Source: Macrostomum hystrix (taxonomy: Eukaryota > Animalia > Platyhelminthes). Taken from it: a DNA stretch of 64,000 nt. Positions 1 through 64,000 of the stretch are shown here, piece after piece; the stretch's first letter is position 1, and each line of letters begins with the position of its first letter. The translations under genes were made by a program, and so were the position numbers. The notes under the pieces are model-generated. The model was not told the DNA's origin, did no database searches, and saw only the letters and a list, made by a program, of their open reading frames with translations. The stretch spans positions 682,001-746,000 of the forward strand of contig CATNEN010000033.1 of NCBI GenBank assembly GCA_950097015.1, read 5' to 3'.

Positions 1-313
1 CTCAACGTCATCGTCGTGACAGTTGGATTTTTCCGCATCGTTTAGAGTTGGCCCTGATGATGATGTTGATGTAGGCATGGCGAGACAATGGGGGCAGTAT
101 TTAAAATGTTGAACTTGTTTTATTTACTTCATTAATTGTCCAAAGTTTCAACTGCATTGATTACATATTCCCAATCACATAAGATTATCAGCAAGCTTGT
201 TACCATAGACTAGCAATAGGGTTTTTAGTTGGTTACTTTACTAAGGTAAGTGGCGTAACTTATTTACACATTTTAGATTCTTAATTATTGTTTCAAATAA
301 AAAAAACTACAAC

Positions 314-772
314 ATGTCATCACTGGGTGGGCGGCACAATGGCGGAGATCGAGATCGAGATATCGACAGAGAGGATCACAACTCTGGCAACGACAAACCG
401 ATCTCGTGCCCTACCGTCAGTAGCAGCACAGATGTCGTGATTGGCACTGAGCGACGTCGACGAAGGCACAGCTCGGATAGTAGTTCAGACTCGGATTTTG
501 CTATTCTGCTTTCACGTCAACGTGTTCAGTACGTATTGCATCGTCCAGGTGTCGTGCGCATTTACAATCAGAGATTTGGAATTGTGAACGCCAATCCGAC
601 ACGTGATTTAGCCGGCCAATTGCAACTGCCGCAGCATGCGCAAGTGACCGATATACAGTCACCAATTATAAGCAGCAGCAGCAGCAACAGTAACAATGGC
701 GGCACTGGCACTGAAAGAGAGCGCGGCGATGCCAATCGTGCTGCAAATAACCCAGATTTGAATGACATGTAG
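314..772 (+). CDS. 152-aa orphan protein of element A (RRRRR basic patch, Ser/Asp-rich)
   Basis: ATG-to-stop ORF; intact 150-aa inverted paralogue at 17514-17966 with frame-preserving indels. Confidence 0.55.
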   Translation: MSSLGGRHNGGDRDRDIDREDHNSGNDKPISCPTVSSSTDVVIGTERRRRRHSSDSSSDSDFAILLSRQRVQYVLHRPGVVRIYNQRFGIVNANPTRDLAGQLQLPQHAQVTDIQSPIISSSSSNSNNGGTGTERERGDANRAANNPDLNDM

Positions 773-1285
773 CAATTGTTTTGTTAAGCACTGTTGCCAT
801 TGCTTATAATGAAATTAATTAACTGATTAATATAATTAGAAGTTTCATGTATTTGATTCATACATCAGAGTATTTAAAATCGACAGTTCATGATGCCTGC
901 AAATGTTTTAAAGTACTTTTATATACACTAGCTCTCGTTCACCTTCACGTGGTATATTCAAAGCATAAGAGTTTGCCGTCACTATTGACAATATATTGTC
1001 GCGTTTACCATTAATCATAATCAGACGACTGATGAGATCAGTCAGTAATAAAATATTAATACGCGAACACAGATGTGTGCAGGTAGTCAACCGGTAATTA
1101 TTAATACGGTTTTTATTAAATTTCACCAATACATATAGAGTATAAATATATATAGAATTTCATTGGTTGAACAAATAATCGTGCCATTCTACAATTAGTC
1201 TGATTTGCAAAGTCGCGAGAGCAAAAATAAACGTGTAAACTATAATACATAAAATTCTGCATATAAATTCTGTATTTTACAGCAT

Positions 1286-1666
1286 TCATTGTTCGATGTA
1301 CCAATAGCGAACTCCATGTATGATGAGCTGAAGTTCAGCTTGGGCTTCCTCTAAAAGCTCTAGCACTTCGATGATGTCTTGTGCTTCATCGTCTCTTACA
1401 CCAGTCACGGACAAGACAGCCTGATAGTCTTCTGCTGACCGGTGCTTTTGCAGCCATTGTTGAGTGCGCCGTAATAATAAACATAGCTCATTAGCGTTGT
1501 ACTCTGCATTTGGAACACCGCGTTGCAAACTAGGTAGCTGCTCGAAGCACCCTCGATGCGCTATGAACCGGCCAATGCAATCTATGCGACAGCTGAGAAA
1601 GAGTTGAAATACGCGCGGCTGAAGATACATTTGTACTAACTGCATCTGATCGGCAATTAACGACAT
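1286..1666 (-). CDS. 126-aa orphan protein, member of a new 126/139-aa family
   Basis: ORF conserved at 16620-17000 with substitutions but no stops; aligns by eye to the 139-aa ORFs at 6376 and 33062. Confidence 0.7.
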   Translation of the reverse strand: MSLIADQMQLVQMYLQPRVFQLFLSCRIDCIGRFIAHRGCFEQLPSLQRGVPNAEYNANELCLLLRRTQQWLQKHRSAEDYQAVLSVTGVRDDEAQDIIEVLELLEEAQAELQLIIHGVRYWYIEQ

Positions 1667-1954
1667 GTTCAGTCAGTTAGTAAATCAAGTAAAGCAAAAA
1701 ATAGTTTTGTTAAAAAAAATTCTAAACTTTAATCGTTTAATAAGAAGCGATATACTAATATTAATATTAATGCGATAAGAAGCCCCCATAGAGTATAATT
1801 TATCGAACACAGGTGAGTCAGTCCAGAGACAAATCAAATGAATACAGGCCAGTCTGGGTATTAAGAACAAGAAATCTTTCTCGGCCAAGAAATCAGCCCA
1901 CAACCAACGCCATACGGACAGAAGCTACAGGATAGCGAGCGACACAGCACGGAC

Positions 1955-2335
1955 ATGAGCAACAATAGCAACAAATTTCCCTCCTTCACCGCGGCGTTCC
2001 GGGAACACGTACTGGCCTCCGCTGCGGCCGAATTGGAAAGCGCATTGCGAGCAGCGATGGATGCAGCGACAGCAGTGGCGGCAGCGGAGGCCTGGACGCC
2101 GGGACGTCGCGGGAAGGAGGCCGAGATGGCTGCCGCTATGCGGCGGGTCCGGGCGGCCATGGTCCGCATGGCCCGGGCCCGCCGCATAGCGGCAGGGCTG
2201 GATCCTTATGTGAGTAGTAGATTTCGATTCCTTTCATTTGAATATTTATGAACACATATGCATGGTAACATCTGAGCTAACAAACTAAATGAAACCTAAA
2301 ACCCATCTTTCATCCCGCAGCCGGGTGTGCTATAA
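1955..2335 (+). CDS. Two-exon 89-aa Ala/Arg-rich orphan protein (exons 1955-2209, 2321-2335)
   Basis: Donor TAT|GTGAGT at 2210 and acceptor CCCGCAG|CCG at 2320 give the C-terminus ...LDPY-PGVL*. The same splice sites and PGVL* end are kept in the inverted copy. Confidence 0.55.
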
Positions 2336-2468
2336 TCAGTCCGACTATCTGGTGTGCTATAATCAGTCCGACTATCTGCCCAATCAGCCGCTGACTATCT
2401 GCCCAATCAGCCGCTGACTATCTGCCCAATCAGTCCCTGACTATCTGCCCAATCAGTCCCTGACAATC
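2324..2468. repeat. 27-bp duplication followed by a 23-bp minisatellite (CTGACTATCTGCCCAATCAGCCG, ~4 copies, each with CCAAT)
   Basis: Direct reading; absent from the inverted copy near 15990. Confidence 0.8.
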
Positions 2469-4056
2469 TTGCATTAATTCTGTTATTGTTTGTAAATAAA
2501 ATAAGCTTAAAATTGTTATTAAAATAGTTTCATAGTTCTCAAAATACATAACTTCTTATCTTGGTTATTTATTTTATCATTAAAATAATATGAACTGATT
2601 GTTGGTTATGTGGTGTACATTGGCGATGAGACTTACTACAATAACGACGTAATCGTAATCGATCAGTCTGGTATATAATTTCAAGTAAAGTTTATACAAG
2701 TTTCTCATGTAAGAAAATATTAATAAAAACGGATTCGTTTAAAAAAGTAAAGTACAAACAACGAATAAATTATTATACGCTTACGTCTTGCTAGATATGC
2801 CAAGATGCACTATTAAAACGTGCAGACTATAGGTATGTAGTGCATTAAATTGTGCGTATTTTACCAAAGACATATCTGCTTGGTACAGCTCGATTTTTTC
2901 GCGATTTTTTTTCTTCGTATCCACATTTTTTCTTTCGAAAATACAGTCAGACGTTTTTGGCCATAGACAAAAAAACGGCTGCATATAATTCATATTGTAT
3001 GCAGTATTTTTGCAAAAGATCTTTCAGTAGCGTGGCTATATCTATGGTATTTTCGCGAATATAGCCAGACATTTCATCTATAATTAGTATTTGCGCACTG
3101 CCAATTTTTTTTTCGACAAAGTAAGAAGGCTCTTATGGAAGACAGCATAGTCACACCGGACTGCTACGGTATTGTAGTGTATATAGTGACTCGGTGTGAC
3201 GGTTCGATGGTTCACATACTGCGACATGTCACATACTGGTTAATATCAATTTGCAATTTAACGTTGTACATCGCATAGCTGCTCGTGCCAATGTTAACTT
3301 GACGTTGTACGTCTGGTTAAATTCGCGCATTTTGCGCAACGCAAAATACAGCAGTACTTTGCATAGACGTACAATGTCGAGCTTAACATTGCCTATGCAA
3401 GTCTCAACCTCATGAGTGTTTCCTGGTATGTCCTCATTCTCCCACTGTCTTTCGACTATCTTTTGTATTTTTAAATGTTTCATACAGTTTTTGTATGCCA
3501 ATTTTATAAAAACGACTGCGACCAAGTGACTGTCCTTTCAAGCGCAGCTACAGTACATGTCAAATTAGCATTAATAAATAAATAATAAATATAAATAATT
3601 TAGTGTTTGTTATTTGTATAATCATTAATAGTACACAACTTCTTATCTTGTTTATTCTATCATTAAAATAATATGAACTGAACTGACTGGCGGTTATGCG
3701 GTGTACATTGGCGTTGAGACTTATTACAAGACCGACGTAATCGTAATCGATCAGTCTGAGATATTATGTTTGTATTTATACTGCGCAAAACCTGAGAATA
3801 ATGAAGTAGACTTAAAACTAAAATTTATGTAGTAGAAATAGACAGTAGTGGAATCAAATCGCATAAAGGTATATATTTTTTAGTTTATTCTTATATCAAC
3901 GTATATTAAATCAATCGATTAAATCAAGTACAGTCTGAATTTATTATAAGTGAGTCAGTCGATTATTCAGCAAGCCAGCCAGCCAGCCAATCAGCCAGTA
4001 GACAGACAAAGCAGCCCAATCTGAGTTGCACGCAGAGCCAATTGAATTGAATGAAA

Positions 4057-5565
4057 TCAATTGCCGCACAGACATTGTCGCGTCTTGATCAATCGGCCGT
4101 GTCTTGACACTGTCGTAGTCAATATATTGTGTGTGCATATACAATACGAGCGTCTAGATGCACGCAAAGCATCAGTCGCAGGTATAGTCGATTGCGATGA
4201 CTGCACATCACTTATTGACATTGCGACATCGTCGTCAAGGTCGGCGGTCAGAACCAATTCTGCTGCGGCATCGGCATCTCCTTGCGGCACTGTCACATCA
4301 GATAACTGTTCATCCGAATCGTTGTTGACATCAGCAATGATGATCTCCATTGCGACATCAAACATGTCATCGATGTGACTTGCTTCGGAATGGGCAGCGA
4401 AATCCGATCCAGCAGCAGCAGCAACACAATCCGTATTGGTAGACAGAAATTGCATAGCGGCAGGTTGCATCAAGTCGAGCAGAATCTGCGCCATTTCAAT
4501 GTCATCACCGTGACCGGATGATGTACCAATACACACTGACTGCGTGCTGACATTGGCTTCGATTGAAACATCGGTCACACCGTTTTGTGCACTGACACCA
4601 ACTGTCGCTGTTGTTACTCTTGGCGCACAGACAGGAATAAAAACAGGTAGCGGCACCGGAACGAAATACGGCACCTCGACAGTTGGAATCGGCAACATAG
4701 GCATCGCTGGTGATCCGATTGGCTCAATTTGCAACATTGGCATTGATGGCGATGGTACTGGCGAGTGATCCGATTGGATTGTTTCTGCTGCTGCTTCAAT
4801 CGCATTGTGATTAAGCGGAGTAGATGTACAAATTGGATGCCGGACTGATCCAATTGACACGCTGTCCGCTTGGCTCACATGTTCAGCAGGCTCGTCAGTA
4901 CTTGTTGCATAGATGATGCCTGATTCAGCTGCGCTATCTTCTATGATGATAGTTTCTGCTGGCTGCTCTGCTGCTGACTGCTCTGCTGCTGACTGCTCTG
5001 CTGATGGCTGCTCTGCTGCTGGCTGCTCTGCTGCTGGCTGCTCTGCTACGGGCTGCTCTGCTACTGGCTGCTCTGCTGCTGGCTGCTCTGCTGCTGGCAG
5101 TCGACGGGCAATGTAGCGCTCGTGCATATAGTCGACAATCTCGCCGACCACAGCTGGTAGTGGATCCAGTTGTTCAAGCTGGACCACTTCGCCCATTGCC
5201 GCTGCTCCCGCCACTGCCACTGGCTGAGCTGGTTGGCCACCGACGCGACGCTGCGGATTCCGCTTACATCTATATAGATGATGCAACATGTTGGACGTTA
5301 TTTTGTTGCAATGCGGACACGCTAGCACACGTCCACCGGCAGCGACATCCACACCAGCCCGCTGTAGTTGCAGCATCTTCCAGACGGCACTTCCACGCTC
5401 CTTAACCGACGCGAATAGCGATGGCCTTTGACCAACAGGTAGGACTGTCCAGTCAAATTCGGCATGGACAGCTTTATGCGCCTCTATAAAATGTCTTCGC
5501 ATCATATTGGCGCGGATTTGCTGGCCGCAGAAATGGCAGAAGCGGAGTCCGTTGTTGTCTTCCAT
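4057..5565 (-). CDS. 502-aa protein: bipartite zinc-finger N-terminus (CxxC..HF-x3-H; CPxCxK..H-x3-C), 9 AEQPx pentapeptide repeats, acidic tail
   Basis: Intact ORF. N-terminus is homologous to exon 1 of the ZnF-YR gene (FDW...K.xAVW...CPxC). Partial copies at 13461-14236 and 29216-30272. Confidence 0.75.
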   Translation of the reverse strand: MEDNNGLRFCHFCGQQIRANMMRRHFIEAHKAVHAEFDWTVLPVGQRPSLFASVKERGSAVWKMLQLQRAGVDVAAGGRVLACPHCNKITSNMLHHLYRCKRNPQRRVGGQPAQPVAVAGAAAMGEVVQLEQLDPLPAVVGEIVDYMHERYIARRLPAAEQPAAEQPVAEQPVAEQPAAEQPAAEQPSAEQSAAEQSAAEQPAETIIIEDSAAESGIIYATSTDEPAEHVSQADSVSIGSVRHPICTSTPLNHNAIEAAAETIQSDHSPVPSPSMPMLQIEPIGSPAMPMLPIPTVEVPYFVPVPLPVFIPVCAPRVTTATVGVSAQNGVTDVSIEANVSTQSVCIGTSSGHGDDIEMAQILLDLMQPAAMQFLSTNTDCVAAAAGSDFAAHSEASHIDDMFDVAMEIIIADVNNDSDEQLSDVTVPQGDADAAAELVLTADLDDDVAMSISDVQSSQSTIPATDALRASRRSYCICTHNILTTTVSRHGRLIKTRQCLCGN

Positions 5566-5764
5566 TGCAGCTTAAATATAGTCGTTCGCTGGCTAGCCTG
5601 CTGAATAATCGACAGAGTGGTCGTTGTGGCTGAATTTTAATTATCGATTTGCGTGCGCGCGCGCATATATTTACCTAGCACTGCTCATATCCTGTACAGA
5701 GCAGCAGTCAGACACATAGACATAGACAGGCATCGTCAACTGGGTCTAAGCTATTTCCATATAT

Positions 5765-6070
5765 AGTATTTTCGCGAAAATACTGATATGCTCTATAAAC
5801 AAAGGTAAGGGCAGTATTTTTGCAAAAGTTCTTGAAGTAGTGTGTGTGGCTACATCTTTGGTATTTTCGCGAAAATACTGCTATGCTATTAAACAAAGGT
5901 AGTTGGCGGTATTTTTGCAAAAGTTCTTAAAGTAGTGTGCATGATTACATCTTTGGTATTTTCGCGAAAATACTGCTATGCTATTAAACAAAGGTAGTTG
6001 GCGGTATTTTTGCAAAAGTTCTTAAAGTAGTGTGCATGGCTACATCTTATGATATTATCGCGAATGCAGA
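5765..6070. repeat. 95-bp palindrome-containing array (~3 units)
   Basis: GTATTTTCGCGAAAATAC at 5861 and 5956 (period 95), alternating with TTTTGCAAAA. Confidence 0.9.
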
Positions 6071-6375
6071 TACGCGGCGGTTGAAGACAATAAGAAGACA
6101 ATATTTTTGCGAAAGTACTTTAAGTATTCATGATGACTATATCTAATGGTAATCAATAACCAAATATGACTTGACTTCATTATATTTTATTATTATTCAT
6201 GCCGCGAATACAACTTGCAACAGGTTCACTCATGTATTTTTGCTTGAGCGAATTAATTGGGTTAAATAAATAGCTGGCATTAATTAAACGGCGAACAGGA
6301 AACTACAATTAGCTGTATTAGCTGTATTAAGTCTACCTAAAACTAGTGCTGCTACTGCTGCTGCTGCTGCTGCTG

Positions 6376-6795
6376 TTACTGCTCAATTCGATATCGGCGG
6401 CTCCGGAGCAACTCTCGCAGTCTAGCCCTTTGCTGTACGCCGCGCCAGTAGTCCAGGCCGTGTAGAATGTGCTGCAGCTCCAAACATGTGTCCTCCAGCA
6501 GGCCTAGCAGCTCGGCCAAGTCGAAGGCCTCGTTCTCTGTTAGGCAGGTCACCTCCAGGATGGTCTCGTAGCCCGCAGCTGTCTTGTGTTGTAGCAGCCA
6601 GTCCAGGAGGCTCTTCATCAGGGTGTGCAGCTGGGTGACGTTCAGCTCAGCAGTCGGGCAGTGGCGCTGCAGGCAGGTTAGCTGCTCCAATCGTCCTCGG
6701 TAAGTCAGGAACGGGGCCAGACAGGCGATGTCGCATCTGGCCAGGAGTGCCACGGTGGCCGGCGAGCCGAACAGCGCCACAGGATGCGTATTCAT
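6376..6795 (-). CDS. 139-aa orphan protein (126/139-aa family)
   Basis: GC-rich ORF in AT-rich context; nearly identical intact copy at 33062-33481; homologous to 1286-1666. Confidence 0.7.
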   Translation of the reverse strand: MNTHPVALFGSPATVALLARCDIACLAPFLTYRGRLEQLTCLQRHCPTAELNVTQLHTLMKSLLDWLLQHKTAAGYETILEVTCLTENEAFDLAELLGLLEDTCLELQHILHGLDYWRGVQQRARLRELLRSRRYRIEQ

Positions 6796-6894
6796 CGTGA
6801 GTTCTACACAACCAACAATGTCGTGAGTGCAACAGCAGCGCGTCTAACACTAGCAGAAGTAGAATTAGAATAGGAAGCAGAGTTCTAAATGGAA

Positions 6895-7745
6895 AGTAAA
6901 TACAGTATTTTCGCGAAGGTAAGGGCAGTATTTTTGCAAAAGTAGCGTGACTACATCTTATGGTATTTTCGCAAATGCAGATACGTATTCTCAGACAAAG
7001 TGACTTTTTACCATAGACAAATTTAGTGTATTTCTGTAAATTGCCAAAACTCACGAATGAGTTTTTTCGCGAAAAGACAATATGTACTATATTGAATACT
7101 TGTAAATGAAAAATAGTGTCTGTTTTTGCGAAAATACTGCTATGCTATTAAACAAAGGTAGTTGGCGGTATTTTTGCAAAAGTTCTTAAAGTAGTGTGCA
7201 TGGCTACATATTATGGTATTTTCGCGAAAATACTGCTATCCTATTAAACGCAGGTAGTAAAGGTAGTTTGCGGTATTTTTGCAAAAGTTATTAAAGTAGT
7301 GTGCATGGCTACATCTTAAGGTATTTTCGCGAAAATACTGTTATGCTATTAAACACAGGTAGTTGGCGGTATTTTTGCAAAAGTTATTAATTAAGTAGGT
7401 TATATGCGTGGCTATATCTTAAGGTATTTTCGCGAAAATACTGCTATGCTATTAAACAAAGGTAGTTGGCGGTATTTTTGCAAAAGTTCTTAAAGTAGTG
7501 TGCATGGCTACATATTATGGTATTTTCGCGAAAATACTGCTATCCTATTAAACGCAGGTAGTAAAGGTAGTTTGCGGTATTTTTGCAAAAGTTATTAAAG
7601 TAGTGTGCATGGCTACATCTTAAGGTATTTTCGCGAAAATACTGTTATGCTATTAAACACAGGTAGTTGGCGGTATTTTTGCAAAAGTTCTTAAAGTAGT
7701 GTGCATGGCTACATATTATGGTATTTTCGCGAATGTAGATACGTA
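6895..7745. repeat. 95-bp palindrome-containing array (~7-8 units, some degenerate)
   Basis: Repeated GGTATTTTCGCGAAAATACTG...GGTATTTTTGCAAAAGT units. Confidence 0.9.
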
Positions 7746-8136
7746 TTCTCAGACAAAGTGACTTGTACTTTTTTACCATCGACAAATTTAGTATATTTCT
7801 CTGCTAATTGTCAATAATCACGAATGATTTTTTCGTGTATCTTCGGCTTTTAAGAAAACGAGAATAGTTTAATCTCAGTTTAATCAGATGATAATCAAAT
7901 GATTTCATTTGTCAATTTATTTAATTACTAACGAAATAATCACAGTGTTGACAATCATTAGCATCTTAACAATATATAAGAGAGCAACAAACAGAACATA
8001 TGAGATTCTCGGTTGTAAAGGGACGGGTATTAGTGGGGGTATCACAATTGACACAATTGATAATTGATAATAGTTTGGCAAATCAGACAATCAGCACATA
8101 TAAAGTCAGGTGACACGACTGGGACAATATGAGCAT

Positions 8137-11100
8137 TCAGATGTCCAGTCTAGTTCTCGAACTGATCAGGCGCCCAGATCGCGTCCTGTATTCCGTTCGA
8201 CGAACCACGAGTAGCTCAGAATCCGAGCTGGTCTCATTGTCATTGCTGACGTGCTGTTGTTCACCATCATCACCTTCTTCGTCGATATCGTCGTGAACGT
8301 TGCCTTGTCCAGCCGATGCTCCAAACATCGGCGGTTGACTAAGACTGCGTCGTCTAGACGATGTAGACGAAATAGGCGATGGTGTTGCTGAATCGATGGC
8401 CGGCTTTGTCGACTCGGTGTTGTCCGTTGTTGAACATCTAGGACTAACCGTAGCGGGTCGCATTGTCGACATTCGAGGTCGCTTCTTGTCAGTGGCCTTG
8501 CAAATGGACGACCGTCGAGTGCGTCGCTTGCGTGTGCGTTGACTATGTGGCATCACAATGTCATCAGCAGGTAGAGGAGATGCAGCCGATGAATTGGTTG
8601 CGTCCAGATCAACGCTACAGGCGGCAGAGCGACGACGCTTCGTGTCGTTTTCGGCTGTTGGATGTCGTTGATGTCGACGATCAAGTGGCCGATTGTGACA
8701 GAATGTCTCGAAGCATCCTCTGACGTCGTCGGCGACCATCAGATTGGCCTGCTGTTTGGCCAGGCGTCCATACGCATTCACGACACAGTTGCGCGATGTG
8801 TCGTACAGAGGCACCAGCTGGTCTAGCTTGTCGGGATGCGCGTGCACATAGGCCGACAGTACATTTCGACGACCATCGCCCATGCGATAGGGCCGATCGA
8901 TGACCAACTCGGCGCCCTGCTTGACAAGCGTGCTGAAACTTGTCGAGTCACGCTGCTTGCCACGATGCGTAGGAAACAGCAGACATTTGCCTGGCCTGAC
9001 ATGGATGTTGCACTCGGCGAAGTATGGCAATAGAAAGTTGTCTATCCATTGCAGTAGACATTCGCCGACTTTGCGTGGCGCAGTCCAGCTTGCACCTTTA
9101 CCACGACCGCCCTTTTTGTGTGCCACTTCGGTAGGCGGCAGGACTGTGACAATGGTGGAGGACGTTGATACGCCGCTATTGAGTGCAGCATCCAAATAGC
9201 AACGCCGGATCGCGACCCAAGGACGTAGTCGATTGGCATGGACAATTGCTGCACAGAAGAAGGCCAGTTCACGCGTGATCGGCATAATAAATGTATTCCA
9301 TTTGCCGACGACGTTGGCCATTCGACGTGCACATTGTCCAATGCGACCCCAGTAGCCCTTCACGGGTAGATGAGACCACGAATGTTTGGCGACCATATCA
9401 ATCAGGCAGTCTAGCCGGTTGTGAATGATGCGCCATTCGTCAGCGGTCAGGAACTTATCCGTGTAGGACAGCTGGCGTTCGTCATCGCGCAGGTGATAGA
9501 TATTCTCTTGCCGCTGACGAATCAATCGAATGCAAGCCTGTACATGTTAAAGGGTTATGAAAGAGAAAGTACATACAGTAGCTTCTACAATTGTTCGTGA
9601 TATATCAACTAACATAGTATACAATATGCGACACAACAACACTGCTCACCATGATTGATTCGATGCGGCTAGTCAACAGACCAGATACTGCAGTCTGATG
9701 ATAGAGAATACCATCTTTGCGCGGGTCAGGACAGGCAGGCAATTCTGACGCGGCCTTGACAATGTCGGCATGCACGTTGGCAAACAATCCATCTGGTGGC
9801 GAGGTCAATTGGAACGCGTTCATAACACTAGGAGCACCGAAGTCGTTGTTGGCTGCTAGAAACTTCTTCGCGCCGCTCAATATGTTATGAAGCTCGTTCA
9901 TTCGCTGTCCAACAGTCGATGGTTTCCAGATATGGCGCTTCACCATCTCGTCCAGATCGAATTGGATGCGCGCTGGATTTATGAACCACATCTCGACTGT
10001 GACATTGATTGCGTGTAGGAGACGACTAGTTGTAGCATGATAGTTCCGCTGGATTGCTTTCCTACGGCTAACATGCGATGCGTTCTCTTCTACACAGCAA
10101 TGACCCTTGAACCAGATGTCGCCGACATTGTCTAGTTGCTTGTACATGTGTTCAGATGCAACGTGGTAGTCTGGGCCGTCGAAAACAACAAGCCGAGACG
10201 TCTTGTGCCTCCGTTGCAATACAAGCTCCTCTTCACTGACAGAATCATCAGTATTTTCCACGTCAGATTTAGAGGTCTGAGTCTCTGCTTGTCGATGACT
10301 GACAGCATTGGTGACTCCGACCGGAACATAGTCTGACGTATACTGGAGAATTGCTTCTGTCAGATTGACCAGATTCTGCAAGCTAGTACACACGCGCGGA
10401 TGCTCAGCGTTGTGGGCTTTCTGCAGAATCTCGTTGAGGCCGGCCGCATTCAGACGCAGTCCATTGATAAATTCTGTTTGACAGGAAAGTTATAAATATT
10501 TGTTGATTATTTTTTGTCTTTATGTGTAAATTTAAAAATTTAAAGGCATGTACAACAATATTTTAGACCACTTACTGATCGCTGCCACATTGTCGTTGGC
10601 ATTATTGAATTCTGGCATCGTACTCGTTTCGTTTTGCAGTCGCTCGATGTCGTGACTGACAATATCGGCCGTGTAAGATGGTCCGGCACGATCGAAACTA
10701 GCCAACACCGGTGCTACTAAAGTAGACGGTATGACAGACGATGCACTGTTGGTAATGCGTACAGCAGTGGACTGTCCAGCAGAAGACGATCCCGCAGACG
10801 ACGCACACACGACAATAGGCAGCTCAATTTTTGCACCCGCGTCAATCGAATCAGACGAAGAATCGTCGCTCTCACCTGACGAAAGGGTTGCATTTGCTGC
10901 CTCTGTAATTGCCGGTTTACTTTTACAAGGTCGTGCGATATGCTTGCTGAGTTGCCGCACACATTTACCACAATATGGACAATGCTTGTATAGTACATCA
11001 ATTCCCTTCCGACGGAGTATGAGGACCTTCCATACAGCATTTGCCTTGGCATCAGCCGACGCATTCGCTGCGGCTCGCATATCTGCAGGTATGTCGCTCC

Positions 11101-11197
11101 AGTCGAAACTCGAAATGAAATCAGAATGTTGTCTAGCAAAGTGCCTTCTGATATTCTTCTTCGCAACTGCGGCATTGCAGACAGGGCAGTCGTCCAT
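8137..11197 (-). CDS. Three-exon 948-aa zinc-finger / tyrosine-recombinase-like protein (exons 11197-10576, 10473-9650, 9537-8137)
   Basis: Intron 10474-10575 (GTAAGT...AAACAG) and intron 9538-9649 (GTGAGC...GTACAG) join three ORFs in frame: 622+824+1401=2847 nt. Exon 3 has YR-like motifs NRLR (R), EVAHKK (K), GDGRR (xxxR) and YDTSRNCVVNAY (Y nine residues after the H/W position). Confidence 0.72.
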
Positions 11198-11756
11198 TTC
11201 GTTCGCTTCGATTTGCTTATATGACAGACAGAAAAAATTGTTCGATTTATTACCGAGCGCGCTCGGCTACCGCTGTTATAACGCTTCGACTGTACTCACG
11301 GTTTGTCCCATGAACTAAAAATTTGCACTTGTCTATGGGCCTATTATGCTAAATAAATTTAACGTTGCTACTATATTGTCTACTCATAGTAGAGTAGGTA
11401 GTTTCGAACAGAAAATGAACAAAAACACGAATAATTATTTGATTTCTGAATGTCTATCTATATGTTGAAAAATCACTTAAAGAAGTGTTGATTATTCAAG
11501 AGTTATTTTCGCGAAAGTACATATATATTCTCAAACAAAGGTTGATGCAGTCTTTTTGCGAAAATACTTTTGTGTTAATATGATTACTGTTTCTAGTGGT
11601 ATTTTCGCGAAAAGACATGTGTCCTATATAAAAGTAAAGGCATTATCAAAAGAAGGTAAATGCCGTAAACGTTAATATTAATGGGGGTTCACAAAAAGTA
11701 GTTTGGTAGTAATTAGTAGTAAATTATTAGCAGATTTTTTAAATTGAGAAAAATGC

Positions 11757-11834
11757 GTAGTGCCGACTGGGATTCGAACCCGAGCCACTGCTACTAAAAA
11801 TGAATGCTTTAGACCTGCATGCCAGATCACTTGC
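11757..11834 (-). pseudogene. tRNA-derived sequence (A-box/B-box-like), copy 1
   Basis: Minus strand reads TGGCATGCAGGTCTAAAGC...GGGTTCGAATCCCAG; acceptor and anticodon stems pair poorly. Confidence 0.45.
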
Positions 11835-12321
11835 AAAAGATTGGTGTGTTATCTGGTTATTTATATTGATGAGTCACTTTTCGCGAAAAAAAAACTGTAT
11901 AGCATAATATCGAACTCATAATATATTCAACGATGCTATATTGTCTACTCATAGTAGAGTAGGTAGTTTCGAACAGAAAATGAACAAAAACACGAATAAT
12001 TATTTGATTTCTGAATGTCTATCTATATGTTGAAAAATCACTTAAAGAAGTGTTGATTATTCAAGAGTTATTTTCGCGAAAGTACATATATATTCTCAAA
12101 CAAAGGTTGATGCAGTCTTTTTGCGAAAATACTTTTGTGTTAATATGATTACTGTTTCTAGTGGTATTTTCGCGAAAAGACATGTGTCCTATATAAAAGT
12201 AAAGGCATTATCAAAAGAAGGTAAATGCCGTAAACGTTAATATTAATGGGGGTTCACAAAAAGTAGTTTGGTAGTAATTAGTAGTAAATTATTAGCAGAT
12301 TTTTTAAATTGAGAAAAATGC

Positions 12322-12399
12322 GTAGTGCCGACTGGGATTCGAACCCGAGCCACTGCTACTAAAAATGAATGCTTTAGACCTGCATGCCAGATCACTTGC
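12322..12399 (-). pseudogene. tRNA-derived sequence (A-box/B-box-like), copy 2
   Basis: Duplicate of 11757-11834 within the 565-bp repeat. Confidence 0.45.
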
Positions 12400-12984
12400 A
12401 AATGATTGGTGTGTTATATGGTTATTTATATTGATGAGTCACTTTTGGCGAAAAAACTGTAACGAAAATACGGATACGTATTTCATAATTCAGTCTAACA
12501 GAACAATAAGATTTATTGAGGGAATAGAGATAGTACTGCTGATTACTATTATTGTTTGTATTTTCGCGAAATACAGATACGTATTCAAACGAAGGTAGAA
12601 CAGTATTTTTTGCAAAAGCACTTTAAGTACTTTAGTTACATTAGATGATGTTTTCGCAAAATGCTTAAAGTGAAGTAGCAATGTTAATACAGGGCAAGGT
12701 ATTTTCGCGAAAGTACAATGAAATATGGTGCATGAAGGACACAGTGATATATATTAGCACTTTCGCAAACACGACTACATGCTCCGCAGTGCTCGATTGC
12801 GAAAAGACATAGGCTTAGCTGTTCTAATTATAGAAATACACTACGGAGATAAAAAAAAAGGTCATTTGGTATATGTGTCCGTATTTTCGCGAAATGACCA
12901 CCTACGGTGTTCTATTTTTAGAAATACACTAGGGAGATCAAAAAAAAGGTCATTCAGCCTTTTTGCGATACGCATGCATGCACT

Positions 12985-13140
12985 TCCTTCCGGAAGATGT
13001 TGCTTCCTATGGATTTACATTGAGGCAATCCCTTCCGGAAGATTTTGCGTCCTATTGATTTACATAGAAGCAATTCCTTCCGGAAGATTTTGCGTCCTAT
13101 TGATTTACATAGAAGCAATTCCTTCCGGAAGATTTTGCCA
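12985..13140. repeat. 41-bp minisatellite (CCTTCCGGAAG core, ~3.7 units)
   Basis: Direct reading; palindromic CTTCCGGAAG core. Confidence 0.8.
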
Positions 13141-13460
13141 ATGCAGTTAATATGCTAGAGCCATAGACGGTTGGGTCTGGAGTGTGGCCTTGAGGGCCAT
13201 GAGTAGCGGAATTCCCAATTGTTCATACGGAAATCCTAAATTTGGGTAGGGGTCTGCGAGCAAAATCTTCCGACTGTTGGGGTCTGCAGGCATTTCCTTC
13301 CGATGCATATTTTGTCTCCACCACCATCTTAAAGCGGGTTAGCAGATGTGGGCATGCAGGCAGAAATAGCTAGACGGCCAAAATATTACATAACAAAATA
13401 TTACATAACACAAAATAATCAGTTTGTTGGGGTCCGCAGGACATTATCATCAATGCATAT

Positions 13461-14236
13461 TTTGTACATCTACTCCGCTTAATCACAATGCGATTGAAGC
13501 AGCAGCAGAAACAATCCAATCGGATCACTCGCCAGTACCATCGCCATCAATGCCAATGTTGCAAATTGAGCCAATCGGATCACCAGCGATGCCTATGTTG
13601 CCGATTCCAACTGTCGAGGTGCCGTATTTCGTTCCGGTGCCGCTACCTGTTTTTATTCCTGTCTGTGCGCCAAGAGTAACAACAGCGACAGTTGGTGTCA
13701 GTGCACAAAACGGTGTGACCGATGTTTCCATCGAAGCCAATGTCAGCACGCAGTCAGTGTGTATTGGTACATCATCCGGTCACGGTGATGACATTGAAAT
13801 GGCGCAGATTCTGCTCGACTTGATGCAACCTGCCGCTATGCAATTTCTGTCTACCAATACGGATTGTGTTGCTGCTGCTGCTGGATCGGATTTCGCTGCC
13901 CATTCCGAAGCAAGTCACATCGATGATATGTTTGATGTCGCAATGGAGATCATCATTGCTGATGTCAACAACGATTCTGATGAACAGCTATCTGATGTGA
14001 CAGTGCCGCAAGGAGATGCCGATGCCGCAGCAAAATTGGTTCTGACCGCCGACCTTGACGACGATGTCGCAATGTCAATAAGTGATGTGCAGTCATCGCA
14101 ATCGACTATACCTGCGACTGATGCTTTGCATGCATCTAGACGCTCGTATTGTATATGCACACACAATATATTGACTACGACAGTGTCAAGACACGGCCGA
14201 TTGATCAAGACGCGACAATGTCTGTGCGGTAATTGA
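13461..14236 (+). pseudogene. 5'-truncated copy of the 502-aa ZnF gene (C-terminal ~258 codons)
   Basis: Near-identical to the reverse complement of 4057-4832; homology starts abruptly at 13461. Confidence 0.85.
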
Positions 14237-14303
14237 TTTCATTCAATTCAATTGGCTCGGCGTGCAACTCAGATTGGGCTGCTTTGTCTGTCTACTGGCT
14301 GAT

Positions 14304-14334
<31 letters not shown>

Positions 14335-15020
14335 ATAATCGACTCACTCACTTATAATAAATTCAGACTGAACTTGATTTAATCGATTGACTTAATATAC
14401 GTTGATATAAGAATAAACTAAAAAATATAAACTTTTACGCGATTTGATTCTAAGCGATTTGATTCCACTACTGTCTATTCTTATTACATCAATTTTAGTT
14501 TTAAGTCTACTTCATTATTCTCAGGTTTTGCGCAATATAAATACAAACATAATATCTCAGACTGATCGATTACGATTACGTCGGTCTTGTAATAAGTCTC
14601 AACGCCAATGTAAACCGCATAACCGCCAGTCAGTTCAGTTCATATTATTTTAATGATAGAATAAACAAGATAAGAAGTTGTGTACTATTAACAATTAAAC
14701 AAATTACAAACACTAAATTATTTTTGTTGATTATTTATTTATATTTTGAAACGGGTGACCGGGTGCAGAGCAATGTGACGGTTCGTGGTTCACATACTGC
14801 GACATGTCACATAGCCAGCAGATATCTTAGCAGCTTCCGTTGAAGGACGCGAAAATACATTATACTGTTCAACAAGTATGTGACATGTCGCAGTATGTGA
14901 ACCACTGAACCGTCACACCGAATCACTATACACTACAATACCATAGCAGTCCGGTATGTTTATATTTTGAAACGCGGGGATGTCCGGGTGCAGAGCAGGG
15001 CTGGCTAATGCTCACATTAT

Positions 15021-15092
15021 CATCGGGCCGTACGTTAGCCAGATGAAATCTTTCAGAAAAAAACTGAAATCTGGCTAACGTACGGCCCGATG
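15021..15092. repeat. Hairpin/mini-MITE with 24-bp perfect inverted repeats
   Basis: CATCGGGCCGTACGTTAGCCAGAT (15021-15044) and its reverse complement (15069-15092). Confidence 0.85.
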
Positions 15093-15995
15093 GTAACGAT
15101 GGCTAATGATACTGTCTTCCACAAGAGCCTTCTTACCTTTTTACCACTGGCACAATATGCACAGATCTCAAGTAGTCAACGATCATAGTCGTTTTGACTT
15201 AAGAATACGTATGTACTTTCGCGAAAAAGTTTTTGGCAGTGCGCAAATACTAATTATAGATGAAATGTCTGGCTATATTCGCGAAAATACCATAGATATG
15301 GCCACGCTACTTAAAGAACTTTTGCAAAAATACTGCATACAATATGAATTATATGCAGCCGTTTTTTGTGTCTACGGCCAAAAACATCTGACTGTATTTT
15401 CGAAAGAAAAATTTGGATGCGAAGAACATAAAAAATAGCGAAAAATCGAGCTGTACCAAGCAGACATGTCTTTGGTAAAATACGCACAATTTAATGCACT
15501 ACATACCTATAGTCTGCACGTTTTAAAAGTTCATCTTGTAACATCTTATATCTAGCGATACGAAAGTGTATAATAATTTATTCGTCGTTTGTACTTTACT
15601 TTTTTAAACTTATCCAACTAACTTATATGGCTGAATAATGTACAATAATGTACAATAATGTACAAGGAATAATGCACCTCGAAAATTCGTTTCTTTTTGC
15701 TTGTCAGTTAGTGAGTTCTTATTGTCGCACAAATGTTAATAATTGACGTAATAAAATAACAGAACGATTCATAACACGTATTGACGAGATTAGCATGAAT
15801 AATTTAATCATTCAATCATTTAATCAGTTTTATTGTTTTGTTGTATTTATGTATCCGTTTCAGTATCAGTATCAGAGATGTATGACCAATCAGTATTGAC
15901 AGTAAGATAACAAAGGAGGTAAAGTTATCAAAGAGAAACGATTGAATGTCTCAGATCGGCTGGTGTTGTTGGTGTTGAACCAGGTTCTCTGGTTC

Positions 15996-16378
15996 TCATA
16001 GGACACCCGGCTGCGGGATGAAAGATGGGTTTTAGGTTTCATTTATTTTGTTAGGTTTCCTTTAGTAGCTTAGATGTTACAATGCAGATGTGTTAATAAA
16101 TATTCAAATGAAAGGAATCAAAATCTACTACTCACATATGGATCCAGCCCTGCCGCTATACGACGGGCCCGGGCCATGCGTAACATGGCCGCCCGGACCC
16201 GCCGTATAGCGGCTGTCATATTTTCTTCAGCCCGGCGCCGTTCCGGCGTCCAGGCTTCCGCCGCCGCTACCTCCATTGCCACCTCCATGGTTGATCTCAT
16301 TGCGTCTTCTAACTCGGCGGCGGTTGACGCCAGTACGTAGTGCCGGAACGCCGCCGGGAATAATGAGAAAGTAGACAT
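15996..16378 (-). CDS. Two-exon 85-aa paralogue of the 1955-2335 gene (exons 16378-16136, 16010-15996)
   Basis: Same donor and acceptor as the 1955 copy; ORF intact. Confidence 0.55.
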
Positions 16379-16619
16379 AGCTGCTGTTGTTGTGCTGTTG
16401 TTGCTGCTTTGCTTGCGAAGTTTGGTTGTGGGCTGATTTCTTGGCCGATAAAAAATTTCTTGTTCTTAATACCCTGGCTGGCCTGTATTCATTGGATTTG
16501 TCTGTGGACTGACTAATCTGTGTTCGAAAAAATATACTCTATGTGGGCTTTGATTAAAGTTTAGAATTTTTTTAGACAAAACTATTTTTTGCTTTACTTG
16601 ATTTACTAACTGACTGAAC

Positions 16620-17000
16620 ATGTCGTTAATTGCCGATCAGATGCAGTTAGTACAAATGTATCTTCACCCGCACATATTTCAACTCTTTCTCAGCTGTCGC
16701 ATAGATTGCATTGGCCGGTTCATAGCGCATCGAGGGTGCTTCGAGCAGCTACCTAGTTTGCAGTGCGGTGTTCCAAATGCTGAGTATAGCGCTAATGAGT
16801 TATGCTTATTATTACGGCGCACTCAAGAATGGCTGCAACAGCACCGGTCAGCAGAAGACTATATGGCTGTCTTGTTCGTGACTGGTATAAGAGAGGATGA
16901 AGCACAAGACATCATCGAAGTGCTAGAGCTTTTTGAGGACGCCCAAGCTGAACTCCAGCTCATCATACATGGAGTTCGCTACTGGTACATCGAACAATGA
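16620..17000 (+). CDS. 126-aa orphan protein (second copy)
   Basis: Intact paralogue of 1286-1666. Confidence 0.7.
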   Translation: MSLIADQMQLVQMYLHPHIFQLFLSCRIDCIGRFIAHRGCFEQLPSLQCGVPNAEYSANELCLLLRRTQEWLQQHRSAEDYMAVLFVTGIREDEAQDIIEVLELFEDAQAELQLIIHGVRYWYIEQ

Positions 17001-17513
17001 ATGCTGTAAAATACAGAATTTATACAGAATTTTATGTATTATAGTTTACACGTTTATTTTTGCTCTCACGACTTTGCAAATCAGACTAATTGTAGAATAG
17101 CACGATTATTTGCTCAATCAATGAAATTCTACATATATTTATACTTTATATATATTTATTGGTGAAATTTAATAATAACAGTATTAATAATAACCGATTG
17201 ACTAGCTGCACACATCTGTGTTCGCGTATTAATATTTTATTACTGACTGATCTCATCAGTCATCTGATTATGATTAATGGTGAACGCGACAATATATTGT
17301 CAATAGAGACGGCAAACTGTCTTATGCTTTGAATATTACCACGTAGGTGAACGAGAGCTAGTGTATGTAAAAGTAGTTTAAAACATTTGCAGGCAGCATG
17401 AACTGTCAACTTTGAATACTTAGATGTGTTAATCAAATACCTACTTTTAATTATATTATTCAGTTAATTAATTTCATTATAACTAATGGCAACAGTGCTT
17501 AACAAAAGAATTG

Positions 17514-17966
17514 CTACATGTCATTCAAATCTGGGTTATTAGCAGCACGATTGGCATCGCCGCGCTCTCTTTCAGTGCCAGTGCCGCCATTGTTGATGCT
17601 GCTGCTACTACTTACAATTGGTGACTGTATATCGGTCACTTGCGCATGCTGCGGCAGTTGCAATTGGCCGGCTAAATCACGTGTCGGATTGGCGTTCACA
17701 ATAGAAAATCTCTGATTGTAAATGCGCACGACACCTGGACGATGCAATACGTACTGAACACGTTGACGTGAAGGCAGAATAGCAAAATCGGAGTCTGAAC
17801 TACTATCCGAGCTGTGCCTTCGTCGACGTCGCTCAGTGCCAATCACGACATCCGTGCTGCTACTGACGGTAGGGCACGAGATCGGTTTGTCGTTGCCAGA
17901 GTTGTGATCCTCTCTGTCGATATCTCGTTGATCTCCGCCATTGTGCCGCCCACCCAGGGATGACAT
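17514..17966 (-). CDS. 150-aa orphan protein (second copy of 314-772)
   Basis: Intact paralogue. Confidence 0.55.
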   Translation of the reverse strand: MSSLGGRHNGGDQRDIDREDHNSGNDKPISCPTVSSSTDVVIGTERRRRRHSSDSSSDSDFAILPSRQRVQYVLHRPGVVRIYNQRFSIVNANPTRDLAGQLQLPQHAQVTDIQSPIVSSSSSINNGGTGTERERGDANRAANNPDLNDM

Positions 17967-18200
17967 GTTGTAGTTTTTTTATTTGAAACAATAATTAAGA
18001 ATCTAAAATGTGTAAATAAGTTACGCCACTTACCTTAGTAAAGTAACCAACTAAAAACCCTATTTCTAGTCTATGGTAACAAGATTGCTGATAATCTTAT
18101 GTGATTGGGAATATGTAATCAATGCAGTTGAAACTTTGGACAATTAATGAAGTAAATAAAACAAGTTCAACATTTTAAATACTGCCCCCATTGTCTCGCC

Positions 18201-18854
18201 ATGCCTACATCAACATCATCATCAGGGCCAACTCTAAACGATGCGGAAAAATCCAACTGTCACGACGATGACGTTGAGCTGAATGAAGAGCCAGGCTATG
18301 ATGACTACGGGTATGATGAAACATACAATTCAACATACAGTTTTGTATTCGGCCTGGCAGACGACCATTTGTTATACGCCGTAGCTGAAGAGGTCGAAGC
18401 GGCGATGGCAGCCAATTGCTTAGACTCAGCTGACGACGAGCTTTTATATGCCGCAGCTGAAGAGGCGGAGGCGTCAGCAGCAGCGGCAGCGATGGCAGCC
18501 AGTAGCTGCTTATTTGACCCAGCTGATGACGAGCTTTTGTATGCCGCAGCTGAAGAGGCGGAGGCGTCAGCAGCAGCGGCAGCGATGGCAGCCAGTAGCT
18601 GCTTGTTTGACCCAGCTGATGACGAGCTTTTGTATGCAGCAGCTGAAGAGGCGGAGGCGTCAGCAGCAGCGGCAGCGATGGCAGCCAGTAGCTGTTTATT
18701 TGACCCAGCTGATGACGAGCTTTTGTATGCCGCAGCTGAAGAGGCGGAGGCGTCAGCAGCAGCGGCAGCGATGGCAGCCAGTAGCTGTTTATTTGACCCA
18801 GCTGACGACTGCCTATTGTATGCCGCAGCTGAAGAGGCGGAGGCATACGTTTGA
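18201..18854 (+). CDS. 217-aa acidic protein with 31-aa repeats (DPADDELLYAAAEEAEASAAAAAMAASSCLF; 93-bp units, ~4.7 copies)
   Basis: ATG-initiated ORF, repeat period a multiple of 3; its 5' end is duplicated at 78-1 on the minus strand. Confidence 0.55.
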   Translation: MPTSTSSSGPTLNDAEKSNCHDDDVELNEEPGYDDYGYDETYNSTYSFVFGLADDHLLYAVAEEVEAAMAANCLDSADDELLYAAAEEAEASAAAAAMAASSCLFDPADDELLYAAAEEAEASAAAAAMAASSCLFDPADDELLYAAAEEAEASAAAAAMAASSCLFDPADDELLYAAAEEAEASAAAAAMAASSCLFDPADDCLLYAAAEEAEAYV

Positions 18855-19689
18855 AATTATATTATAAAATAATGCAGAAACTATGATTCATTACAGTTAT
18901 TTTATAAATAAAGCCTCTGATTATCATAACGATTTGATATACATATTGGTGTTGTTTTGTTAGTGATTGAAAATACACTAATCTTTTCGTGAAAATACCA
19001 TCACCAACAATCATAAGCACAAACGTAAGCATTATTGTTTGTATTTTTTTGTTTGTAAACGTTCATATTATTTTAATACTCAAAGCAATTTCGCATAAAT
19101 ACAGCAGTTTGTCCCTATACTTTCCTAATTTTCAGATTTTTTCCCAGCTTTTTTCGACTCATTATTCGGTCTTTTCGGAGAGCCATTTGGGCCTCATTGA
19201 AACGCAAATATAGCAATTTTCGTATAGCGCTTATATTTCAGTGCGCAGCAGTTCAGTTCTGCTCCATTTAGCTTACTATTTAGATTTATTTATTCGGAAG
19301 TCAGATTAAGACAAAAAATGAACATAAAGGCCTTCCTAAAATCACTTTCATCTTCTCTCGTTTATAACAACGTAAACAGTGTATTTAAATTCATGCGTAT
19401 TTAAATTCACGCGCTAGCTCTGCAGCTATTTTTAGAACTGGGAAGACCACGCTTCCTCTATGGCTTTGCTCGCAAGCACTCTTTTTCTCTCATTATTGAT
19501 ATTGCATTAGAGCAGCAGCAGTGTACAGTATACTGAATGTATTGTTTCGTTCGAGATCGATTGACTGACTGATTGACACTGATTGACACAGACTCTATGT
19601 CTTATGACATTCAATAATTTGATTTAATTTTGACTGGCGGCGGCAGCGACGACAAGCAAAAAACACGGAAAGGCAATTAGAATATAATT

Positions 19690-20760
19690 TCTATGCTAAA
19701 GTCTACTCGATTATATTTCGCAGAGGCTAACTAATGCTATCCAGCTGTACAATTGAATATTTATCTCACCTCGAAGTGGGCACAGGCGGACAGGGCTGGC
19801 TACCGCTGCTTCTGATGCTGCTGGCTGCTGCTACTGCTGCTGCTTGGCCAATGGGCACAACCGGACAGGGCTGGCTACCGCTGCTTCTGATGCTGCTGGC
19901 TGCTGCTACTGCTGCTGCTTGGCCAATGGGCACAACCGGACAGGGCTGGCTACCGCTGCTTCTGATGCTGCTGGCTGCTGCTACTGCTGCTGCTTGGCCA
20001 ATGGGCACAGGCGGACGGGGCTGGCTTCGGCTACTTCTGCTGCTACTGATGGTGCTGGCTGGTGCCGGCCGGTTTAGCTGCACTGAGCTGAGGATGAGCA
20101 CGGAAAATGCGATTCTAATACTTTCTATGCTAAAATCAGTTCGATTATATATCACAGAGGCTAACTAATGCTATCCAGCTGTACAATTGAATATTTATCT
20201 CACCTCGAAGTGGGCACAGGCGGACGGGGGCTGTCGAGCTGCTGGGATAGCTAGTTAGCTGCTGGCTGTTGCTACTGATGCTGCTTGGCCAATGGGCACA
20301 GGCGGACGGGGGCTGGCTGCTGGTACTGCTGCTTCTGCTGCTTCTGCTGCTTCTGCTGCTTCTGCTGCTTGTGCTGCAACTGCTGCTACTGCTGCTACTG
20401 CTGCAATGCTACACTTGGCTGGTGCCGGCCGGTACAGTTGCACGGAGCTGAGGATAAGCATAGAAAAGCAATTCGAATATTTTTTACGCTAAAGGCTACT
20501 CGATTATATTTCGCAGAGGCTAACTAATGCTATCCAGCTGTACAATTGAATATTTATCTCACCTCGAAGTGGGCACAGGCGGACGGGGCTGGCTGCGGCT
20601 ATTGATGCTGCTGGCTGCTGCTTCTGCTTCTGCAGATTCTGCTGATGGTGCTGATGCTGCTGGCTGCTGCTTCTGCTTCTGCAGATTCTGCTGATGGTGC
20701 TGATGCTTCTGATGCTATTGCTGGTGCTGCTTATGCTGCTGCTGGTGAGTGAAGATGCGC
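19690..20760. repeat. Three tandem modules, each a conserved AT-rich segment plus a CTG-rich segment with nested 63-bp repeats
   Basis: GAGGCTAACTAATGCTATCCAGCTGTACAATTGAATATTTATCTCACCTCGAAG recurs at ~19723, ~20157 and ~20516. Confidence 0.8.
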
Positions 20761-20825
20761 TGCAAATAAGAAAAAGGCTCTGTATTTAAAATAGGCCGTG
20801 TAAGTCTCTGCTCATAAATATGAAT

Positions 20826-21080
20826 TACAAGCTGGGTTAATATAATAGGCCCTTTAATTAGTCTTTGTATATATAATAGGCCCTGCAATTAGTATTTGTA
20901 TATATAATAGGCCCTTTAATTAGTCTTTGTATATATAATAGGCCCTGCAATTAGTATTTGTATATATAATAGGCCCTTTAATTAGTCTTTGTATATATAA
21001 TAGGCCCTGCAATTAGTATTTGTATATATAATAGGCCCTTTAATTAGTCTTTGTATATATAATAGGCCCTGCTATTAGTA
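20826..21080. repeat. 41-bp minisatellite (TATATAATAGGCCC...), resumes at 23356 after the Helitron
   Basis: Alternating GGCCCTTTAATTAG / GGCCCTGCAATTAG units. Confidence 0.9.
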
Positions 21081-21642
21081 TCTATATATATATAAAAGTG
21101 AAAACTCTGTCTGTCTGTCTGTCTGTGTGTGTGCAACCTTTTGTCTTTATAGACGCCGAAACCGCTCAACCAAATCGCACCAAACTTTGCACATACCTAA
21201 AACCACCTACGCTGAGTGCAATAGGCAACTCAAATTCCCGAAAAATCATTTCCTTCCTGCTCAAAAGTGCAAAAAACTGCTCAAAAATCGTCAAAAAATC
21301 ACTCAATTCGACATATCGTCGCCCCACTTTGTCAGATTTTCTCCAAATTTGATCCACTTACACTTTACATGTTTTCCAACAATGCTGTCAATTTTGAACA
21401 TCTCTACTCAATCCAGAGCAAAGCTGCATCATCTCAAAGTGAGTCACTTTTTGTTTTCCGAGGACAGCCACCCCAACTCCCCTCCGCCACTCTGCGGGCC
21501 AAATTTTATTACAGCCACCCCCTCCCTTCCCCGGGCGCCGAAGCCCCAGACTGTACATTGTATTTCAAGCCGTGAATGTACACAGCCCAAACCCCTAGAC
21601 TGTCTACTGGCCCCCAAGCAGCACTGAGACTGAGTGCGGTGA

Positions 21643-22692
21643 GTGCGGTGGCGTCCCAGTGCGCAGGGCTCTCCGGTCGATATTTCTCTCCAGCCAGCCT
21701 GGGATAGAAGAAAGAGAGAGGCTGGCGATCAACTGATGGGTGGTGTCACTCTGCTGCTGTCTGGAGACTTTAGACAGACGCTGCCTGTGATTCCGCATGG
21801 CACTCCTGCTGATGAGATTAATGCTTGCCTAAAATCATCTCACCTGTGGCCATCGGTTGTGAAGTTGCACCTACGAACAAACATGAGAGCTACAATTCAA
21901 GGAGACGAAACAGCTCATGAGTTCTCTGCCAATCTATTGCGAATCGGCAATGGTCTGCTGGAGATTAGCACCGAGGATGGGCAGTCATCGATCGCTACAA
22001 TCGGAACCATTGTGCAGTCAGTGCAGGAGCTCAAGGCAAAAGTTTACCCGAACCTGATGGTTCGATATGCTGACGTTGACTGGCTGTCAGAGAGGGCAAT
22101 TCTGTGTCCTAGAAATGATGCCGCCAACGAAATTAACTACCAACTGCTTCAGGAGTTGCCAGGTGCAGTTTTCACCTACAAGTCAATTGATACAACGTTG
22201 ACTGATGACACCGCTGTGGAGTATCCTGTTGAGTTTCTGAACTCTCTAGATCCTCCTGGAACTCCATCGCACAACTTGCAGCTGAAAGTTGGGGCACCAA
22301 TTATGCTCCTCCGCAACCTGAATGCGCCAAGGCTGTGTAACGGCACCAGACTGATAGTCAGGCGGCTCTTCCCACACGTGATTGAGGCCACGATAATGAC
22401 TGGATCTGGCAGAGGAGAGTCTGTGTTCGTTCCCCGGATTCCAATTATCCCCACGGACCTGCCATTTCAGTTCAAGCGACTGCAGTTCCCTGTGAGAGTG
22501 TGCTTTGCGATGACTATTAACAAGGCTCAGGGACAGTCGCTGAAGGTGGCTGGCATCAACCTGGAGACTCCTTGCTTCTCGCATGGGCAGCTTTATGTCG
22601 CCTGCTCCCGTGTTGGAAATCCAGCTGGCCTATTCATTTTCGCACCAAGGGGAAGAACGAAGAATGTGGTGTATCCCCAGGCCTTGAGGTGA
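21643..22692 (+). CDS. Helitron PIF1-like helicase, C-terminal fragment (no Rep domain)
   Basis: Motifs GDFRQTLPV, LKVGAPIMLLRNL..RLCNGTRL, FAMTINKAQGQSL, FSHGQLYVACSRV. Confidence 0.9.
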   Translation: MRWRPSAQGSPVDISLQPAWDRRKREAGDQLMGGVTLLLSGDFRQTLPVIPHGTPADEINACLKSSHLWPSVVKLHLRTNMRATIQGDETAHEFSANLLRIGNGLLEISTEDGQSSIATIGTIVQSVQELKAKVYPNLMVRYADVDWLSERAILCPRNDAANEINYQLLQELPGAVFTYKSIDTTLTDDTAVEYPVEFLNSLDPPGTPSHNLQLKVGAPIMLLRNLNAPRLCNGTRLIVRRLFPHVIEATIMTGSGRGESVFVPRIPIIPTDLPFQFKRLQFPVRVCFAMTINKAQGQSLKVAGINLETPCFSHGQLYVACSRVGNPAGLFIFAPRGRTKNVVYPQALR

Positions 22693-22844
22693 CTCGCAAG
22701 CAATTAATAGAAAAGTAGTCACGAATTGACCTTGACCTGTCTAACTCTGAACTCTGAAACAGTTTAATTTTGTTTCTTTGACATTGTTATTGTTATGCCA
22801 TGGCTATTTTCCTTATGTATACGCGTGCACATGCATACTGTATA

Positions 22845-23122
22845 CAGAGGCAGATTTAGGGGGGGGGCGGGGGGGCAGTTGCCCCCCTAAATTTTAATCA
22901 TGGGAATAAGATGCCCCCACCAGGGGCGCCAGTCGCAGCACTGGCGCTCCTTTTCTGCCGCTGGCGCCCCTTTTTCAGCCGCTGGCTCCCGTTTTTCAGC
23001 CGCTGGCGCCCTTTCTTGGCTCCTGGCGCCCTTTTTCGGCCGCTGGCACCCCCTCTGTGATTCTCATGGCGCTCCCCTGACAGACCGCCCCAAAACAAAA
23101 TTCCTGGATCTGCCACCGACTG
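22845..23122. mobile_element. MITE nested in the Helitron 3' region
   Basis: Imperfect TIRs CAGAGGCAGATTTAGG / CCTGGATCTGCCACCGACTG, flanked by TA(TA); GC-rich internal repeats. Confidence 0.6.
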
Positions 23123-24090
23123 TATAGAGGAGTGGCTAAGAGACATGTTTCTAAAGAAGTAATCAAGAGGGGGCTGTTTGGACAAACTTTTCACTTATTT
23201 TTTACTTAAAACGCCCTTAAACAAACTCTTCACTTTTCATTAATGCAGTAAATAAATAAATGGTGACCTTCACTATAAAGTTAATACAGAGACGTGAATT
23301 GCTTACTGCTTTGCTTTAAATTTCTGCCCTAAAAACAACGGGCAAAAAAAGCTAGTTTGTATATATAATAGGCCCTGCAATTAGTGTTTGTATACAATAA
23401 CAATCGGTCTGTAAATATAATAGTTAATAGCGCATGCAGTTCTCTATAATTATAATATATTAGTAATCTCAGTAAGGGTAATGCAGTTCTGAGCTGCGTA
23501 GAAATATTAGATCCTAATGCTCGCTGTTGACATAATAATAGATCCTGTGGCTCTCTGTCGGTATAATATCTGTAGCCAGTTTTAACTTTGTCCAAGCAAA
23601 TAGAAGGCTGACTGTTGATTCGAATTGTGGATGGATCTCTGAATTATATTTGACTGTAAGCTGCAGTTCGATCGAGCAGTTGGGCCGGGCTAAAACTAAA
23701 AGACTGCTACTTTGCTTGCCACCCTTTCTTTAAAACTTCGAAAGCGAAAGGGGGCGGCCCTGTCTCTAAATTCATAGTCTATGGTAAAAGGGTGTGGAAG
23801 GCCACTGCTCTGCCTTGAAAAAGAGAAGCAGTGTGTCTGCTTTAACCAATCGATAATGTCACCCCTGTGGCCATAGACTAAAGACGATCGAAGTTGTCTC
23901 TCTTTCCATCTGCAGGTCTGTCTGGCTGGCTCGGCACTGCTTTTGAGGGAGGAAGATCGAGTTGGAGGGGGTGGGTGTGCTGTTCACTGGAAAATCGAAT
24001 GTCTGAGCTGATTGTACTACATTGCAAATGAAAAATTATGTTTTTAAAATTTATAAATGATTCAGAGGCTTATAATTTTTACAGCCGGGA

Positions 24091-24121
<31 letters not shown>

Positions 24122-24384
24122 AGGGACAACAGAAAAATATGTGATTTATGTGCTCAACGCAGCACTCAATCGAATATAAATGCAGCAGCGATGACAACAG
24201 TACGGAACAATGTGCACGCACAATACTTAAAATAGTGTATTCCACAATGGGATATAGGGGCATATATATATTTATTTAGATGCACGCACAACGGACTGTA
24301 CATAGCATGTGTTGATTGAGCATGCATACTGAATTCAGTTCATACACCTATATGGCACTGCATCAATTTGTAATAACAATAGCT

Positions 24385-27263
24385 ATGACAGACAACGAGT
24401 CGTGCTGAATCTTCTGTGGCGACGGCAGACCGCAGACGCACCCGAAACGCCACTTCCTGAGGAGGCACGCGGAGGAGGCTGTGCGCCAATTCCGACTCGA
24501 GGATGCCCCAGTCAAGGTGCGGCCGTCCGAGGCATCTTGGGCAGCGGCGTCAGCCAAGCAGCGTGCCCAGATGGTCTGGCTCTGCCTGACGTGCAGCACC
24601 CACACGCGCAGCTCAGCCAACACTGAGCATGTACTCGCGTGCCCAGCCTGCGGCAAGGTGCTGCGTAGGACAGCAAGGCAGCACAGGTGTCCAGCAGTGC
24701 CAGCTATTGTCGCTACCGTTGCTGTGGAACACCAGCAGCCACAGCCTCCGCAGCAGATGCCACCACCGCCTCCGCAGCAGATGCCACCACCGCCTCCGCA
24801 GCAGATGCCACCACCGCCTCCGCAGCAGCCTTCAGAGGCAGAACCAGCTGAATACGAGGCTGGGTCTCTGTTGGCCGAGCTCTACAGCATCGCCGCGCCG
24901 TCCGTTGACGGTCGACAGTCAGCGGCCAGTACTCGGCTGTCGTCAGCCAGCCGTCCAGCCGTCCGGCGACGCCTATTTGACCCGACTGCGCCGCTGCTGC
25001 TGATGTCCTCACAGGAGGCCCCCGTAGTCGCTGACGATGACGATGATGGAGACTACGATGTCGGCTTGCAGGAGCTGCTGCCCGGAACCAGCATCAGAAT
25101 GCGGACGCTGCCGACGGTCCAGACGGTGGCAGCAGAGTCTTCCTCTTCGGCTGCCTGTCTGCAGTTGGCGGTGCAGGCCACCAAGGCAGCACTTTGTCGT
25201 CCCAGCACGTCATCGGCTGTGCTGTCAGCTGCACAGAGGCCGCTAGTGAAGCTGGCAGCTACCCCGCCGAGGCAGCGTCGAGCAGCTGCAGCAAAGTGGA
25301 CTGCTGCAAAGAGAAGGCTGGCTAATGCCGAATTCGACCGGCTTCGATTGTCCATCTTCGGAGCAGAACTGCAGCAGGAAGCTTCGACAGCCGATCAGAA
25401 GCAGCAGCAACAGCGTCGCGGTCCGCGCTGTCGACACTTTTGCACGTCGCCACCTGCGAAGCCCGTGCCACCAGAGCTGCTGCAGCCGTTGGGTGACCGG
25501 CCCAGCATCTCCGCAACGGTGGAACGCCTGCGGGAGCTATGGTGGAGGGACCTATCGCGGGCCAGGATTGCGGCCAACTTGTGCCACCAGCAGCGTTGGC
25601 GCGACATCAGCAGGTCCGTGAGCTCGACGCTTCTACGCACCTAGCAGCGAGCGGGCATATCGCTTGCAGACCTGCTGCTTCAGCCGGACAGGGTGCAGGA
25701 CTGCTTCAGCGCTGAAACAGTCGGTGATGCCATGCAGCTGGCCCAGTCGACTGCTGCGCGCAAGTGCCAGGAGCTTGTCAGCATCTGCCGCTGCATGGAG
25801 GGCTGGCTGCGCGTGAGGGGCCTGCGAGGCGCCAATGCCATCATGGCCGCCGTTGGCTTGCGCGAAGCCGAGCTGTTCTGCAGCATCGACTCACCCTCGC
25901 CTGACACCGAGCGCCCTGCTATTGAGGACGTCGACTCTGTCGGCAGTGGCGTCTGCTGGAGACTGCAGTTGGCGCAGAAGGCCAACAACCCGCTGGCGGC
26001 TGAGCAGGCTCTCATCGCCCGCCATAGCAGCGTGGTGCAGCAGGCTCGCGGCGAGTTCGGCAACGTCCGCGCCATCCAGCAGGTGAGCTAGCTGCACAGC
26101 AGCTGCATTAATGACAGTTAGTTCTATTTGGTTTCGTGCTGCTATCTACTATAAGTAAACGCAACCACATTTATACTATGCAGGCAGTCTACAAGCTTGG
26201 CCACAACGAGCGGCAGGTGGCCTTCATGGACACCTACGTCAACGTGGACGAGGTCGATGCCGTTTTCGCCCGCCGTGATCGTTTTTTTGCCATGCTACAA
26301 AGGCACAGCTGGACTTCGCTGCCCGTAGACGGCGAGTGGTACATGCAGGCAGCCGTTGCAGATAGCATCACCATCAGGGAGGATGCGGTAGATGATGGTG
26401 CCTTCAGTCGCCGGATGGTTTGTCTGCGGAGGATTGTGCAGGAAATGCTGTTTTTCTGCAGCATTGAGCAGCCCCTGCGACTCCTGCCTTGGATCTACAT
26501 CCGCCGGCGACACTTGGTTGATCGGTCGGTTCGTCGGAACGCGTCGGCCGACCAAAAACAGCTGTTCCGCCAACACACGCAAAGTGCAGATGGGGAGAGC
26601 GCGCCGTCCGCTGCCGATCTGGCTGGGCACTCACACCTCGTCCTGCCGCTGCGTGAAGTGCCGCACAAGGTCGGACACTCCGGCGACCCAGCCAGGATGG
26701 TGCTGCCGGATCTATTCTGTGAGGCCTTGCTGCGCCTGCACGACGAATACATCGTGCCGTCGCTTGCTGCTCGCGGCATCGAGCAACCGGAGTCGCCGAC
26801 GGTCTTCATAGATGTGTTCGGCGGCGTGTACAGCCAGTCGGCAATGAGCCGCATGATCAGCGCAGGCGGGCAGCGAGTACTGGGTCGGCACTATGTGGCC
26901 ACGCACTGGCGTCGCACCCTCTGTGCTGTAGTGCTCATGATGGAGCCGGAACAGCTAGATGTCTTCGCCAGAGCGCACGGCACATCTGCAGCTGTCATCC
27001 GGTTCAACTATGGTCACAACGCGCAGATGGCCACGGAGATGGGCGCGGTGATTCGCAGCCGCGACATTGTCCGCCGATTTGTGGTGCCATCAGATGACGA
27101 GCAGATGCCACCGATAGTTAGGCCGCCGACCCAGGGACTCATCAGCAGCCTGGCTGGTGGAAGTGGTGAGGTGGCGGCGAGCACCCAACGAGCCGACGCA
27201 GTCCTGCACGATAGACCGGTGGCCGGAAAGCGACGGCGGCTGCACTCAGTGGCGGAACATTAA
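24385..27263 (+). pseudogene. Element B ZnF / tyrosine-recombinase-like gene (exons 24385-26082, 26184-27263) with two in-frame stops
   Basis: ATG 24385 reads MTDNESC*IFC..KRHFLRRH (TGA 24406); TAG at 25642 is in the same frame; phase-0 intron 26083-26183 (GTGAGC...ATGCAG). Exon 2 has QPLR, EVPHK, ATHWRR and AHGTSAAVIRFNY, which align with the 8137-9537 exon. Confidence 0.72.
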
Positions 27264-27514
27264 ATTTGAATGATTCGCCCTGCCTGCCCGCCTGTCTGTC
27301 TGCCTGCTTTATCTAAGATTTTATATATACAATATATATATAGTATTTTATATATATATATATATAGTATATATATATTTAAATATTTAAATAGTGAGTC
27401 AAAAACACCGTGGGGCAGATAAAGGGGGCCGGGACAGAGAGAAAACACGCAGAGAAAACATGCACAGGCCTTGGAGGGAGGGCTGATTGAATTCGTTTGA
27501 CTGTGTTACTGTGC

Positions 27515-27552
27515 AGCGTATAAAGCGCGCACATGTGCGCGCTTTATACGCT
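27515..27552. repeat. 38-bp perfect palindrome
   Basis: AGCGTATAAAGCGCGCACA|TGTGCGCGCTTTATACGCT. Confidence 0.95.
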
Positions 27553-27754
27553 AATGTTATTATAATTGATTATATGCTATAGTTGAGAATATTGATTGTA
27601 TTTGATTGATTACTCCCGTTGATAATATTATACTTTATTGTTTCTGTTGATAGAATTATTTAATTAGCCATATATTTATATGACAATTATTAAACAAATG
27701 CTGCTAACTGCTCTACTTATAGTAGTCAAGTAAGCAATTTAATTTTAGATTTAG

Positions 27755-27871
27755 GTACAGTTCATAGTGCGCGCACATTACTTAAAAAATATATAAGGAT
27801 CGTCGTTCTAAAATTAGAGCAGACATGCCTTATATATTTTTTAGGGAATGTGCGCGCACTACAGACTGTAC
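27755..27871. repeat. 117-bp imperfect hairpin
   Basis: Outer arms 27755-27779 / 27847-27871 (22/25 match); inner arms 27784-27798 / 27828-27842 (15/15). Confidence 0.9.
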
Positions 27872-29189
27872 ACATTGAATTTCGTAGAATTTAGCGCGAA
27901 TTTGAAATTTTAGTTTCTTATATAAAATCTATAAATAACTGAGTAGCACTATATGCAGCTGTTAATTGCCGTTATTAAATCGTACTACTATATTATATGT
28001 ATAGCTTTTTGAGTCTATCCAAATTGTATTTTAATGCACACATCATTACTACATGTATTTTAATTGCTTGTTATTGCAGATGCCGCTAGTTGATTTTCAT
28101 CTTAAATTAGTTAATTGCCGATTTTCATATGCATACGTACCGTCTACTACATGTAGTTCTTGATTGAATGCTTTTTCTTGATTTATGTCCTTTATTCACA
28201 TATTAATGCATGCAGTCAGCTTTTCATACCATATACTAGTATACTTACTCAAATTATTATAGCTCAATTATTATAAGTTAAATAACATAATTAGCGCCCA
28301 AATAAGCAAATAACAACTGCCTGTGTGTAAAATTATTTTTAGACTACTATTAATAAAAGGAATGCGATAAACTCAAGACATAGACAAAGGTTAGGCACAT
28401 AGAAACTAAATTTTATCAGGAAGACTGTATTGCTCATCTTGAGCACACAAGTCAAAGAAAGCTAGCTCGCGCACTGATTGATTTCTCTATGCCAATCGAT
28501 TAAGAGACTCGATCGTTCCCAAGCTACACTTTGATTTTCAATCCTAACTCTATTAATCAACCAAATCAACTCCTTCGTGATCTACTGTTTCGTTTCGACT
28601 GCCCCCTACACTGTTCCGATTGCTCCGCTCCAGCTGCGACCCGAACGACGACGACTGCATTTAAAGTGATTTTTATCTGCGCTCCACAAGGTAGGCAATC
28701 ATTGTTAATTATTCTAGCTGCCCATCTATCTAACTTGTTGGAGAGCAGCAACAGCAACAACAACAACAACAACTATTTGTTGGCGGTGAGGGATTAAAAA
28801 GTTTAATGGAGCCGGTACAGAAAAAGTAGAACGGCAATAAAATGGGGACAATTGAAATTGTCGACAGCCTGCGACATATGCTAAATGAAAATATTGACTA
28901 TGAAATAATAGAACTCAAAATAAAAGCAATCAGATAAGAGCGAGAAGCGATCCTGAGAACAAGTAATAAATGCCATCTCCATCTCTTAGCACATCTAGAC
29001 TGACGAGCAACAAAAACACTAGAATAAGGAAAACACTGCGCGCTATTTTATTCAATTAAACTAATCCCATCAAATGCTTTATAAATTGCTATAGTCCGCG
29101 CACATTTCTGCTACCCCGTTTTCTGCAACTGTGTGCCACGTATAGATTATATATGGTGCTGTTAAACAGCCGAACCCAAAAGCCATTCC

Positions 29190-30272
29190 TTATTTAGCCC
29201 AATAAGGACTAATATTTTGTGCACTGACACCAACTGTCACTGTTGTTACTCTTGGCGCACAGACAGGAATAAAAACAGGTAGCGGCACCGGAACGAAATA
29301 CGGCACCTCGACAGTTGGAATCGGCAACATAGGCATCGCTGGTGATCCGATTGGCTCAATTTGCAACATTGGCATTGATGGCGATGGTACTGGCGAGTGA
29401 TCCGATTGGATTGTTTCTGCTGCTGCTTCAATCGCATTGTGATTAAGCGGAGTAGATGTACAAATTGGATGCCGGACTGATCCAATTGACACGCTGTCCG
29501 CTTGGCTCACATGTTCAGCAGGCTCGTCATAAATTGTTGCATAGATGATGCCTGATTCATCTGCGCTATCTTCTATGATGATAGTTTCTGCTGGCTGCTC
29601 TGCTGCTGGCTGCTCTGCTGATGGCTGCTCTGCTACTGGCTGCTCTGCTACTGGCTGCTCTACTACTGGCTGCTCTGCTACTGGCTGCTCTGCTACTGGC
29701 TGCTCTGCTACTGGCTGCTCTGCTACTGGCTGCTCTGCTACAGGCTGCTCTGCTACTGGCTGCTCTGCTACTGGCTGCTCTGCTACTGGCTGCTCTGCTG
29801 CTGGCAGTCGACGGGCAATGTAGCGTTCGTGCATGTAGTCGACAATCTCGCCGACCACAGCTGGTAGTGGATCCAGTTGTTCAAGCTGGACCACTTCGCC
29901 CATTGCCGCTGCTCCCGCCACTGCCACTGGCTGAGCTGGTTGGCCACCGACGCGACGCTGCGGATTCCGCTTACATCTATATTGATGATGCAACATGTTA
30001 GATGTTATTTTGTTGCAATGCAGACACGCTAGCACACGTCCACCGGCAGCGACATCTACACCAGCCCGCTGTAGTTGCAGCATCTTCCAGACGGCACTTC
30101 CACGCTCCTTAACAAACGCGAATAGCGATGGCCTTTGACCAACAGGTAGGACTGTCCAGTCAAACTCGGCATGGACAGCTTTATGCGCCTCTATAAAATG
30201 TCTTCGCATCATATTGGTGCTGATTTGCTGGCCGCAGAAATGGCAGAAGCGGAGTCCGTTATTGTTTTCCAT
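29190..30272 (-). pseudogene. 3'-truncated copy of the ZnF/AEQP gene (14 pentapeptide repeats)
   Basis: Matches 4580-5565; the last few codons come from unrelated flank. Confidence 0.8.
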
Positions 30273-30374
30273 TGCAGCTTGTATAGTAGATCGCTGGCTA
30301 GCTTGCTGAATAATCGACAGAGTGATCGTTCTGGCTGACTTTTAATTATCGATTTGCGTGCGCGCGCGCATATA

Positions 30375-31980
30375 TACCTTTTTACGTTCTATTTGATAAA
30401 AACTGCAACCAATTTGGCCACGGCTCAGCCTGACGCAGCCGCAGCAATTTTCCATAGACAGCCGCCGCTAGCAGCAACCAATTTGGTACGAGTAAAAACT
30501 GCGAGCTATTTTGCCAGCTTGAAGATATCATCTTATCATTCTGATCATCACTCTGATGGCGAATCGTGGGCCGTACCAAAAGATAAGTCAGCTGGATCGA
30601 GAGCGAATCGTGAGAGCGTACAGGAATGGCGACGACTGGAGAGAGCTTGGCAGAATGATGGGGATGAAGAAACCGACAGTGAGGAACATCGTGATCACGT
30701 ATGAACGAACTGGTAGAGTTGGCACTCTGCCAAAAGGAGGAGTGAAGAGGATGGCGCTGACGGAGGCTATGGTGGACACCATTGTTCAATTCGTTGAAGG
30801 TCAACCTACTGCGACGCTGCAACAAATGAGAGAGCACCTGCTACACCAACACAATGACGTTGCCAACGTGAGTCTGACCACTATCAGTCGTGCTCTGGAT
30901 GGTCGCCTCATCACCCTGAAGTTGCTGCGCCAGGTACCTGTGAACTGGAACATGCCTGTTACAAAGGAGGCGCGAAGGATGCACGTCGAATGGATGCTGG
31001 ACGAGGGAAGCCAGGTGAACACAATTTTCATGGACGAGTTTGGGGTGAATATCTGGACGGCGAGGACTCAAGGCCGCTCAGCGAAGGGGCTCCCAGCTGT
31101 GACTGTCGTCAGTGGACAGCGTGGGCAGAATCTCACCATCTGCCTGGCCATCTCGCAACTCGGCCTCGTTCACAGCACTCTCGTTGAAGGAGGCTTTAAG
31201 AACGAGCACTTCGTGGAATTCCTCTCTGAGATCGATTTTCTGATGGAAGAGTAGTTTGTGCTACTGTCCGATGGGGCACGCGCTCACCTAGGTGTCCCTG
31301 GGATGTCTGAAGGTCATGCTCACCGATTCCTGCCTCCATACTCGCCGTTCATCAACCCGGCGGAGTACGCAGGCTCAGCGCTGAAGGCCAAGCTGAAAAG
31401 GCAACTGCAATCACCTGCCATTCAGCGCGAGGTGGCAGATACTGGACTGGCTGCTGCAGCAGGTGCGACACTGCATCAGCACAGGATGCGCATTCTTAAG
31501 AGAGAAGTGCAGCAAGCACTGAACTGCATCACGCCTCTTAAGTGCCTGCGCTGGATCAACCACTCCCAGACGTACTTCAATCGGTGCTTGAATGCTGAGG
31601 ACATATTGTTCTGACTTCTGACTGAGGACATATTGTTATCATTCTTAATGTTATGAATTCGTGTTCTGACTTCTGACTGAGGACATACTGTTATCATTCT
31701 TAATGTTATGAATTCGTGTTCTGACTTCTGACTGAGGACATGCTGTTATCATTCTTTATCGTTATTGTTATGCTATAGCTCCCTATTTCGCTACTGCTGT
31801 TGACAGGGCAGGTCAAATACAGCAGTGTGCTGCTATCTTCAAGCTGGCAAAATAGCTCGCAGTTTTTACCAAATTGGTTGCTGCTAGCGGCGGCTGTCTA
31901 TGGAAAATTGATGCGGCTGCGTCAGGCTGAGCCGTGGCCAAATTGGTTGCAATTTTTATCAAATAGAACGTAAAAAGGTA
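30375..31980 (+). mobile_element. Tc1/IS630-superfamily DNA transposon, ~165-bp TIRs, TA TSD
   Basis: Ends TACCTTTTTACG...CGTAAAAAGGTA. Empty site GCGCATATATTTACC is seen at ~5661 in copy 1. Confidence 0.92.
30556..31614 (+). pseudogene. IS630/Tc1-like transposase with one in-frame stop (TAG 31252)
   Basis: HTH N-terminus, IFMDE, LLSDGARAH, FLPPYSPFINPAE; the two ORFs are in the same frame. Confidence 0.88.
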
Positions 31981-32079
31981 TATTTACCAAGCACTGCTCA
32001 TATCCTGTACAGAGCAGCAGTCAGACACATAGACATAGACAGACATCGTCAACTGGGTCTAAGCTATTTCCAAATATCA

Positions 32080-32765
32080 GTATTTTCGCGAAAATACTGA
32101 TATGCTCTAAACAAAGGTAAGAGCAGTATTTTTGCAAAAGTTCTTGAAGGTGTGTGCATTACTACATCTTATGGCATTTTCGCGAAAATACTGATATGCT
32201 ATTAAACAAAGGTAGTTAGCGGTATTTTTGCAAAAGTTCTTGAAGGTGTGTGCATGGCTACATCTTATGGCATTTTCGCAAAAATACTGATATGCTATTA
32301 AACAAAGGTAGTTGGCGGTATTTTTGCAAAAATTTTTGAAGTTGTGTGCATGGCTACATCTTATGGTATTTTCGCGAAAATACTGATATGCTATTAAACA
32401 AAGGTAGTTAGCGGTATTTTTGCAAAAGTTCTTGAAGGTGTGTGCATGGCTACATCTTATGGCATTTTCGCAAAAATACTGATATGCTATTAAACAAAGG
32501 TAGTTGGCGGTATTTTTGCAAAAATTTTTGAAGTTGTGTGCATGGCTACATCTTATGGTATTTTCGCGAAAATACTGATATGCTATTAAACAAAGGTAGT
32601 TAGCGGTATTTTTGCAAAAGTTCTTGAAGTAGTGTGCATGGCTACATCTTATGGTATTTTCGCGAAAATACTGATATGCTATTAAACAAAGGTAGTTGGC
32701 GGTATTTTTGCGAAAATTCTTAATGTAGTGTGCATGGCTACATCTTATGGTATTATCGCGAATGC
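32080..32765. repeat. 95-bp palindrome-containing array (~7 units)
   Basis: Expanded equivalent of 5765-6070. Confidence 0.9.
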
Positions 32766-33061
32766 AGATACGCGGCGGTTGAAGACAATAAGAAGACAAT
32801 ATTTTTGCGAAAGTACTTTAAGTATTCATGATGACTATATCTAATGGTAATCAATAACCAAATATGACTTGACTTCATTATATTTTATTATTATTCACGC
32901 CGCGAATACAATTTGCAACTGGTTCACTCATGTATATTTGCTTGAGCGAATTAATTGGGTTAAATAAATAGCTGGCATTAATTAAACGACGAACAGGAAA
33001 CTACAATTAGCTGTATTAAGTCTAACTAAAACTAGTGCTGCTACTGCTGCTGCTGCTGCTG

Positions 33062-33481
33062 CTACTGCTCAATTCGATATCGGCGGCTCCGGAGCAACTC
33101 TCGCAGTCTAGCCCTTTGCTGTACGCCGCGCCAGTAGTCCAGGCCGTGTAGAATGTGCTGCAGCTCCAAACATGTGTCCTCCAGCAGGCCTAGCAGCTCG
33201 GCCAAGTCGAAGGCCTCGTTCTCTGTTAGGCAGGTCAGCTCCAGGATGGTCTCGTAGCCCGCAGCTGTCTTGTGTTGTAGCAGCCAGTCCAGGAGGCTCT
33301 TCATCAGGGTGTGCAGCTGGGTGACGTTCAGCTCAGCAGTCGGGCAGTGGCGCTGCAGGCAGGTTAGCTGCTCCAATCGTCCTCGGTACGCCAGGAACGG
33401 GGCCAGACAGGCGATGTCGCATCTGGCCAGGAGTGCCACGGTGGCCGGCGAGCCGAACAGCGCCACAGGATGCGCATTCAT
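33062..33481 (-). CDS. 139-aa orphan protein (second copy)
   Basis: Intact; few substitutions relative to 6376-6795. Confidence 0.7.
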   Translation of the reverse strand: MNAHPVALFGSPATVALLARCDIACLAPFLAYRGRLEQLTCLQRHCPTAELNVTQLHTLMKSLLDWLLQHKTAAGYETILELTCLTENEAFDLAELLGLLEDTCLELQHILHGLDYWRGVQQRARLRELLRSRRYRIEQ

Positions 33482-33589
33482 CGTGAGTTCTACGCAACCA
33501 ACAATGTCGTGAGTGCAACAGCAGCGCGTCTAACACTAGCAGAAGTAGAATTAGAATAAGAAGCAGAGTTCTAAATGGAAAGTAAATAC

Positions 33590-34740
33590 AGTATTTTCGC
33601 GAAGGTAAGGGCAGTATTTTTGCAAAAGTAGCGTGACTACATCTTATGGTATTTTCGCAAATGCAGATACGTATTCTCAGACAAAGTGACTTTTTACCAT
33701 AGACAAATTTAGTGCATTTCTGTAAATTGCCAAAACTCACGAATGAGTTTTTTTTCGCGAAAAGACAATATGTACTATATTGAATACTTGTAAATGAAAA
33801 ATAGTGTCTGTTTTTGCGAAAATACTGCTATGCTATTAAACAAAGGTAGTTGGCAGTATTTTTGCAAAAGTTCTTAAAGTAGTTTAAAGTACTGTACATG
33901 ACTACATCTTATGGTATTTTCGCGAAAATACTGCTATGCTAATAAACAAAGGTAGTTGGCGGTATTTTTGCAAAAGTTCTTAAAGTAGTGTGCATGACTA
34001 CATCTTATGGTATTTTCGCGAAAATACTGCAATGCTATTAAACAAAGGTAGTTGGCGGTATTTTGCAAAAGTTCTTAAAGTAGTGTGCATGACTACATCT
34101 TATGGTATTTTCGCGAAAATACTGCAATGCTATTAAACAAAGGTAGTTGGCGGTATTTTAGCAAAAGTAGTGTGCATGGCTACATCTTATGGTATTTTCG
34201 CGAATGCAGATACGTATTCTCAGACAAATTGACTTGTACTTTTTTACCATCGACAAATTTAGTATATTTCTGCTAATTGCCAAGAGTCATGTATTTTTTT
34301 CGCGAAAAGACTATAACGTTACTATGATGAATATACTTTTGCAAAAATGCAATGTTCTCAAAACGAAGGTAAGAGCAGTATTTTTGCAAAACGTCTTAAA
34401 GTTGTGTGCATGGATACATCTTATGGCATTTTCGCGAAAATACTGATATGCTATTAAACAAAGGTAGTTAGCGGCATTTTTGCAAAAGTTCTTGAAGGTG
34501 TGTGCATGGCTACATCTTATGGCATTTTCGCAAAAATACTGATATGCTTTAAACAAAGGTAGTTAGCGGTATTTTTGCAAAAGTTCTTGAAGTAGTGTGC
34601 ATGGCTACATCTTATGGTATTTTCGCGAATGCAGATACGTATTCTCAGACAAAGTGACTTGTACTTTTTACCATCGACAAATTTAGTATATTTCTGCTAA
34701 TTGTCAATAATCACGAATGATTTTTTTCGTGAAAATACAA
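33590..34740. repeat. 95-bp palindrome-containing arrays with duplicated linker segments
   Basis: Equivalent of 6895-7830, rearranged. Confidence 0.85.
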
Positions 34741-35043
34741 TATATACTGTGTATCTGCGGCTTTTAAGAAAACGAGAATAGTTTAATCTTAGTTTAATCA
34801 GATGATAATCAAATGATTTCATTTGTTAATTAATTTATTTACTAAAGAAAAAATCACAGTGTTGACAATCATTAGCATCTTAATAATATATAAGAGAGCA
34901 ACAAACAGAACATATGAGATTCTCGGTTGTAAAGAGACGGGTATTAGTGGGGGTATCACAATTGACACAATTGATAATAGTTTGGCAAATCAGACAATCT
35001 GCACATATTAAGTCAGGTGACACGACTGGGACAATATGAGCAT

Positions 35044-36616
35044 TCAGATGTCCAGTCTAGTTCTCGAACTGATCAGGCGCCCAGATCGCGTCCTGTATGC
35101 CGTTCGACGAACTATGAGTAGCTCAGAATCCGAGCTGGTCTCATTGTCATTGCTGACGTGCTGTTGTTCATTATCATCACCTTCGTCGTCGATATCGTCG
35201 TGAACGTTGCCTTGTCTTCCTGATGCTCCATGCATCGGCGATTGACTAAGACTGCGTCGTCTAGACGATGCAGACGAAATAGGCGATGGTGTTGCTGAAT
35301 CGATGGCCGGCTTTGTCGACTCGGTGACGTTGTTGTACATCTGGGGCTAATTGTAGCGGGTCGCATTGTCGACATCCGAGGTCGCTTCTTGTCGGTGGAT
35401 GATGACGCCGCTTTGCCAATGGACGACCGTCGAGTGCGTCGCTTGCGTATGCGTTGACAATGTGGCATCACAATGTCATCAGCAGGTAGAGGAGATGCAG
35501 CCGATGAATTGGTTGCGTCCAGATCAACGCTACAGGCAGAGCGACGACGCTTCGTGTCGTTTTCGGCTGTTGGATGTCGTTGATGTCGACGATCAAGTGG
35601 CCGATTGTGACAGAATGTCTCGAAGCATCCTCTGACGTCGTCGGCGACCATCAGATTGGCCTGCTGTTTGGCCAGGCGTCCATACGCATTGACGACACAG
35701 TTGCGCGATGTGTCGTACAGAGGCGCCAGCTGGTCTAGCTTGTCGGGATGCGCGTGCACATATGCCGACAGTACATTTCGACGCCCATCGCCCATGCGAT
35801 AGGGCCGATCGATGACCAACTCGGCGCCCTGCTTGACAAGCGTGCTGAAACTTGTCGAGTCACGCTGTTTGCCACGATGCGTACGAAACAGCAGACATTT
35901 GCCAGGCCTGACCCGGATGTTGCACTCGGCGAAGTATGGCAATAGATAGTTGTCGATCCATTGCAGTAGACATTCGCCGACTTTGCGTGGCGCAATCTAG
36001 CTTGCACCTTTTCCACGACCGCCCTTTTTGTGTGCCACTTCGGTAGGCGGCAGGACGGTGACAATGGTGGAGGACGTTGATACACCACTATTGAGTGCAG
36101 CATCCAAATAGCAACGCCGGATCGCGACCCAAGGACGTAGTCGGTTGGCATGGACAATGGCTGCACAGAAGAATGCCAGTTCACGAGTGATCGGCATAAT
36201 AAATGCATTCCATTTTCCGACAGTGTTGGCCATTCGACGTGCACATTGCCCAATGCGACCCCAGTAGCCCTTCACGGGTAGATGAGACCACGAATGTTTG
36301 GCGACCATATCAATCAGGCAGTCTAGCCGGTTGTGAATGATGCGCCATTCGTCAGCGGTCAGGAACTTATCCGTGTAGGACAGCTGGCGTTCGTCATCGC
36401 GCAGGTGATAAATATTCTCTTGCCGCTGACGAATCAATCGAATGCAAGCCTGTACATTTTAAAGGGTTATTAAAGAGAAATGCATGCAGTAGCTTCTACA
36501 ATTGTTCATGACATATATTAACTAACATGGTATACAACATGAGACACAACAGTACTGCTCACCATGATTGATTCGATGCGGCTAGTCAACAGACCAGATA
36601 CTGCAGTCTGATGATA
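35044..36616 (-). pseudogene. Disrupted copy of the ZnF-YR gene (end of exon 2, intron 2, exon 3)
   Basis: TGG>TAG at 35997 (ASW>AS*), 4-bp deletion frameshift near 35330, and upstream exons deleted at 36616. Confidence 0.85.
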
Positions 36617-38372
36617 TTTTTAGATTTTAAGAAATATATATTTTTAGAAATACACTAGGGAGATCAAAAAAAGGTCATTCAGCCTTTTGCACGCTTTTAC
36701 ACGCATGCCTACTGTTAGTAGTAGGTATAGCACTAGCGCTATATCGAAGATTTGGCCCGGACTTTTTTGCTCGGTTATTTTTAGCCTGACTTTTTTTCAA
36801 CCAGGAACCCGGAATTTTTTTCACATGTTCGGACTTTTCTGCTCGGTTATTTTTAGCCAGACTTTTTTGCACCATGAGCCCGGACATTTTTACCACTTTT
36901 CTCGGTGTGGCGTACTGACCTTGAGCATGGATTTCTCTTTGTACTCGAAATGTACTCGATTTCCCCTTTGAGGTGAAATCCAAGCCACCCGTGTAAAAAA
37001 GTCCCGGCTTTGGAAAAAAAAGAGTCCAATGCATACGCGCTCAAACTGTTATCTTATCTTTGCTGATCGCAAGATTGAAAGCTCAGTCACCGTCTTGAGC
37101 TCAAAGCCAACTGATATAGTGTTATCAAAAACTCAAACACGAAAAAGAAAGACTGAGAGAAGGAAAGCTGGAGGCAAGCATCTATGTGCCTGCGATTTCG
37201 ATGTCCTCGCAGTTCAGAGAGCAAAATCTGCTGCGTGTGCGTACAGCCAACGTAAAATTCACAATTCCGAATTCGAAAACTGAGCCACTTTATATGCCAA
37301 TTTGATTGCCCAATAATGGAAATGTTTTCTGCAGCAACAGCACAATCCTGGCTTTAAGTATGGCCTTGCTTCTGTATAGTTTTCGGCTAGCATGCCGCCA
37401 GTAGTTAGCTGAACAAACAGTCTAGCAGACAAGCGAGATACTGTCAAGCGAGAACATTATCAGTCAGTACATAACAGATTTGGCAGTACATATCGTTGCA
37501 TTCGATTCTGCTCGCGCTTAAATCAGCATTCCGCGTCTACCGATAAAAAGTGTGCTCCAGAGTTTCATTTAACTTCCGCGGCTGTTTGGAGTTTTTTTAC
37601 CAGAATTTCAATTATATATCCATTTATTTTTTCGCATCCTGTGTGGTTGATATAACAAACTGGTAGAACTTAAAATAGAAAAATTTCAGTCAGCATTCCA
37701 TTGGTTTCAGATGGTCTTTTAATGAATTAAAAAATTAATAAAGTAAAATTTGACTGAACAGATGCTCTCTCAGGTCTACAACTCCAACAGATGTACTACG
37801 TGTATTTATACGGGGACTTCCTGTTATTAAAACCTGCACCTGCAGATTGAGTCATCTTTCGATCATCCGATTGAAGATGTCGCCTACTATACTTTCCAGG
37901 CTGATTCTATACGGCGTAATGGTGGCCACATTAAAGAAGGCCACAAGTTTTTTGCGTCTGTATTCGCCATATGCTTTCTGTTGAAGGAAGCCGACTCAAA
38001 CTATCCGAAGGTGGCGTCTTTTGGGTAAATGCGCACGGCAATGCCCTGCTTAGTGCTATTGTACGCAAGGGCTTAATCGAAAAAAACTGGGCCCTAATAT
38101 GCGAACATAGCAGCTTCACATGATCATTTACTTCCTAGCTTATGATCACATTTTCAGAAGTGTCCAGTTACCGCAGGTTCTTACGGACTGCGCCTCTAAT
38201 TCTGTTGCCTTTTTCTTTGCTCCTATCGACAACGAAGAATATGACTTGCTGGAACGTGACTTGCTTGCTAGAGCCAAAGAATCAGACATCTGTTACGATG
38301 TTAAAGACAATTTTTGTCTATATGTTATCTATTTTTAATATAAAAAATTAGTCATTTCATACACAAGATCTA

Positions 38373-39960
38373 CGACGGGTGTTCCATAAGTACTTATACA
38401 TGTACTTATGCATGCCGATAATAAAACTACGAGATTACGAGAGTACTTAACAGATTCTCACAAGCTTGATGTCGTTGAAAAGCGGCTGGATCATTTTATC
38501 TTTTGACGCAGGGATGAAATTATTTTTTTGATCAACTTTTTTAAAAGTTACAGAGCCAGTAGGTACTCAGGGGTCACCCACAGACTTACAAGAAAGTTCA
38601 TTTAAGTTCAAATAATATATTGCACCAGCTGGTTTATCTGAGATTCTGCTGTGAATTATTCTCAACACCACTCGCAGCGTTTCTGTGAATTTGTCTATGG
38701 AAAAAATGGCAAAAGTATTGCTGAGCACTTGGTTCTTAAAGTTGGCTTATTGCATTTTTAAGCGAACTAAAACTCACCAACACGACCATCAATTCAGAGC
38801 GCTACGACTCAACACAAAACAAACTACATCAAGACATCCAGAACAATCGCCGAACAGACCCAAAGCGTGTCATTCTCTATCACTTTTGCCCTTTGGTCAG
38901 TAGGATGGAGTGGAGCCAAGATTTTTTTACCACTTATTCTCCGTCCACGGTGAGAACAGCCTGAAAAACTGCCATTTACGGATGGATCGAAAGCTTTAGA
39001 AATGGCCAGTCTGCTGTGAATGATCAGCCACGCTCTGGCCGTCCTTGCACGTCGGGTGGCGAGACATCCCATCAACGGATCGAGGCCCTGCTGGACTCGG
39101 ATGCCCGCTTGACTATTCGAGAGATCTCTGATCGATTGGGTATTGTCAAGTCGACTGTCCATCGAATAATCGTCAACGACCTGGGTCTCTCAAAGATCTC
39201 AGCCACCTGGGTTCCCCGCCTCCTCACACCGGAGCTCAGGGCACAACGACCGAGCGTCGCCAAGTCCAACATTGAGCTCATTCAGAGGCAAGGTGGCTGG
39301 AGCGACTTCAGTAAGCTGATCATTTCTGGTGACGAGACCTGGATTTCGTTTTTTTATCCTGAGACATAAGAAGAAAGCCGGGTTTGGACAAAGAAAGGGT
39401 CACCTGCCCATGTGAAGGCCCAGCGAGACCAGCATTCGAAGAAAGTCATGCTGACTCTCTTCTTTGACCACTGTGGTCCACTGACCATTGATTTTCTGGA
39501 GGAAGGGACCACCATTAATGCTGATCGCTACGTTGCTACCCTGGCCAGACTAAAGGATGATGTGAGGAACAAGCGGCGTCATTCTGGTGAGAAGCCCTGC
39601 TTTTTGCACCATGACAATGCTCGGCCACACACCGCTAGACAGCCGATGGCGCAGATCGACCGGCTGAGTTTTGAGTTGGTGCCTCACCCGCCCTACTCGC
39701 CAGACTTGGCCCCTGCCGATTTTGCCATCTTTCCACAAATGAAGAAACTTGTTTGGAGTAATGATCAGCCAAACGCCCATGCGAGGTCGCGTCTTCACCA
39801 GTCGACATGAAGTCATTGCGGCGGCCAACGAATCTCACCATGCCTGCGAGTTTGCCTGCCGCGCTGCCTGCGAGTTTTTGGGGGTAGGAATCGACAATTT
39901 GCTGTATCGCTATAAGAAGTGTATCCAGCTCAATGACAGCTTTTGTGGAGCGTGCTGAAA
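38373..39960 (+). mobile_element. Decayed mariner (D,D34D-type) transposon; right TIR not found
   Basis: TA+CGACGGGTGTTCCATAAG left end; broken ORFs with DQPRSGRP, WVPRLL, ISGDETW, KKVMLTLFFD, HHDNARPH, HPPYSPDLAPADF. Confidence 0.88.
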
Positions 39961-40242
39961 TCTCTGAAGAAATGGACGTAGGCGCTGATTTTTGCGACCA
40001 GCACGCTTCACCCGACCGCCACCTGCTGGCCAGAGATTATCTCAGTCTGCACCCACCGGTGTTGCTGGCGTCGCGCGGTGCAGGAGCTGCTCGGCAGGGA
40101 GCTTAACGGCCCCTGGCCCCATTCCCGCAACTGACCCCTCCATGGCGCCAGGCCCGGATGCCGGAGGTCGTCTTCGATATACAGCTGGCTGTAGTCTGTG
40201 GCCACCGTCCCGGGCAGCTGTCGCCGAGATTAATTCATCGCC

Positions 40243-41215
40243 ATGCTGGGAGCTCGAGAACAACGCTCGATTAGTATCTCGACAGAAGGGATTGGAAGGC
40301 GATTTGCCCGCTGTTATTTGCCTTCTATTTGCGAGAATAGAAGAGCTGCGTCAACAGCCCTGATTGGTTATGCGGACGATCAGTCTGTTGCGACGGCGGC
40401 CTTTAGCCTCGAGATGATCGAGCGCGAACTAAACGAGTTCAACACCCAGCAGATCCACGGCCAGGCCATTCCTCATTCGCAGCACCCTAAGATCCTGGGT
40501 GTCACGCGAAACCCAAAGCTGATGTTTAAAAAGCACGCGCAGCTCACGATTGAAAAAGCTAGGACCCGCTGCAAGATTCTTTGCGCCCTCGAGGGCACCT
40601 CGTGGGGTGCCACAAGGAAACACTGCTGGACACTTATAGAGCAATTTGACGGCCAGTACTGGAGAATGCGGCCCCCCGATCCTGGCGGACTTGCACTCAT
40701 CTCGTATGCAAAATCAGCGCTGACTGTGGAGGCGGACCTGGACGATGAAGTGGCTCTGCTGGATGTCTGCGCGCACTGTGGACTGCACTCGCTGCAATTT
40801 CTAATGACTGCCAGGCACCCGGGCCATCCACGTTACGATCTGATTTGGCAACCTCGCCCGCGGCGCCCGCTGAAGTTGACGGTTTTCAGCAAGGCTGGTG
40901 ATCTGCCGATTCTGCCCGAGGCAGCCTCAATCTAGCAGGGGCTGCACGCTAACCACACCCGGGTTGTCGCTCAAGTGCTGGAAGCACGGCCCCCGAACAG
41001 TGATTGGCGACCGTCCGAAAATCAACAGCGAAAAAGTCGGGCTGCCACGTGAGGCTTCCACTGCCGCCTCGCTCAGCTCCGTTCAGGATTCTGTCCGCTA
41101 CTGACAGACTTTCAGCACCGCCTGAATTCCAAGGTTGAAGACCGCTGCGGTTACTGCGGGCAGTTGGGCCACAGCACGGGGCACCTCTTCACTTGCCCGG
41201 CACCAACGGCCAGGG
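40243..41215 (+). mobile_element. Non-LTR retrotransposon fragment (RT C-terminal part and Cys/His knuckle)
   Basis: GYADD, PKILGVT..PKLMFKKH, LEGTSWG, and a downstream RCGYCGQLGHSTGHLFTCP-like segment in another frame. Confidence 0.75.
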
Positions 41216-43844
41216 ACCATCTTTACTAACCTATACTACTGTTTCTACACTTTTCCAGGGGCTACCACACACACATCAATCGAAGACTCGGATCACCTTT
41301 AACGTGTTCAAAGCCGACATCCGCCAATTCCGACGCCGGCTAGACCTAAGCATTTGGGACCGCCAGGTGCCAAAGGCCAAAGCCGTTTGGCACCCGAGCC
41401 GAGAAGGTGGCGGTTTGCCAGCTTAGCTCCGCCAGCTGCAGACCGCCTGTGCTACAGCAGGCCAAGAGGAAGCTACCCGAGATGGCAGGATGAAACTTGC
41501 AAGAAGTTTGCGACAAGGTGCGGGGAACTGCAGTTTCAGTTACGCTGACTTGGATGACTGTCCATGGATCAATCCATTTTTGGACTGGCAAGCAAGGATA
41601 TCGTTACTGATACTGATAGAGATACTGATACTGATACTGAAGTTACTGATAGAGATCAAGGAAGATCAAGTGAAGGATCAAGCACTGGATTTTGACCGCC
41701 ATGTCACGGTGTGCAAACTAGCAGACATTGTGGGTCTCCATCCTACAGCCGTTGGCACCATCTGCTGCTTGAGCTATCACAGCTATAGCTGAGCAGACTA
41801 TTTCTTGTTTGCCAATTCGAAGCGGGACCTTAAAGGTCGGCATTCTTCAATAACAAGGAGCTCACTTGCCGGTAAACACTAAAGCTTGGTTTGCATTCCC
41901 GTAAAACCATAAATCGATAAAAAAATCGCTATCGGCCATTGTTCTGATCTATGTAAGTCTAAAATACCTTGAGCTCGTAAGACAAGAAATTAATTTAATG
42001 GAATAAAAGTACGAGCCGAGCTATAACTATATGAAACTAATTCACCTGCTAATTAGCTTGAATATAAAAGATTGACTGAGCGTATGTTCCTAATTTCAAA
42101 TAGTCTCTAATTTTATGAAGTCGATAACCCTGACATTAATACATTTGTTTTACATTGTCTAGCTTTAATAACAAATTATAGTATAATACGTACATAACAA
42201 AAATACTCTTATAATATAACTTACTTCGAAAACCGTCGATCAGCTAAGGAAAATATATATTGGAAAGCAGCGAAACGAGACAAATTTAACTTAGGAATTC
42301 AAACTTCTAAGAACATGAGTTCTCGACTTGTCGCATCTTTTTGCAAAGCGAATTAGAAGCGAATCTAGTTTTTTAGCCTTGTTATGGAAGCCATAGACAT
42401 CACACATTTTTTGCTTCAAAACAGGGTCGATAAAAATTCTATGCTTTGTTTAAACAAAGGGCGAAGGCCAGTAATGGCCATAGATTATGCTTTTAACGAG
42501 GGCCTCTGACTTGTTTTTTTCGCACCTTAGTGTTTTAGTTGACCGTAGTTTTAGTTGACCGAGGGAGAAGGCAGAATTTTTTTCTGTCCTAACCCCCGTT
42601 CTTATTGGTTACAGCTTATTTACCCCCAAAAATTCCTACCCTCTGTTAGTTCCACACACAGCCAGCTATCCGAGCTATTTAACGTAAACAAGTTTAGAAC
42701 AACGAGGCTCAGAACTAAAGTACATTAAGTTGTTTTGATCAGCCATCCCTAACCATCTTTTTGCGTCTATAATATTTGTGAAGGCAAGTCTTGGACTTCG
42801 ACACTGCATTCTGAGAATGTGTGCTGTTTTTTTTCCACGACTTTATTTTACAGTCTAAGCCGAGGGTGAAGGTGTAATATTTGACAAAAAAGCTATATGC
42901 AAACCTATATGGAGCGTAAGAGAGTTTAAATCTAGACACGATTGTCTATCACATACATAGACAATGCCCTACCAATCATTTTAACAGTAGCAGTAACAGA
43001 AATAAAATTTTATAGTAGATAAAATAGGGGGTGACTGATTGGGTGACAGACTAGTGGAGGGTGTCCTGTGGTTGAGCTGCGCCTAATAGTTAGGCTTGAA
43101 CAGCGAAATTGGAGAAATTCGTGTCAGCTGGGTGTCCATAGTGGCCTAGTTCCACCTGTTGTAGCTCTTGAAGGTCCAGATAGATAAGAGAGATAGATCT
43201 AGATAAAGGTCGGTGACCGCCGAAGTCGGAGATGATGCAAGCACATTCGGGTGACATGCTGATAAAGTTTGAAGGTCTGGAAAGGCCGCACTGAGGCGCA
43301 GTGCAAATTCGTGTATAGGGGTGTATGAAATACACTAGCTCTTATGGGAAAAATCGGATCTTCGGCCAGAAAAATTGAATATCTCGACGGTCTTAAGAGC
43401 TGGCGACTTGTTTCTTGTTTCAGAAGATGCGCAACAAAAAGTTGGTCCGTGTTCTTGAGTTTCGTGTGCTTGCAGTTGCATTGTTCCGTTCAGGTGCAGC
43501 AAAATAAATTGTCGGGGGGGGGAATTCCCCCCTTCTGTTCTACTGTTAAATGTCTATGGTCTCGTATTATGGACTGCGTCCCCTTGACCCATGCTTCCAC
43601 CACTCTTACTGTGTGCAAGAATGAATCCAACAACACTGCAATTTCCACACCCTGACTCGTGTGTCTATGGCAAAAAGCACTCGTGCGTAGAATGTCCGAG
43701 GCTGCGAGCGAAGCGAAGCACTCGTGCTTTTGCCATTGACACACTCGTCACAGTGCGGAAATATACCAATCTGAGCTGAGCCATGTACATTAAACAAAAG
43801 GGAGGGGATGGCCCGCTATAGCCCCCCTTCAAGCCACAGACACT

Positions 43845-46800
43845 CAGGCTGAGAATCCCCCTCCCCCTCGACTTTTTTCGATCGGGCGGCACAGCCATCC
43901 ATTCCATCCCCGCAACCGCAAGCGAAAGCGAAAGCCTTGGCCCCAGCTTATGTACATTCAAGCCTCAATAGACAGAAATCTCGTCCCTACAAACAAACAC
44001 TGACAAATGCATGGAAAGCTGTCGCCTGTGTATTCTATTTCTAAGTCAAGCTTCAACTAATGAAATTTCGTTTTCAATTTTCGTGTGATGCAAAAAAGTT
44101 AATCGCAAAAAACAGGATGATCTTTCATTAATTACTGCAGCTTACTTCATATTCATACTTCATAAGATAATTAAACTTTCCAAGACTAAAGCACCATATT
44201 CATTTCAATGCTGGGCACACAATTTATATGCGAAACTTACATGCGATTACTTAACTATTTTAGCAAAACTTTCACTCAAGTTTGCGTTATTTGTGTGCAT
44301 GAAAAAATCACGTTTTATAAATGGAAATCAATACTATACATCTGAAATGTGATGCACAGCTTCAAGTCACATGTCATTGTCTTGGTAACAACTAGACGCA
44401 CCTATTTAAACCATTTTCAATGACATTGGAGCAAAGAACAACATTTTATTAGAGTAAACTCGAAAATGCTGCTTCTCTTAAAAGTACAGCATCGTGTACT
44501 GACGCTCAATCAATGTTCACAGGCAGGCATGGATGCTGTCCTTTTGAAGAGGGCTCTAAATGCTGTCCAACGACACCAAACTTGATTCGAGAAATTGCAC
44601 TACTAAAATCTTATGAGTAAATCTTATGAGAAATTGGCATAGGCCCCGGGTGTCAAAATTGCCGCAACGTGCCGTCCATTTCGAAAAATCGAATTTTCCA
44701 ACACTAATGCAGCTGCTCATCGGATGCAGCATAGTATTGGGTACATTTCGTCTCTGTACATAGAAAATTCGCAAGACCGTTTTTACAAAATTTACCTTTA
44801 AAGGTTCGAAAAATTGCATGATTTATTCAATTTCTACGAAAACAACACGTTTTCCAGCTGCAAATCAAGATTTAGCATCTGGAATGTGCCGCTGACTTTA
44901 AGTTGACATCTCATTCTCTTTCAAACATACACATGCGCCTATTGACACAATGTTGAGCTCAATGCGACAAAGTGCACTATCGTAGAGGCAGAAATGGCAA
45001 ACTTTTTCTCTCATACGTACACCTGTACAGGTACATATTTTAGTACAGATGGCCAACTACTGAATGTGTGTACACGAGTCTAGTATCAAATGAAAGAGGG
45101 TCCAAAATGCAATTCAGCAAAGCTAAGCACAACACCAACGGATGCAGCAATCAAAAGTTATGACTGATCCCGTTTTTCATGTTTTAGCCCTCCCAGGGGG
45201 GTCCAAAATTGCGATTTGCGCATCCACCTTCGGGTCAAGTGGATGCTTAGAAAATTCAAAATATACATTTTGTGCGCACATATGTTGCGCTTCTAAAAAA
45301 CTCAAGCCGCATTCAAATCGCACATTAAATACGTTCTGGCCATGCGGTTTTGTTCCTCGAAAAATGACTAAAAATGACCAAAATCACGTTTTTGGGATTT
45401 AATTACCCTCATCTTCGGTAAACAACATCCAATCAGTCTGAAACCAACATTGTCGTATAGGCGACACCCAAGAAAGTTGGTTGACATGTGTTGAAATGCA
45501 ATTCAAGTCACATGTCTGTGTCATAGAGGCGTCCAAAGTGCACCCTGTACTAAAAGTGCTTTTAAAAGTGCACATTTTTTTCAATCACAAAAGTACATGG
45601 TCAAAAAATTTCTTCATTATCAAGTAGGCCCATGAGTTGGGGTTACTACACAGCAACTCAATGTAAAAAAGCATGCACATTTTTTCAACCTCAAAAACCC
45701 GTTTTTTGACCCTTTGACCCTAAAGATGGGCCAGCAAGAAAAAATCCATATCAAATCATTGCAGGCTTCTGTAGCCCGCATCGTCTGGATAGAGTCATTG
45801 GGCGACACCATAAAATGCCAAAATAAGCGCCGAGAGACCAATTTTTGTCATGTCCAAAAAAATCTTGTTTTTGGTTGCAATGGCAACCAAAGCGCGTTGC
45901 CATGGCAACGCTTTTCACTTCAGTACATAGACCCAAGTCTTTTACATGTTTTGCAAAAAACCGCATCCAAATCGGTTCAACTGGGAAAAAGCGGTAATCG
46001 TTAAAAGTTGAATAACGTGCTTTCCTATCCCGACACGTTGGTTACATCTTATCAAGATGAGATATCGCATCCGTAATGGCTAGGGATGCCAACCGGTTTT
46101 TAAACCGGTTTTTAGCAGGAAAACCGGTTCTAAAAAACCCGGTTTTTTTGTCCGGTTTTATGACGGTTTTTAATGGGTTTGTTATTTTAATTATGTCTCA
46201 CAGAGTCACAATTTTTGCACTTTTAAGACAAAATAACTGGTAACAAAATTTGCTTCGTGGTGGCAGCGCTACTAAGTCCTTTCAAATTGAACATTAAACT
46301 TAAAATTAAATCGAAGTTGAACTTAAAGTATAAATCTAAATTGGGGCCTAATCTAAAACTATCTAAGTCTAAACCTAAGAACATCAAGGGTTCGCCGTTT
46401 CTAATCTAACCATCCCAGGGTACCGCCATTTCGAGACTGTGACCAGTTTGCCTTGGCCAAAATCATCAAATTAATCAATCATTGCTACCAGTGCATCATT
46501 AAGTTTAAAGTAATCTAATTATTCAGCAAAATTAAGAGTTCGCGAATTAGTTACGAACTGATCCGAGCTAAATCTCAATTTATATTAAGTTCGCATTGGG
46601 TCTTTATTTTAGTTCGCATTTAGTTCGCATTGGCTACGGAACGATTCCGAAGAAAGTCCACGGAAAATTTGAATTGGCGCGATATTCAATTTCCGCGAAA
46701 CCTAACTATAACAAATTTAAAATTAATAATTCCAAGAAACTTTTAGTTATTGTTAATCGGCACGCACACCTTTAACAAATTCACGATTGTATATAAGTTC

Positions 46801-47007
46801 TATCTTCTATGCTTATTTAGTGCTTTTTAAAAACTTGGCACACAAACCGGTTTTTAAAGACCGGTTTTCTTATAAAAGGCGGTTTTCAAACCGGTTAACC
46901 GGTTCTCAAAAAGGGCCGGTTTTTGGCATCTCTAGTAATGGCCAAGAGAAAGACTCGCTTACGCTCGGCTTCCTCTTGGCCATTACTGGCTCACTCATCC
47001 CAACTAG
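43845..47007 (+). mobile_element. ~2.1-kb non-coding repeat, copy 1 (possible non-autonomous Helitron), interrupted by a hAT MITE
   Basis: Inverted near-identical copy at 51548-53745; ends in TGGCTCACTCATCCCAACTAG. Confidence 0.6.
46081..46934. mobile_element. Non-autonomous hAT-like MITE
   Basis: TIRs TAGGGATGCC / GGCATCTCTA, 8-bp TSD GTAATGGC (46073-46080, 46935-46942), subterminal AACCGGTT repeats. Confidence 0.9.
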
Positions 47008-48170
47008 TATCGAATCAGGAACCGTAGCTAGTAAATATTTCCCAGATTTATTTTATGCTTCATTGCGATTACATTAAGCTCTACAGTGAATAGAAAATCT
47101 ATATGGAACTTCTGCAACTGGGAGAGTTAGGCCAACCCAGTTTTCCTGTGTAAATATTTCGACACGCGCGGTAAAAGTAGGTCAAAAAGCACTTCACTTG
47201 CTCAGCGAAGTGAAAAGTACATATACAAAAAGCACTGATTTCTAACAATTTCATTTGCAGTTAAGCATTTCTCTAACAGACGTCAAGCCCGCCATTTGAT
47301 GCTGTTCTGTCCCGGGGCTGAATTCTTATGCACTTTGCGCTCATATTTCTGTTCCTTTGCTCATATGGAATAAAATACAAATCAAGCATAGCCAAGTGCG
47401 ACCAGATGTACTGTCAGTCAGTGACTATTACATGGCGCTTTCAAAAGCTGTGAACAGACTGGGGCCGCCCACACTAACCCAAATTTCTACCCCATTTTAT
47501 AGCAGTGTGAACTTAAGCAATCGGGAATTATCTTTCTGTCTTGCTCATGCACAAAAATGTCCCCGGAACTGTCCCCAAGGACACATTTGCTCATGCATGT
47601 ATATTATTATACTAGTATGAATGCATGCGCGCTGCGGAAGTAGCAGAGCTGCGTTTGTTTTAGCGTGCAAGCACACGCCGCTAGGCTGACTGGCTCTGAT
47701 CCAGAATTGAATTGGAACGAATAAAATCGAATGGGACATGCGCGCGAATTGGTTTGTTGCACTGGATATTTCAATAATCTTCTTGTGGCAACGTTTTGCT
47801 GTTGGTTGCACACCCTCACATTCGTCCGTTGGTTATAGTGCTAGAGAGAGTGAGTCCTTGCTCTATTATTCTCTGTAAAATTCCACCACAGCAGCTCCCA
47901 GTGGGACCAAGGGATCGATTTCTGCTCCACCCGCCTACCCCAGCGCCGCCTGTCGCTCGTGGGCGCACATTCTTTAAATACTCGTAGTGGCATTTGGCTG
48001 AACGCCTGGTGTGTGGAGTGCATGGCCTGGGCTATCGAGTTGCATTCTTATTTCCATTCTGAGTTTCCTTGCCCTTCTCTGATCGCATAAAAGACGGGAT
48101 TAATGTTGACGGAAGTGAGCGGTGGAAAACTCGGATTCTAACCCCAACTCTGCGTGTCAGCTAGCTGAGC

Positions 48171-51069
48171 ATGGAGTCCGCAGCTACCAATGCCGATAAA
48201 TGGGACCAGCCACTCTTGGCAAGGTAAATTGCGCTCCACTCTAGCGCTGATCGTTGCTTGGCAGCAGTCTTTGTGATTTTTACCGGTTAATTTTGATGGG
48301 TCATTATGGAATTACGGGGCTAACGGATCTGTACATTGATTAAAGGCGACGAGTTCTTCATAAACAGGAATGCGCATGATGCTTGCACTCTCAGGAAAAT
48401 TATCGAATGAGCTATGAATCTGAAATTCAATGCTAACCTACATTTTCCTTCTTTAAAACCTTTAGGAGCAGCCTACCAGTGGAGATGCGACCCCGTGAAG
48501 ACTTCAGCGTGTGGGACTTCCTAAAAAACTGCATCGGAAAGGTTGTCGATGAAAATCAAGAGTTATATTCATTTTAAGCAAGTGAATATAGATTCTGCAC
48601 GATGCTTGATTATATAAGAGGAGTCGTCAGCTTTCCGACAATGAATCCGACTGTAGCACAGCGTATGCTTGCCAACTCAATACTCGCAATGTGCCAGTGT
48701 AGCTGCAGGTTCGTTTTGTGCCCATTTTAGAGAATGTAATTCGTAAAATTATTAATAAAACTTCAGGAGCTGACCAGAATAGCCATGCCGGTGCACTTTA
48801 ACGAGCCGCTATCATTCCTGCAGCGAGTCTGCGAGTACCTGGAATATTCGCACCTGCTGTTCAAGGCTGAACGGTGCGATGACCCTGTACAGAGACTAGA
48901 GGTAGGAATAAAACACAGCAAGCGTGTTGAGTTTAAAGTTGCGCTATGAAGTGCGTCATTGTTTATAGCCCCTTTTGAAAAAGTTTTAGTATTGAAAGTT
49001 CAATTTCAAGTGGCTCAATTTGAATCTCGCTCAAATTAAGTTGCGAAAAAAGATTGCTGATGGCAAGTGAAGTCATTAACAAGCGTATAACAATATTACA
49101 TAAACCATTAACCGCACTGCAGCTGATAACGGCCTTTGCTGTGTCCGGTGCCTCGTCCAACTGGGCTCGTCTTGGCAAGCCGTTCAATCCGCTTCAGGGC
49201 GAGACTTACGAGCTGGACAGGTGAGGCTCGAAGTTCCAGTTCGATAGCATAAGGGAGCAGAAGAACGATAGGTGATAGATACGATAGATAAACCGTTTTA
49301 CCTGGCTGAGCGCTCGTTAAAGGCTCTTTCCCGTTGCCATCAAACTAGACCAAAATACAAGATTGCACATCTTTGTACACCAAAACGAGTCATGTGATGA
49401 CTGTGTGAGCGAGCTTTAAGAGCTAGCTAAGAACAATGTCTATTCGAAGCAAAAAACCATATACGAGCTGGTAAATAAGAGTTTTGGCTCATAATGGGAG
49501 CATAAATATGTATTCTGACGATCTTAGTGAGCGCCCGGATTTCAGATCACGTGACCGCGGTTTTCGCGCCGTCTGCGAGCAGGTTTCGCATCATCCGCCC
49601 ACCAGCGCCTTTCACGCCGAAGCCCTGGACGGCTCCTGGATCTTTCATGGCGCGGTGACGCCTAAGCTCAGCTTCCTAGGCAAGTCGGTGGAGATTAATC
49701 CGAAGGGCACAGTAACACTGGAACTGCCCAGGCGGGCGGAGGTCTACACCTGGCAGAATGTGCTGTGCAAGATTCACAACATTATTATCGGCAAGCTTTG
49801 GGTTGAGCACGTGAGAGAAAGCATTTTAGCAAGCATTTGATTGATTATCATTGTAATTAGGATGATTGTATACAAACAATAGAATGTTTCAGCAAATTCT
49901 CAAGTGGTGCAGGAGTTTCAGGAGGTGCAGGAGTTGGTGCATCACTCCTAATGCTCGACCCGACTATTCTCATAATACCGATTCGCCATAAATCTTCTTT
50001 CCTACGAAAATAATTTTTTTCTCTGGATATTGGGGACTCAGTGTGGGAAATGAAACCCCCGATTGTATTACTTTTTGTCAAAAGTAATGGCAAAATGCGT
50101 ACCACAACAAACATTTTTCGTCCCATGTACTCTTTGCCCAGTACGGAGATCTAATAATCCGCTGTCATAGCAACGGCTTCAGAAGCGAACTAAAATGGCA
50201 CTCGCACTCGCTGATTGGATCCGATCATCACAAGCTTAATGGTTACGTCATCGATCCCACCGGAAAGAAAGTGAGGGCCATGTACGGCAAGTGGATGGAC
50301 GCCGTGTACAGGTGAGCACGATAGTGTGGCTGTCATAGGTTTAATATAAGCAGAGTGTATGATGAAAGGGGTTCTTAAAGTTATGCACTAATTCAATTGC
50401 AGCCTCCATGTGGACGCTTGGAAGCGGTACAAGAAAGGCGGCCAAGGTCGTAAACGAATCTCTGAGCTGCCCAGCTGGCCGGCGCTTTCAAACGCCGCCA
50501 CGACCACCGCCAGCCCCGCTGCCAATTCCACCGCGCCGCGATGGAAATCTTTTAGCATCGAGTTCCCAATGCCACCGCGGATATCTTCAGAAGCTCAATC
50601 GGACGAAATTGCTAACCCAGCTGGGGACGAGGAGAATAACGACGATGAACAGAGCTTGAGCACGTGGGCCGACTTGAGCATCGCAGGGCAGACTCTTTTG
50701 TGGCGACATGCCCCTCGCCCGGAGAACAATCGGCGCTATTTTTCTTTCACTCGCTTCGCCATCGCTCTGAACGATGACTCCGACATCGATCTGGTAGCCC
50801 GTCTGCCTAGCACCGACACCCGTCGCCGGCCAGATGTGCGCGCTCTGGAGCTAGGCGACCTTGACCTGGCGCAGACAGAGAAATGCCGACTGGAGGACAA
50901 GCAGCGTCGGGCTCTGCGGCGCGGTGGTGGTGGTGACAAGAGCGAGCAGCTCTCTGGTGGTGTCTGGTTCCAGCCTGGAAGAAACCCGCATACTGGACGA
51001 GACGGTGACTGGCGCTTCACTGGCGACTACTGGGCTAGAGACTGGAAGAACTGCCCGGACATCTTCTAA
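48171..51069 (+). CDS. Oxysterol-binding protein-related protein, ORP1/ORP2-like short form, ~487 aa (exons 48171-48223, 48466-48541, 48767-48901, 49123-49220, 49546-49810, 50142-50311, 50403-51069)
   Basis: All introns GT-AG and phase-consistent; motifs MPVHFNEPLSFLQR, KPFNPLQGETYEL, EQVSHHPP, LPSTDTRRRPDVRALE, EKCRLEDKQR. First exon is the least certain. Confidence 0.92.
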
Positions 51070-51547
51070 TATCGAACTGCAGAGCATCCACAACTTTCTT
51101 TCCTATGGCCAAACAATATCGGCTATTGTTAGAGCCGACAGCCCACATACTCTGGCCCTTGCTTCTTATTTATTGTACTTACTCCTAGTTTTTAGTACAA
51201 AGTAGTCTTCTTTCAAAAAGTTAATTAAAAAGTAGTCATAAGCAACGCAGCACTATGTAATTCAATTTTTAATCCAAGAAATCTGCATCGATTGCATAAC
51301 CTTGCCATTCACCATATAGTGGTTCTTGCAATCTGTGCAACTTAGCATACGAGCGCAGCCCGCGGCAACAGGCAAGTCTGAGACAAGGATCAAAATATCT
51401 CCAGGCTAGCATCAACATCGTCTATTGATTTTTCTTGCGTACTTTTGCCTATGAAAAGATCAACTTAAGCAAATACAGCTCTGGCTATAATTTGAAAGGT
51501 TAAAAATAAAATTGTCACTGGTTTAAAAGTCGTACTTCCATGAATCT

Positions 51548-53745
51548 CTAGTTGGGATGAGTGAGCCAGATCACTCATCACGGATGCGATATCTCATCTT
51601 GATAAGATGTAAGCAAAGTGTCGGGATAGGTAAGCACGTTTTTCAACTTTTAACGATTGCCGCTTTTGCCCAGTTGAACCGATTTGGATGCGGTTTTTTG
51701 CAAAACATGTAAAAGACTTGGGTCTATGTACTGAAGTGAAAAGCGTTGCCATGGCAACGCGCTTTGGTTGCCATGGCAACCAAAAACAAGATTTTTTTTG
51801 GACATGACAAAAATTGGTCTCTCGGCGCTTATTTTGGCATTTTATGGTGTCGCCCAGTGACTCTATCCAGACGATGCGGGCTACAGAAGCCTGCAATGAT
51901 TTGATATGGATTTTTTCTTGCTGGCCCATCTTTAGGGTCAAAGGGTCAAAAAACGGGTTTTTGAGGTTGAAAAAATGTGCATGCTTTTTTACATTGAGTT
52001 GCTGTGTAGTAACCCCAACTCATGGGCCTACTTGATAATGAAGAAATTTTTTGACCGTGTACTTTTGTGATTGAAAAAAATGTGCACTTTTAAAAGTACT
52101 TTTAGTACAGGGTGCACTTTGGACGCCTCTATGACACAGACATGTGACTTGAATTGCATTTCAACACATGTCAACCAACTTTCTTGGGTGTCGCCTATAC
52201 GACAATGTTGGTTTCAGACTGATTGGATGTTGTTTACCGAAGATGAGGGTAATTAAATCCCAAAAACGTGATTTTGGTCATTTTTAGTCATTTTTCGAGG
52301 AACAAAACCGCATGGCCAGAACGTATTTAATGTGCGATTTGAATGCGGCTTGAGTTTTTTAGAAGCGCAACATATGTGCGCACAAAATGTATATTTTGAA
52401 TTTTCTAAGCATCCACTTGACCCGAAGGTGGATGCGCAAATCCCAATTTTGGACCCCCCTGGGAGGGCTAAAACATGAAAAACGGGATCAGTCATAACTT
52501 TTGATTGCTGCATCCGTTGGTGTTGTGCTTAGCGTTGCTGAATTGCATTTTGGACCCTCTTTCATTTGATACTAGACTCGTGTACACACATTCAGTAGTT
52601 GGCCATCTGTACTAAAATATGTACCTGTACAGGTGTACGTATGAGAGAAAAAGTTTGCCATTTCTGCCTCTACGATAGTGCACTTTGTCGCATTGAGCTC
52701 AACATTGTGTCAATAGGCGCATGTGTATGTTTGAAAGAGAATGAGATGTCAACTTAAAGTCAGCGTCACATTCCAGATGCTAAATCTTGATTTGCAGCTG
52801 GAAAACGTGTTGTTTTCGTAGAAATTGAATAAATCATGCAATTTTTCGAACCTTTAAAGGTAAATTTTGTAAAAACGGTCTTGCGAATTTTCTATGTACA
52901 GAGACGAAATGTACCCAATACTATGCTGCATCCGATGAGCAGCTGCATTAGTGTTGGAAAATTCGATTTTTCGAAATGGACGGCACGTTGCGGCAATTTT
53001 GACACCCGGGGCCTATGCCAATTTCTCATAAGATTTACTCATAAGATTTTAGTAGTGCAATTTCTCGAATCAAGTTTGGTGTCGTTGGACAGCATTTAGA
53101 GCCCTCTTCAAAAGGACAGCATCCATGCCTGCCTGTGAACATTGATTGAGCGTCAGTACACGATGCTGTACTTTTAAGAGAAGCAGCATTTTCGAGTTTA
53201 CTCTAATAAAATGTTGTTCTTTGCTCCAATGTCATTGAAAATGGTTTAAATAGGTGCGTCTAGATGTTACCAAGACAATGACATGTGACTTGAAGCTGTG
53301 CATCACATTTCAGATGTATAGTATTGATTTCCATTTATAAAACGTGATTTTTTCATGCACACAAATAACGCAAACTTGAGTGAAAGTTTTGCTAAAATAG
53401 TTAAGTAATCGCATGTAAGTTTCGCATATAAATTGTGTGCCCAGCATTGAAATGAATATGGTGCTTTAGTATTGGAAAGTTTAATTATCTTATGAAGTAT
53501 GAATATGAAGTAAGCTGCAGTAATTAATGAAAGATCATCCTGTTTTTTGCGATCAACTTTTTTGCATCACACGAAAATTGAAACCGAAATTTCATTAGTT
53601 GAAGTTTGAATTAGAAATAGAATACACAGGCGACAGCTTTCCATGCATTTGTCAGTGTTTGTTTGTGGGGACTTTGTGGTTTGTGGGGGGGATGGAATGG
53701 ATGGCTGTGCCGCCCGATCGAAAAAATCGAGTTTCTCTCAACCTG
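51548..53745 (-). mobile_element. ~2.1-kb non-coding repeat, copy 2 (inverted)
   Basis: Minus-strand end GATGAGTGA-tctggc-TCACTCATC hairpin followed by CCAA-CTAG. Confidence 0.6.
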
Positions 53746-55297
53746 AGGCTACTTTTTGTTTTATCTATGGGCCGAATGAAATGGTTTTAAAGCCCGCTGT
53801 GAAAGCTAAAGAGAATAAAAGGAGAGATATAAGGATTACAAATCTTGGAGCACCGTAAAAGTACGCTATAATCTATCAACATTAATTGGCGACTCCTTGA
53901 GCATATTAAAGTAATCGGAGAACCTAACATATACTAGCTACGGTTCCTGATTTAATACTAATTACGTAATCTGTTCCTTAGCTGAACCTGAAGAAAAAAT
54001 CGTGCATACAGAAGAAAAAAGCAACTCGTTAAAGGCGCGCACACTGGAAATTTGCTTATAGTCACAACAGGCAGGCATGGCTGATGTTGAATTGTTTAAT
54101 AGAACAGGCATGAATTTTCCATTCTGAGAAAGAGAAAGAAAAAGAGACAGAGGGAGGTCGCGATTAAATGCATACCTAGATTCTGAGATACATTGTTCAA
54201 TGTATTTTGTAAGTCTTCGAATCAGTGGGGCAATAATTATAGCAAGAATAGTTTATAGGTTAGCTTAATAATAGGCTAAGATCGGGTTTGTGTCAGACAT
54301 TTAAAACTCAATTTATGAACTTTGAGGACAAATGTATTACTGCTAGACTCGCCACTACATTCAAATGAGTGTCTGGATACATAGAATGGTTAGCAAGCAT
54401 GTGGGAGACAGGGGTGGCAGAAAAAGCTTCCCTATGCAGAACGAACAGCATAGACTACTCCAGGTAGTAGTGTAAGTAGCATACAAGTACTATAAATAGT
54501 GGGCATGGGCTTTCGTTAATGCTTAGGACACAAGCGATTGGTTGGCAAGGAAATGCAACACTGAATCAGACAAATTGTTTTTTTATTGCGCTTCCAGGTC
54601 AAAGAAATTCACTCGCAAAGACCGACGATAATGCAAAGGCAAATGAAGGAAAATAATATAGAAATCGAAAAATTTATAGAGTAGAAAAAAGCATCAGATA
54701 AGCAACAGCAGCATGTACAAGCGGAAATTTTCTATTATAAAATGTTAAGCTATTCTACTCATAGTAGCCAGTAGGAATTTAAATGTATATAAAATTAAAA
54801 AGAGAGATCAAAACGATGCGCTTTGAGGCAGAGAGGGACGCGCCGATCACTTCGCTGCTAATGTGAGGGATAGAGTAATTATAAAGAAACAGAGCAGGCG
54901 GTACACAAGAGCTGGAAATGTGAAGCTATTAGAAGCAGCAGGGACCAGTTCGTAACAGATTTTAAAACAAAAGAAATAGCAATAAGAATGCACTCTGTCT
55001 CTTCGGGGATCCGTTTTGATTATTATTATTTCTAGCTAATAATAATTACTCTATACATTGTACAGTAACATGCAATACAAATGAAGCCGATTAAGAATGC
55101 CTCCCTGCTTAATTCAGACACTCCAGTTACATGTCTCAAACAGCCTTTGTTTCTGCCCCAGAGAAGCTACAGAAAGCAAGACACAAAATTCCCAATCGGC
55201 TTGTCATTGATAATATTTAGTGGCATAAATTCTTTCTGGGAGCGACTGACGAAACTAAAATTTGAAGCATCGAGGGCTGCGGGAGGGTGGCACAGCA

Positions 55298-56482
55298 TCA
55301 GTCGCGACACTTAATGCAGAAGAATTCAATGTCGTCTAGGTTGACGTCGTCATCCAGGTCTGTGCACATGACATGGTACCAGCTGTTGCATGAGTCGCAA
55401 CAGACCCAATTCACATTCGGATCCTTCGGCTTAATGCAGGTCAGCGATTCGCACGGCTCGCCGTCGATGTGAAACTGCCCGCTGGCGTCGCTAATACCAA
55501 CCGATGCCACAGCCGCCGACGACGATGAAGCAGCCACCGAGGAGCCCGAAGGTCGATTTGAGCTGCTGCTGCGCGACTGTTTCGACTGTTTGGAAGGTCG
55601 GGAGCCGGCGCGGATGTCGCCACCCATCGAGGAGCCGGATTTGATCTGCTTACTGCCGCCACTGGCGCCGCTCTTGCGGGAAGCGCCTCCTTTACCGCCG
55701 GAGTCCACTGAGGACTGTCGCTTAGCCGACACTGACGACGATGTCAAGGCGGTTCCGCCCGACTTCTTCTCTGAGGCAATCTTTTTACTGCTGCCTCCAT
55801 CACCGCCGGAGGACTTCTTGGTGGACGACTTAGATGCTGAAGACACAGGCGGTGGCGGCGGAGGCGGTGGATGCGGCGCCAGCGACGGCGGCAGGTCGTC
55901 GCTAGGCGAACTCTGCGAGGATGACATCGACGAGTCGGGGGATTTCTCTCGTGGCCTCTTTGCCGAGGAGGCGCCTACTACGCGGGGGGCGCCAGTAGCC
56001 GAGTCGTTACTGGTTCGCTTCCGGCTGCTGTCCGCATGAGACTGGTGGGATTTGTGATCTCCGGATCCAGAGTTGCCTGCGGACATTGCTGGACTGTCGG
56101 CCACCTTTTCAAAGACAAATTTCAGCTCCGAGCGGAAGCCGCTGACGGTGGAGCCGGGCTTGATGTTGTAACCGTTGACGTGGCCAAAGCAGATTATGTC
56201 GCCAACCACAAGCAGTTTAGAAGACAGAATGCGGGTGTAGTTAATGTAAGTGCCATTTAGGCTGTGATCAACTAGGAAGTAGCGATTGCCTTTCTCTTCA
56301 GCTAGGACCTCGGCATGCTTCCGGCTGACCATCATCGGATTGACAATGGATTCGATGACGTAGTCTGGCGGCGTCTTGCTGCTGGCCCGGCCAATGATGG
56401 TTGACTGGCGCCGGATGACCAGCACACTGGGCGTCTTGCCGAAGCCTTCGCGGTCGCTGATGCGGCGAAGCTGGTACATCAT
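55298..56482 (-). CDS. TCF19: FHA + PHD finger protein, TCF19-like, 394 aa
   Basis: N-terminal FHA (IIGR..VSRKHA..DHSLNGTYIN), low-complexity linker, C-terminal PHD (CESLTC..WVCCDSCNSWYHVMC..FFCIKC). This architecture matches TCF19. Confidence 0.75.
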   Translation of the reverse strand: MMYQLRRISDREGFGKTPSVLVIRRQSTIIGRASSKTPPDYVIESIVNPMMVSRKHAEVLAEEKGNRYFLVDHSLNGTYINYTRILSSKLLVVGDIICFGHVNGYNIKPGSTVSGFRSELKFVFEKVADSPAMSAGNSGSGDHKSHQSHADSSRKRTSNDSATGAPRVVGASSAKRPREKSPDSSMSSSQSSPSDDLPPSLAPHPPPPPPPPVSSASKSSTKKSSGGDGGSSKKIASEKKSGGTALTSSSVSAKRQSSVDSGGKGGASRKSGASGGSKQIKSGSSMGGDIRAGSRPSKQSKQSRSSSSNRPSGSSVAASSSSAAVASVGISDASGQFHIDGEPCESLTCIKPKDPNVNWVCCDSCNSWYHVMCTDLDDDVNLDDIEFFCIKCRD

Positions 56483-59400
56483 TTGGCCTGTCTGGCTGGC
56501 TGCAGTATGAAAAAAAAAACAGTACTTGTCCTAGTAGAATTAGCAGAACAGAAATGTGAATTGCAAAAAACAACATGTTCTGCAACATGCATAGTGTTTA
56601 GGTATGCTGGATAAGTTATGGAAGTAAATACAATTTTTATATTCCTTGTCATCTTAGTAGTATAAGTCAGGCTTTTTACCCATGTTGTTTATCATGAAAA
56701 ATGGTGTTGCCCACAAAAAACTTACTTTCATATGGAAAAGCTTTACAAATTTAAGATGCTATGAAAATTGCAATTAGGGATATGCAAACAATTAAAATTT
56801 TGCCTATAATGTGTTTATTTTTATATCTGATCTAATGTAGAATTAATCTGATGATTTTTACTATCATAACACAAAGTCAAATCAGGAATATTCATAAGTT
56901 TCCTATTTTATGATTAAAAATGATTGATTCTTGTGTGGGGCAATTGCCCCCAAAAACTCAGTTGTTCACTTGATTTACTTATTTGTTTTTAGCAATCTAA
57001 AAACTGTGTTCTTTTGATCCATGTTGAGTAACTTACAAAAATTGCTACATAAAAGTACATCAGAAAATATATACAAATATATAAGTATCTTGTATAAATA
57101 CATTTTTGACAAATAGTCAAGAGACATTATTTATATTTGTGTAAAGTTAGAAACTTAAACAAATTAAACAACAGTGGATAGACACAAATACGAAAAAGTT
57201 CTCCTTTTTTTGTTTTGAAGTGCAACAAAATTTTAAATATTTTTTAATTAATTTTTGAAAAGCACATTATTATAGTTTAATTAATAAGACCAATTAAACC
57301 AATAGTATTAAATACTTGTGATCTAACAAGTTTTAAAGAAAGTATAGAGCAACACTGAAGGACCAAGAATTAAGATTAAAGGTTTCAAGCAAACAATTAG
57401 ATATCAGTCATAGTTTTACATACATATAACAATTACCAAGGCAAAAGTTATAAAAAATAAAATAAATAAAAACATAGATAGAATAAGTACAACATTGTTT
57501 AACAGTCAAATTTGTCATAGTTGGAATATGGAGAATGTAATTTTTATCTAGAGCAACAATAACTTATACTTGAGGTCTAGTAATAAAACACAGTTATATA
57601 TATAATTTACAAATCACTTAAGTTAAAAAACAAATATAGGGCCTAATTTGAATTGAATAGCTAACTAAGAATGTATTCTCTTATTATAATTCAAAAGTAG
57701 CTAGGCCTTTTTTAGAAAAAAAACTAACATATTCTTTCTACCTAAATCAGCTGACATTAGTCAGCTAGATAACTAGCTAGCAGATTAAAAACTAGTTAAT
57801 AGAGAACATTTTAACCTTTAAAGTTAAAATAGTATGTTTTTTGGCTTGTGGAAAAAGAATGTTAATTTTTTAATGACTAGGCCTATTTCAATTTCACTTC
57901 TACATTAATAACAATAAAAATACACTTTAAACTTATAAATTCAAAGTTATACATAGTTTTGAGTCAGCACTTTGCAATTACCATGTCTCATAGCTAAGCC
58001 TGTGAAGTCAAACTACGAAGTAAAAACATCCTACAAAAACCTAAACATGATTCATATGAATCATGACTGATAACTAATTATTATATGAGACTTAATTAGC
58101 TCATTGTTATTGTAAAGTAGTAGCTAGATTTAGTATACTAGTTACTATGATAGGTTGATAGGCCTAGCAATATGTTATAGATATCTTCCTTTCACTTTCA
58201 CTTCCTTTCCTTTCAAACTAATGTAAGTGATAATACAGATTCTAGGCTTTAGACTTAACTAGGTGCCCTGGGCCTTTGCTGCACCTATAATATCTAGATT
58301 CTAGACTACTTTATAGCTAATAGCTAGATGTTAGCTAGGCCTTCACTTAGCTAACTAACTAGCTGTTATTGGGACTTATTGGGTCTAGATTATCTATATT
58401 TAGTAGCTAGGCCTATATGTAGTTCTTTCTTAGCTAGACCTACTGGCCCTGGCCTATTTAATCAATCATAGGCCCTTAGGAATGGTATTTTGCCTAAGAC
58501 ACTTTTAGTCCACACAGCCATGTGGAATAAAGATAGGACTATATGGCTAATTAGTCATAGAGTATATACATCGGAGGCCTGGATTCCATTTTAGCCTATT
58601 AGTTATAACTCGCACTTGAGCTCATGGATAAAAGAGCTAGAGCTGAATATAAACAATAGGCCTACTCAAGAAAGAGTACTTTTGCTTGAAAAATACGTAC
58701 GTACATGCACAAGCTACCTTGCTGCTGACATACTAGATAGCTCGGAGTAGACTCTGATAACAAAATGAAACAGTCATTAATACAGTTATTAGCTAATAAG
58801 TTTTTTGAATGATCACGTTGGCGTATCTTTTTGCGGTTTACTAGTTACGATTACAGGGTTATTATTAACAACGCTGGCTGCAGGTAGCAAACAACCCTTA
58901 ATTTACTTAGTTTTTAATAGAATAAATTTTAATTTGTTTTCATGCGCCTACACATAAAGCTACAGCGCTTGCAATTTTAATGTAGCTTGCAATTTTAATG
59001 TACAGCGCTTGATTTAACTTGTTTAGGTTACAATTTTAGACCGTTATAAATTTTTAAGTCCGCTAAAAGAAACCGCTACTAATACAAGAAACGCTATTTT
59101 AATCACAGAATAGGCCCCCTATACATTATAATACAGTTTATGAAAGCTTTAATTCAGTCGCATATCAAATAAATTTTCTGGATAGCTCAGTCATATATCG
59201 CTCACATATTATTTAAAGCAACTCTCTAAAATGTTAAAATGTTTATGTTAGGCCTTTGTGCCTGGAAATTTCTTTCTTGGTTTGAAAAGAAAAACTTGAG
59301 TCAAAACACATCGGCTCTATTTCAGGATCTGCTAAGTGAAAAACAAAACAATTTTTATCAAGAAGTACTTTTTGTACTATTAAAGAAATAAGTTCATCAG

Positions 59401-60699
59401 ATTGGATATAATGTGACTGATTTTGGGTTTCTTTAAATTGAATCCCATAAAATGCTTCGAGTTTTCTGATCTAATTAAAACTTCACAAGCTGTCATCGAC
59501 ATCTACCCATTGTCTGCCCTATTGTAATAAGTGTAGTAAGCCTGCAGACATGTGCCAGGGTCTAAAATTGTGGCTCAGAACCTTGGCGCAACACAGAATA
59601 GGCCTATTTTGACCTTGGTGTCAACCAAAAAGGCCATTTAGCAGTTACACTGCACTAGGTCTATGCCACAATACCACCTGCCTTGACTCTACAGCGTTGC
59701 AACATAAGAAAATTCAGAAAATGCATTGGACAGTCACAATGCTATCTGTCTACTTATTGTGTAGGTAGTTGGTAGTAGTAACCTACTTAAGGTAGTTGGT
59801 TAGGATGAGACAAGTTAGGCCTAGCTTATTGTTTTTCATGAAAAAATTAAATAAGAGGCCTATGTGTTATTTTCCAAATTTTATGAACAATTTCAATAGG
59901 CCTAATTATTTAGAAACAAATCAACTACAACTTTAGCTTCATTACAAGAATCTGGTTGTTGCTGTCACTTAGGCTTATCCTCATTTATATAGGGCCTAGT
60001 CTCTAATTCTGGTATAGGCCTAGGCCTATCTGGGCACTTACTTAAGGCCTTAAACCTACCCAAAAATAAATTAAATTTTTATTCTTCAACTCCCTATGCC
60101 TATATTGAAGTTCAATCCTGCTTATTATTCTCCCAACCAAAACCCATGATTTCCCATGTAATACTAAGGGTGGTCATGCTGGAATATGGAAACCAGTGCA
60201 TAGAAAGTGTTTGTAGATGGAACATAATGAGTTTTTTGACTCAGCACCCCTAAAACCTGTATTTATGATGAACCAACTGAAGCCATAACTATTTTTTCTA
60301 TAGGCTATAAAAGTTTACAAAAAGTGAGTTAATTATAACATATAACATATATATACATCATATAGCAGTTACAAATAGTTACAAAAAGCATGTATTCAGA
60401 ACTTTACAGCTATAACTTCTAAAATGTTCTTTTAATTGTCTAAAAGGAAATTCTTTGTATGCAAATCTACCATGAAATAATTGTTAAATTGATCATATTT
60501 TATTTTGCATAGTACATAAATTTTATTTTATAGATCTTGTAACATCTTATTCAAAATAAAATGTCTTAATCGATTGTCTTGTCAATTCAGTGAGCATATC
60601 ATCTCACTTTACTGCAAGCTAGCTGCAAAAGTCTTAAAAGTAAAATTCAACAGCAACTAAGAAGCAGACGAGTCTGTCTACCCACAATTAGTAGTCGCA

Positions 60700-62183
60700 A
60701 TGGCAACTCGAAGTGAGTATCGAAAGAATTATCGCAACTATGCAGAAAAAGCTGCCGAAGTTTATCGCGAGCACCTGCGCTACAGGCAGCTGCGCCGGTC
60801 GGCCGAGTTTGCCCATCATGAATGGGCCTGGGCCAATGTCGAGTGCGACGACTCTGCCACGCCAAGCGGTGCTTCCCCCGCCCCAGCTTCCAAGATTGAG
60901 AATCCGCCAACTGTGACCCAGAAGCAGCTTCAGGCCACAGACCTGATGCCATTGTCCAAGCGTCTGACCAAGGCCAAGCCCAGCTTGTCGACTCTGTCGC
61001 AGTCTGGCTCGGAGACCGACTACGAGGAGCGGGAAGCCGACATGCTAGGAGACCCCCTAGCTGAATCAGGCGGCGAAATGGCGGCGAAGACGCCGTTGGA
61101 CGGACAGACGAAGCCGCTAAGTGATGAAGCTGAGAGGGCGAAAATTCGACGGGCGATTCGTCAGATCAAGCAGCAAAGACAGGGTAGGAAGATTCGCATA
61201 CTCATATTCAACATATAAAGCATAGTACAGTGTTTTTGTTCTTCATTTTTCCAGAGCAGCAACAGCCGGCGCAGTTGCAAAAGCAACCAGTTGAGAAGCC
61301 GAAGCGTCAGCGGCAGAGTCAACAGACGCGACGTACACCGCCCGTCGTTGAAAGCCTCGCCTATAGCAGCGGCGTCGCCGAAGAGAACGACTACGATGAC
61401 TATGAGGAGAGCGTGGACAGCACTGACGCCGACTATGAGGAGCAGCTGGCTGCGGCCAGGCATCGCAGGCTTCAGAGACGCCACATGCAGAGGCTGGAGG
61501 AGAAGAAAAAGCTGGTGCAGTCTGATGCCAAAGTAATTGCATTGCTCTGAATATCTCGCTGCTGCCTGTATCATTGCTGCCCGTTTGACAAAGTGCACTT
61601 TTCATGGCGCATTTGATGATTTCTGTTTCAGCAGCAGCCCGTGAATAGCGGCGCTACGGTGTCTGCAACCAAAAACAAGCCTAAGCAGCAGCAGCAGCGC
61701 CGTCGTCAAGTGCCAGACTGTCCACCTCTGGAGCTCGACCGGGTGGCCGAAGAATCCGCCCAGGCGCTTTTCCATCGCCAGGGGCCGCAGGAGCAGCAGC
61801 AGCAGAATGGCCAGCAACAGCAGCAGGCCGAGTCGCCACCGATTTTCTACCCCTGGGGCATGGGTGACCAGGAGCGAGAGTACGGCCTAAAGCGGACCTT
61901 CAATGTCCGCGCCACTCGCGACGTCTACGACTCGGCTCTGCGCGCCCGCGACCGCTGTCCCCCGCCTCCTAGGCCGCGTCCGGCTACGGCCGGCGGTGGT
62001 CCGGTCGCCTCGGCTGGCGGACGAGTCGGTGGGCAACGCGCCAGCAGGCCGGGCGATGCAAAGGCAGCCCGCGACGACTATTGGCTGTCAGAGTACGCCA
62101 AGAACTTCGCCAAGTACGCCAACGCCCTGTACGCCAGGAATCGGCAGTCACTGGCCAGCCGTTCTCGGGCGGATTTTCTGTGA
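60700..62183 (+). CDS. CCSAP: Centriole, cilia and spindle-associated protein-like, 437 aa (exons 60700-61183, 61255-61532, 61632-62183)
   Basis: N-terminal SEYRKNY..YREHLRYRQLRRSAEFAHHEWAW and C-terminal YPWG..KRTFNVRA..VYDSALRA, WLSEY resemble CCSAP; spliced length 1314 nt is in frame. Confidence 0.78.
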
Positions 62184-63046
62184 TCCACCTTTCTGTTTCT
62201 GTCTGCAGTTAGTTTTCATAATAAACTGGTTTTAGTTTTCTAGTAAGGCAACACAAAAGCCAAGGTGTGCTCTCATTCTAATTTCAGAGTATTAACACTT
62301 TTTCTGCGGATTGTTTTTGCTCTAAGAATTCTGATGTAAAAAATCTAATTTTCTTTTCTTAGGAACTTTCAGCGCAGAAGCAAGCAAATGTATACCGTCA
62401 TGAGTAGACTCAAATAAGAGAACTGCAAATGCTAGCTGATATCTAGCTGATACCAGATACTGGACTCATTATTCACAATAGCCTTTTTAGCCACAAACAA
62501 TGTGTTCGTTTTGCTGCGCAAGACATGCATAGCCTGCGTACATTCTGATTGCGTAATCATTGACTGGCTGCGAACATTCCACGAGTAACTATTTGACAAG
62601 CTTTAAAAAAGCCGTCCCTTGTACCGCAGGCCTAAACACTGGCTGTGTACCCAAATCACCCTATTTAAATTGATCGGTGATCCAGTTTTTCTGTTTTACT
62701 ATTTTTCAGTTTTTTTTATTTTTAGGAAGCTAAATTCCATGCAGTTTACTTTTCCTGTCATTCTTTAGCACTTTTTTCTACACAAAAATGGACCACGAAA
62801 TAAAAGCAGAGATACTGCAATTATCCAAAACAGTGCTCGTATCTGAAACTACTACAAGTACTATTTCTACTTCAGCTGCCGCTAACTTATGCGATCCGTC
62901 CCATTGCTCTCACATTTTGCGGCTATTGATTAGTCTGACGAAAAAATACTGCTCATTTACATTTGTAATGCCTTCTGCGTTTTGCCTTAATTGTTCATTT
63001 AAACAATACTATCAGATAATCCTTACTAATAATACTCTGAGGATCA

Positions 63047-64000
63047 CCCTGACAGATGATCCTCAGCTGGCATCTCCCTGACAGATGATCCTCAGCTGGC
63101 ATCTCCCTGACAGATGATCCTCAGCTGGCATCTCCCTGACTGATGATCCTCAGCTGACATCTCCCTGACAGATGATCCTCAGCTGGCATCTCCCTGACTG
63201 ATGATCCTCAGCTGGCATCTCCCTGACTGATGATCCTCAGCTGACATCTCCCTGACAGATGATCCTCAGCTGGCATCTCCCTGACTGATGATCCTCAGCT
63301 GACATCGTCCTGACAGATGATCCTCAGCTGGCATCTCCCTGACTGATGATCCTCAGCTGGCATCTCCCTGACTGATGATCCTCAGCTGGCATCTCCCTGA
63401 CAGATGATCCTCAGCTGGCATCTCCCTGACAGATGATCCTCAGCTGGCATCTCCCTGACAGATGATCCTCAGCTGGCATCTCCCTGACAGATGATCCTCA
63501 GCTGGCATCTCCCTGACAGATGATCCTCAGCTGGCATCTCCCTGACAGATGATCCTCAGCTGGCATCTCCCTGACTGATGATCCTCAGCTGACATCTCCC
63601 TGACAGATGATCCTCAGCTGGCATCTCCCTGACTGATGATCCTCAGCTGGCATCTCCCTGACTGATGATCCTCAGCTGACATCTCCCTGACAGATGATCC
63701 TCAGCTGGCATCTCCCTGACTGATGATCCTCAGCTGACATCTCCCTGACAGATGATCCTCAGCTGGCATCTCCCTGACTGATGATCCTCAGCTGACATCG
63801 TCCTGACAGATGATCCTCAGCTGGCATCTCCCTGACTGATGATCCTCAGCTGGCATCTCCCTGACAGATGATCCTCAGCTGACATCTCCCTGACTGATGA
63901 TCCTCAGCTGGCATCTCCCTGACAGATGATCCTCAGCTGGCATCTCCCTGACAGATGATCCTCAGCTGGCATCTCCCTGACAGATGATCCTCAGCTGACA
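63047..64000. repeat. 29-bp minisatellite (CCCTGACAGATGATCCTCAGCTGGCATCT, ~33 copies, runs off the window)
   Basis: Direct reading; variants ACAG/ACTG, GGCA/GACA and CATCGTCC. Confidence 0.97.

Follow-up and report, generated by a model that had tools for sequence, protein, structure and literature searches.

A candidate multi-gene tyrosine-recombinase element in the genome of the flatworm Macrostomum hystrix

Introduction

A cluster of repeated genes on a contig of the flatworm Macrostomum hystrix (CATNEN010000033.1, positions 682,001 to 746,000; this whole stretch of 64,000 nucleotides is hereafter the window) raises the question of whether an animal genome harbors a large, multi-gene element mobilized by a tyrosine recombinase (YR). 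An earlier note on this DNA had proposed a unit of at least ~15 kb in three partial copies, and regarded it as either a cargo-type YR element or a reduced virus. In the literature searched, circle-type YR movement like that of Starships was not found described for non-viral animal elements; the large YR elements found were fungal Starships or full viruses (nimaviruses, Ectocarpus EVEs), and the animal YR transposons found were single-gene Cryptons or retroelements.

Organization of the Unit

Comparison of the window with itself by BLAST confirmed the repeated blocks reported earlier, with four block pairs at 89-96% identity: 1-2333 with 18278-15998, 3574-4832 with 14742-13461, 4583-5670 with 29215-30375, and 5762-9703 with 32458-36616. 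These resolve into two diverged copies arranged head to tail, copy A (1-12963) and copy B (~12964-36688; Table 1), and because the two differ by 4-11%, an assembly artefact was rejected. The repeats are real, but the three partial copies of the earlier note are better described as two elements, one of which is cut by an inversion, given that 13461-29209 and 29215-36688 share a 250-bp inverted duplication at their breakpoints (13461-13710 corresponding to 29464-29215, 99.6%). Position 29209, on the opposite strand, is joined in a public contig to the probable left end of copy B with 10 bp of microhomology, the identity of this contig being deduced from one X1 depth value, 459.9, at both 28147-29220 and 13352. 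Copy B also contains a Helitron and a Tc1-like insertion and has lost the equivalent of 9704-12912 (3.2 kb), beyond which the unit's terminal 51 bp follow. The Helitron was inserted later and does not belong to the unit, with an X1 joint running from 21029 to 23397 without it, and the PIF1 helicase, which belongs to this insertion, was rejected as a gene of the element. A joint from 30370 to 31979, without the Tc1/IS630-like insertion, occurs in three of four public runs. Run X10 (share 0.08) was left out.

Judging from public contigs without the insertions of copy B, the unit would measure ~22 kb instead of ~15 kb and would comprise two genes of predicted or inferred YR type with approximately six small accessory genes. 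The second YR gene (YR-B) had been overlooked in the earlier note. Self-BLAST of the window revealed neither long terminal inverted repeats (TIRs) nor split direct repeats or ITRs, and an Rfam scan of 1-38000 gave 0 matches, with no telomeric or 28S flank seen; a tRNA scan was also empty. The CpG content of the genes is host-like. A 565-bp duplication noted earlier is present, with the alignment length and period given in Table 1, but in copy A only. This same region is rich in scattered TTTTCGCG motifs. Contig depth in X1 is ~800-1900 in most non-array bins of 1-11000, mostly 450-930 on the YR-B arm and ~107 in the flank 37092-38400; the several-fold excess of unit over flank is weakly suggestive of repetition, since contig depth does not measure copy number and equal depth would result from a long tandem array adjoining the window.

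Table 1. Positions of features in the window (nucleotides; strand where assigned).
Feature	Position	Strand	Remarks
Copy A	1..12963	+	Right 13 kb of unit; left part beyond window edge (self-BLAST)
152-aa ORF	314..772	+	Copy B 17514-17966 -, 150 aa
126-aa ORF	1286..1666	-	Copy B 16620-17000 +
98-aa Ala/Arg-rich ORF	1955..2251	+	Copy B 16118-16378 -, 86 aa
ZnF-502	4057..5565	-	15-bp repeat, acidic tail
Palindrome array 1	5766..6064		95-96-bp unit, TTTTCGCGAAAA and TTTTTGCAAAA cores; copy B/C 32080-32762
139-aa ORF	6376..6795	-	Copy B/C 33062-33481 -
Palindrome array 2	7123..7733		Copy B/C 33811-34629
YR-A	8137..11197	-	Exons 11197-10576, 10473-9650, 9537-8137; 948 aa open
Tandem duplication, copy A only	11352..12456		540 bp aligned, 98.3%, period 568
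Candidate recombination core site, A/B junction	12943..12964		7-bp inverted arms, 8-bp asymmetric spacer
Inferred left end of copy B	12964..13389	+	45-bp repeats 12980-13138
Inverted internal segment of copy B	13461..29209	-	250-bp breakpoint duplication
Acidic ORF, 217 aa	18201..18854	+	31-aa repeat; complete only here
CTG-rich repeats	19668..20747		Without clear gene
31-bp array, split by Helitron fragment	20840..23394		Helitron is a later insertion
Helitron fragment	21081-23355		TC...CTAG, flanked by A and T; ORF for PIF1 at 21736-22692
YR-B, second YR-like gene	24571..27263	+	Predicted intron 26083-26183, 863 codons
Two hairpin-type palindromes	27515..27871		38 bp perfect, 27515-27552; ~117 bp imperfect, 27755-27871
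Right part of copy B (third copy of the earlier note)	29215..36688	+	ZnF-502 5' part, arrays, 139-aa ORF, YR-A 3' half
Tc1/IS630-like DDE transposon	30372..31983	+	159-bp TIRs, TA site; does not belong to unit
Candidate core site, second copy	36669..36688		6-bp arms; adjoins low-depth flanking DNA

The Two Recombinase-Like Genes

The zinc-finger (ZnF) YR gene proposed earlier was recovered as the three-exon YR-A, with a ZnF, a helical middle domain and a YR catalytic domain in this order. Its introns are GT-AG and its frame is open in copy A; in copy B there is an in-frame stop at 35997-35999. Both introns are skipped in contigs of X5 and X4, runs that are not on record as RNA, and are spanned by an X1 contig. 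A tyrosine-recombinase fold is predicted for the catalytic domain by an AF2 model built on a 13-sequence alignment (pLDDT 83.8; a single-sequence fold with pLDDT 34.5 was set aside). Foldseek, a check that the earlier note had proposed, found an integrase as best PDB match of the model (E 5e-4), and all 35 matches listed belong to the YR, type IB topoisomerase (TopIB) or protelomerase superfamily. With VIA-align, XerH gave Z 11.8 (rmsd 3.8, 188 aligned), TopIB folds were nearly as good (Z 9.6-10.4), protelomerases reached Z 4.5-6.3 with TelK at 6.3, and the best 29 rows were the same superfamily or its derivatives. Recombinases topped all three fold searches; weak fold matches included nudivirus integrase and VLF-1 (E about 0.01-0.04), and in the Atlas a Phage_integrase cluster was matched at 0.94 (17% of members).

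Set against the R-K-H-R-H/W-Y active site, the candidate residues R585, K623, R705 and Y738 of YR-A, assigned by motif order and fold range without residue-level superposition, appear conserved, with both His positions replaced. R223, R224, T247, S248 and Y256 (numbered by the first row of alignment A3) are invariant in 7/7 rows, and the first R and K are kept in those A3 rows that span them. The hhalign comparison of the YR profile to lambda Int, Cre and HP1 was unsuccessful, with a probability of 0.1%. Homologs of the YR-A domain numbered 0 of 996 candidates in a single-sequence search and 2 of 5652 in a profile search with A3, both already in the alignment, and no significant match came from searching PDB sequences with A3. 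DUF3504 did not match the YRs even at E 10, nor did DUF3435 match YR-A, YR-B or 8 homolog/exon queries at E up to 10. In the literature searched, nothing matched the C-terminal TRSGR motif. Pfam missed both YR-A and YR-B. YR-B is 27% identical to YR-A and shares its R, K, R, Y pattern; its reading frame in copy B is broken by an in-frame stop at codon 358, and no skipping of its predicted intron was seen, an X4 contig being ungapped over 24799-26316.

Accessory Genes, Arrays, and Selection

The 152-, 126-, 502- and 139-aa ORFs were found in the gene order claimed earlier. The 89-aa gene placed among them has its best counterpart in an ORF of 98 aa in copy A and 86 aa in copy B. The acidic-repeat gene, said to occur in the copies, is present, but copy A holds only its first 78 bases (78-1, - strand). 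The 152-aa ORF (dN/dS 0.22, p 0.005) had no match in Pfam, PHROG or NCBIfam. The 126- and 139-aa ORFs are paralogs (40%), and selection was not significant for either copy pair (p 0.17 for the former; 4 changes, dN/dS 1.0 for the latter); homologs of this family were absent among 1096 candidates and in the Atlas, and nothing in the PDB was better than E 0.26. Contigs in three of the four public runs listed cover the 139-aa ORF. The 86-aa form resembles residues 31-69 of the Macrostomum lignano gene model P0016 (E 0.002), the 98-aa form had no significant match in the corresponding search, and shuffle tests of the 98/86-aa forms against P0016 gave 0 and 1 of 2000 shuffles; dN/dS for this pair is 0.31. 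ZnF-502 (dN/dS 0.12-0.26) has a C2H2/C2HC-like N-terminus in common with YR-A (34%, E 5e-10). An exact look-up of nine window proteins in a sequence collection found none of them, and none of the accessory ORFs could be placed in a host family. A 110-aa ORF with a Walker-B-like word (15106-15438) was dismissed as spurious: it overlaps an array motif, is closed in copy A and has no significant match.

The palindrome arrays described earlier were confirmed. Their motif TTTTCGCG occurs 62 times, against 2.7 expected (0/100 shuffles), and 61 of the 62 occurrences lie inside 1-36700. The copies have diverged under purifying selection, with a dN/dS of 0.30 (p 7e-13) pooled over 7 gene pairs of copies A and B, and of 0.14 (p 9e-7) for YR-A. 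Among genes of this one copy pair dS ranges from 0.009 to 0.56, a mosaic unlike the outcome of one simple duplication.

Junctions

The candidate recombination site at the A/B junction is loxP-shaped; it was picked post hoc, the background being that 1.2% of window positions have a site of this kind no more than 15 bp away. The spacer and one arm are common to both junctions, of which one is a flank junction in the window, and both copies end in the same 51 bp although the 3.2-kb deletion adjoins them in copy B. DNA past 36688 partly repeats the first ~20 bp after 12963, and this end may thus be a truncation scar, not a target site. No loose contig ends at 12963 or 36688 were present among those listed (22 of 220; 24 of 272).

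Relatives and Hallmark Genes

The closest homologs are M. lignano proteins, in a six-member cluster. In P0016 the YR domain is 44% identical and is accompanied by the same ZnF and middle domain, and its match to the 98/86-aa gene lies upstream of its ZnF-YR. Distant homologs come from short metagenome contigs. Three of 12 profile matches (P0004, P0009, P0012) were dropped as repeat-driven; sources were checked for 11 of the 12, and no named viral protein was among these. Six scans of viral contigs (IMG/VR) yielded 0 relatives, two scans of metagenome contigs no locus, and a phage tblastn no match.

Across all 107 stop-to-stop frames of at least 75 aa in 1-30400, no polymerase, helicase, packaging ATPase or capsid was detected except the Helitron PIF1, nor did Pfam, which also misses the YRs, detect RT, RNase H, PolB, DUF3504 or DUF3435. 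The pPolB or helicase, packaging ATPase, jelly-roll capsids and TIRs typical of Polintons/Mavericks, adintoviruses and PLVs likewise went undetected, with no Pfam or PHROG match and no long TIR, Pfam missing even the YRs. The earlier statement that no hallmark partner genes of DIRS, Cryptons, Starships or Polintons are visible held, within the reach of a database to which these YRs are invisible.

Comparison with Known Systems

Like Starships, the unit is large, carries many genes and has a YR with introns close to one end. Starships have been shown to pass through a circular intermediate (bioRxiv 10.64898/2026.09.21.753150), and a circle would be the putative intermediate here as well. The unit differs in its animal host, its two YRs and the lack of a DUF3435 match. 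The first gene of a Starship is the DUF3435 captain YR, whereas YR-A reads inward from the right end, starting ~1.8 kb from it, and where Starships carry variable cargo of known function, the unit has fixed small orphan genes, with palindrome arrays in its interior. Cryptons (CryptonA, F, I, S) are YR DNA transposons with introns and no long TIRs, for which circular excision was proposed at inverted repeats of 11-13 bp with a 6-8-bp spacer (PMC3212892); the unit likewise has introns, no long TIR and a candidate spaced inverted-repeat site. However, Cryptons have one YR (some with a peptidase) and an R-H-R-Y tetrad, with at most one extra ORF in a few kb; the unit has two YRs and about six ORFs, approximately eight genes in ~22 kb, with His replaced. 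Crypton termini bear direct repeats of 4-6 bp; in the window, what recurs at both junctions is the spacer and an arm of the candidate core site.

Crustacean nimavirus YRs are described as having C2H2 and SAM-like domains and five of the seven key residues, their genes in two viruses being divided into several exons (PMC10871703); this architecture is similar to that of YR-A, in an agent likewise integrated in an invertebrate genome. Endogenous nimaviruses are large, with core virion and replication genes, none of which was detected in the unit; large DNA viruses (Nimaviridae, nudivirus) have core genes (DNA polymerase, PIFs, capsid) and exceed 100 kb, as against ~22 kb. DIRS, Ngaro and VIPER share YR-mediated integration of a circle in animals, but the unit was without RT/RNase H in the 107 frames, without split direct repeats or ITRs, and keeps spliceosomal introns in its genomic copy. 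Bacterial XerC/XerD and integrative elements have paired divergent YRs. The unit also has two divergent YRs, and the fold of YR-A is matched best by XerH, XerA and Cre; its YRs differ from the bacterial proteins in having eukaryotic introns and zinc fingers, at only 10-13% identity, and cooperation of YR-A with YR-B is putative.

Nature of the Unit

The unit is likely a mobile DNA element, as read from its sequence, and the favored reading, with a probability of roughly 0.6, is a multi-gene YR element that has not been described before and operates in the manner of Starships or Cryptons. Of the two alternatives in the earlier note, a cargo-type YR element agrees with the YR fold, the multi-gene unit and the purifying selection; for a reduced virus, neither virion genes nor IMG/VR relatives were found. 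A local duplication, which that note had named as refuting its proposal, is a less likely alternative. The favored element would leave its site as a circle and be reinserted through YR-A-catalysed recombination at a short core site; YR-A, alone or with YR-B, would cut the 7+8+7-bp site at 12943-12964. The A/B junction would be an end-to-start (circle-type) join, as would arise if one copy integrated onto another's end. The TTTTCGCGAAAA arrays would be bound by host E2F-type factors or by the zinc finger that YR-A shares with ZnF-502, and this binding would time expression or assemble the recombination complex. As no polymerase is encoded, copy gain would depend on host replication. A more far-reaching proposal, which we put forward tentatively and hold to be somewhat short of an even chance, is that such units form an undescribed superfamily of Starship-like, circle-forming elements of ~22 kb in animals, with paired zinc-finger YRs of a new His-less clade, conserved orphan accessory genes and E2F-like palindrome arrays through which activity would be tied to dividing stem or germ cells; Macrostomum would hold diverged sister families, and environmental metagenomes distant relatives.

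That the unit is instead a reduced or defective endogenous DNA virus, a satellite or a plasmid-like circle, integrated by its ZnF-YR and with arrays serving as origins or enhancers, appears unlikely. Its replication and packaging genes would have to be too diverged or helper-supplied, and the blindness of Pfam even to the YRs leaves room for this, as do the end-to-start join with palindrome arrays, the similar architecture described for nimavirus YRs (PMC10871703), the weak matches to nudivirus integrase and VLF-1, and homologs on short metagenome contigs. Against it stand the lack of replication and packaging genes in the 107 frames (1-30400) bar the Helitron PIF1, the small or low-complexity nature of the other ORFs, and the empty viral-contig, phage and viral-protein searches (six scans; tblastn; 11 of 12 matches). 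A host tandem cluster of domesticated, catalytically dead YR-fold DNA-binding proteins and their neighbors, amplified by segmental duplication, we consider improbable. The adjacent head-to-tail copies, spliceosomal introns, host-like CpG content and loss of both catalytic His would suit it, purifying selection is compatible with host function, and domesticated YRs exist in animals as DUF3504 genes (PMC3212892). By the same source, however, domesticated DUF3504 proteins have lost the tyrosine and second arginine, both of which are invariant here (7/7 rows); the dS mosaic, the absence of recognisable host families among the accessory ORFs and the linkage of the same small gene to the ZnF-YR in the 44%-identical sister family also argue against it.

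It is very improbable that the YR-fold proteins serve a linear or hairpin-ended episome as hairpin-telomere resolvases or type IB topoisomerases, acting on the palindromes at 27515-27871. The loss of both His resembles what is seen in non-canonical active sites, TopIB and TelK reach Z 9.6-10.4 and 6.3, and a perfect 38-bp palindrome adjoins YR-B, but recombinases came out on top in each of the three fold searches, protelomerases scored lower (Z 4.5-6.3), and no strand-switch joint was found at the palindromes among the joints listed (15 of 42).

Should the unit prove to be a viral remnant instead, it would represent an unknown DNA virus lineage of flatworms. If the favored reading of a mobile YR element is correct, it would add a YR clade that Pfam, PHROGs and NCBIfam do not see, and would supply an animal-adapted site-specific recombinase that can be tested directly, together with a candidate site of 22 bp; this multi-gene, two-recombinase animal unit would extend cargo-type YR mobility to metazoans.

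Repeat Layout and Length of the Unit

Self-comparison of the window revealed blocks of 89-96% identity that pair in inverted orientation (1-2333 with 18278-15998 and 3574-4832 with 14742-13461), as well as two further pairs (4583-5670 with 29215-30375 and 5762-9703 with 32458-36616), and neither blastn nor tblastx gave a match between 1-36700 and 36701-64000. The earlier note had counted three copies; that number was reduced to two elements by the complementary parts of the zinc-finger ORF ZnF-502, which sit in the inverted block and in block 29215-36688, and by 250 bp common to the breakpoints of these blocks (99.6%, inverted orientation). On this sequence evidence, the two blocks are read as one element, B, cut in two by an inversion. 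B and A, the right 13 kb of the unit, abut head to tail. The region 2333-3574 versus 14742-15998 varies between the two copies.

Contigs of four public sequencing runs (X1, X2, X4, and X5) were compared with the window. An X1 contig on 28147-29220 has 1125 letters, 55 of them beyond the match, and a depth of 459.9; an X1 contig with the same depth value has a gap at 13352, and 10 bp of microhomology link 13380-13389 with 29219-29210. Given this one matching depth value and the microhomology, 12964-13389 likely runs on into 29209 in other copies. A joint from 21029 to 23397 in X1 represents the form without the Helitron, and a joint from 30370 to 31979 in three of the four runs that without the Tc1-like insertion; together with the probable continuity into 29209, these joints give a unit length of about 22.0 kb. 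The Helitron family is very abundant, as judged from its X1 depth.

Features in and around the unit (window coordinates)
Feature	Position	Strand	Remarks
YR-B	24571-27263	+	YR-A paralog, 27% identical, identical motif pattern
Helitron fragment with PIF1 ORF	21081-23355		X1 depth 50,000-115,000
Tc1/IS630-like element	30372-31983		159-bp TIRs, split DDE ORF; in only some unit copies
84-aa ORF	3229-3483	-	in A only (A/B variable region)
Small inverted repeats	14774-14917, 15017-15096		A/B variable region
Hairpin, then CTAG	36703-36745		just outside B; resembles Helitron 3' end
Inverted repeat, 2.1 kb	43867-46078, 51576-53731		99% identity; flanks oxysterol-binding protein gene exons
29-bp tandem array	63043-63997		about 33 copies, reaching window end
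Rest of window			ordinary animal DNA: oxysterol-binding protein gene, FHA-PHD gene, CCSAP gene, mariner fragment

The Predicted Tyrosine Recombinases

The frame of YR-A, the zinc-finger tyrosine-recombinase (ZnF-YR) gene, is open over 948 aa once two GT-AG introns (10474-10575 and 9538-9649) are removed. Both introns are skipped in contigs of X4 and X5, both are spanned by one X1 contig, and the second is also skipped in X2, as aligned to copy B; as the runs with skipped introns are not on record as RNA, splicing of YR-A is likely rather than certain. The YR-A region is present in runs labelled organism A and B, and those labelled organism C have short pieces, mostly at 90-99%.

No match to YR-A was found in Pfam, PHROG, or NCBIfam. 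A search of 1.84 billion proteins with a profile of YR-A and YR-B returned 12 matches, three of which were dropped as repeat-driven. Two Macrostomum lignano UniRef models rank highest among those kept; the sources of the remainder are contigs, 0.6-2.4 kb long, from metagenomes or runs. All five metagenome homologs tested scored better against YR-B than against YR-A. In the P0001 cluster, the label "Ras-GEF domain-containing" is attached to six of the seven UniRef homologs from M. lignano; these six look like mis-annotated YR-fold proteins.

The fold of the YR-A catalytic exon, predicted from a 13-row alignment (pLDDT 83.8), resembles those of integrases, XerA, XerH, and Cre according to Foldseek, BFVD, and VIA-align (best Foldseek E 5e-4; VIA-align Z 11.8, 11.5, 11.1, and 10.6, with TopIB at 10.4 and TelK at 6.3). 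Candidate catalytic residues R585, K623, R705, and Y738 are conserved but the two His positions are not, and recombinase activity is thus plausible, if unproven. YR-A and ZnF-502 carry similar basic C-terminal motifs (TRSGRLISSR at 8140-8200 and SRHGRLIKTR at 4060-4110, minus strand), which we take to be reminiscent of those that tether viral proteins to the nucleosome acidic patch; no paper on the motif was found in the open PMC and bioRxiv literature.

The window copy of YR-B has a predicted intron (26083-26183), the skipping of which was not seen in run contigs, and its frame is broken at codon 358 by an in-frame stop. Since contigs of three of the four runs differ from the window within this codon, the break may be private to the window copy or an assembly error.

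Accessory Genes and Selection

The 126-aa ORF has a paralog in the 139-aa ORF (40%), and a zinc-finger region is common to ZnF-502 and YR-A (E 5e-10). The 98/86-aa ORF resembles residues 31-69 of P0016, an M. lignano gene model, upstream of its ZnF-YR (shuffle test, 0 and 1 of 2000; in BLASTP one form gave E 0.002 and the other no match), a similarity that suggests a sister family with linked genes. Pooled over seven gene pairs, dN/dS between the window copies is 0.30 (p 7e-13); five pairs are individually significant, the 126-aa and 139-aa pairs being the exceptions. Among 107 stop-to-stop frames of at least 75 aa in 1-30400, only the Helitron PIF1 scored above a curated Pfam cut-off.

Motif Arrays and Ends

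The palindrome TTTTCGCG was found at 62 places where 2.7 would be expected, and 61 of these lie inside the element, both in the arrays and scattered close to the right end. Its resemblance to E2F sites is a lead only, and an element-encoded binder is as likely as E2F; an E2F8 model used 5'-TTTTTCGCGCGAAAA-3' (excerpt of PMC4686757).

The last 51 bp are common to A and B, though B is without about 3.2 kb just inside them. This common end contains a candidate site (7-bp inverted repeat, 8-bp spacer; 6 bp at the right junction of B), and 1.2% of window positions fall within 15 bp of a comparable inverted-repeat site. The arms are short, as YR sites are described with 11-13-bp arms and 6-8 bp between them (excerpt of PMC3212892). 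The sequence after 36688 also echoes that after 12963, and hence the right end at 36688 is a candidate only. At 12809-12960, many loose contig ends and raised depth (bin values of 147.8 in X4 and 2894 in X1) suggest that a subterminal motif of about 90 bp also occurs in further contexts or families.

Proposed Mechanism and Rival Explanations

The multi-gene YR unit put forward in the earlier note proved to be real and previously unannotated. The analysis shows its repeat structure, an open, intron-containing YR-A, and selection on its genes, and predicts the YR-A fold. One rival explanation is a reduced or satellite DNA virus, and the architecture described for nimaviral YRs is similar (excerpt of PMC10871703); others are a resolvase or topoisomerase role and a host tandem cluster. 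In the flank, X1 contigs have a depth of about 107 (63.5 and 95.5 for contigs with 0-1 differences). The depth is mostly 450-930 in the non-Helitron bins of 19164-29123, where the genes are single in the window, and rises to about 800-1900 across most bins of 1-11000 that lie outside the arrays; these values give no copy number and read alike for dispersed and tandem copies. Searches of open PMC and bioRxiv found no account of an element like this one, whether from flatworms or from other animals.

Most likely, the unit is a YR DNA element that would excise as a circle and then integrate at a short core site; the circle, this site, and roles for YR-B and for the arrays are what we infer. For Starships this route has been shown (10.64898/2026.09.21.753150), and for Cryptons it has been proposed (excerpt of PMC3212892). 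The unit would thus work like a Starship or a Crypton, yet on the features tested it belongs to neither.

What the first reader, a model, noticed from the sequence alone, without database searches (positions are those of the whole stretch)
8137..11197. Three separate ORFs splice into one intact 948-aa zinc-finger / YR-like protein with a non-canonical active site
Seen: two GT-AG introns (102 and 112 bp) join ORFs 10532-11197, 9605-10393 and 8137-9525 in frame. The putative catalytic set is R (NRLR), K (EVAHK), R (GDGRR) and Y (TSRNCVVNAY). Known: the YR consensus is R-K-HxxR-H/W-Y, and topoisomerase IB and protelomerases replace the first His (KDxR). Here both His positions are substituted (G and T). 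Inference: a divergent branch of the YR / topo IB / telomere-resolvase superfamily, potentially still functional in this copy.
Basis: partly seen in the sequence, partly recalled or inferred. Interest (0 to 1): 0.85.

Follow-up and report, generated by a model that had tools for sequence, protein, structure and literature searches.

The report
Flatworm zinc-finger tyrosine-recombinase-like gene
Three open reading frames in this flatworm-like genome splice into one real, conserved 948-residue gene whose C-terminal half folds like a Cre/Xer/integrase DNA recombinase. It keeps the catalytic Arg, Lys, Arg and Tyr but lacks both usual histidines, and it belongs to a very small family that no sequence database recognises.

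Summary
Exons 11197-10576, 10473-9650 and 9537-8137 (minus strand), joined across GT-AG introns of 102 and 112 nt, give a 948-aa protein. It is collinear with a 1084-aa Macrostomum lignano protein.

No sequence method links the protein to any family (Pfam, PHROGs, NCBIfam, PDB). An AlphaFold2 model of residues 483-762 (pLDDT 73.7) finds only tyrosine recombinases among its top 50 Foldseek hits, in both PDB and BFVD. These matches are marginal in score (best E about 1e-3, TM 0.3-0.4).

R585, K623, R705-R706, T729 and Y738 are conserved in every family member that covers them. They sit where Arg-I, the hairpin Lys, Arg-II, His/Trp-III and the Tyr nucleophile sit in canonical enzymes. One correction: the His-I position is more likely D703 than Gly, and a paralogue in the window keeps His there.

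The family is tiny: M. lignano, two unplaced sequencing sources and this window. The window holds an intact copy, a pseudogene copy and a divergent paralogue. Ka/Ks in the core is 0.14.

Mobility, the substrate and catalytic activity are not shown. The links to telomere resolvases and to the local palindromes remain speculative. I class it as a new variant of a known kind, of moderate interest.

The parts
10576..11197 (-). Exon 1 (aa 1-207 plus 1 nt). The start ATG is at 11197-11195. Contains the two-finger zinc module and a Ser/Ala-rich linker.
10913..11197 (-). N-terminal zinc-finger module (aa 1-95). Finger 1 is C4-x2-C7-x12-H20-x4-H24. Finger 2 is C73-x2-C76-x8-H85-x5-C91. The conserved FDW...AVWK linker lies between them.
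   Evidence: The module is shared with M. lignano P0008 and with the ZnF-only ORFs at 4057-5565 and 29190-30272. It gives only sub-threshold C2H2/BED-like matches.
10474..10575 (-). Intron 1, 102 nt, GTAAGT...CAG, 23.5% G+C.
   Evidence: The boundaries are not supported by homology.
9650..10473 (-). Exon 2 (aa 208-482). Its C-terminal two thirds (about aa 320-482) are conserved with M. lignano. It is helical and may correspond to a core-binding domain, but this is not shown.
9538..9649 (-). Intron 2, 112 nt, GTGAGC...CAG, 34.8% G+C.
   Evidence: The junction is spanned by M. lignano P0001.
8137..9537 (-). Exon 3 (aa 483-948 plus stop TGA at 8139-8137).
8698..9537 (-). The modelled region, aa 483-762. 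It holds the tyrosine-recombinase-like catalytic fold: helices, a beta hairpin, then five C-terminal helices.
   Evidence: AF2 pLDDT 73.7. Foldseek PDB and BFVD hits are essentially all tyrosine recombinases.
9229..9231 (-). R585, the candidate Arg-I, in the conserved motif R-x-x-P-W.
   Evidence: Conserved in all 4 lineages that cover it. Lies just after the long helix 76-99 and one residue before the short helix 104-107 of the model. Aligned to Cre R173 by a non-significant hhalign alignment. Codon checked.
9115..9117 (-). K623, the candidate hairpin Lys, in the motif E-V-x-x-K.
   Evidence: An invariant column in A1. Lies between strands 128-133 and 149-154 of the model.
8866..8877 (-). D703-G704-R705-R706, the box II equivalent. 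The RR doublet is invariant. D703 occupies the His-I position if R706 is Arg-II.
   Evidence: Sits at the start of model helix 221-233.
8770..8799 (-). T729-S730 ... Y738. Thr sits at the His/Trp-III position, 9 residues before the candidate Tyr nucleophile.
   Evidence: T-S-x7-Y is conserved in all 4 lineages that cover it. Aligned to lambda Int H333 and Y342 (weak). Y738 is at the end of model helix 249-256.
8140..8688 (-). C-terminal tail (aa 766-948). It is rich in Ser, Arg, Thr and Asp and of low complexity, with basic clusters (KRRR at 782, RKRR at 818) that look like nuclear localisation signals.
   Evidence: Ka/Ks of the tail is 0.65.
35047..36616 (-). Copy 2 of the gene, a pseudogene. 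It is cut off at the 5' end inside exon 2, has W633 changed to a stop, and has a frameshift in the tail. About 93% nucleotide identity to copy 1.
24481..27263 (+). A divergent paralogue, 25% identical in the core. It has three ORFs with GT-AG introns and looks intact. It keeps R, K, H-W-R-R, T-S and Y. G+C is 62%.
4057..5565 (-). A neighbouring ZnF-only ORF (502 aa). It has the same two-finger module (34% identity) followed by AEQP repeats. It is duplicated together with the gene; the second copy is at 29190-30272.
5766..7733 (+). Arrays of 95/96-nt tandem repeats downstream of the gene (5766-6064 and 7123-7733). Each unit carries the 16-bp palindrome TATTTTCGCGAAAATA. Small ORF 6376-6795 lies between the arrays.
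11465..12629 (+). Diverged copies (70-79% identity) of the same repeat unit, in the same orientation, upstream of the gene. They lie inside a 521-bp tandem duplication.
1..4832 (.). Left arm of a large inverted duplication. Its partner is 13461-18278. Identity is 80-96%, and the arm is cut off by the window start. The gene lies in the 8.6-kb segment between the arms.
13461..18278 (.). Right arm of the inverted duplication.

Best explanation
This is a genuine three-exon gene of a macrostomid-like flatworm. It encodes a 948-aa protein in four parts: an N-terminal pair of zinc fingers, a helical middle region, a C-terminal catalytic domain with the tyrosine-recombinase (DNA breaking-rejoining) fold, and a basic, NLS-like tail. 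It belongs to a very small lineage-restricted family that is too divergent for any sequence profile to recognise.

Most likely mechanism (inferred). The zinc fingers and middle region position the protein on DNA. Y738 attacks the phosphodiester to form a 3'-phosphotyrosyl intermediate. R585 and R706, with R705, hold the scissile phosphate. K623 on the beta hairpin protonates the leaving group. D703 and T729 stand in for the two histidines.

Most likely biological role (inferred, weaker). It is the recombinase of a selfish or multicopy DNA unit of the Crypton type: a recombinase-only element without reverse transcriptase. This fits with one intact copy, one decayed copy and one divergent paralogue lying within 30 kb in a repeat-rich region.

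Shown: the gene structure, homology, fold, residue conservation and purifying selection. Inferred: catalysis, the role of each residue, the substrate and mobility.
For: - Gene structure and collinearity with the M. lignano protein.
- Introns are AT-rich relative to the exons.
- Fold: AF2 pLDDT 73.7. The top 50 PDB hits are all tyrosine recombinases. The top BFVD hits are essentially all integrases or VLF-1. A second model, of the homologue, gives the same class of hits.
- R585, K623, R705, R706, T729, S730 and Y738 are conserved across 4-5 divergent lineages.
- Their positions on secondary-structure elements match the canonical layout.
- The T-to-Y spacing of 9 equals the canonical His/Trp-to-Tyr spacing, and weak hhalign alignments put R585 on Cre R173, D703 and R706 on lambda Int H308 and R311, and T729 and Y738 on H333 and Y342.
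- Core Ka/Ks between copy 1 and copy 2 is 0.14, from 8.5 non-synonymous and 18.5 synonymous changes (binomial p = 3e-6).
- Domesticated Crypton-derived DUF3504 genes have lost the Tyr and the second Arg (PMC3212892). This family has kept both.
- Multicopy setting: a pseudogene copy and a paralogue in the window, and at least 7 UniProt entries in M. lignano.
- No reverse transcriptase or RNase H was found in the larger neighbouring ORFs.
Against: - Foldseek E-values are only about 1e-3 and TM-scores are 0.3-0.4. The alignment behind the model has 7 rows.
- No sequence method reaches significance: Pfam, PHROGs, NCBIfam and PDB all give nothing, and hhalign probability is below 1%.
- Both canonical histidines are missing in this copy, and so is the acidic residue three positions after Arg-I (R-x-x-P here). 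Reduced or lost activity is therefore possible.
- No element ends were found. The edges of the duplicated segment and of the inverted repeat are plain breakpoints with no shared site, as in segmental duplication.
- M. lignano has many duplicated genes (my own knowledge, not tested here), so several entries there do not prove mobility.
- There is no transcript evidence for this locus.
Confidence: 0.6

Rival explanations
1. A domesticated or catalytically dead recombinase-derived protein. The fold is kept as a DNA-binding or scaffold module of a lineage-specific nuclear protein, as with the DUF3504 domain in ZMYM2-4, QRICH1 and KCTD1, and no DNA is cut.
For: Both histidines are absent in this copy and R-x-x-E/D has become R-x-x-P. 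The protein has zinc fingers plus a long basic and acidic low-complexity tail, typical of chromatin proteins. The core is under purifying selection. No transposon ends were found. There is precedent in Crypton-derived host genes (PMC3212892).
Against: The known domesticated examples lost the Tyr and the second Arg. Here Arg-I, Lys, Arg-II and Tyr survive in all lineages at only 23-44% identity, which is hard to explain without catalysis. The window also holds a decayed copy and a divergent paralogue.
Confidence: 0.22
2. A resolvase or invertase that acts on local palindromes or on the flanking inverted repeats. It would be either a telomere-resolvase-like enzyme that cuts perfect palindromes, or an Flp/2-micron-like enzyme that flips the 8.6-kb segment between the arms.
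For: The gene sits between 4.8-kb inverted arms. The 95-nt units carrying a perfect 16-30-bp palindrome with a CGCG centre flank it on both sides, with 24 matches where none are expected by chance. A perfect 38-bp palindrome and a hairpin with 44-nt arms lie just downstream of the paralogue. The M. lignano model gives weak hits to topoisomerase IB and TelK.
Against: TelK ranks 17th with probability 0.12, and the topoisomerase IB hits have probability 0.54 or less. Neither appears among the top 50 hits of the window's own model, where Cre, Xer and integrases dominate. The palindrome count only reflects a tandem repeat, and its variants break the symmetry on one side without compensation. A second, unrelated 2.1-kb inverted duplication lies at 43983-53672, so such repeats are common here. 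The arm boundary cuts through the ZnF-only ORF with no site-like sequence.
Confidence: 0.07
3. Not a functional gene: chance ORFs or a decaying pseudogene.
For: There is no transcript evidence. The region is rich in repeats and rearrangements.
Against: The reading frame is 948 codons open. It is collinear with the M. lignano homologue at E 6e-128. Core Ka/Ks is 0.14. The introns are AT-rich with consensus splice sites.
Confidence: 0.02

Closest known systems
Simple tyrosine recombinases (Cre, XerC/D/A/H, phage integrases; Pfam PF00589 class)
   Same: The predicted catalytic-domain fold is the same. The order of active-site elements is the same: Arg after a helix, Lys in a beta hairpin, x-x-x-R at a helix start, and Tyr 9 residues after the His/Trp-III position.
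   Different: There is no detectable sequence similarity. His-I is Asp in this copy, His/Trp-III is Thr throughout the family, and R-x-x-E/D is R-x-x-P-W. An extra invariant Arg sits next to Arg-II. The protein is eukaryotic, spliced and 948 aa long, with an N-terminal zinc-finger pair and a long tail.
Crypton DNA transposons and their DUF3504 derivatives
   Same: It is a eukaryotic gene that encodes a recombinase and no reverse transcriptase, it is multicopy, and it has no obvious terminal inverted repeats of its own. Cryptons are likewise hard to delimit (PMC3212892).
   Different: There is no match to DUF3504 or to any Crypton-type profile. The R-H-R-Y tetrad reads R-D-R-Y here. No short direct repeats or element ends were identified. 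The zinc-finger module is not among the Crypton features retrieved from that paper.
Topoisomerase IB and telomere resolvases (TelK, TelN, ResT)
   Same: They belong to the same superfamily fold and also replace His-I with another residue, as established in the literature (recalled, not retrieved here). The M. lignano model gives weak Foldseek hits to 2f4q, 1a41 and 2v6e.
   Different: These matches are weaker than the recombinase matches, and none appears in the top 50 for the window's own model. Those enzymes keep His at position III, where this family has Thr. No linear replicon or hairpin end is in evidence.
Flp of the yeast 2-micron plasmid
   Same: A eukaryotic tyrosine recombinase gene that lies between inverted repeats.
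   Different: Flp did not appear among the top structural hits. This locus is chromosomal, the arms are diverged (80-96% identity), and they end at arbitrary breakpoints.

Membership tests
Tyrosine recombinase / DNA breaking-rejoining superfamily | Catalytic-domain fold | tested here: met
   The AF2 model has pLDDT 73.7 and pTM 0.71. All top 50 PDB hits and nearly all top BFVD hits are tyrosine recombinases, with probability up to 1.00. E-values are only about 1e-3 and TM-scores 0.3-0.4. The homologue's model agrees.
Tyrosine recombinase / DNA breaking-rejoining superfamily | Conserved Tyr nucleophile on a C-terminal helix | tested here: met
   Y738 is conserved in all 4 lineages that cover it. 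It lies at the end of model helix 249-256 and aligns with lambda Int Y342 in a weak alignment.
Tyrosine recombinase / DNA breaking-rejoining superfamily | Two conserved arginines (Arg-I and Arg-II) | tested here: met
   R585 and the R705-R706 doublet are invariant. They map to Cre R173 and lambda Int R311 in collinear but non-significant hhalign alignments. Which of R705 and R706 is Arg-II is not settled.
Tyrosine recombinase / DNA breaking-rejoining superfamily | Lys in the beta2-beta3 hairpin | tested here: met
   K623 is an invariant column. It lies between the two strands of the model, although pLDDT is low at residues 142-145.
Tyrosine recombinase / DNA breaking-rejoining superfamily | His-I (H-x-x-R) | tested here: not met
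   This copy reads D-G-R-R. The position varies in the family (D, D, H, T, D), and the window's paralogue reads H-W-R-R.
Tyrosine recombinase / DNA breaking-rejoining superfamily | His or Trp 9 residues before the Tyr | tested here: not met
   Thr is at this position in all four lineages that cover it (T729 here).
Tyrosine recombinase / DNA breaking-rejoining superfamily | Active-site residues clustered in 3D | not testable with these tools
   Model coordinates are not exposed. Only positions on secondary-structure elements could be compared.
Tyrosine recombinase / DNA breaking-rejoining superfamily | Match to a curated sequence profile (for example PF00589, DUF3504, DUF3435) | tested here: not met
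   No Pfam, PHROGs or NCBIfam family matches any exon, the paralogue or the full-length M. lignano protein.
Tyrosine recombinase / DNA breaking-rejoining superfamily | Covalent 3'-phosphotyrosyl intermediate | not testable with these tools
   This needs biochemistry.
Crypton transposons | Recombinase-only element present in several copies with the same ends and short direct repeats | tested here: inconclusive
   Copies exist, but their edges are unrelated breakpoints. One window cannot define element ends.
DIRS / Ngaro / PAT / VIPER retroelements | Reverse transcriptase and RNase H next to the recombinase | tested here: not met
   The 17 neighbouring window ORFs submitted to Pfam (most of 150 aa or more) gave no RT or RNase H domain. 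Shorter ORFs were mostly not scanned.
Telomere resolvases / topoisomerase IB | Closest structural relatives, with His retained at position III | tested here: not met
   TelK, topoisomerase IB and vaccinia topoisomerase appear only for the homologue's model, at probability 0.12-0.54 and below the Xer and Cre hits. Position III is Thr.

The most novel reading that the evidence does not exclude
This would be an animal-specific clade of tyrosine recombinases with a rebuilt active site (R, K, D/H-x-x-R preceded by an extra Arg, Thr, Tyr). It would act on the perfect CGCG-centred palindromes that flank its genes. The action could be cutting and resealing hairpins like a telomere resolvase, or flipping or amplifying the segment between kilobase-scale inverted repeats in the manner of Flp and the 2-micron plasmid. 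Either way it would actively generate the inverted duplications seen in this flatworm genome.
Probability: 0.07. Interest if true: 0.85.

Novelty: new variant of a known kind. Interest (0 to 1): 0.55.

Why it matters
If the protein is active, it adds a eukaryotic (animal) branch to the tyrosine-recombinase superfamily that works without either canonical histidine. That bears on how much of the textbook active site is really needed. It could also yield a new site-specific recombinase for a regenerating flatworm model group, if its site can be found.

The case also shows that recombinase families can be invisible to Pfam-type annotation. A scan of 1.84 billion proteins found only four relatives. 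Such families can still be recovered by structure prediction.

If the gene drives a mobile or rearranging unit, it would help explain the repeat-rich, duplication-prone structure of macrostomid genomes.

Tried and rejected
- Sequence searches gave no link to any known family. I tried Pfam on all exons, the paralogue and P0008. I tried PHROGs and NCBIfam. I tried PDB by phmmer and by profile.
- The search for homologous proteins with P0008 residues 500-960 found nothing. The cluster representative is a 279-aa fragment, which falls outside the length filter.
- The profile search with A1 added only a duplicate of the Logan sequence.
- The search for related loci in metagenome and viral contigs found nothing, so there is no sign of a viral origin.
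- Exact look-ups of window ORFs and of P0008 found no contig. The genomic context in M. lignano therefore could not be compared.
- hhalign against Cre, lambda Int and a profile of 7 integrases was not significant (probability below 1%). The global mode failed outright. Only the local alignments were used, as weak support for residue correspondence.
- The two-domain model of P0008:500-960 was poor in its N-terminal half (pLDDT 30-55). Whether exon 2 encodes a core-binding domain therefore stays open.
- Rfam and tRNA scans of the window found nothing.
- I looked for element ends or site-like sequences at the duplication and inverted-repeat boundaries and found none.
- The spliced protein has no reference, so it was never submitted whole to the database tools. 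Its pieces were searched separately, and the whole was compared only in local scripts.
Full report
**Source organism.** The window is eukaryotic and not human. It carries a Pif1-like helicase fragment, an oxysterol-binding-protein exon and an FHA-PHD gene. The FHA-PHD ORF is 70-71% identical to two Macrostomum lignano proteins. The source is therefore a free-living macrostomid-like flatworm related to M. lignano, but not M. lignano itself.

**The observation.** The three minus-strand ORFs are at the stated coordinates.
- Joining 11197-10576, 10473-9650 and 9537-8137 across a 102-nt intron (GTAAGT...CAG) and a 112-nt intron (GTGAGC...CAG) gives 948 codons and a stop.
- The introns have 23.5% and 34.8% G+C against 49-54% in the exons.
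- The product is collinear over its whole length with M. lignano A0A1I8G604 (P0008, 1084 aa, E 6e-128).
- A second M. lignano entry (P0001) reads straight across junction 2 with matching residues.
- Junction 1 lies in a non-conserved linker. Four other GT-AG pairs there also keep the frame open, so that boundary rests on splice-site quality alone.

**How rare the family is.** A phmmer scan of 1.84 billion representative proteins with the exon-3 core found four proteins. Two are M. lignano clusters, which together hold 7 UniProt entries. One comes from a Logan assembly of SRR31628394. One comes from JGI metagenome 3300040801. Further word-indexed, profile and contig searches added only a duplicate. 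No Pfam, PHROGs, NCBIfam or PDB sequence match exists for any exon, for the paralogue or for the full M. lignano protein. I found no paper in the library that describes this family.

**Fold.**
- AlphaFold2 on residues 483-762 with a 7-row alignment gave mean pLDDT 73.7 and pTM 0.71.
- Foldseek against the PDB returned only tyrosine recombinases in the top 50: S. aureus integrase 3nkh, XerA, Cre, XerD, XerH, lambda Int and YopR. The best E-value was 3.3e-3, with probability up to 1.00 and TM-scores of 0.3-0.4.
- Against BFVD the hits were phage integrases, baculovirus and nudivirus VLF-1 and algal-virus proteins, plus one viral topoisomerase I.
- A separate model of M. lignano residues 500-960 was poor in its N-terminal half. 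Its catalytic half again hit XerD, XerH and XerA. Weaker hits included bacterial and poxvirus topoisomerase IB and TelK, alongside a few unrelated proteins at very low probability.
- Each score is marginal on its own. The uniformity across two libraries and two models is what carries the conclusion. The family looks closer to simple recombinases than to topoisomerase IB or telomere resolvases.

**Active site.** In the family alignment the following are conserved in every lineage that covers them:
- R585, in R-x-x-P-W;
- K623, in E-V-x-x-K;
- the R705-R706 doublet;
- T729-S730;
- Y738.

On the model, R585 lies just after the long helix and one residue before the next short helix. K623 lies between the two beta strands. 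The RR doublet opens a helix. Y738 closes a helix exactly 9 residues after T729. That is the canonical order, and the canonical His/Trp-to-Tyr spacing is also 9 residues.

The hhalign alignments are not significant but are collinear and agree with this. R585 falls on Cre R173. D703 and R706 fall on lambda Int H308 and R311, and T729 and Y738 on H333 and Y342.

The His-I position is probably D703 rather than a glycine. It is variable in the family (D, D, H, T, D), and the window's own paralogue has a canonical H-W-R-R. Thr at position III is a family-wide trait. The acidic residue that usually follows Arg-I is Pro here.

**Other domains.** Residues 1-95 hold a C-x2-C-x12-H-x4-H finger, a conserved linker and a C-x2-C-x8-H-x5-C finger. 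The module is shared with M. lignano and with two neighbouring ZnF-only ORFs. It gives only sub-threshold C2H2/BED-like matches. The tail (residues 766-948) is low-complexity and rich in Ser, Arg, Thr and Asp, with KRRR and RKRR clusters.

**Selection and copies.**
- A second copy at 35047-36616 is about 93% identical. It is a pseudogene: cut at the 5' end inside exon 2, with W633 changed to a stop and a frameshift in the tail.
- Between the two copies the core has 18.5 synonymous and 8.5 non-synonymous changes. Ka/Ks is 0.14 (binomial p = 3e-6). The tail has Ka/Ks of 0.65.
- A divergent paralogue at 24481-27263 on the plus strand is 25% identical in the core and has 62% G+C. It has three ORFs and GT-AG introns and appears intact. 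It groups with the Logan sequence. The family therefore has at least two old subfamilies, both present in this genome.

**Surroundings.**
- The gene lies in an 8.6-kb segment between inverted arms 1-4832 and 13461-18278. The left arm is cut by the window edge.
- A unit made of the ZnF-only ORF, 95/96-nt tandem repeats, a small ORF and the gene is duplicated at 29215-36616. A Tc1/mariner element is inserted in that copy.
- The repeat unit carries a 16-bp perfect palindrome (24 matches where none are expected by chance). Diverged units also lie upstream of the gene in the same orientation.
- All duplication and inverted-repeat edges are plain breakpoints without a shared site. One of them cuts through the ZnF-only ORF.
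- A second, unrelated 2.1-kb inverted duplication lies at 43983-53672.
- I therefore cannot show that the repeats, the palindromes or the arms are substrates of this protein. I also cannot define a mobile element.

**Conclusion.** The gene is real and under constraint. It encodes a zinc-finger protein with a tyrosine-recombinase fold and a conserved but non-canonical catalytic set. Retention of Arg, Lys, Arg and Tyr at 23-44% identity argues for catalysis. Domesticated Crypton derivatives, in contrast, lost the Tyr and the second Arg (PMC3212892). The most likely role is as the recombinase of a Crypton-like or other selfish multicopy unit. A domesticated DNA-binding role comes second, and a palindrome-resolving or segment-flipping role is a distant third. 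Activity, substrate and mobility need experiments and whole-genome comparison.

Noticed in passing
window 43983-46078 and 51576-53672: A second large inverted duplication, with 2.1-kb arms at 99% identity, brackets about 5.5 kb that includes an oxysterol-binding-protein exon (50410-51069). Kilobase-scale inverted repeats are therefore not peculiar to the recombinase-like gene.
   Followed up: partly
window 27515-27552 and 27755-27871: A perfect 38-bp palindrome and a hairpin with 44-nt arms both contain a GTGCGCGCAC core. They lie 250-600 bp downstream of the paralogue's stop codon. Their function is unknown.
   Followed up: partly
window 5766-6064, 7123-7733, 32080-32762, 33884-34626: The 95/96-nt tandem arrays appear to be built from a diverged dimer of about 48 nt. 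Each half carries a palindrome (TATTTTCGCGAAAATA and TTTTGCAAAA). One unit has a 30-bp perfect palindrome at 32074-32103.
   Followed up: partly
window 30372-31983: A Tc1/mariner-type element (HTH plus DDE_3) with 117-nt terminal inverted repeats. Its transposase ORF is split at 31254/31258. It is inserted into copy 2 of the duplicated unit, which explains the shift in offset between the two copies.
   Followed up: yes
window 4057-5565 and 29190-30272: A ZnF-only ORF shares the two-finger N-terminal module with the recombinase-like gene at 32-34% identity. The rest of it is AEQP-type repeats. The inverted-repeat boundary at 4832 cuts through it, and a headless mirror copy lies at 13424-14236.
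   Followed up: partly
window 6376-6795, 1286-1666, 16620-17000: A family of small ORFs (126-139 aa) with no Pfam match. They alternate with the zinc-finger genes and the repeat arrays, and may be exons of an unannotated gene.
   Followed up: no
window 21643-22692 and 20840-21092: A Pif1-type helicase fragment, possibly a Helitron remnant, preceded by a 31-nt tandem array.
   Followed up: no
window 62898-64000: A 29-nt tandem array with at least 33 copies at 95% identity. It runs off the right end of the window.
   Followed up: no
P0001, P0002, P0005-P0009 (M. lignano UniProt entries): UniProt names the fragments of this family 'Ras-GEF domain-containing protein'. Pfam finds no domain in the full-length member, so the name is probably an annotation artefact.
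   Followed up: partly
L001 1-1772 (Logan SRR31628394) and L004: The subfamily-B homologue is continuous across the positions where the window's paralogue has introns. It carries one in-frame stop before the Lys motif. It could be a transcript with a retained intron, from an unidentified organism.
   Followed up: partly

Follow-up and report, generated by a model that had tools for sequence, protein, structure and literature searches.

A probable tyrosine recombinase gene of Crypton type, in the broad sense, and its very distant cousin in a flatworm genome

Introduction

DNA transposons driven by tyrosine recombinases (YR) are thinly described in animals. In the broad sense, the Cryptons are eukaryotic DNA transposons that carry a YR, and the name does not stand for one lineage (PMC13465315). 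Excision as a circle, followed by reinsertion, has been proposed as their way of moving (PMC3212892). Among them, CryptonV receives a mention in one account (PMC8869645) and a table entry in another (PMC5753468). Another described group is that of the nimaviral YRs, which combine C2H2 and SAM-like domains, keep five of the seven key residues and are in some cases encoded by several exons; YR-like proteins related to them occur outside viruses (PMC10871703). In coral polintoviruses, YRs are reported to be rare (PMC11131425).

The tolerance of the YR active site has been described for the recombinase Cre, in which the Tyr and the Lys are strictly needed and both Arg nearly so, while the three remaining positions are tolerant; the His II of the H-x-x-R motif, with a conservation of only 87%, can be lost in this enzyme (PMC2943603). 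Variability at His II is also reported for subgroups of prokaryotic YRs (PMC8138268).

The window analysed here, a stretch of 64,000 nucleotides from Macrostomum hystrix, holds two genes, A and B, for which an earlier note, made from the letters of the DNA, had proposed a common YR identity. On the evidence presented below, B is read as a variant, probable YR of Crypton-type elements in the broad sense.

Gene structure of B and its homology to A

The features of gene B and the position of gene A are the following.

24385..27263, plus strand: gene B, two exons, GC-rich, ATG at 24385, stop at 27261-27263, 925 codons
24385..26082, plus strand: exon 1 of B (codons 1-566), carrying both premature stops
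24385..24702, plus strand: N-terminal double zinc-binding module, also present in A and in ORF2 of the A unit
24406-24408, plus strand: premature stop at codon 8, within the first zinc finger
24712..25494, plus strand: low-complexity linker without homology to A
24739-24828: 24-bp tandem repeat inside the linker
25522..25884, plus strand: middle helical domain, homologous to exon 2 of A
25642-25644, plus strand: premature stop at codon 420, within the middle helical domain
26083..26183, plus strand: predicted spliceosomal intron of B, 101 nt, GT..AG, phase 0, from sequence and homology
26184..27263, plus strand: exon 2 of B (codons 567-925), stop-free, YR-like catalytic domain
8137..11197, minus strand: gene A, three exons (11197-10576, 10473-9650 and 9537-8137), 948 aa

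The intron of B is predicted because it is required for joining two frames, each of which aligns to A. With the stops at codons 8 and 420 restored, the reading frame comes to 925 codons, in agreement with the length of about 925 aa given previously. Gene A has no internal stop and two predicted GT..AG introns, the second of which aligns 11 codons upstream of the single intron of B, so that A has one intron more and the positions differ, as had been noted. The zinc module of B consists of a C2H2-like finger, a helical spacer with a Trp and a C2HC-like finger, and its matches to zinc-finger and ribbon families in Pfam were all below threshold. From its position and pattern, the middle helical domain would correspond to the core-binding (SAM-like) domain of YRs; the family libraries returned no match for it.

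The earlier note had quoted six pairs of motifs from A and B, all of which were found in the sequence, and had held that the two proteins align only in these motifs. This second statement proved too narrow: the homology spans three domains, with 24% identity over 471 aa between the spliced proteins (E 2e-26) and 25% identity over 287 aa when exon 2 of B was compared with A (E 3e-24). None of 500 shuffles reached the score of the zinc module at the N terminus (z=12.3), of the helical domain in the middle (z=8.9) or of the core domain (z=40.5), and the same was true for the zinc module of B against that of ORF2 of the A unit (z=15.4; 0/500). By contrast with these, the linker is unrelated between the two proteins (z=0.8, with 92 of 500 shuffles scoring as high). 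Given these E values, and three domains never equalled by 500 shuffles, the similarity between A and B is significant in a formal alignment. A and B are true homologues that diverged deeply, B being a very distant cousin of the intact A gene located 13 kb away.

The A unit

Gene A belongs to a larger unit, whose pieces in the window are listed below.

about 1-12965: piece 1 of the A unit
4057..5565 (5565-4057), minus strand: ORF2, 502 aa, with the zinc module and without a recombinase domain
13461..19100, plus strand: piece of a third copy, an inverted 3' half, right end approximate
29215..36688, minus strand: second copy, deleted, with a Tc1 insertion inside
30372-31983: Tc1-like element with inverted ends of at least 117 bp, inside the second copy
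35112-36616: YR gene of the second copy, 5'-truncated and with a stop

The unit measures at least 13 kb and has gene A at one end, together with ORF2, small orphan ORFs and palindrome arrays. Two of the orphan ORFs are paralogous (126 and 139 aa, 40% identity), and the arrays are made of 95/96-bp repeats containing a palindrome of 18-30 bp. The nearby copies of A are three pieces of one rearranged cluster, and B lies between the inverted 3' half and the deleted second copy. The possibility that B is itself a member of the A unit was considered and rejected, as B shows neither DNA similarity to the unit nor its palindrome motif, with no match between 19 and 29 kb. Of the two loci, the multi-gene A unit looks the more interesting.

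The catalytic domain as a probable tyrosine recombinase

It is very probable that the catalytic domain of B and A has the YR fold, a reading proposed earlier and here judged likely from ESM Atlas features and from a XerD profile with controls. In the ESM Atlas, exon 2 of B was nearest to phage-integrase clusters (0.97), and its ten best family-bearing matches all belonged to one family or clan; for comparison, shuffled proteins attain 0.95 about once in 100. Protein A was nearest to unnamed chordate clusters (0.95), together with an integrase cluster that is also near B. A protelomerase reading of B was set aside, since the corresponding Atlas match ranked only 30, at least 15 better rows were integrase clusters, and the 38-bp palindrome described below lies away from any inversion junction.

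A XerD-like profile was assembled from XerD and 71 distinct relatives taken from 80 viral loci, giving 72 sequences. By using HHalign, the A/B alignment matched this profile over 110 columns with an E of 0.002 and a probability of only 13%, without gaps between His II and the Tyr. The score of 29.4 exceeded those of all 25 column shuffles, the best of which reached 21.5, and that of the reversed control (15.6). Arg I fell outside this match, and the Lys of XerD (K172) was aligned four residues off K728 of B. In hmmsearch with the same profile the matches were not significant, with E 2.7 for B and 0.98 for the exon 2 ORF among 181 targets from the window. When compared with XerD and with phage-borne PF00589 integrases, about 15-19% of some 110 aligned columns are identical. 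A profile of G-T-S (Thr-type) integrases placed exon 2 of B first of the 181 targets with E 0.00065, in what is a circular test, and the signal was lost after removal of the selected motif (13.4, against a shuffled maximum of 20.0).

Searches of B and A against Pfam, PHROGs, NCBIfam and PDB sequences returned no YR-family match. Two AlphaFold2 models, calculated from two-sequence alignments, reached a mean pLDDT of 38 and 40, which is too low for a test of the fold; searches with these models gave best Z values of 4.8 and 5.4, and YRs were absent among the matches listed. The helices and the hairpin of these low-confidence models follow the YR order.

Beyond the family libraries, homologues were sought in several collections. 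A word-index protein search returned none for exon 2 of B (near lengths) or for the A/B alignment (near and longer lengths), and no relative appeared in metagenome contigs, viral contigs or prokaryote genomes. Among phages and plasmids searched by tblastn, the best phage match (E 4) lay in an unrelated ORF of 631 aa. Such searches need shared short words, so that their empty results do not prove absence. Among the publications listed by literature searches, none dealt with the A/B family.

The active site

The candidate catalytic residues of B are placed as follows.

26478, plus strand: R665, Arg I candidate
26667, plus strand: K728, candidate for the catalytic Lys
26904-26915, plus strand: H807, R809 and R810
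26982, plus strand: T833, at the His/Trp III position
27009, plus strand: Y842, candidate for the catalytic Tyr

The earlier note had claimed that conservation is concentrated on the predicted catalytic residues, and this holds only weakly. A and B are identical at the named R, K, R and Y, an agreement expected by chance with a probability of about 0.006 at a background of 27.6%, for residues chosen post hoc. The neighbourhoods of the proposed sites, on the other hand, are not significantly enriched: 16 of 45 columns within four residues are conserved, against 58 of 223 elsewhere (Fisher p=0.20). The residues common to A and B are just the four that Cre least tolerates losing (PMC2943603). In the low-confidence model, K728 falls in a predicted beta-hairpin.

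The spacing to the Tyr is 32 or 33 residues in both A and B (in B, Y842 is R810+32 or R809+33), and in the XerD-like sequences the distance from Arg II to the Tyr is 32 in 68 of 72 and 33 in the other 4. If B is read in register with XerD, Arg II corresponds to R810 and the canonical H-x-x-R (H807-R810) is present, whereas A has Asp in place of the His. The Thr-type profile prefers R809 as Arg II, which makes the His II position a Thr in B and a Gly in A. As judged from the alignments, the catalytic arginine of B would thus be either R809 or R810, its register depending on the profile.

A, B or both depart from the usual residue at three of the seven canonical positions. In the two proteins the His/Trp III position is occupied by Thr, and the third residue after Arg I is a Pro; neither has an acidic residue after Arg I. 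According to the account of Cre, Thr is not among the active substitutions named for Trp315, Pro at Glu176 leaves very weak activity, and Asp at His289, which is the residue of A in one register, is inactive (PMC2943603). A motif scan of viral contigs returned 44 loci, 43 of them with the motif in frame, and 42 of these 43 match the YR profile; all five Thr-motif viral ORFs that were tested match PF00589. Thr at His III is therefore natural in integrases, and the Thr of A and B can be regarded as a variant of the site that does not place them outside the superfamily. As a separate observation, most phage-borne integrases in which His III is replaced by Thr also carry Tyr in the His II position (29 of the 33 with a readable motif), a coupled change in the active site. 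That the stop-free copies of B are catalytically active appears fairly probable.

Copies without the stops

Eleven public DNA runs matching B were listed, four of which hold at least half of its words; the four, which are the ones used here, consist of contigs from one study under two organism labels. No RNA run was among those listed. The search for stop-free copies suggested earlier was successful in these runs: both stop positions are a sense codon in all four, at full depth, and a near-identical stop-free sequence of B is present in each of them, under the two labels. The same runs hold pieces about 86-96% identical to B, so that B can be described as a small family. The contig depth of the runs is no measure of copy number and was not used as such.

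Forty of 404 variant rows were listed, as a filtered subset, and 18 of these fall in the coding sequence of B. Nine listed sites are private to the window copy, differing from all four runs, and comprise the two stops, five amino-acid changes and two silent changes. Another nine vary among the runs, with eight silent changes and one amino-acid change. The silent fractions (2 of 9 and 8 of 9, respectively) differ with a Fisher p=0.015, a value that refers to the 40 of 404 rows listed. The private stops and the protein-altering private sites, set against the silent variable ones, lead to the conclusion that the window copy of B is likely dead, with the pattern of neutral decay of a probable pseudogene, while the small family looks constrained by selection.

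Surroundings of B

The elements found close to B, and one decayed transposase farther away, are listed here.

21093..23355, plus strand: Helitron with Pif1 helicase, hairpin and CTAG end, unrelated to B
27515..27552, no strand: perfect palindrome of 38 bp, the longest in the window, 250 bp past the stop of B, a candidate binding or recombination site
27755..27871, no strand: imperfect hairpin of 117 bp downstream of B, arms of 44 nt, 89% complementary
39000-39810: decayed mariner transposase

The palindrome and the hairpin beside B share GTGCGCGCAC-like cores, and they parallel the arrays located 3' of A. The long ORFs in the interval from 19.1 to 29.2 kb belong to B, the Helitron helicase and low-complexity frames, and the surroundings of B showed no recognisable reverse transcriptase or capsid gene. 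Cryptons are characterised by direct repeats of 4-6 bp at their ends, by a lack of terminal inverted repeats and by dispersed copies that end alike, and some CryptonV elements target microsatellites. Long terminal repeats were not found around B; between its guessed outer limits there was no direct repeat of at least 8 bp and no pair resembling terminal inverted repeats, and the data examined contained no element ends, target repeats or independent insertion sites. Upstream of B, a 31-bp tandem array is interrupted by the Helitron, whose depth is far above that of B in each of the four runs and which has an apparent nested GC-rich insert at about 22880-23120. A low-complexity unit of about 400 bp occurs in three diverged head-to-tail copies at 19668-20800, between a piece of the A unit and B.

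The window as a whole contains the genes CCSAP, FHA-PHD and OSBP, with spliceosomal introns, in addition to Tc1/mariner and Helitron elements, a content that points to an animal host. Rfam returned no match. An inverted pair of 2.1 kb, 99% identical (43983-46078 and 51576-53672), encloses 5.5 kb that include an exon of an oxysterol-binding protein (50392-51069), and is possibly a foldback element or a composite transposon that surrounds host DNA. From 63043 to 64000 there are at least 33 copies of a 29-bp minisatellite, which continues beyond the end of the window. A frame of 233 aa at 40234-40935, which has no match in Pfam and lies 13 kb from B, unlinked to it, presumably resembles the tail of a non-LTR reverse transcriptase.

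The presence of two subfamilies within 15 kb had been taken to suggest a shared insertion preference. The data do not support this suggestion: the pieces of A form one rearranged cluster, no common target motif was found, and Helitron, Tc1 and mariner elements are located in the same region. In DNA so rich in transposons, A and B can lie close together without a common target site.

Origin, mechanism and meaning

The reading preferred here, whose chances seem to us about even, is that B is a stop-broken copy whose stop-free relatives encode the YR of a low-copy Crypton-type DNA transposon, of a lineage deeply diverged from that of A. The gene structure, the homology to A in three domains and the two stops private to the window copy have been shown for B. 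In the mechanism envisaged, the zinc module and the core-binding domain would bind the DNA of the element ends, perhaps the palindromes 3' of the gene; R665, K728, R809 or R810, and Y842 would cut the DNA through a 3'-phosphotyrosine bond and exchange strands. By analogy with the Crypton model, the element might then leave as a circle and reinsert elsewhere (PMC3212892).

That the B family is mobile rather than domesticated seems reasonably probable. In the opposite case, B would derive from a domesticated host gene family of YR-element origin, with a DNA-binding or genome-rearranging function, and the window would hold a decayed duplicate. Domesticated Crypton genes are well known, but the domesticated DUF3504 genes have lost the Tyr and Arg II, both of which B retains (PMC3212892). 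The composition of B keeps domestication a live rival, as its GC3 is like that of the host (0.71, with 0.69 in the FHA-PHD gene, against 0.52 in A). The same reading would account for a B that lacks the palindrome arrays of A and detectable termini, and for the near-identical stop-free sequence in four of four runs under two organism labels; it fits less well with several relatives of 86-96% identity in these runs and with a location in transposon-dense DNA between copies of A. Overall, domestication is considered unlikely, though to be taken seriously.

Two further explanations concern the recombinase itself, and each is given a small chance, marginally the smaller for a viral origin. According to the latter, A and B would encode the integrases of large DNA viruses that became endogenous, or of virus-like elements, similar to nimaviruses, whose YRs offer the same C2H2 and SAM-like composition, with five of seven key residues and some multi-exon genes (PMC10871703). 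The A unit, with several orphan ORFs and tandem palindrome arrays, would suit such an origin. These arrays resemble viral homologous regions. Against it, the ORFs scanned included no recognisable capsid, polymerase or other viral gene, no relative appeared in viral contigs, and B is without a comparable gene cluster. The other explanation holds that motifs were read into a C-terminal domain that either lies outside the YRs or has a YR-like DNA-binding fold without catalytic activity. The empty searches of the family libraries and PDB sequences are in line with this, as are the lack of significant enrichment around the motifs and the three of seven canonical positions that are atypical in one or both proteins. 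However, the Atlas features and the XerD profile with its controls indicate a YR, and the spacing from Arg II to the Tyr is canonical, with R, K, R and Y identical at a background of 27%.

A selected pair of intron-bearing genes with about 25% identity was missed by Pfam, PHROGs, NCBIfam and PDB sequences, which suggests that annotation overlooks much of the class; a profile can be started from the proteins A and B. Should the stop-free proteins prove active with their Pro, their variable residue at His II and their Thr, they would extend what is known of the YR active site and could become a source of new site-specific recombinases. Since the window copy of B is probably a pseudogene, there is more to be gained from the multi-gene A unit.

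Comparison with known systems

Like the Cryptons, B is a eukaryotic, intron-bearing gene for a YR-like protein, and the Crypton trait of a YR gene without a reverse transcriptase is found around it, as is the absence of detectable long terminal repeats. Unlike them, B and A begin with a double zinc module and show Thr in the His/Trp III position, and the sister gene A belongs to a unit of at least 13 kb that holds several genes and palindrome arrays. Among the Cryptons, CryptonV (PMC8869645; PMC5753468) may be the closest in kind. CryptonA was rejected, since no DUF3504 was found: exon 2 of B had no Pfam family at E<=1, and A none of such kind. CryptonF was likewise rejected, with no match to GCR1_C in Pfam, and DIRS/Ngaro elements were discarded, as the ORFs near B and those of the A unit included neither RT-RNase H nor gag.

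With XerD and the phage integrases of PF00589, B shares the order and spacing of the hairpin, the Arg II helix and the Tyr, and it has the G-T-S...Y-G-H tail in common with the G-T-S phage integrases. In contrast to prokaryotic integrases, B has zinc fingers and an intron and is without an acidic residue after Arg I. The captains of Starships resemble A, being described as YRs encoded at one end of larger units that also carry accessory genes and as variable at His II (PMC10104507); A differs in its animal host, in a far smaller unit and in having no DUF3435. For want of a Pfam match to DUF3435, Starship itself was rejected. In an extended reading, A and B would be two ancient lineages of an undescribed class of cargo-carrying, Starship-like YR elements of animals, and this is doubtful when taken in full. 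It would comprise a unit of 13-14 kb with the recombinase at one end, orphan genes and palindrome arrays, a paralogue of the zinc module that may regulate the recombinase, a non-canonical R-K-R-T-Y active site, and B as a second, possibly domesticated lineage, and the same doubt applies jointly to all of these parts.

Capsid, packaging ATPase and core genes of polinton-like viruses or nimaviruses were not found by Pfam or PHROGs, and the orphans of the A unit could be divergent viral genes. The locus differs from the nimaviral YRs in that it showed no recognisable nimaviral gene, telomere repeat or rDNA target, and the likeness is one of architecture. In that respect, the nimaviral YRs, described as associated with telomeres or rDNA, and the related YR-like proteins of decapods combine zinc-binding, SAM-like and YR domains with incomplete key residues and in part with several exons, as A and B appear to do. 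Among the published accounts considered, the nimaviral C2H2/SAM-like YRs are the closest architectural match in print.
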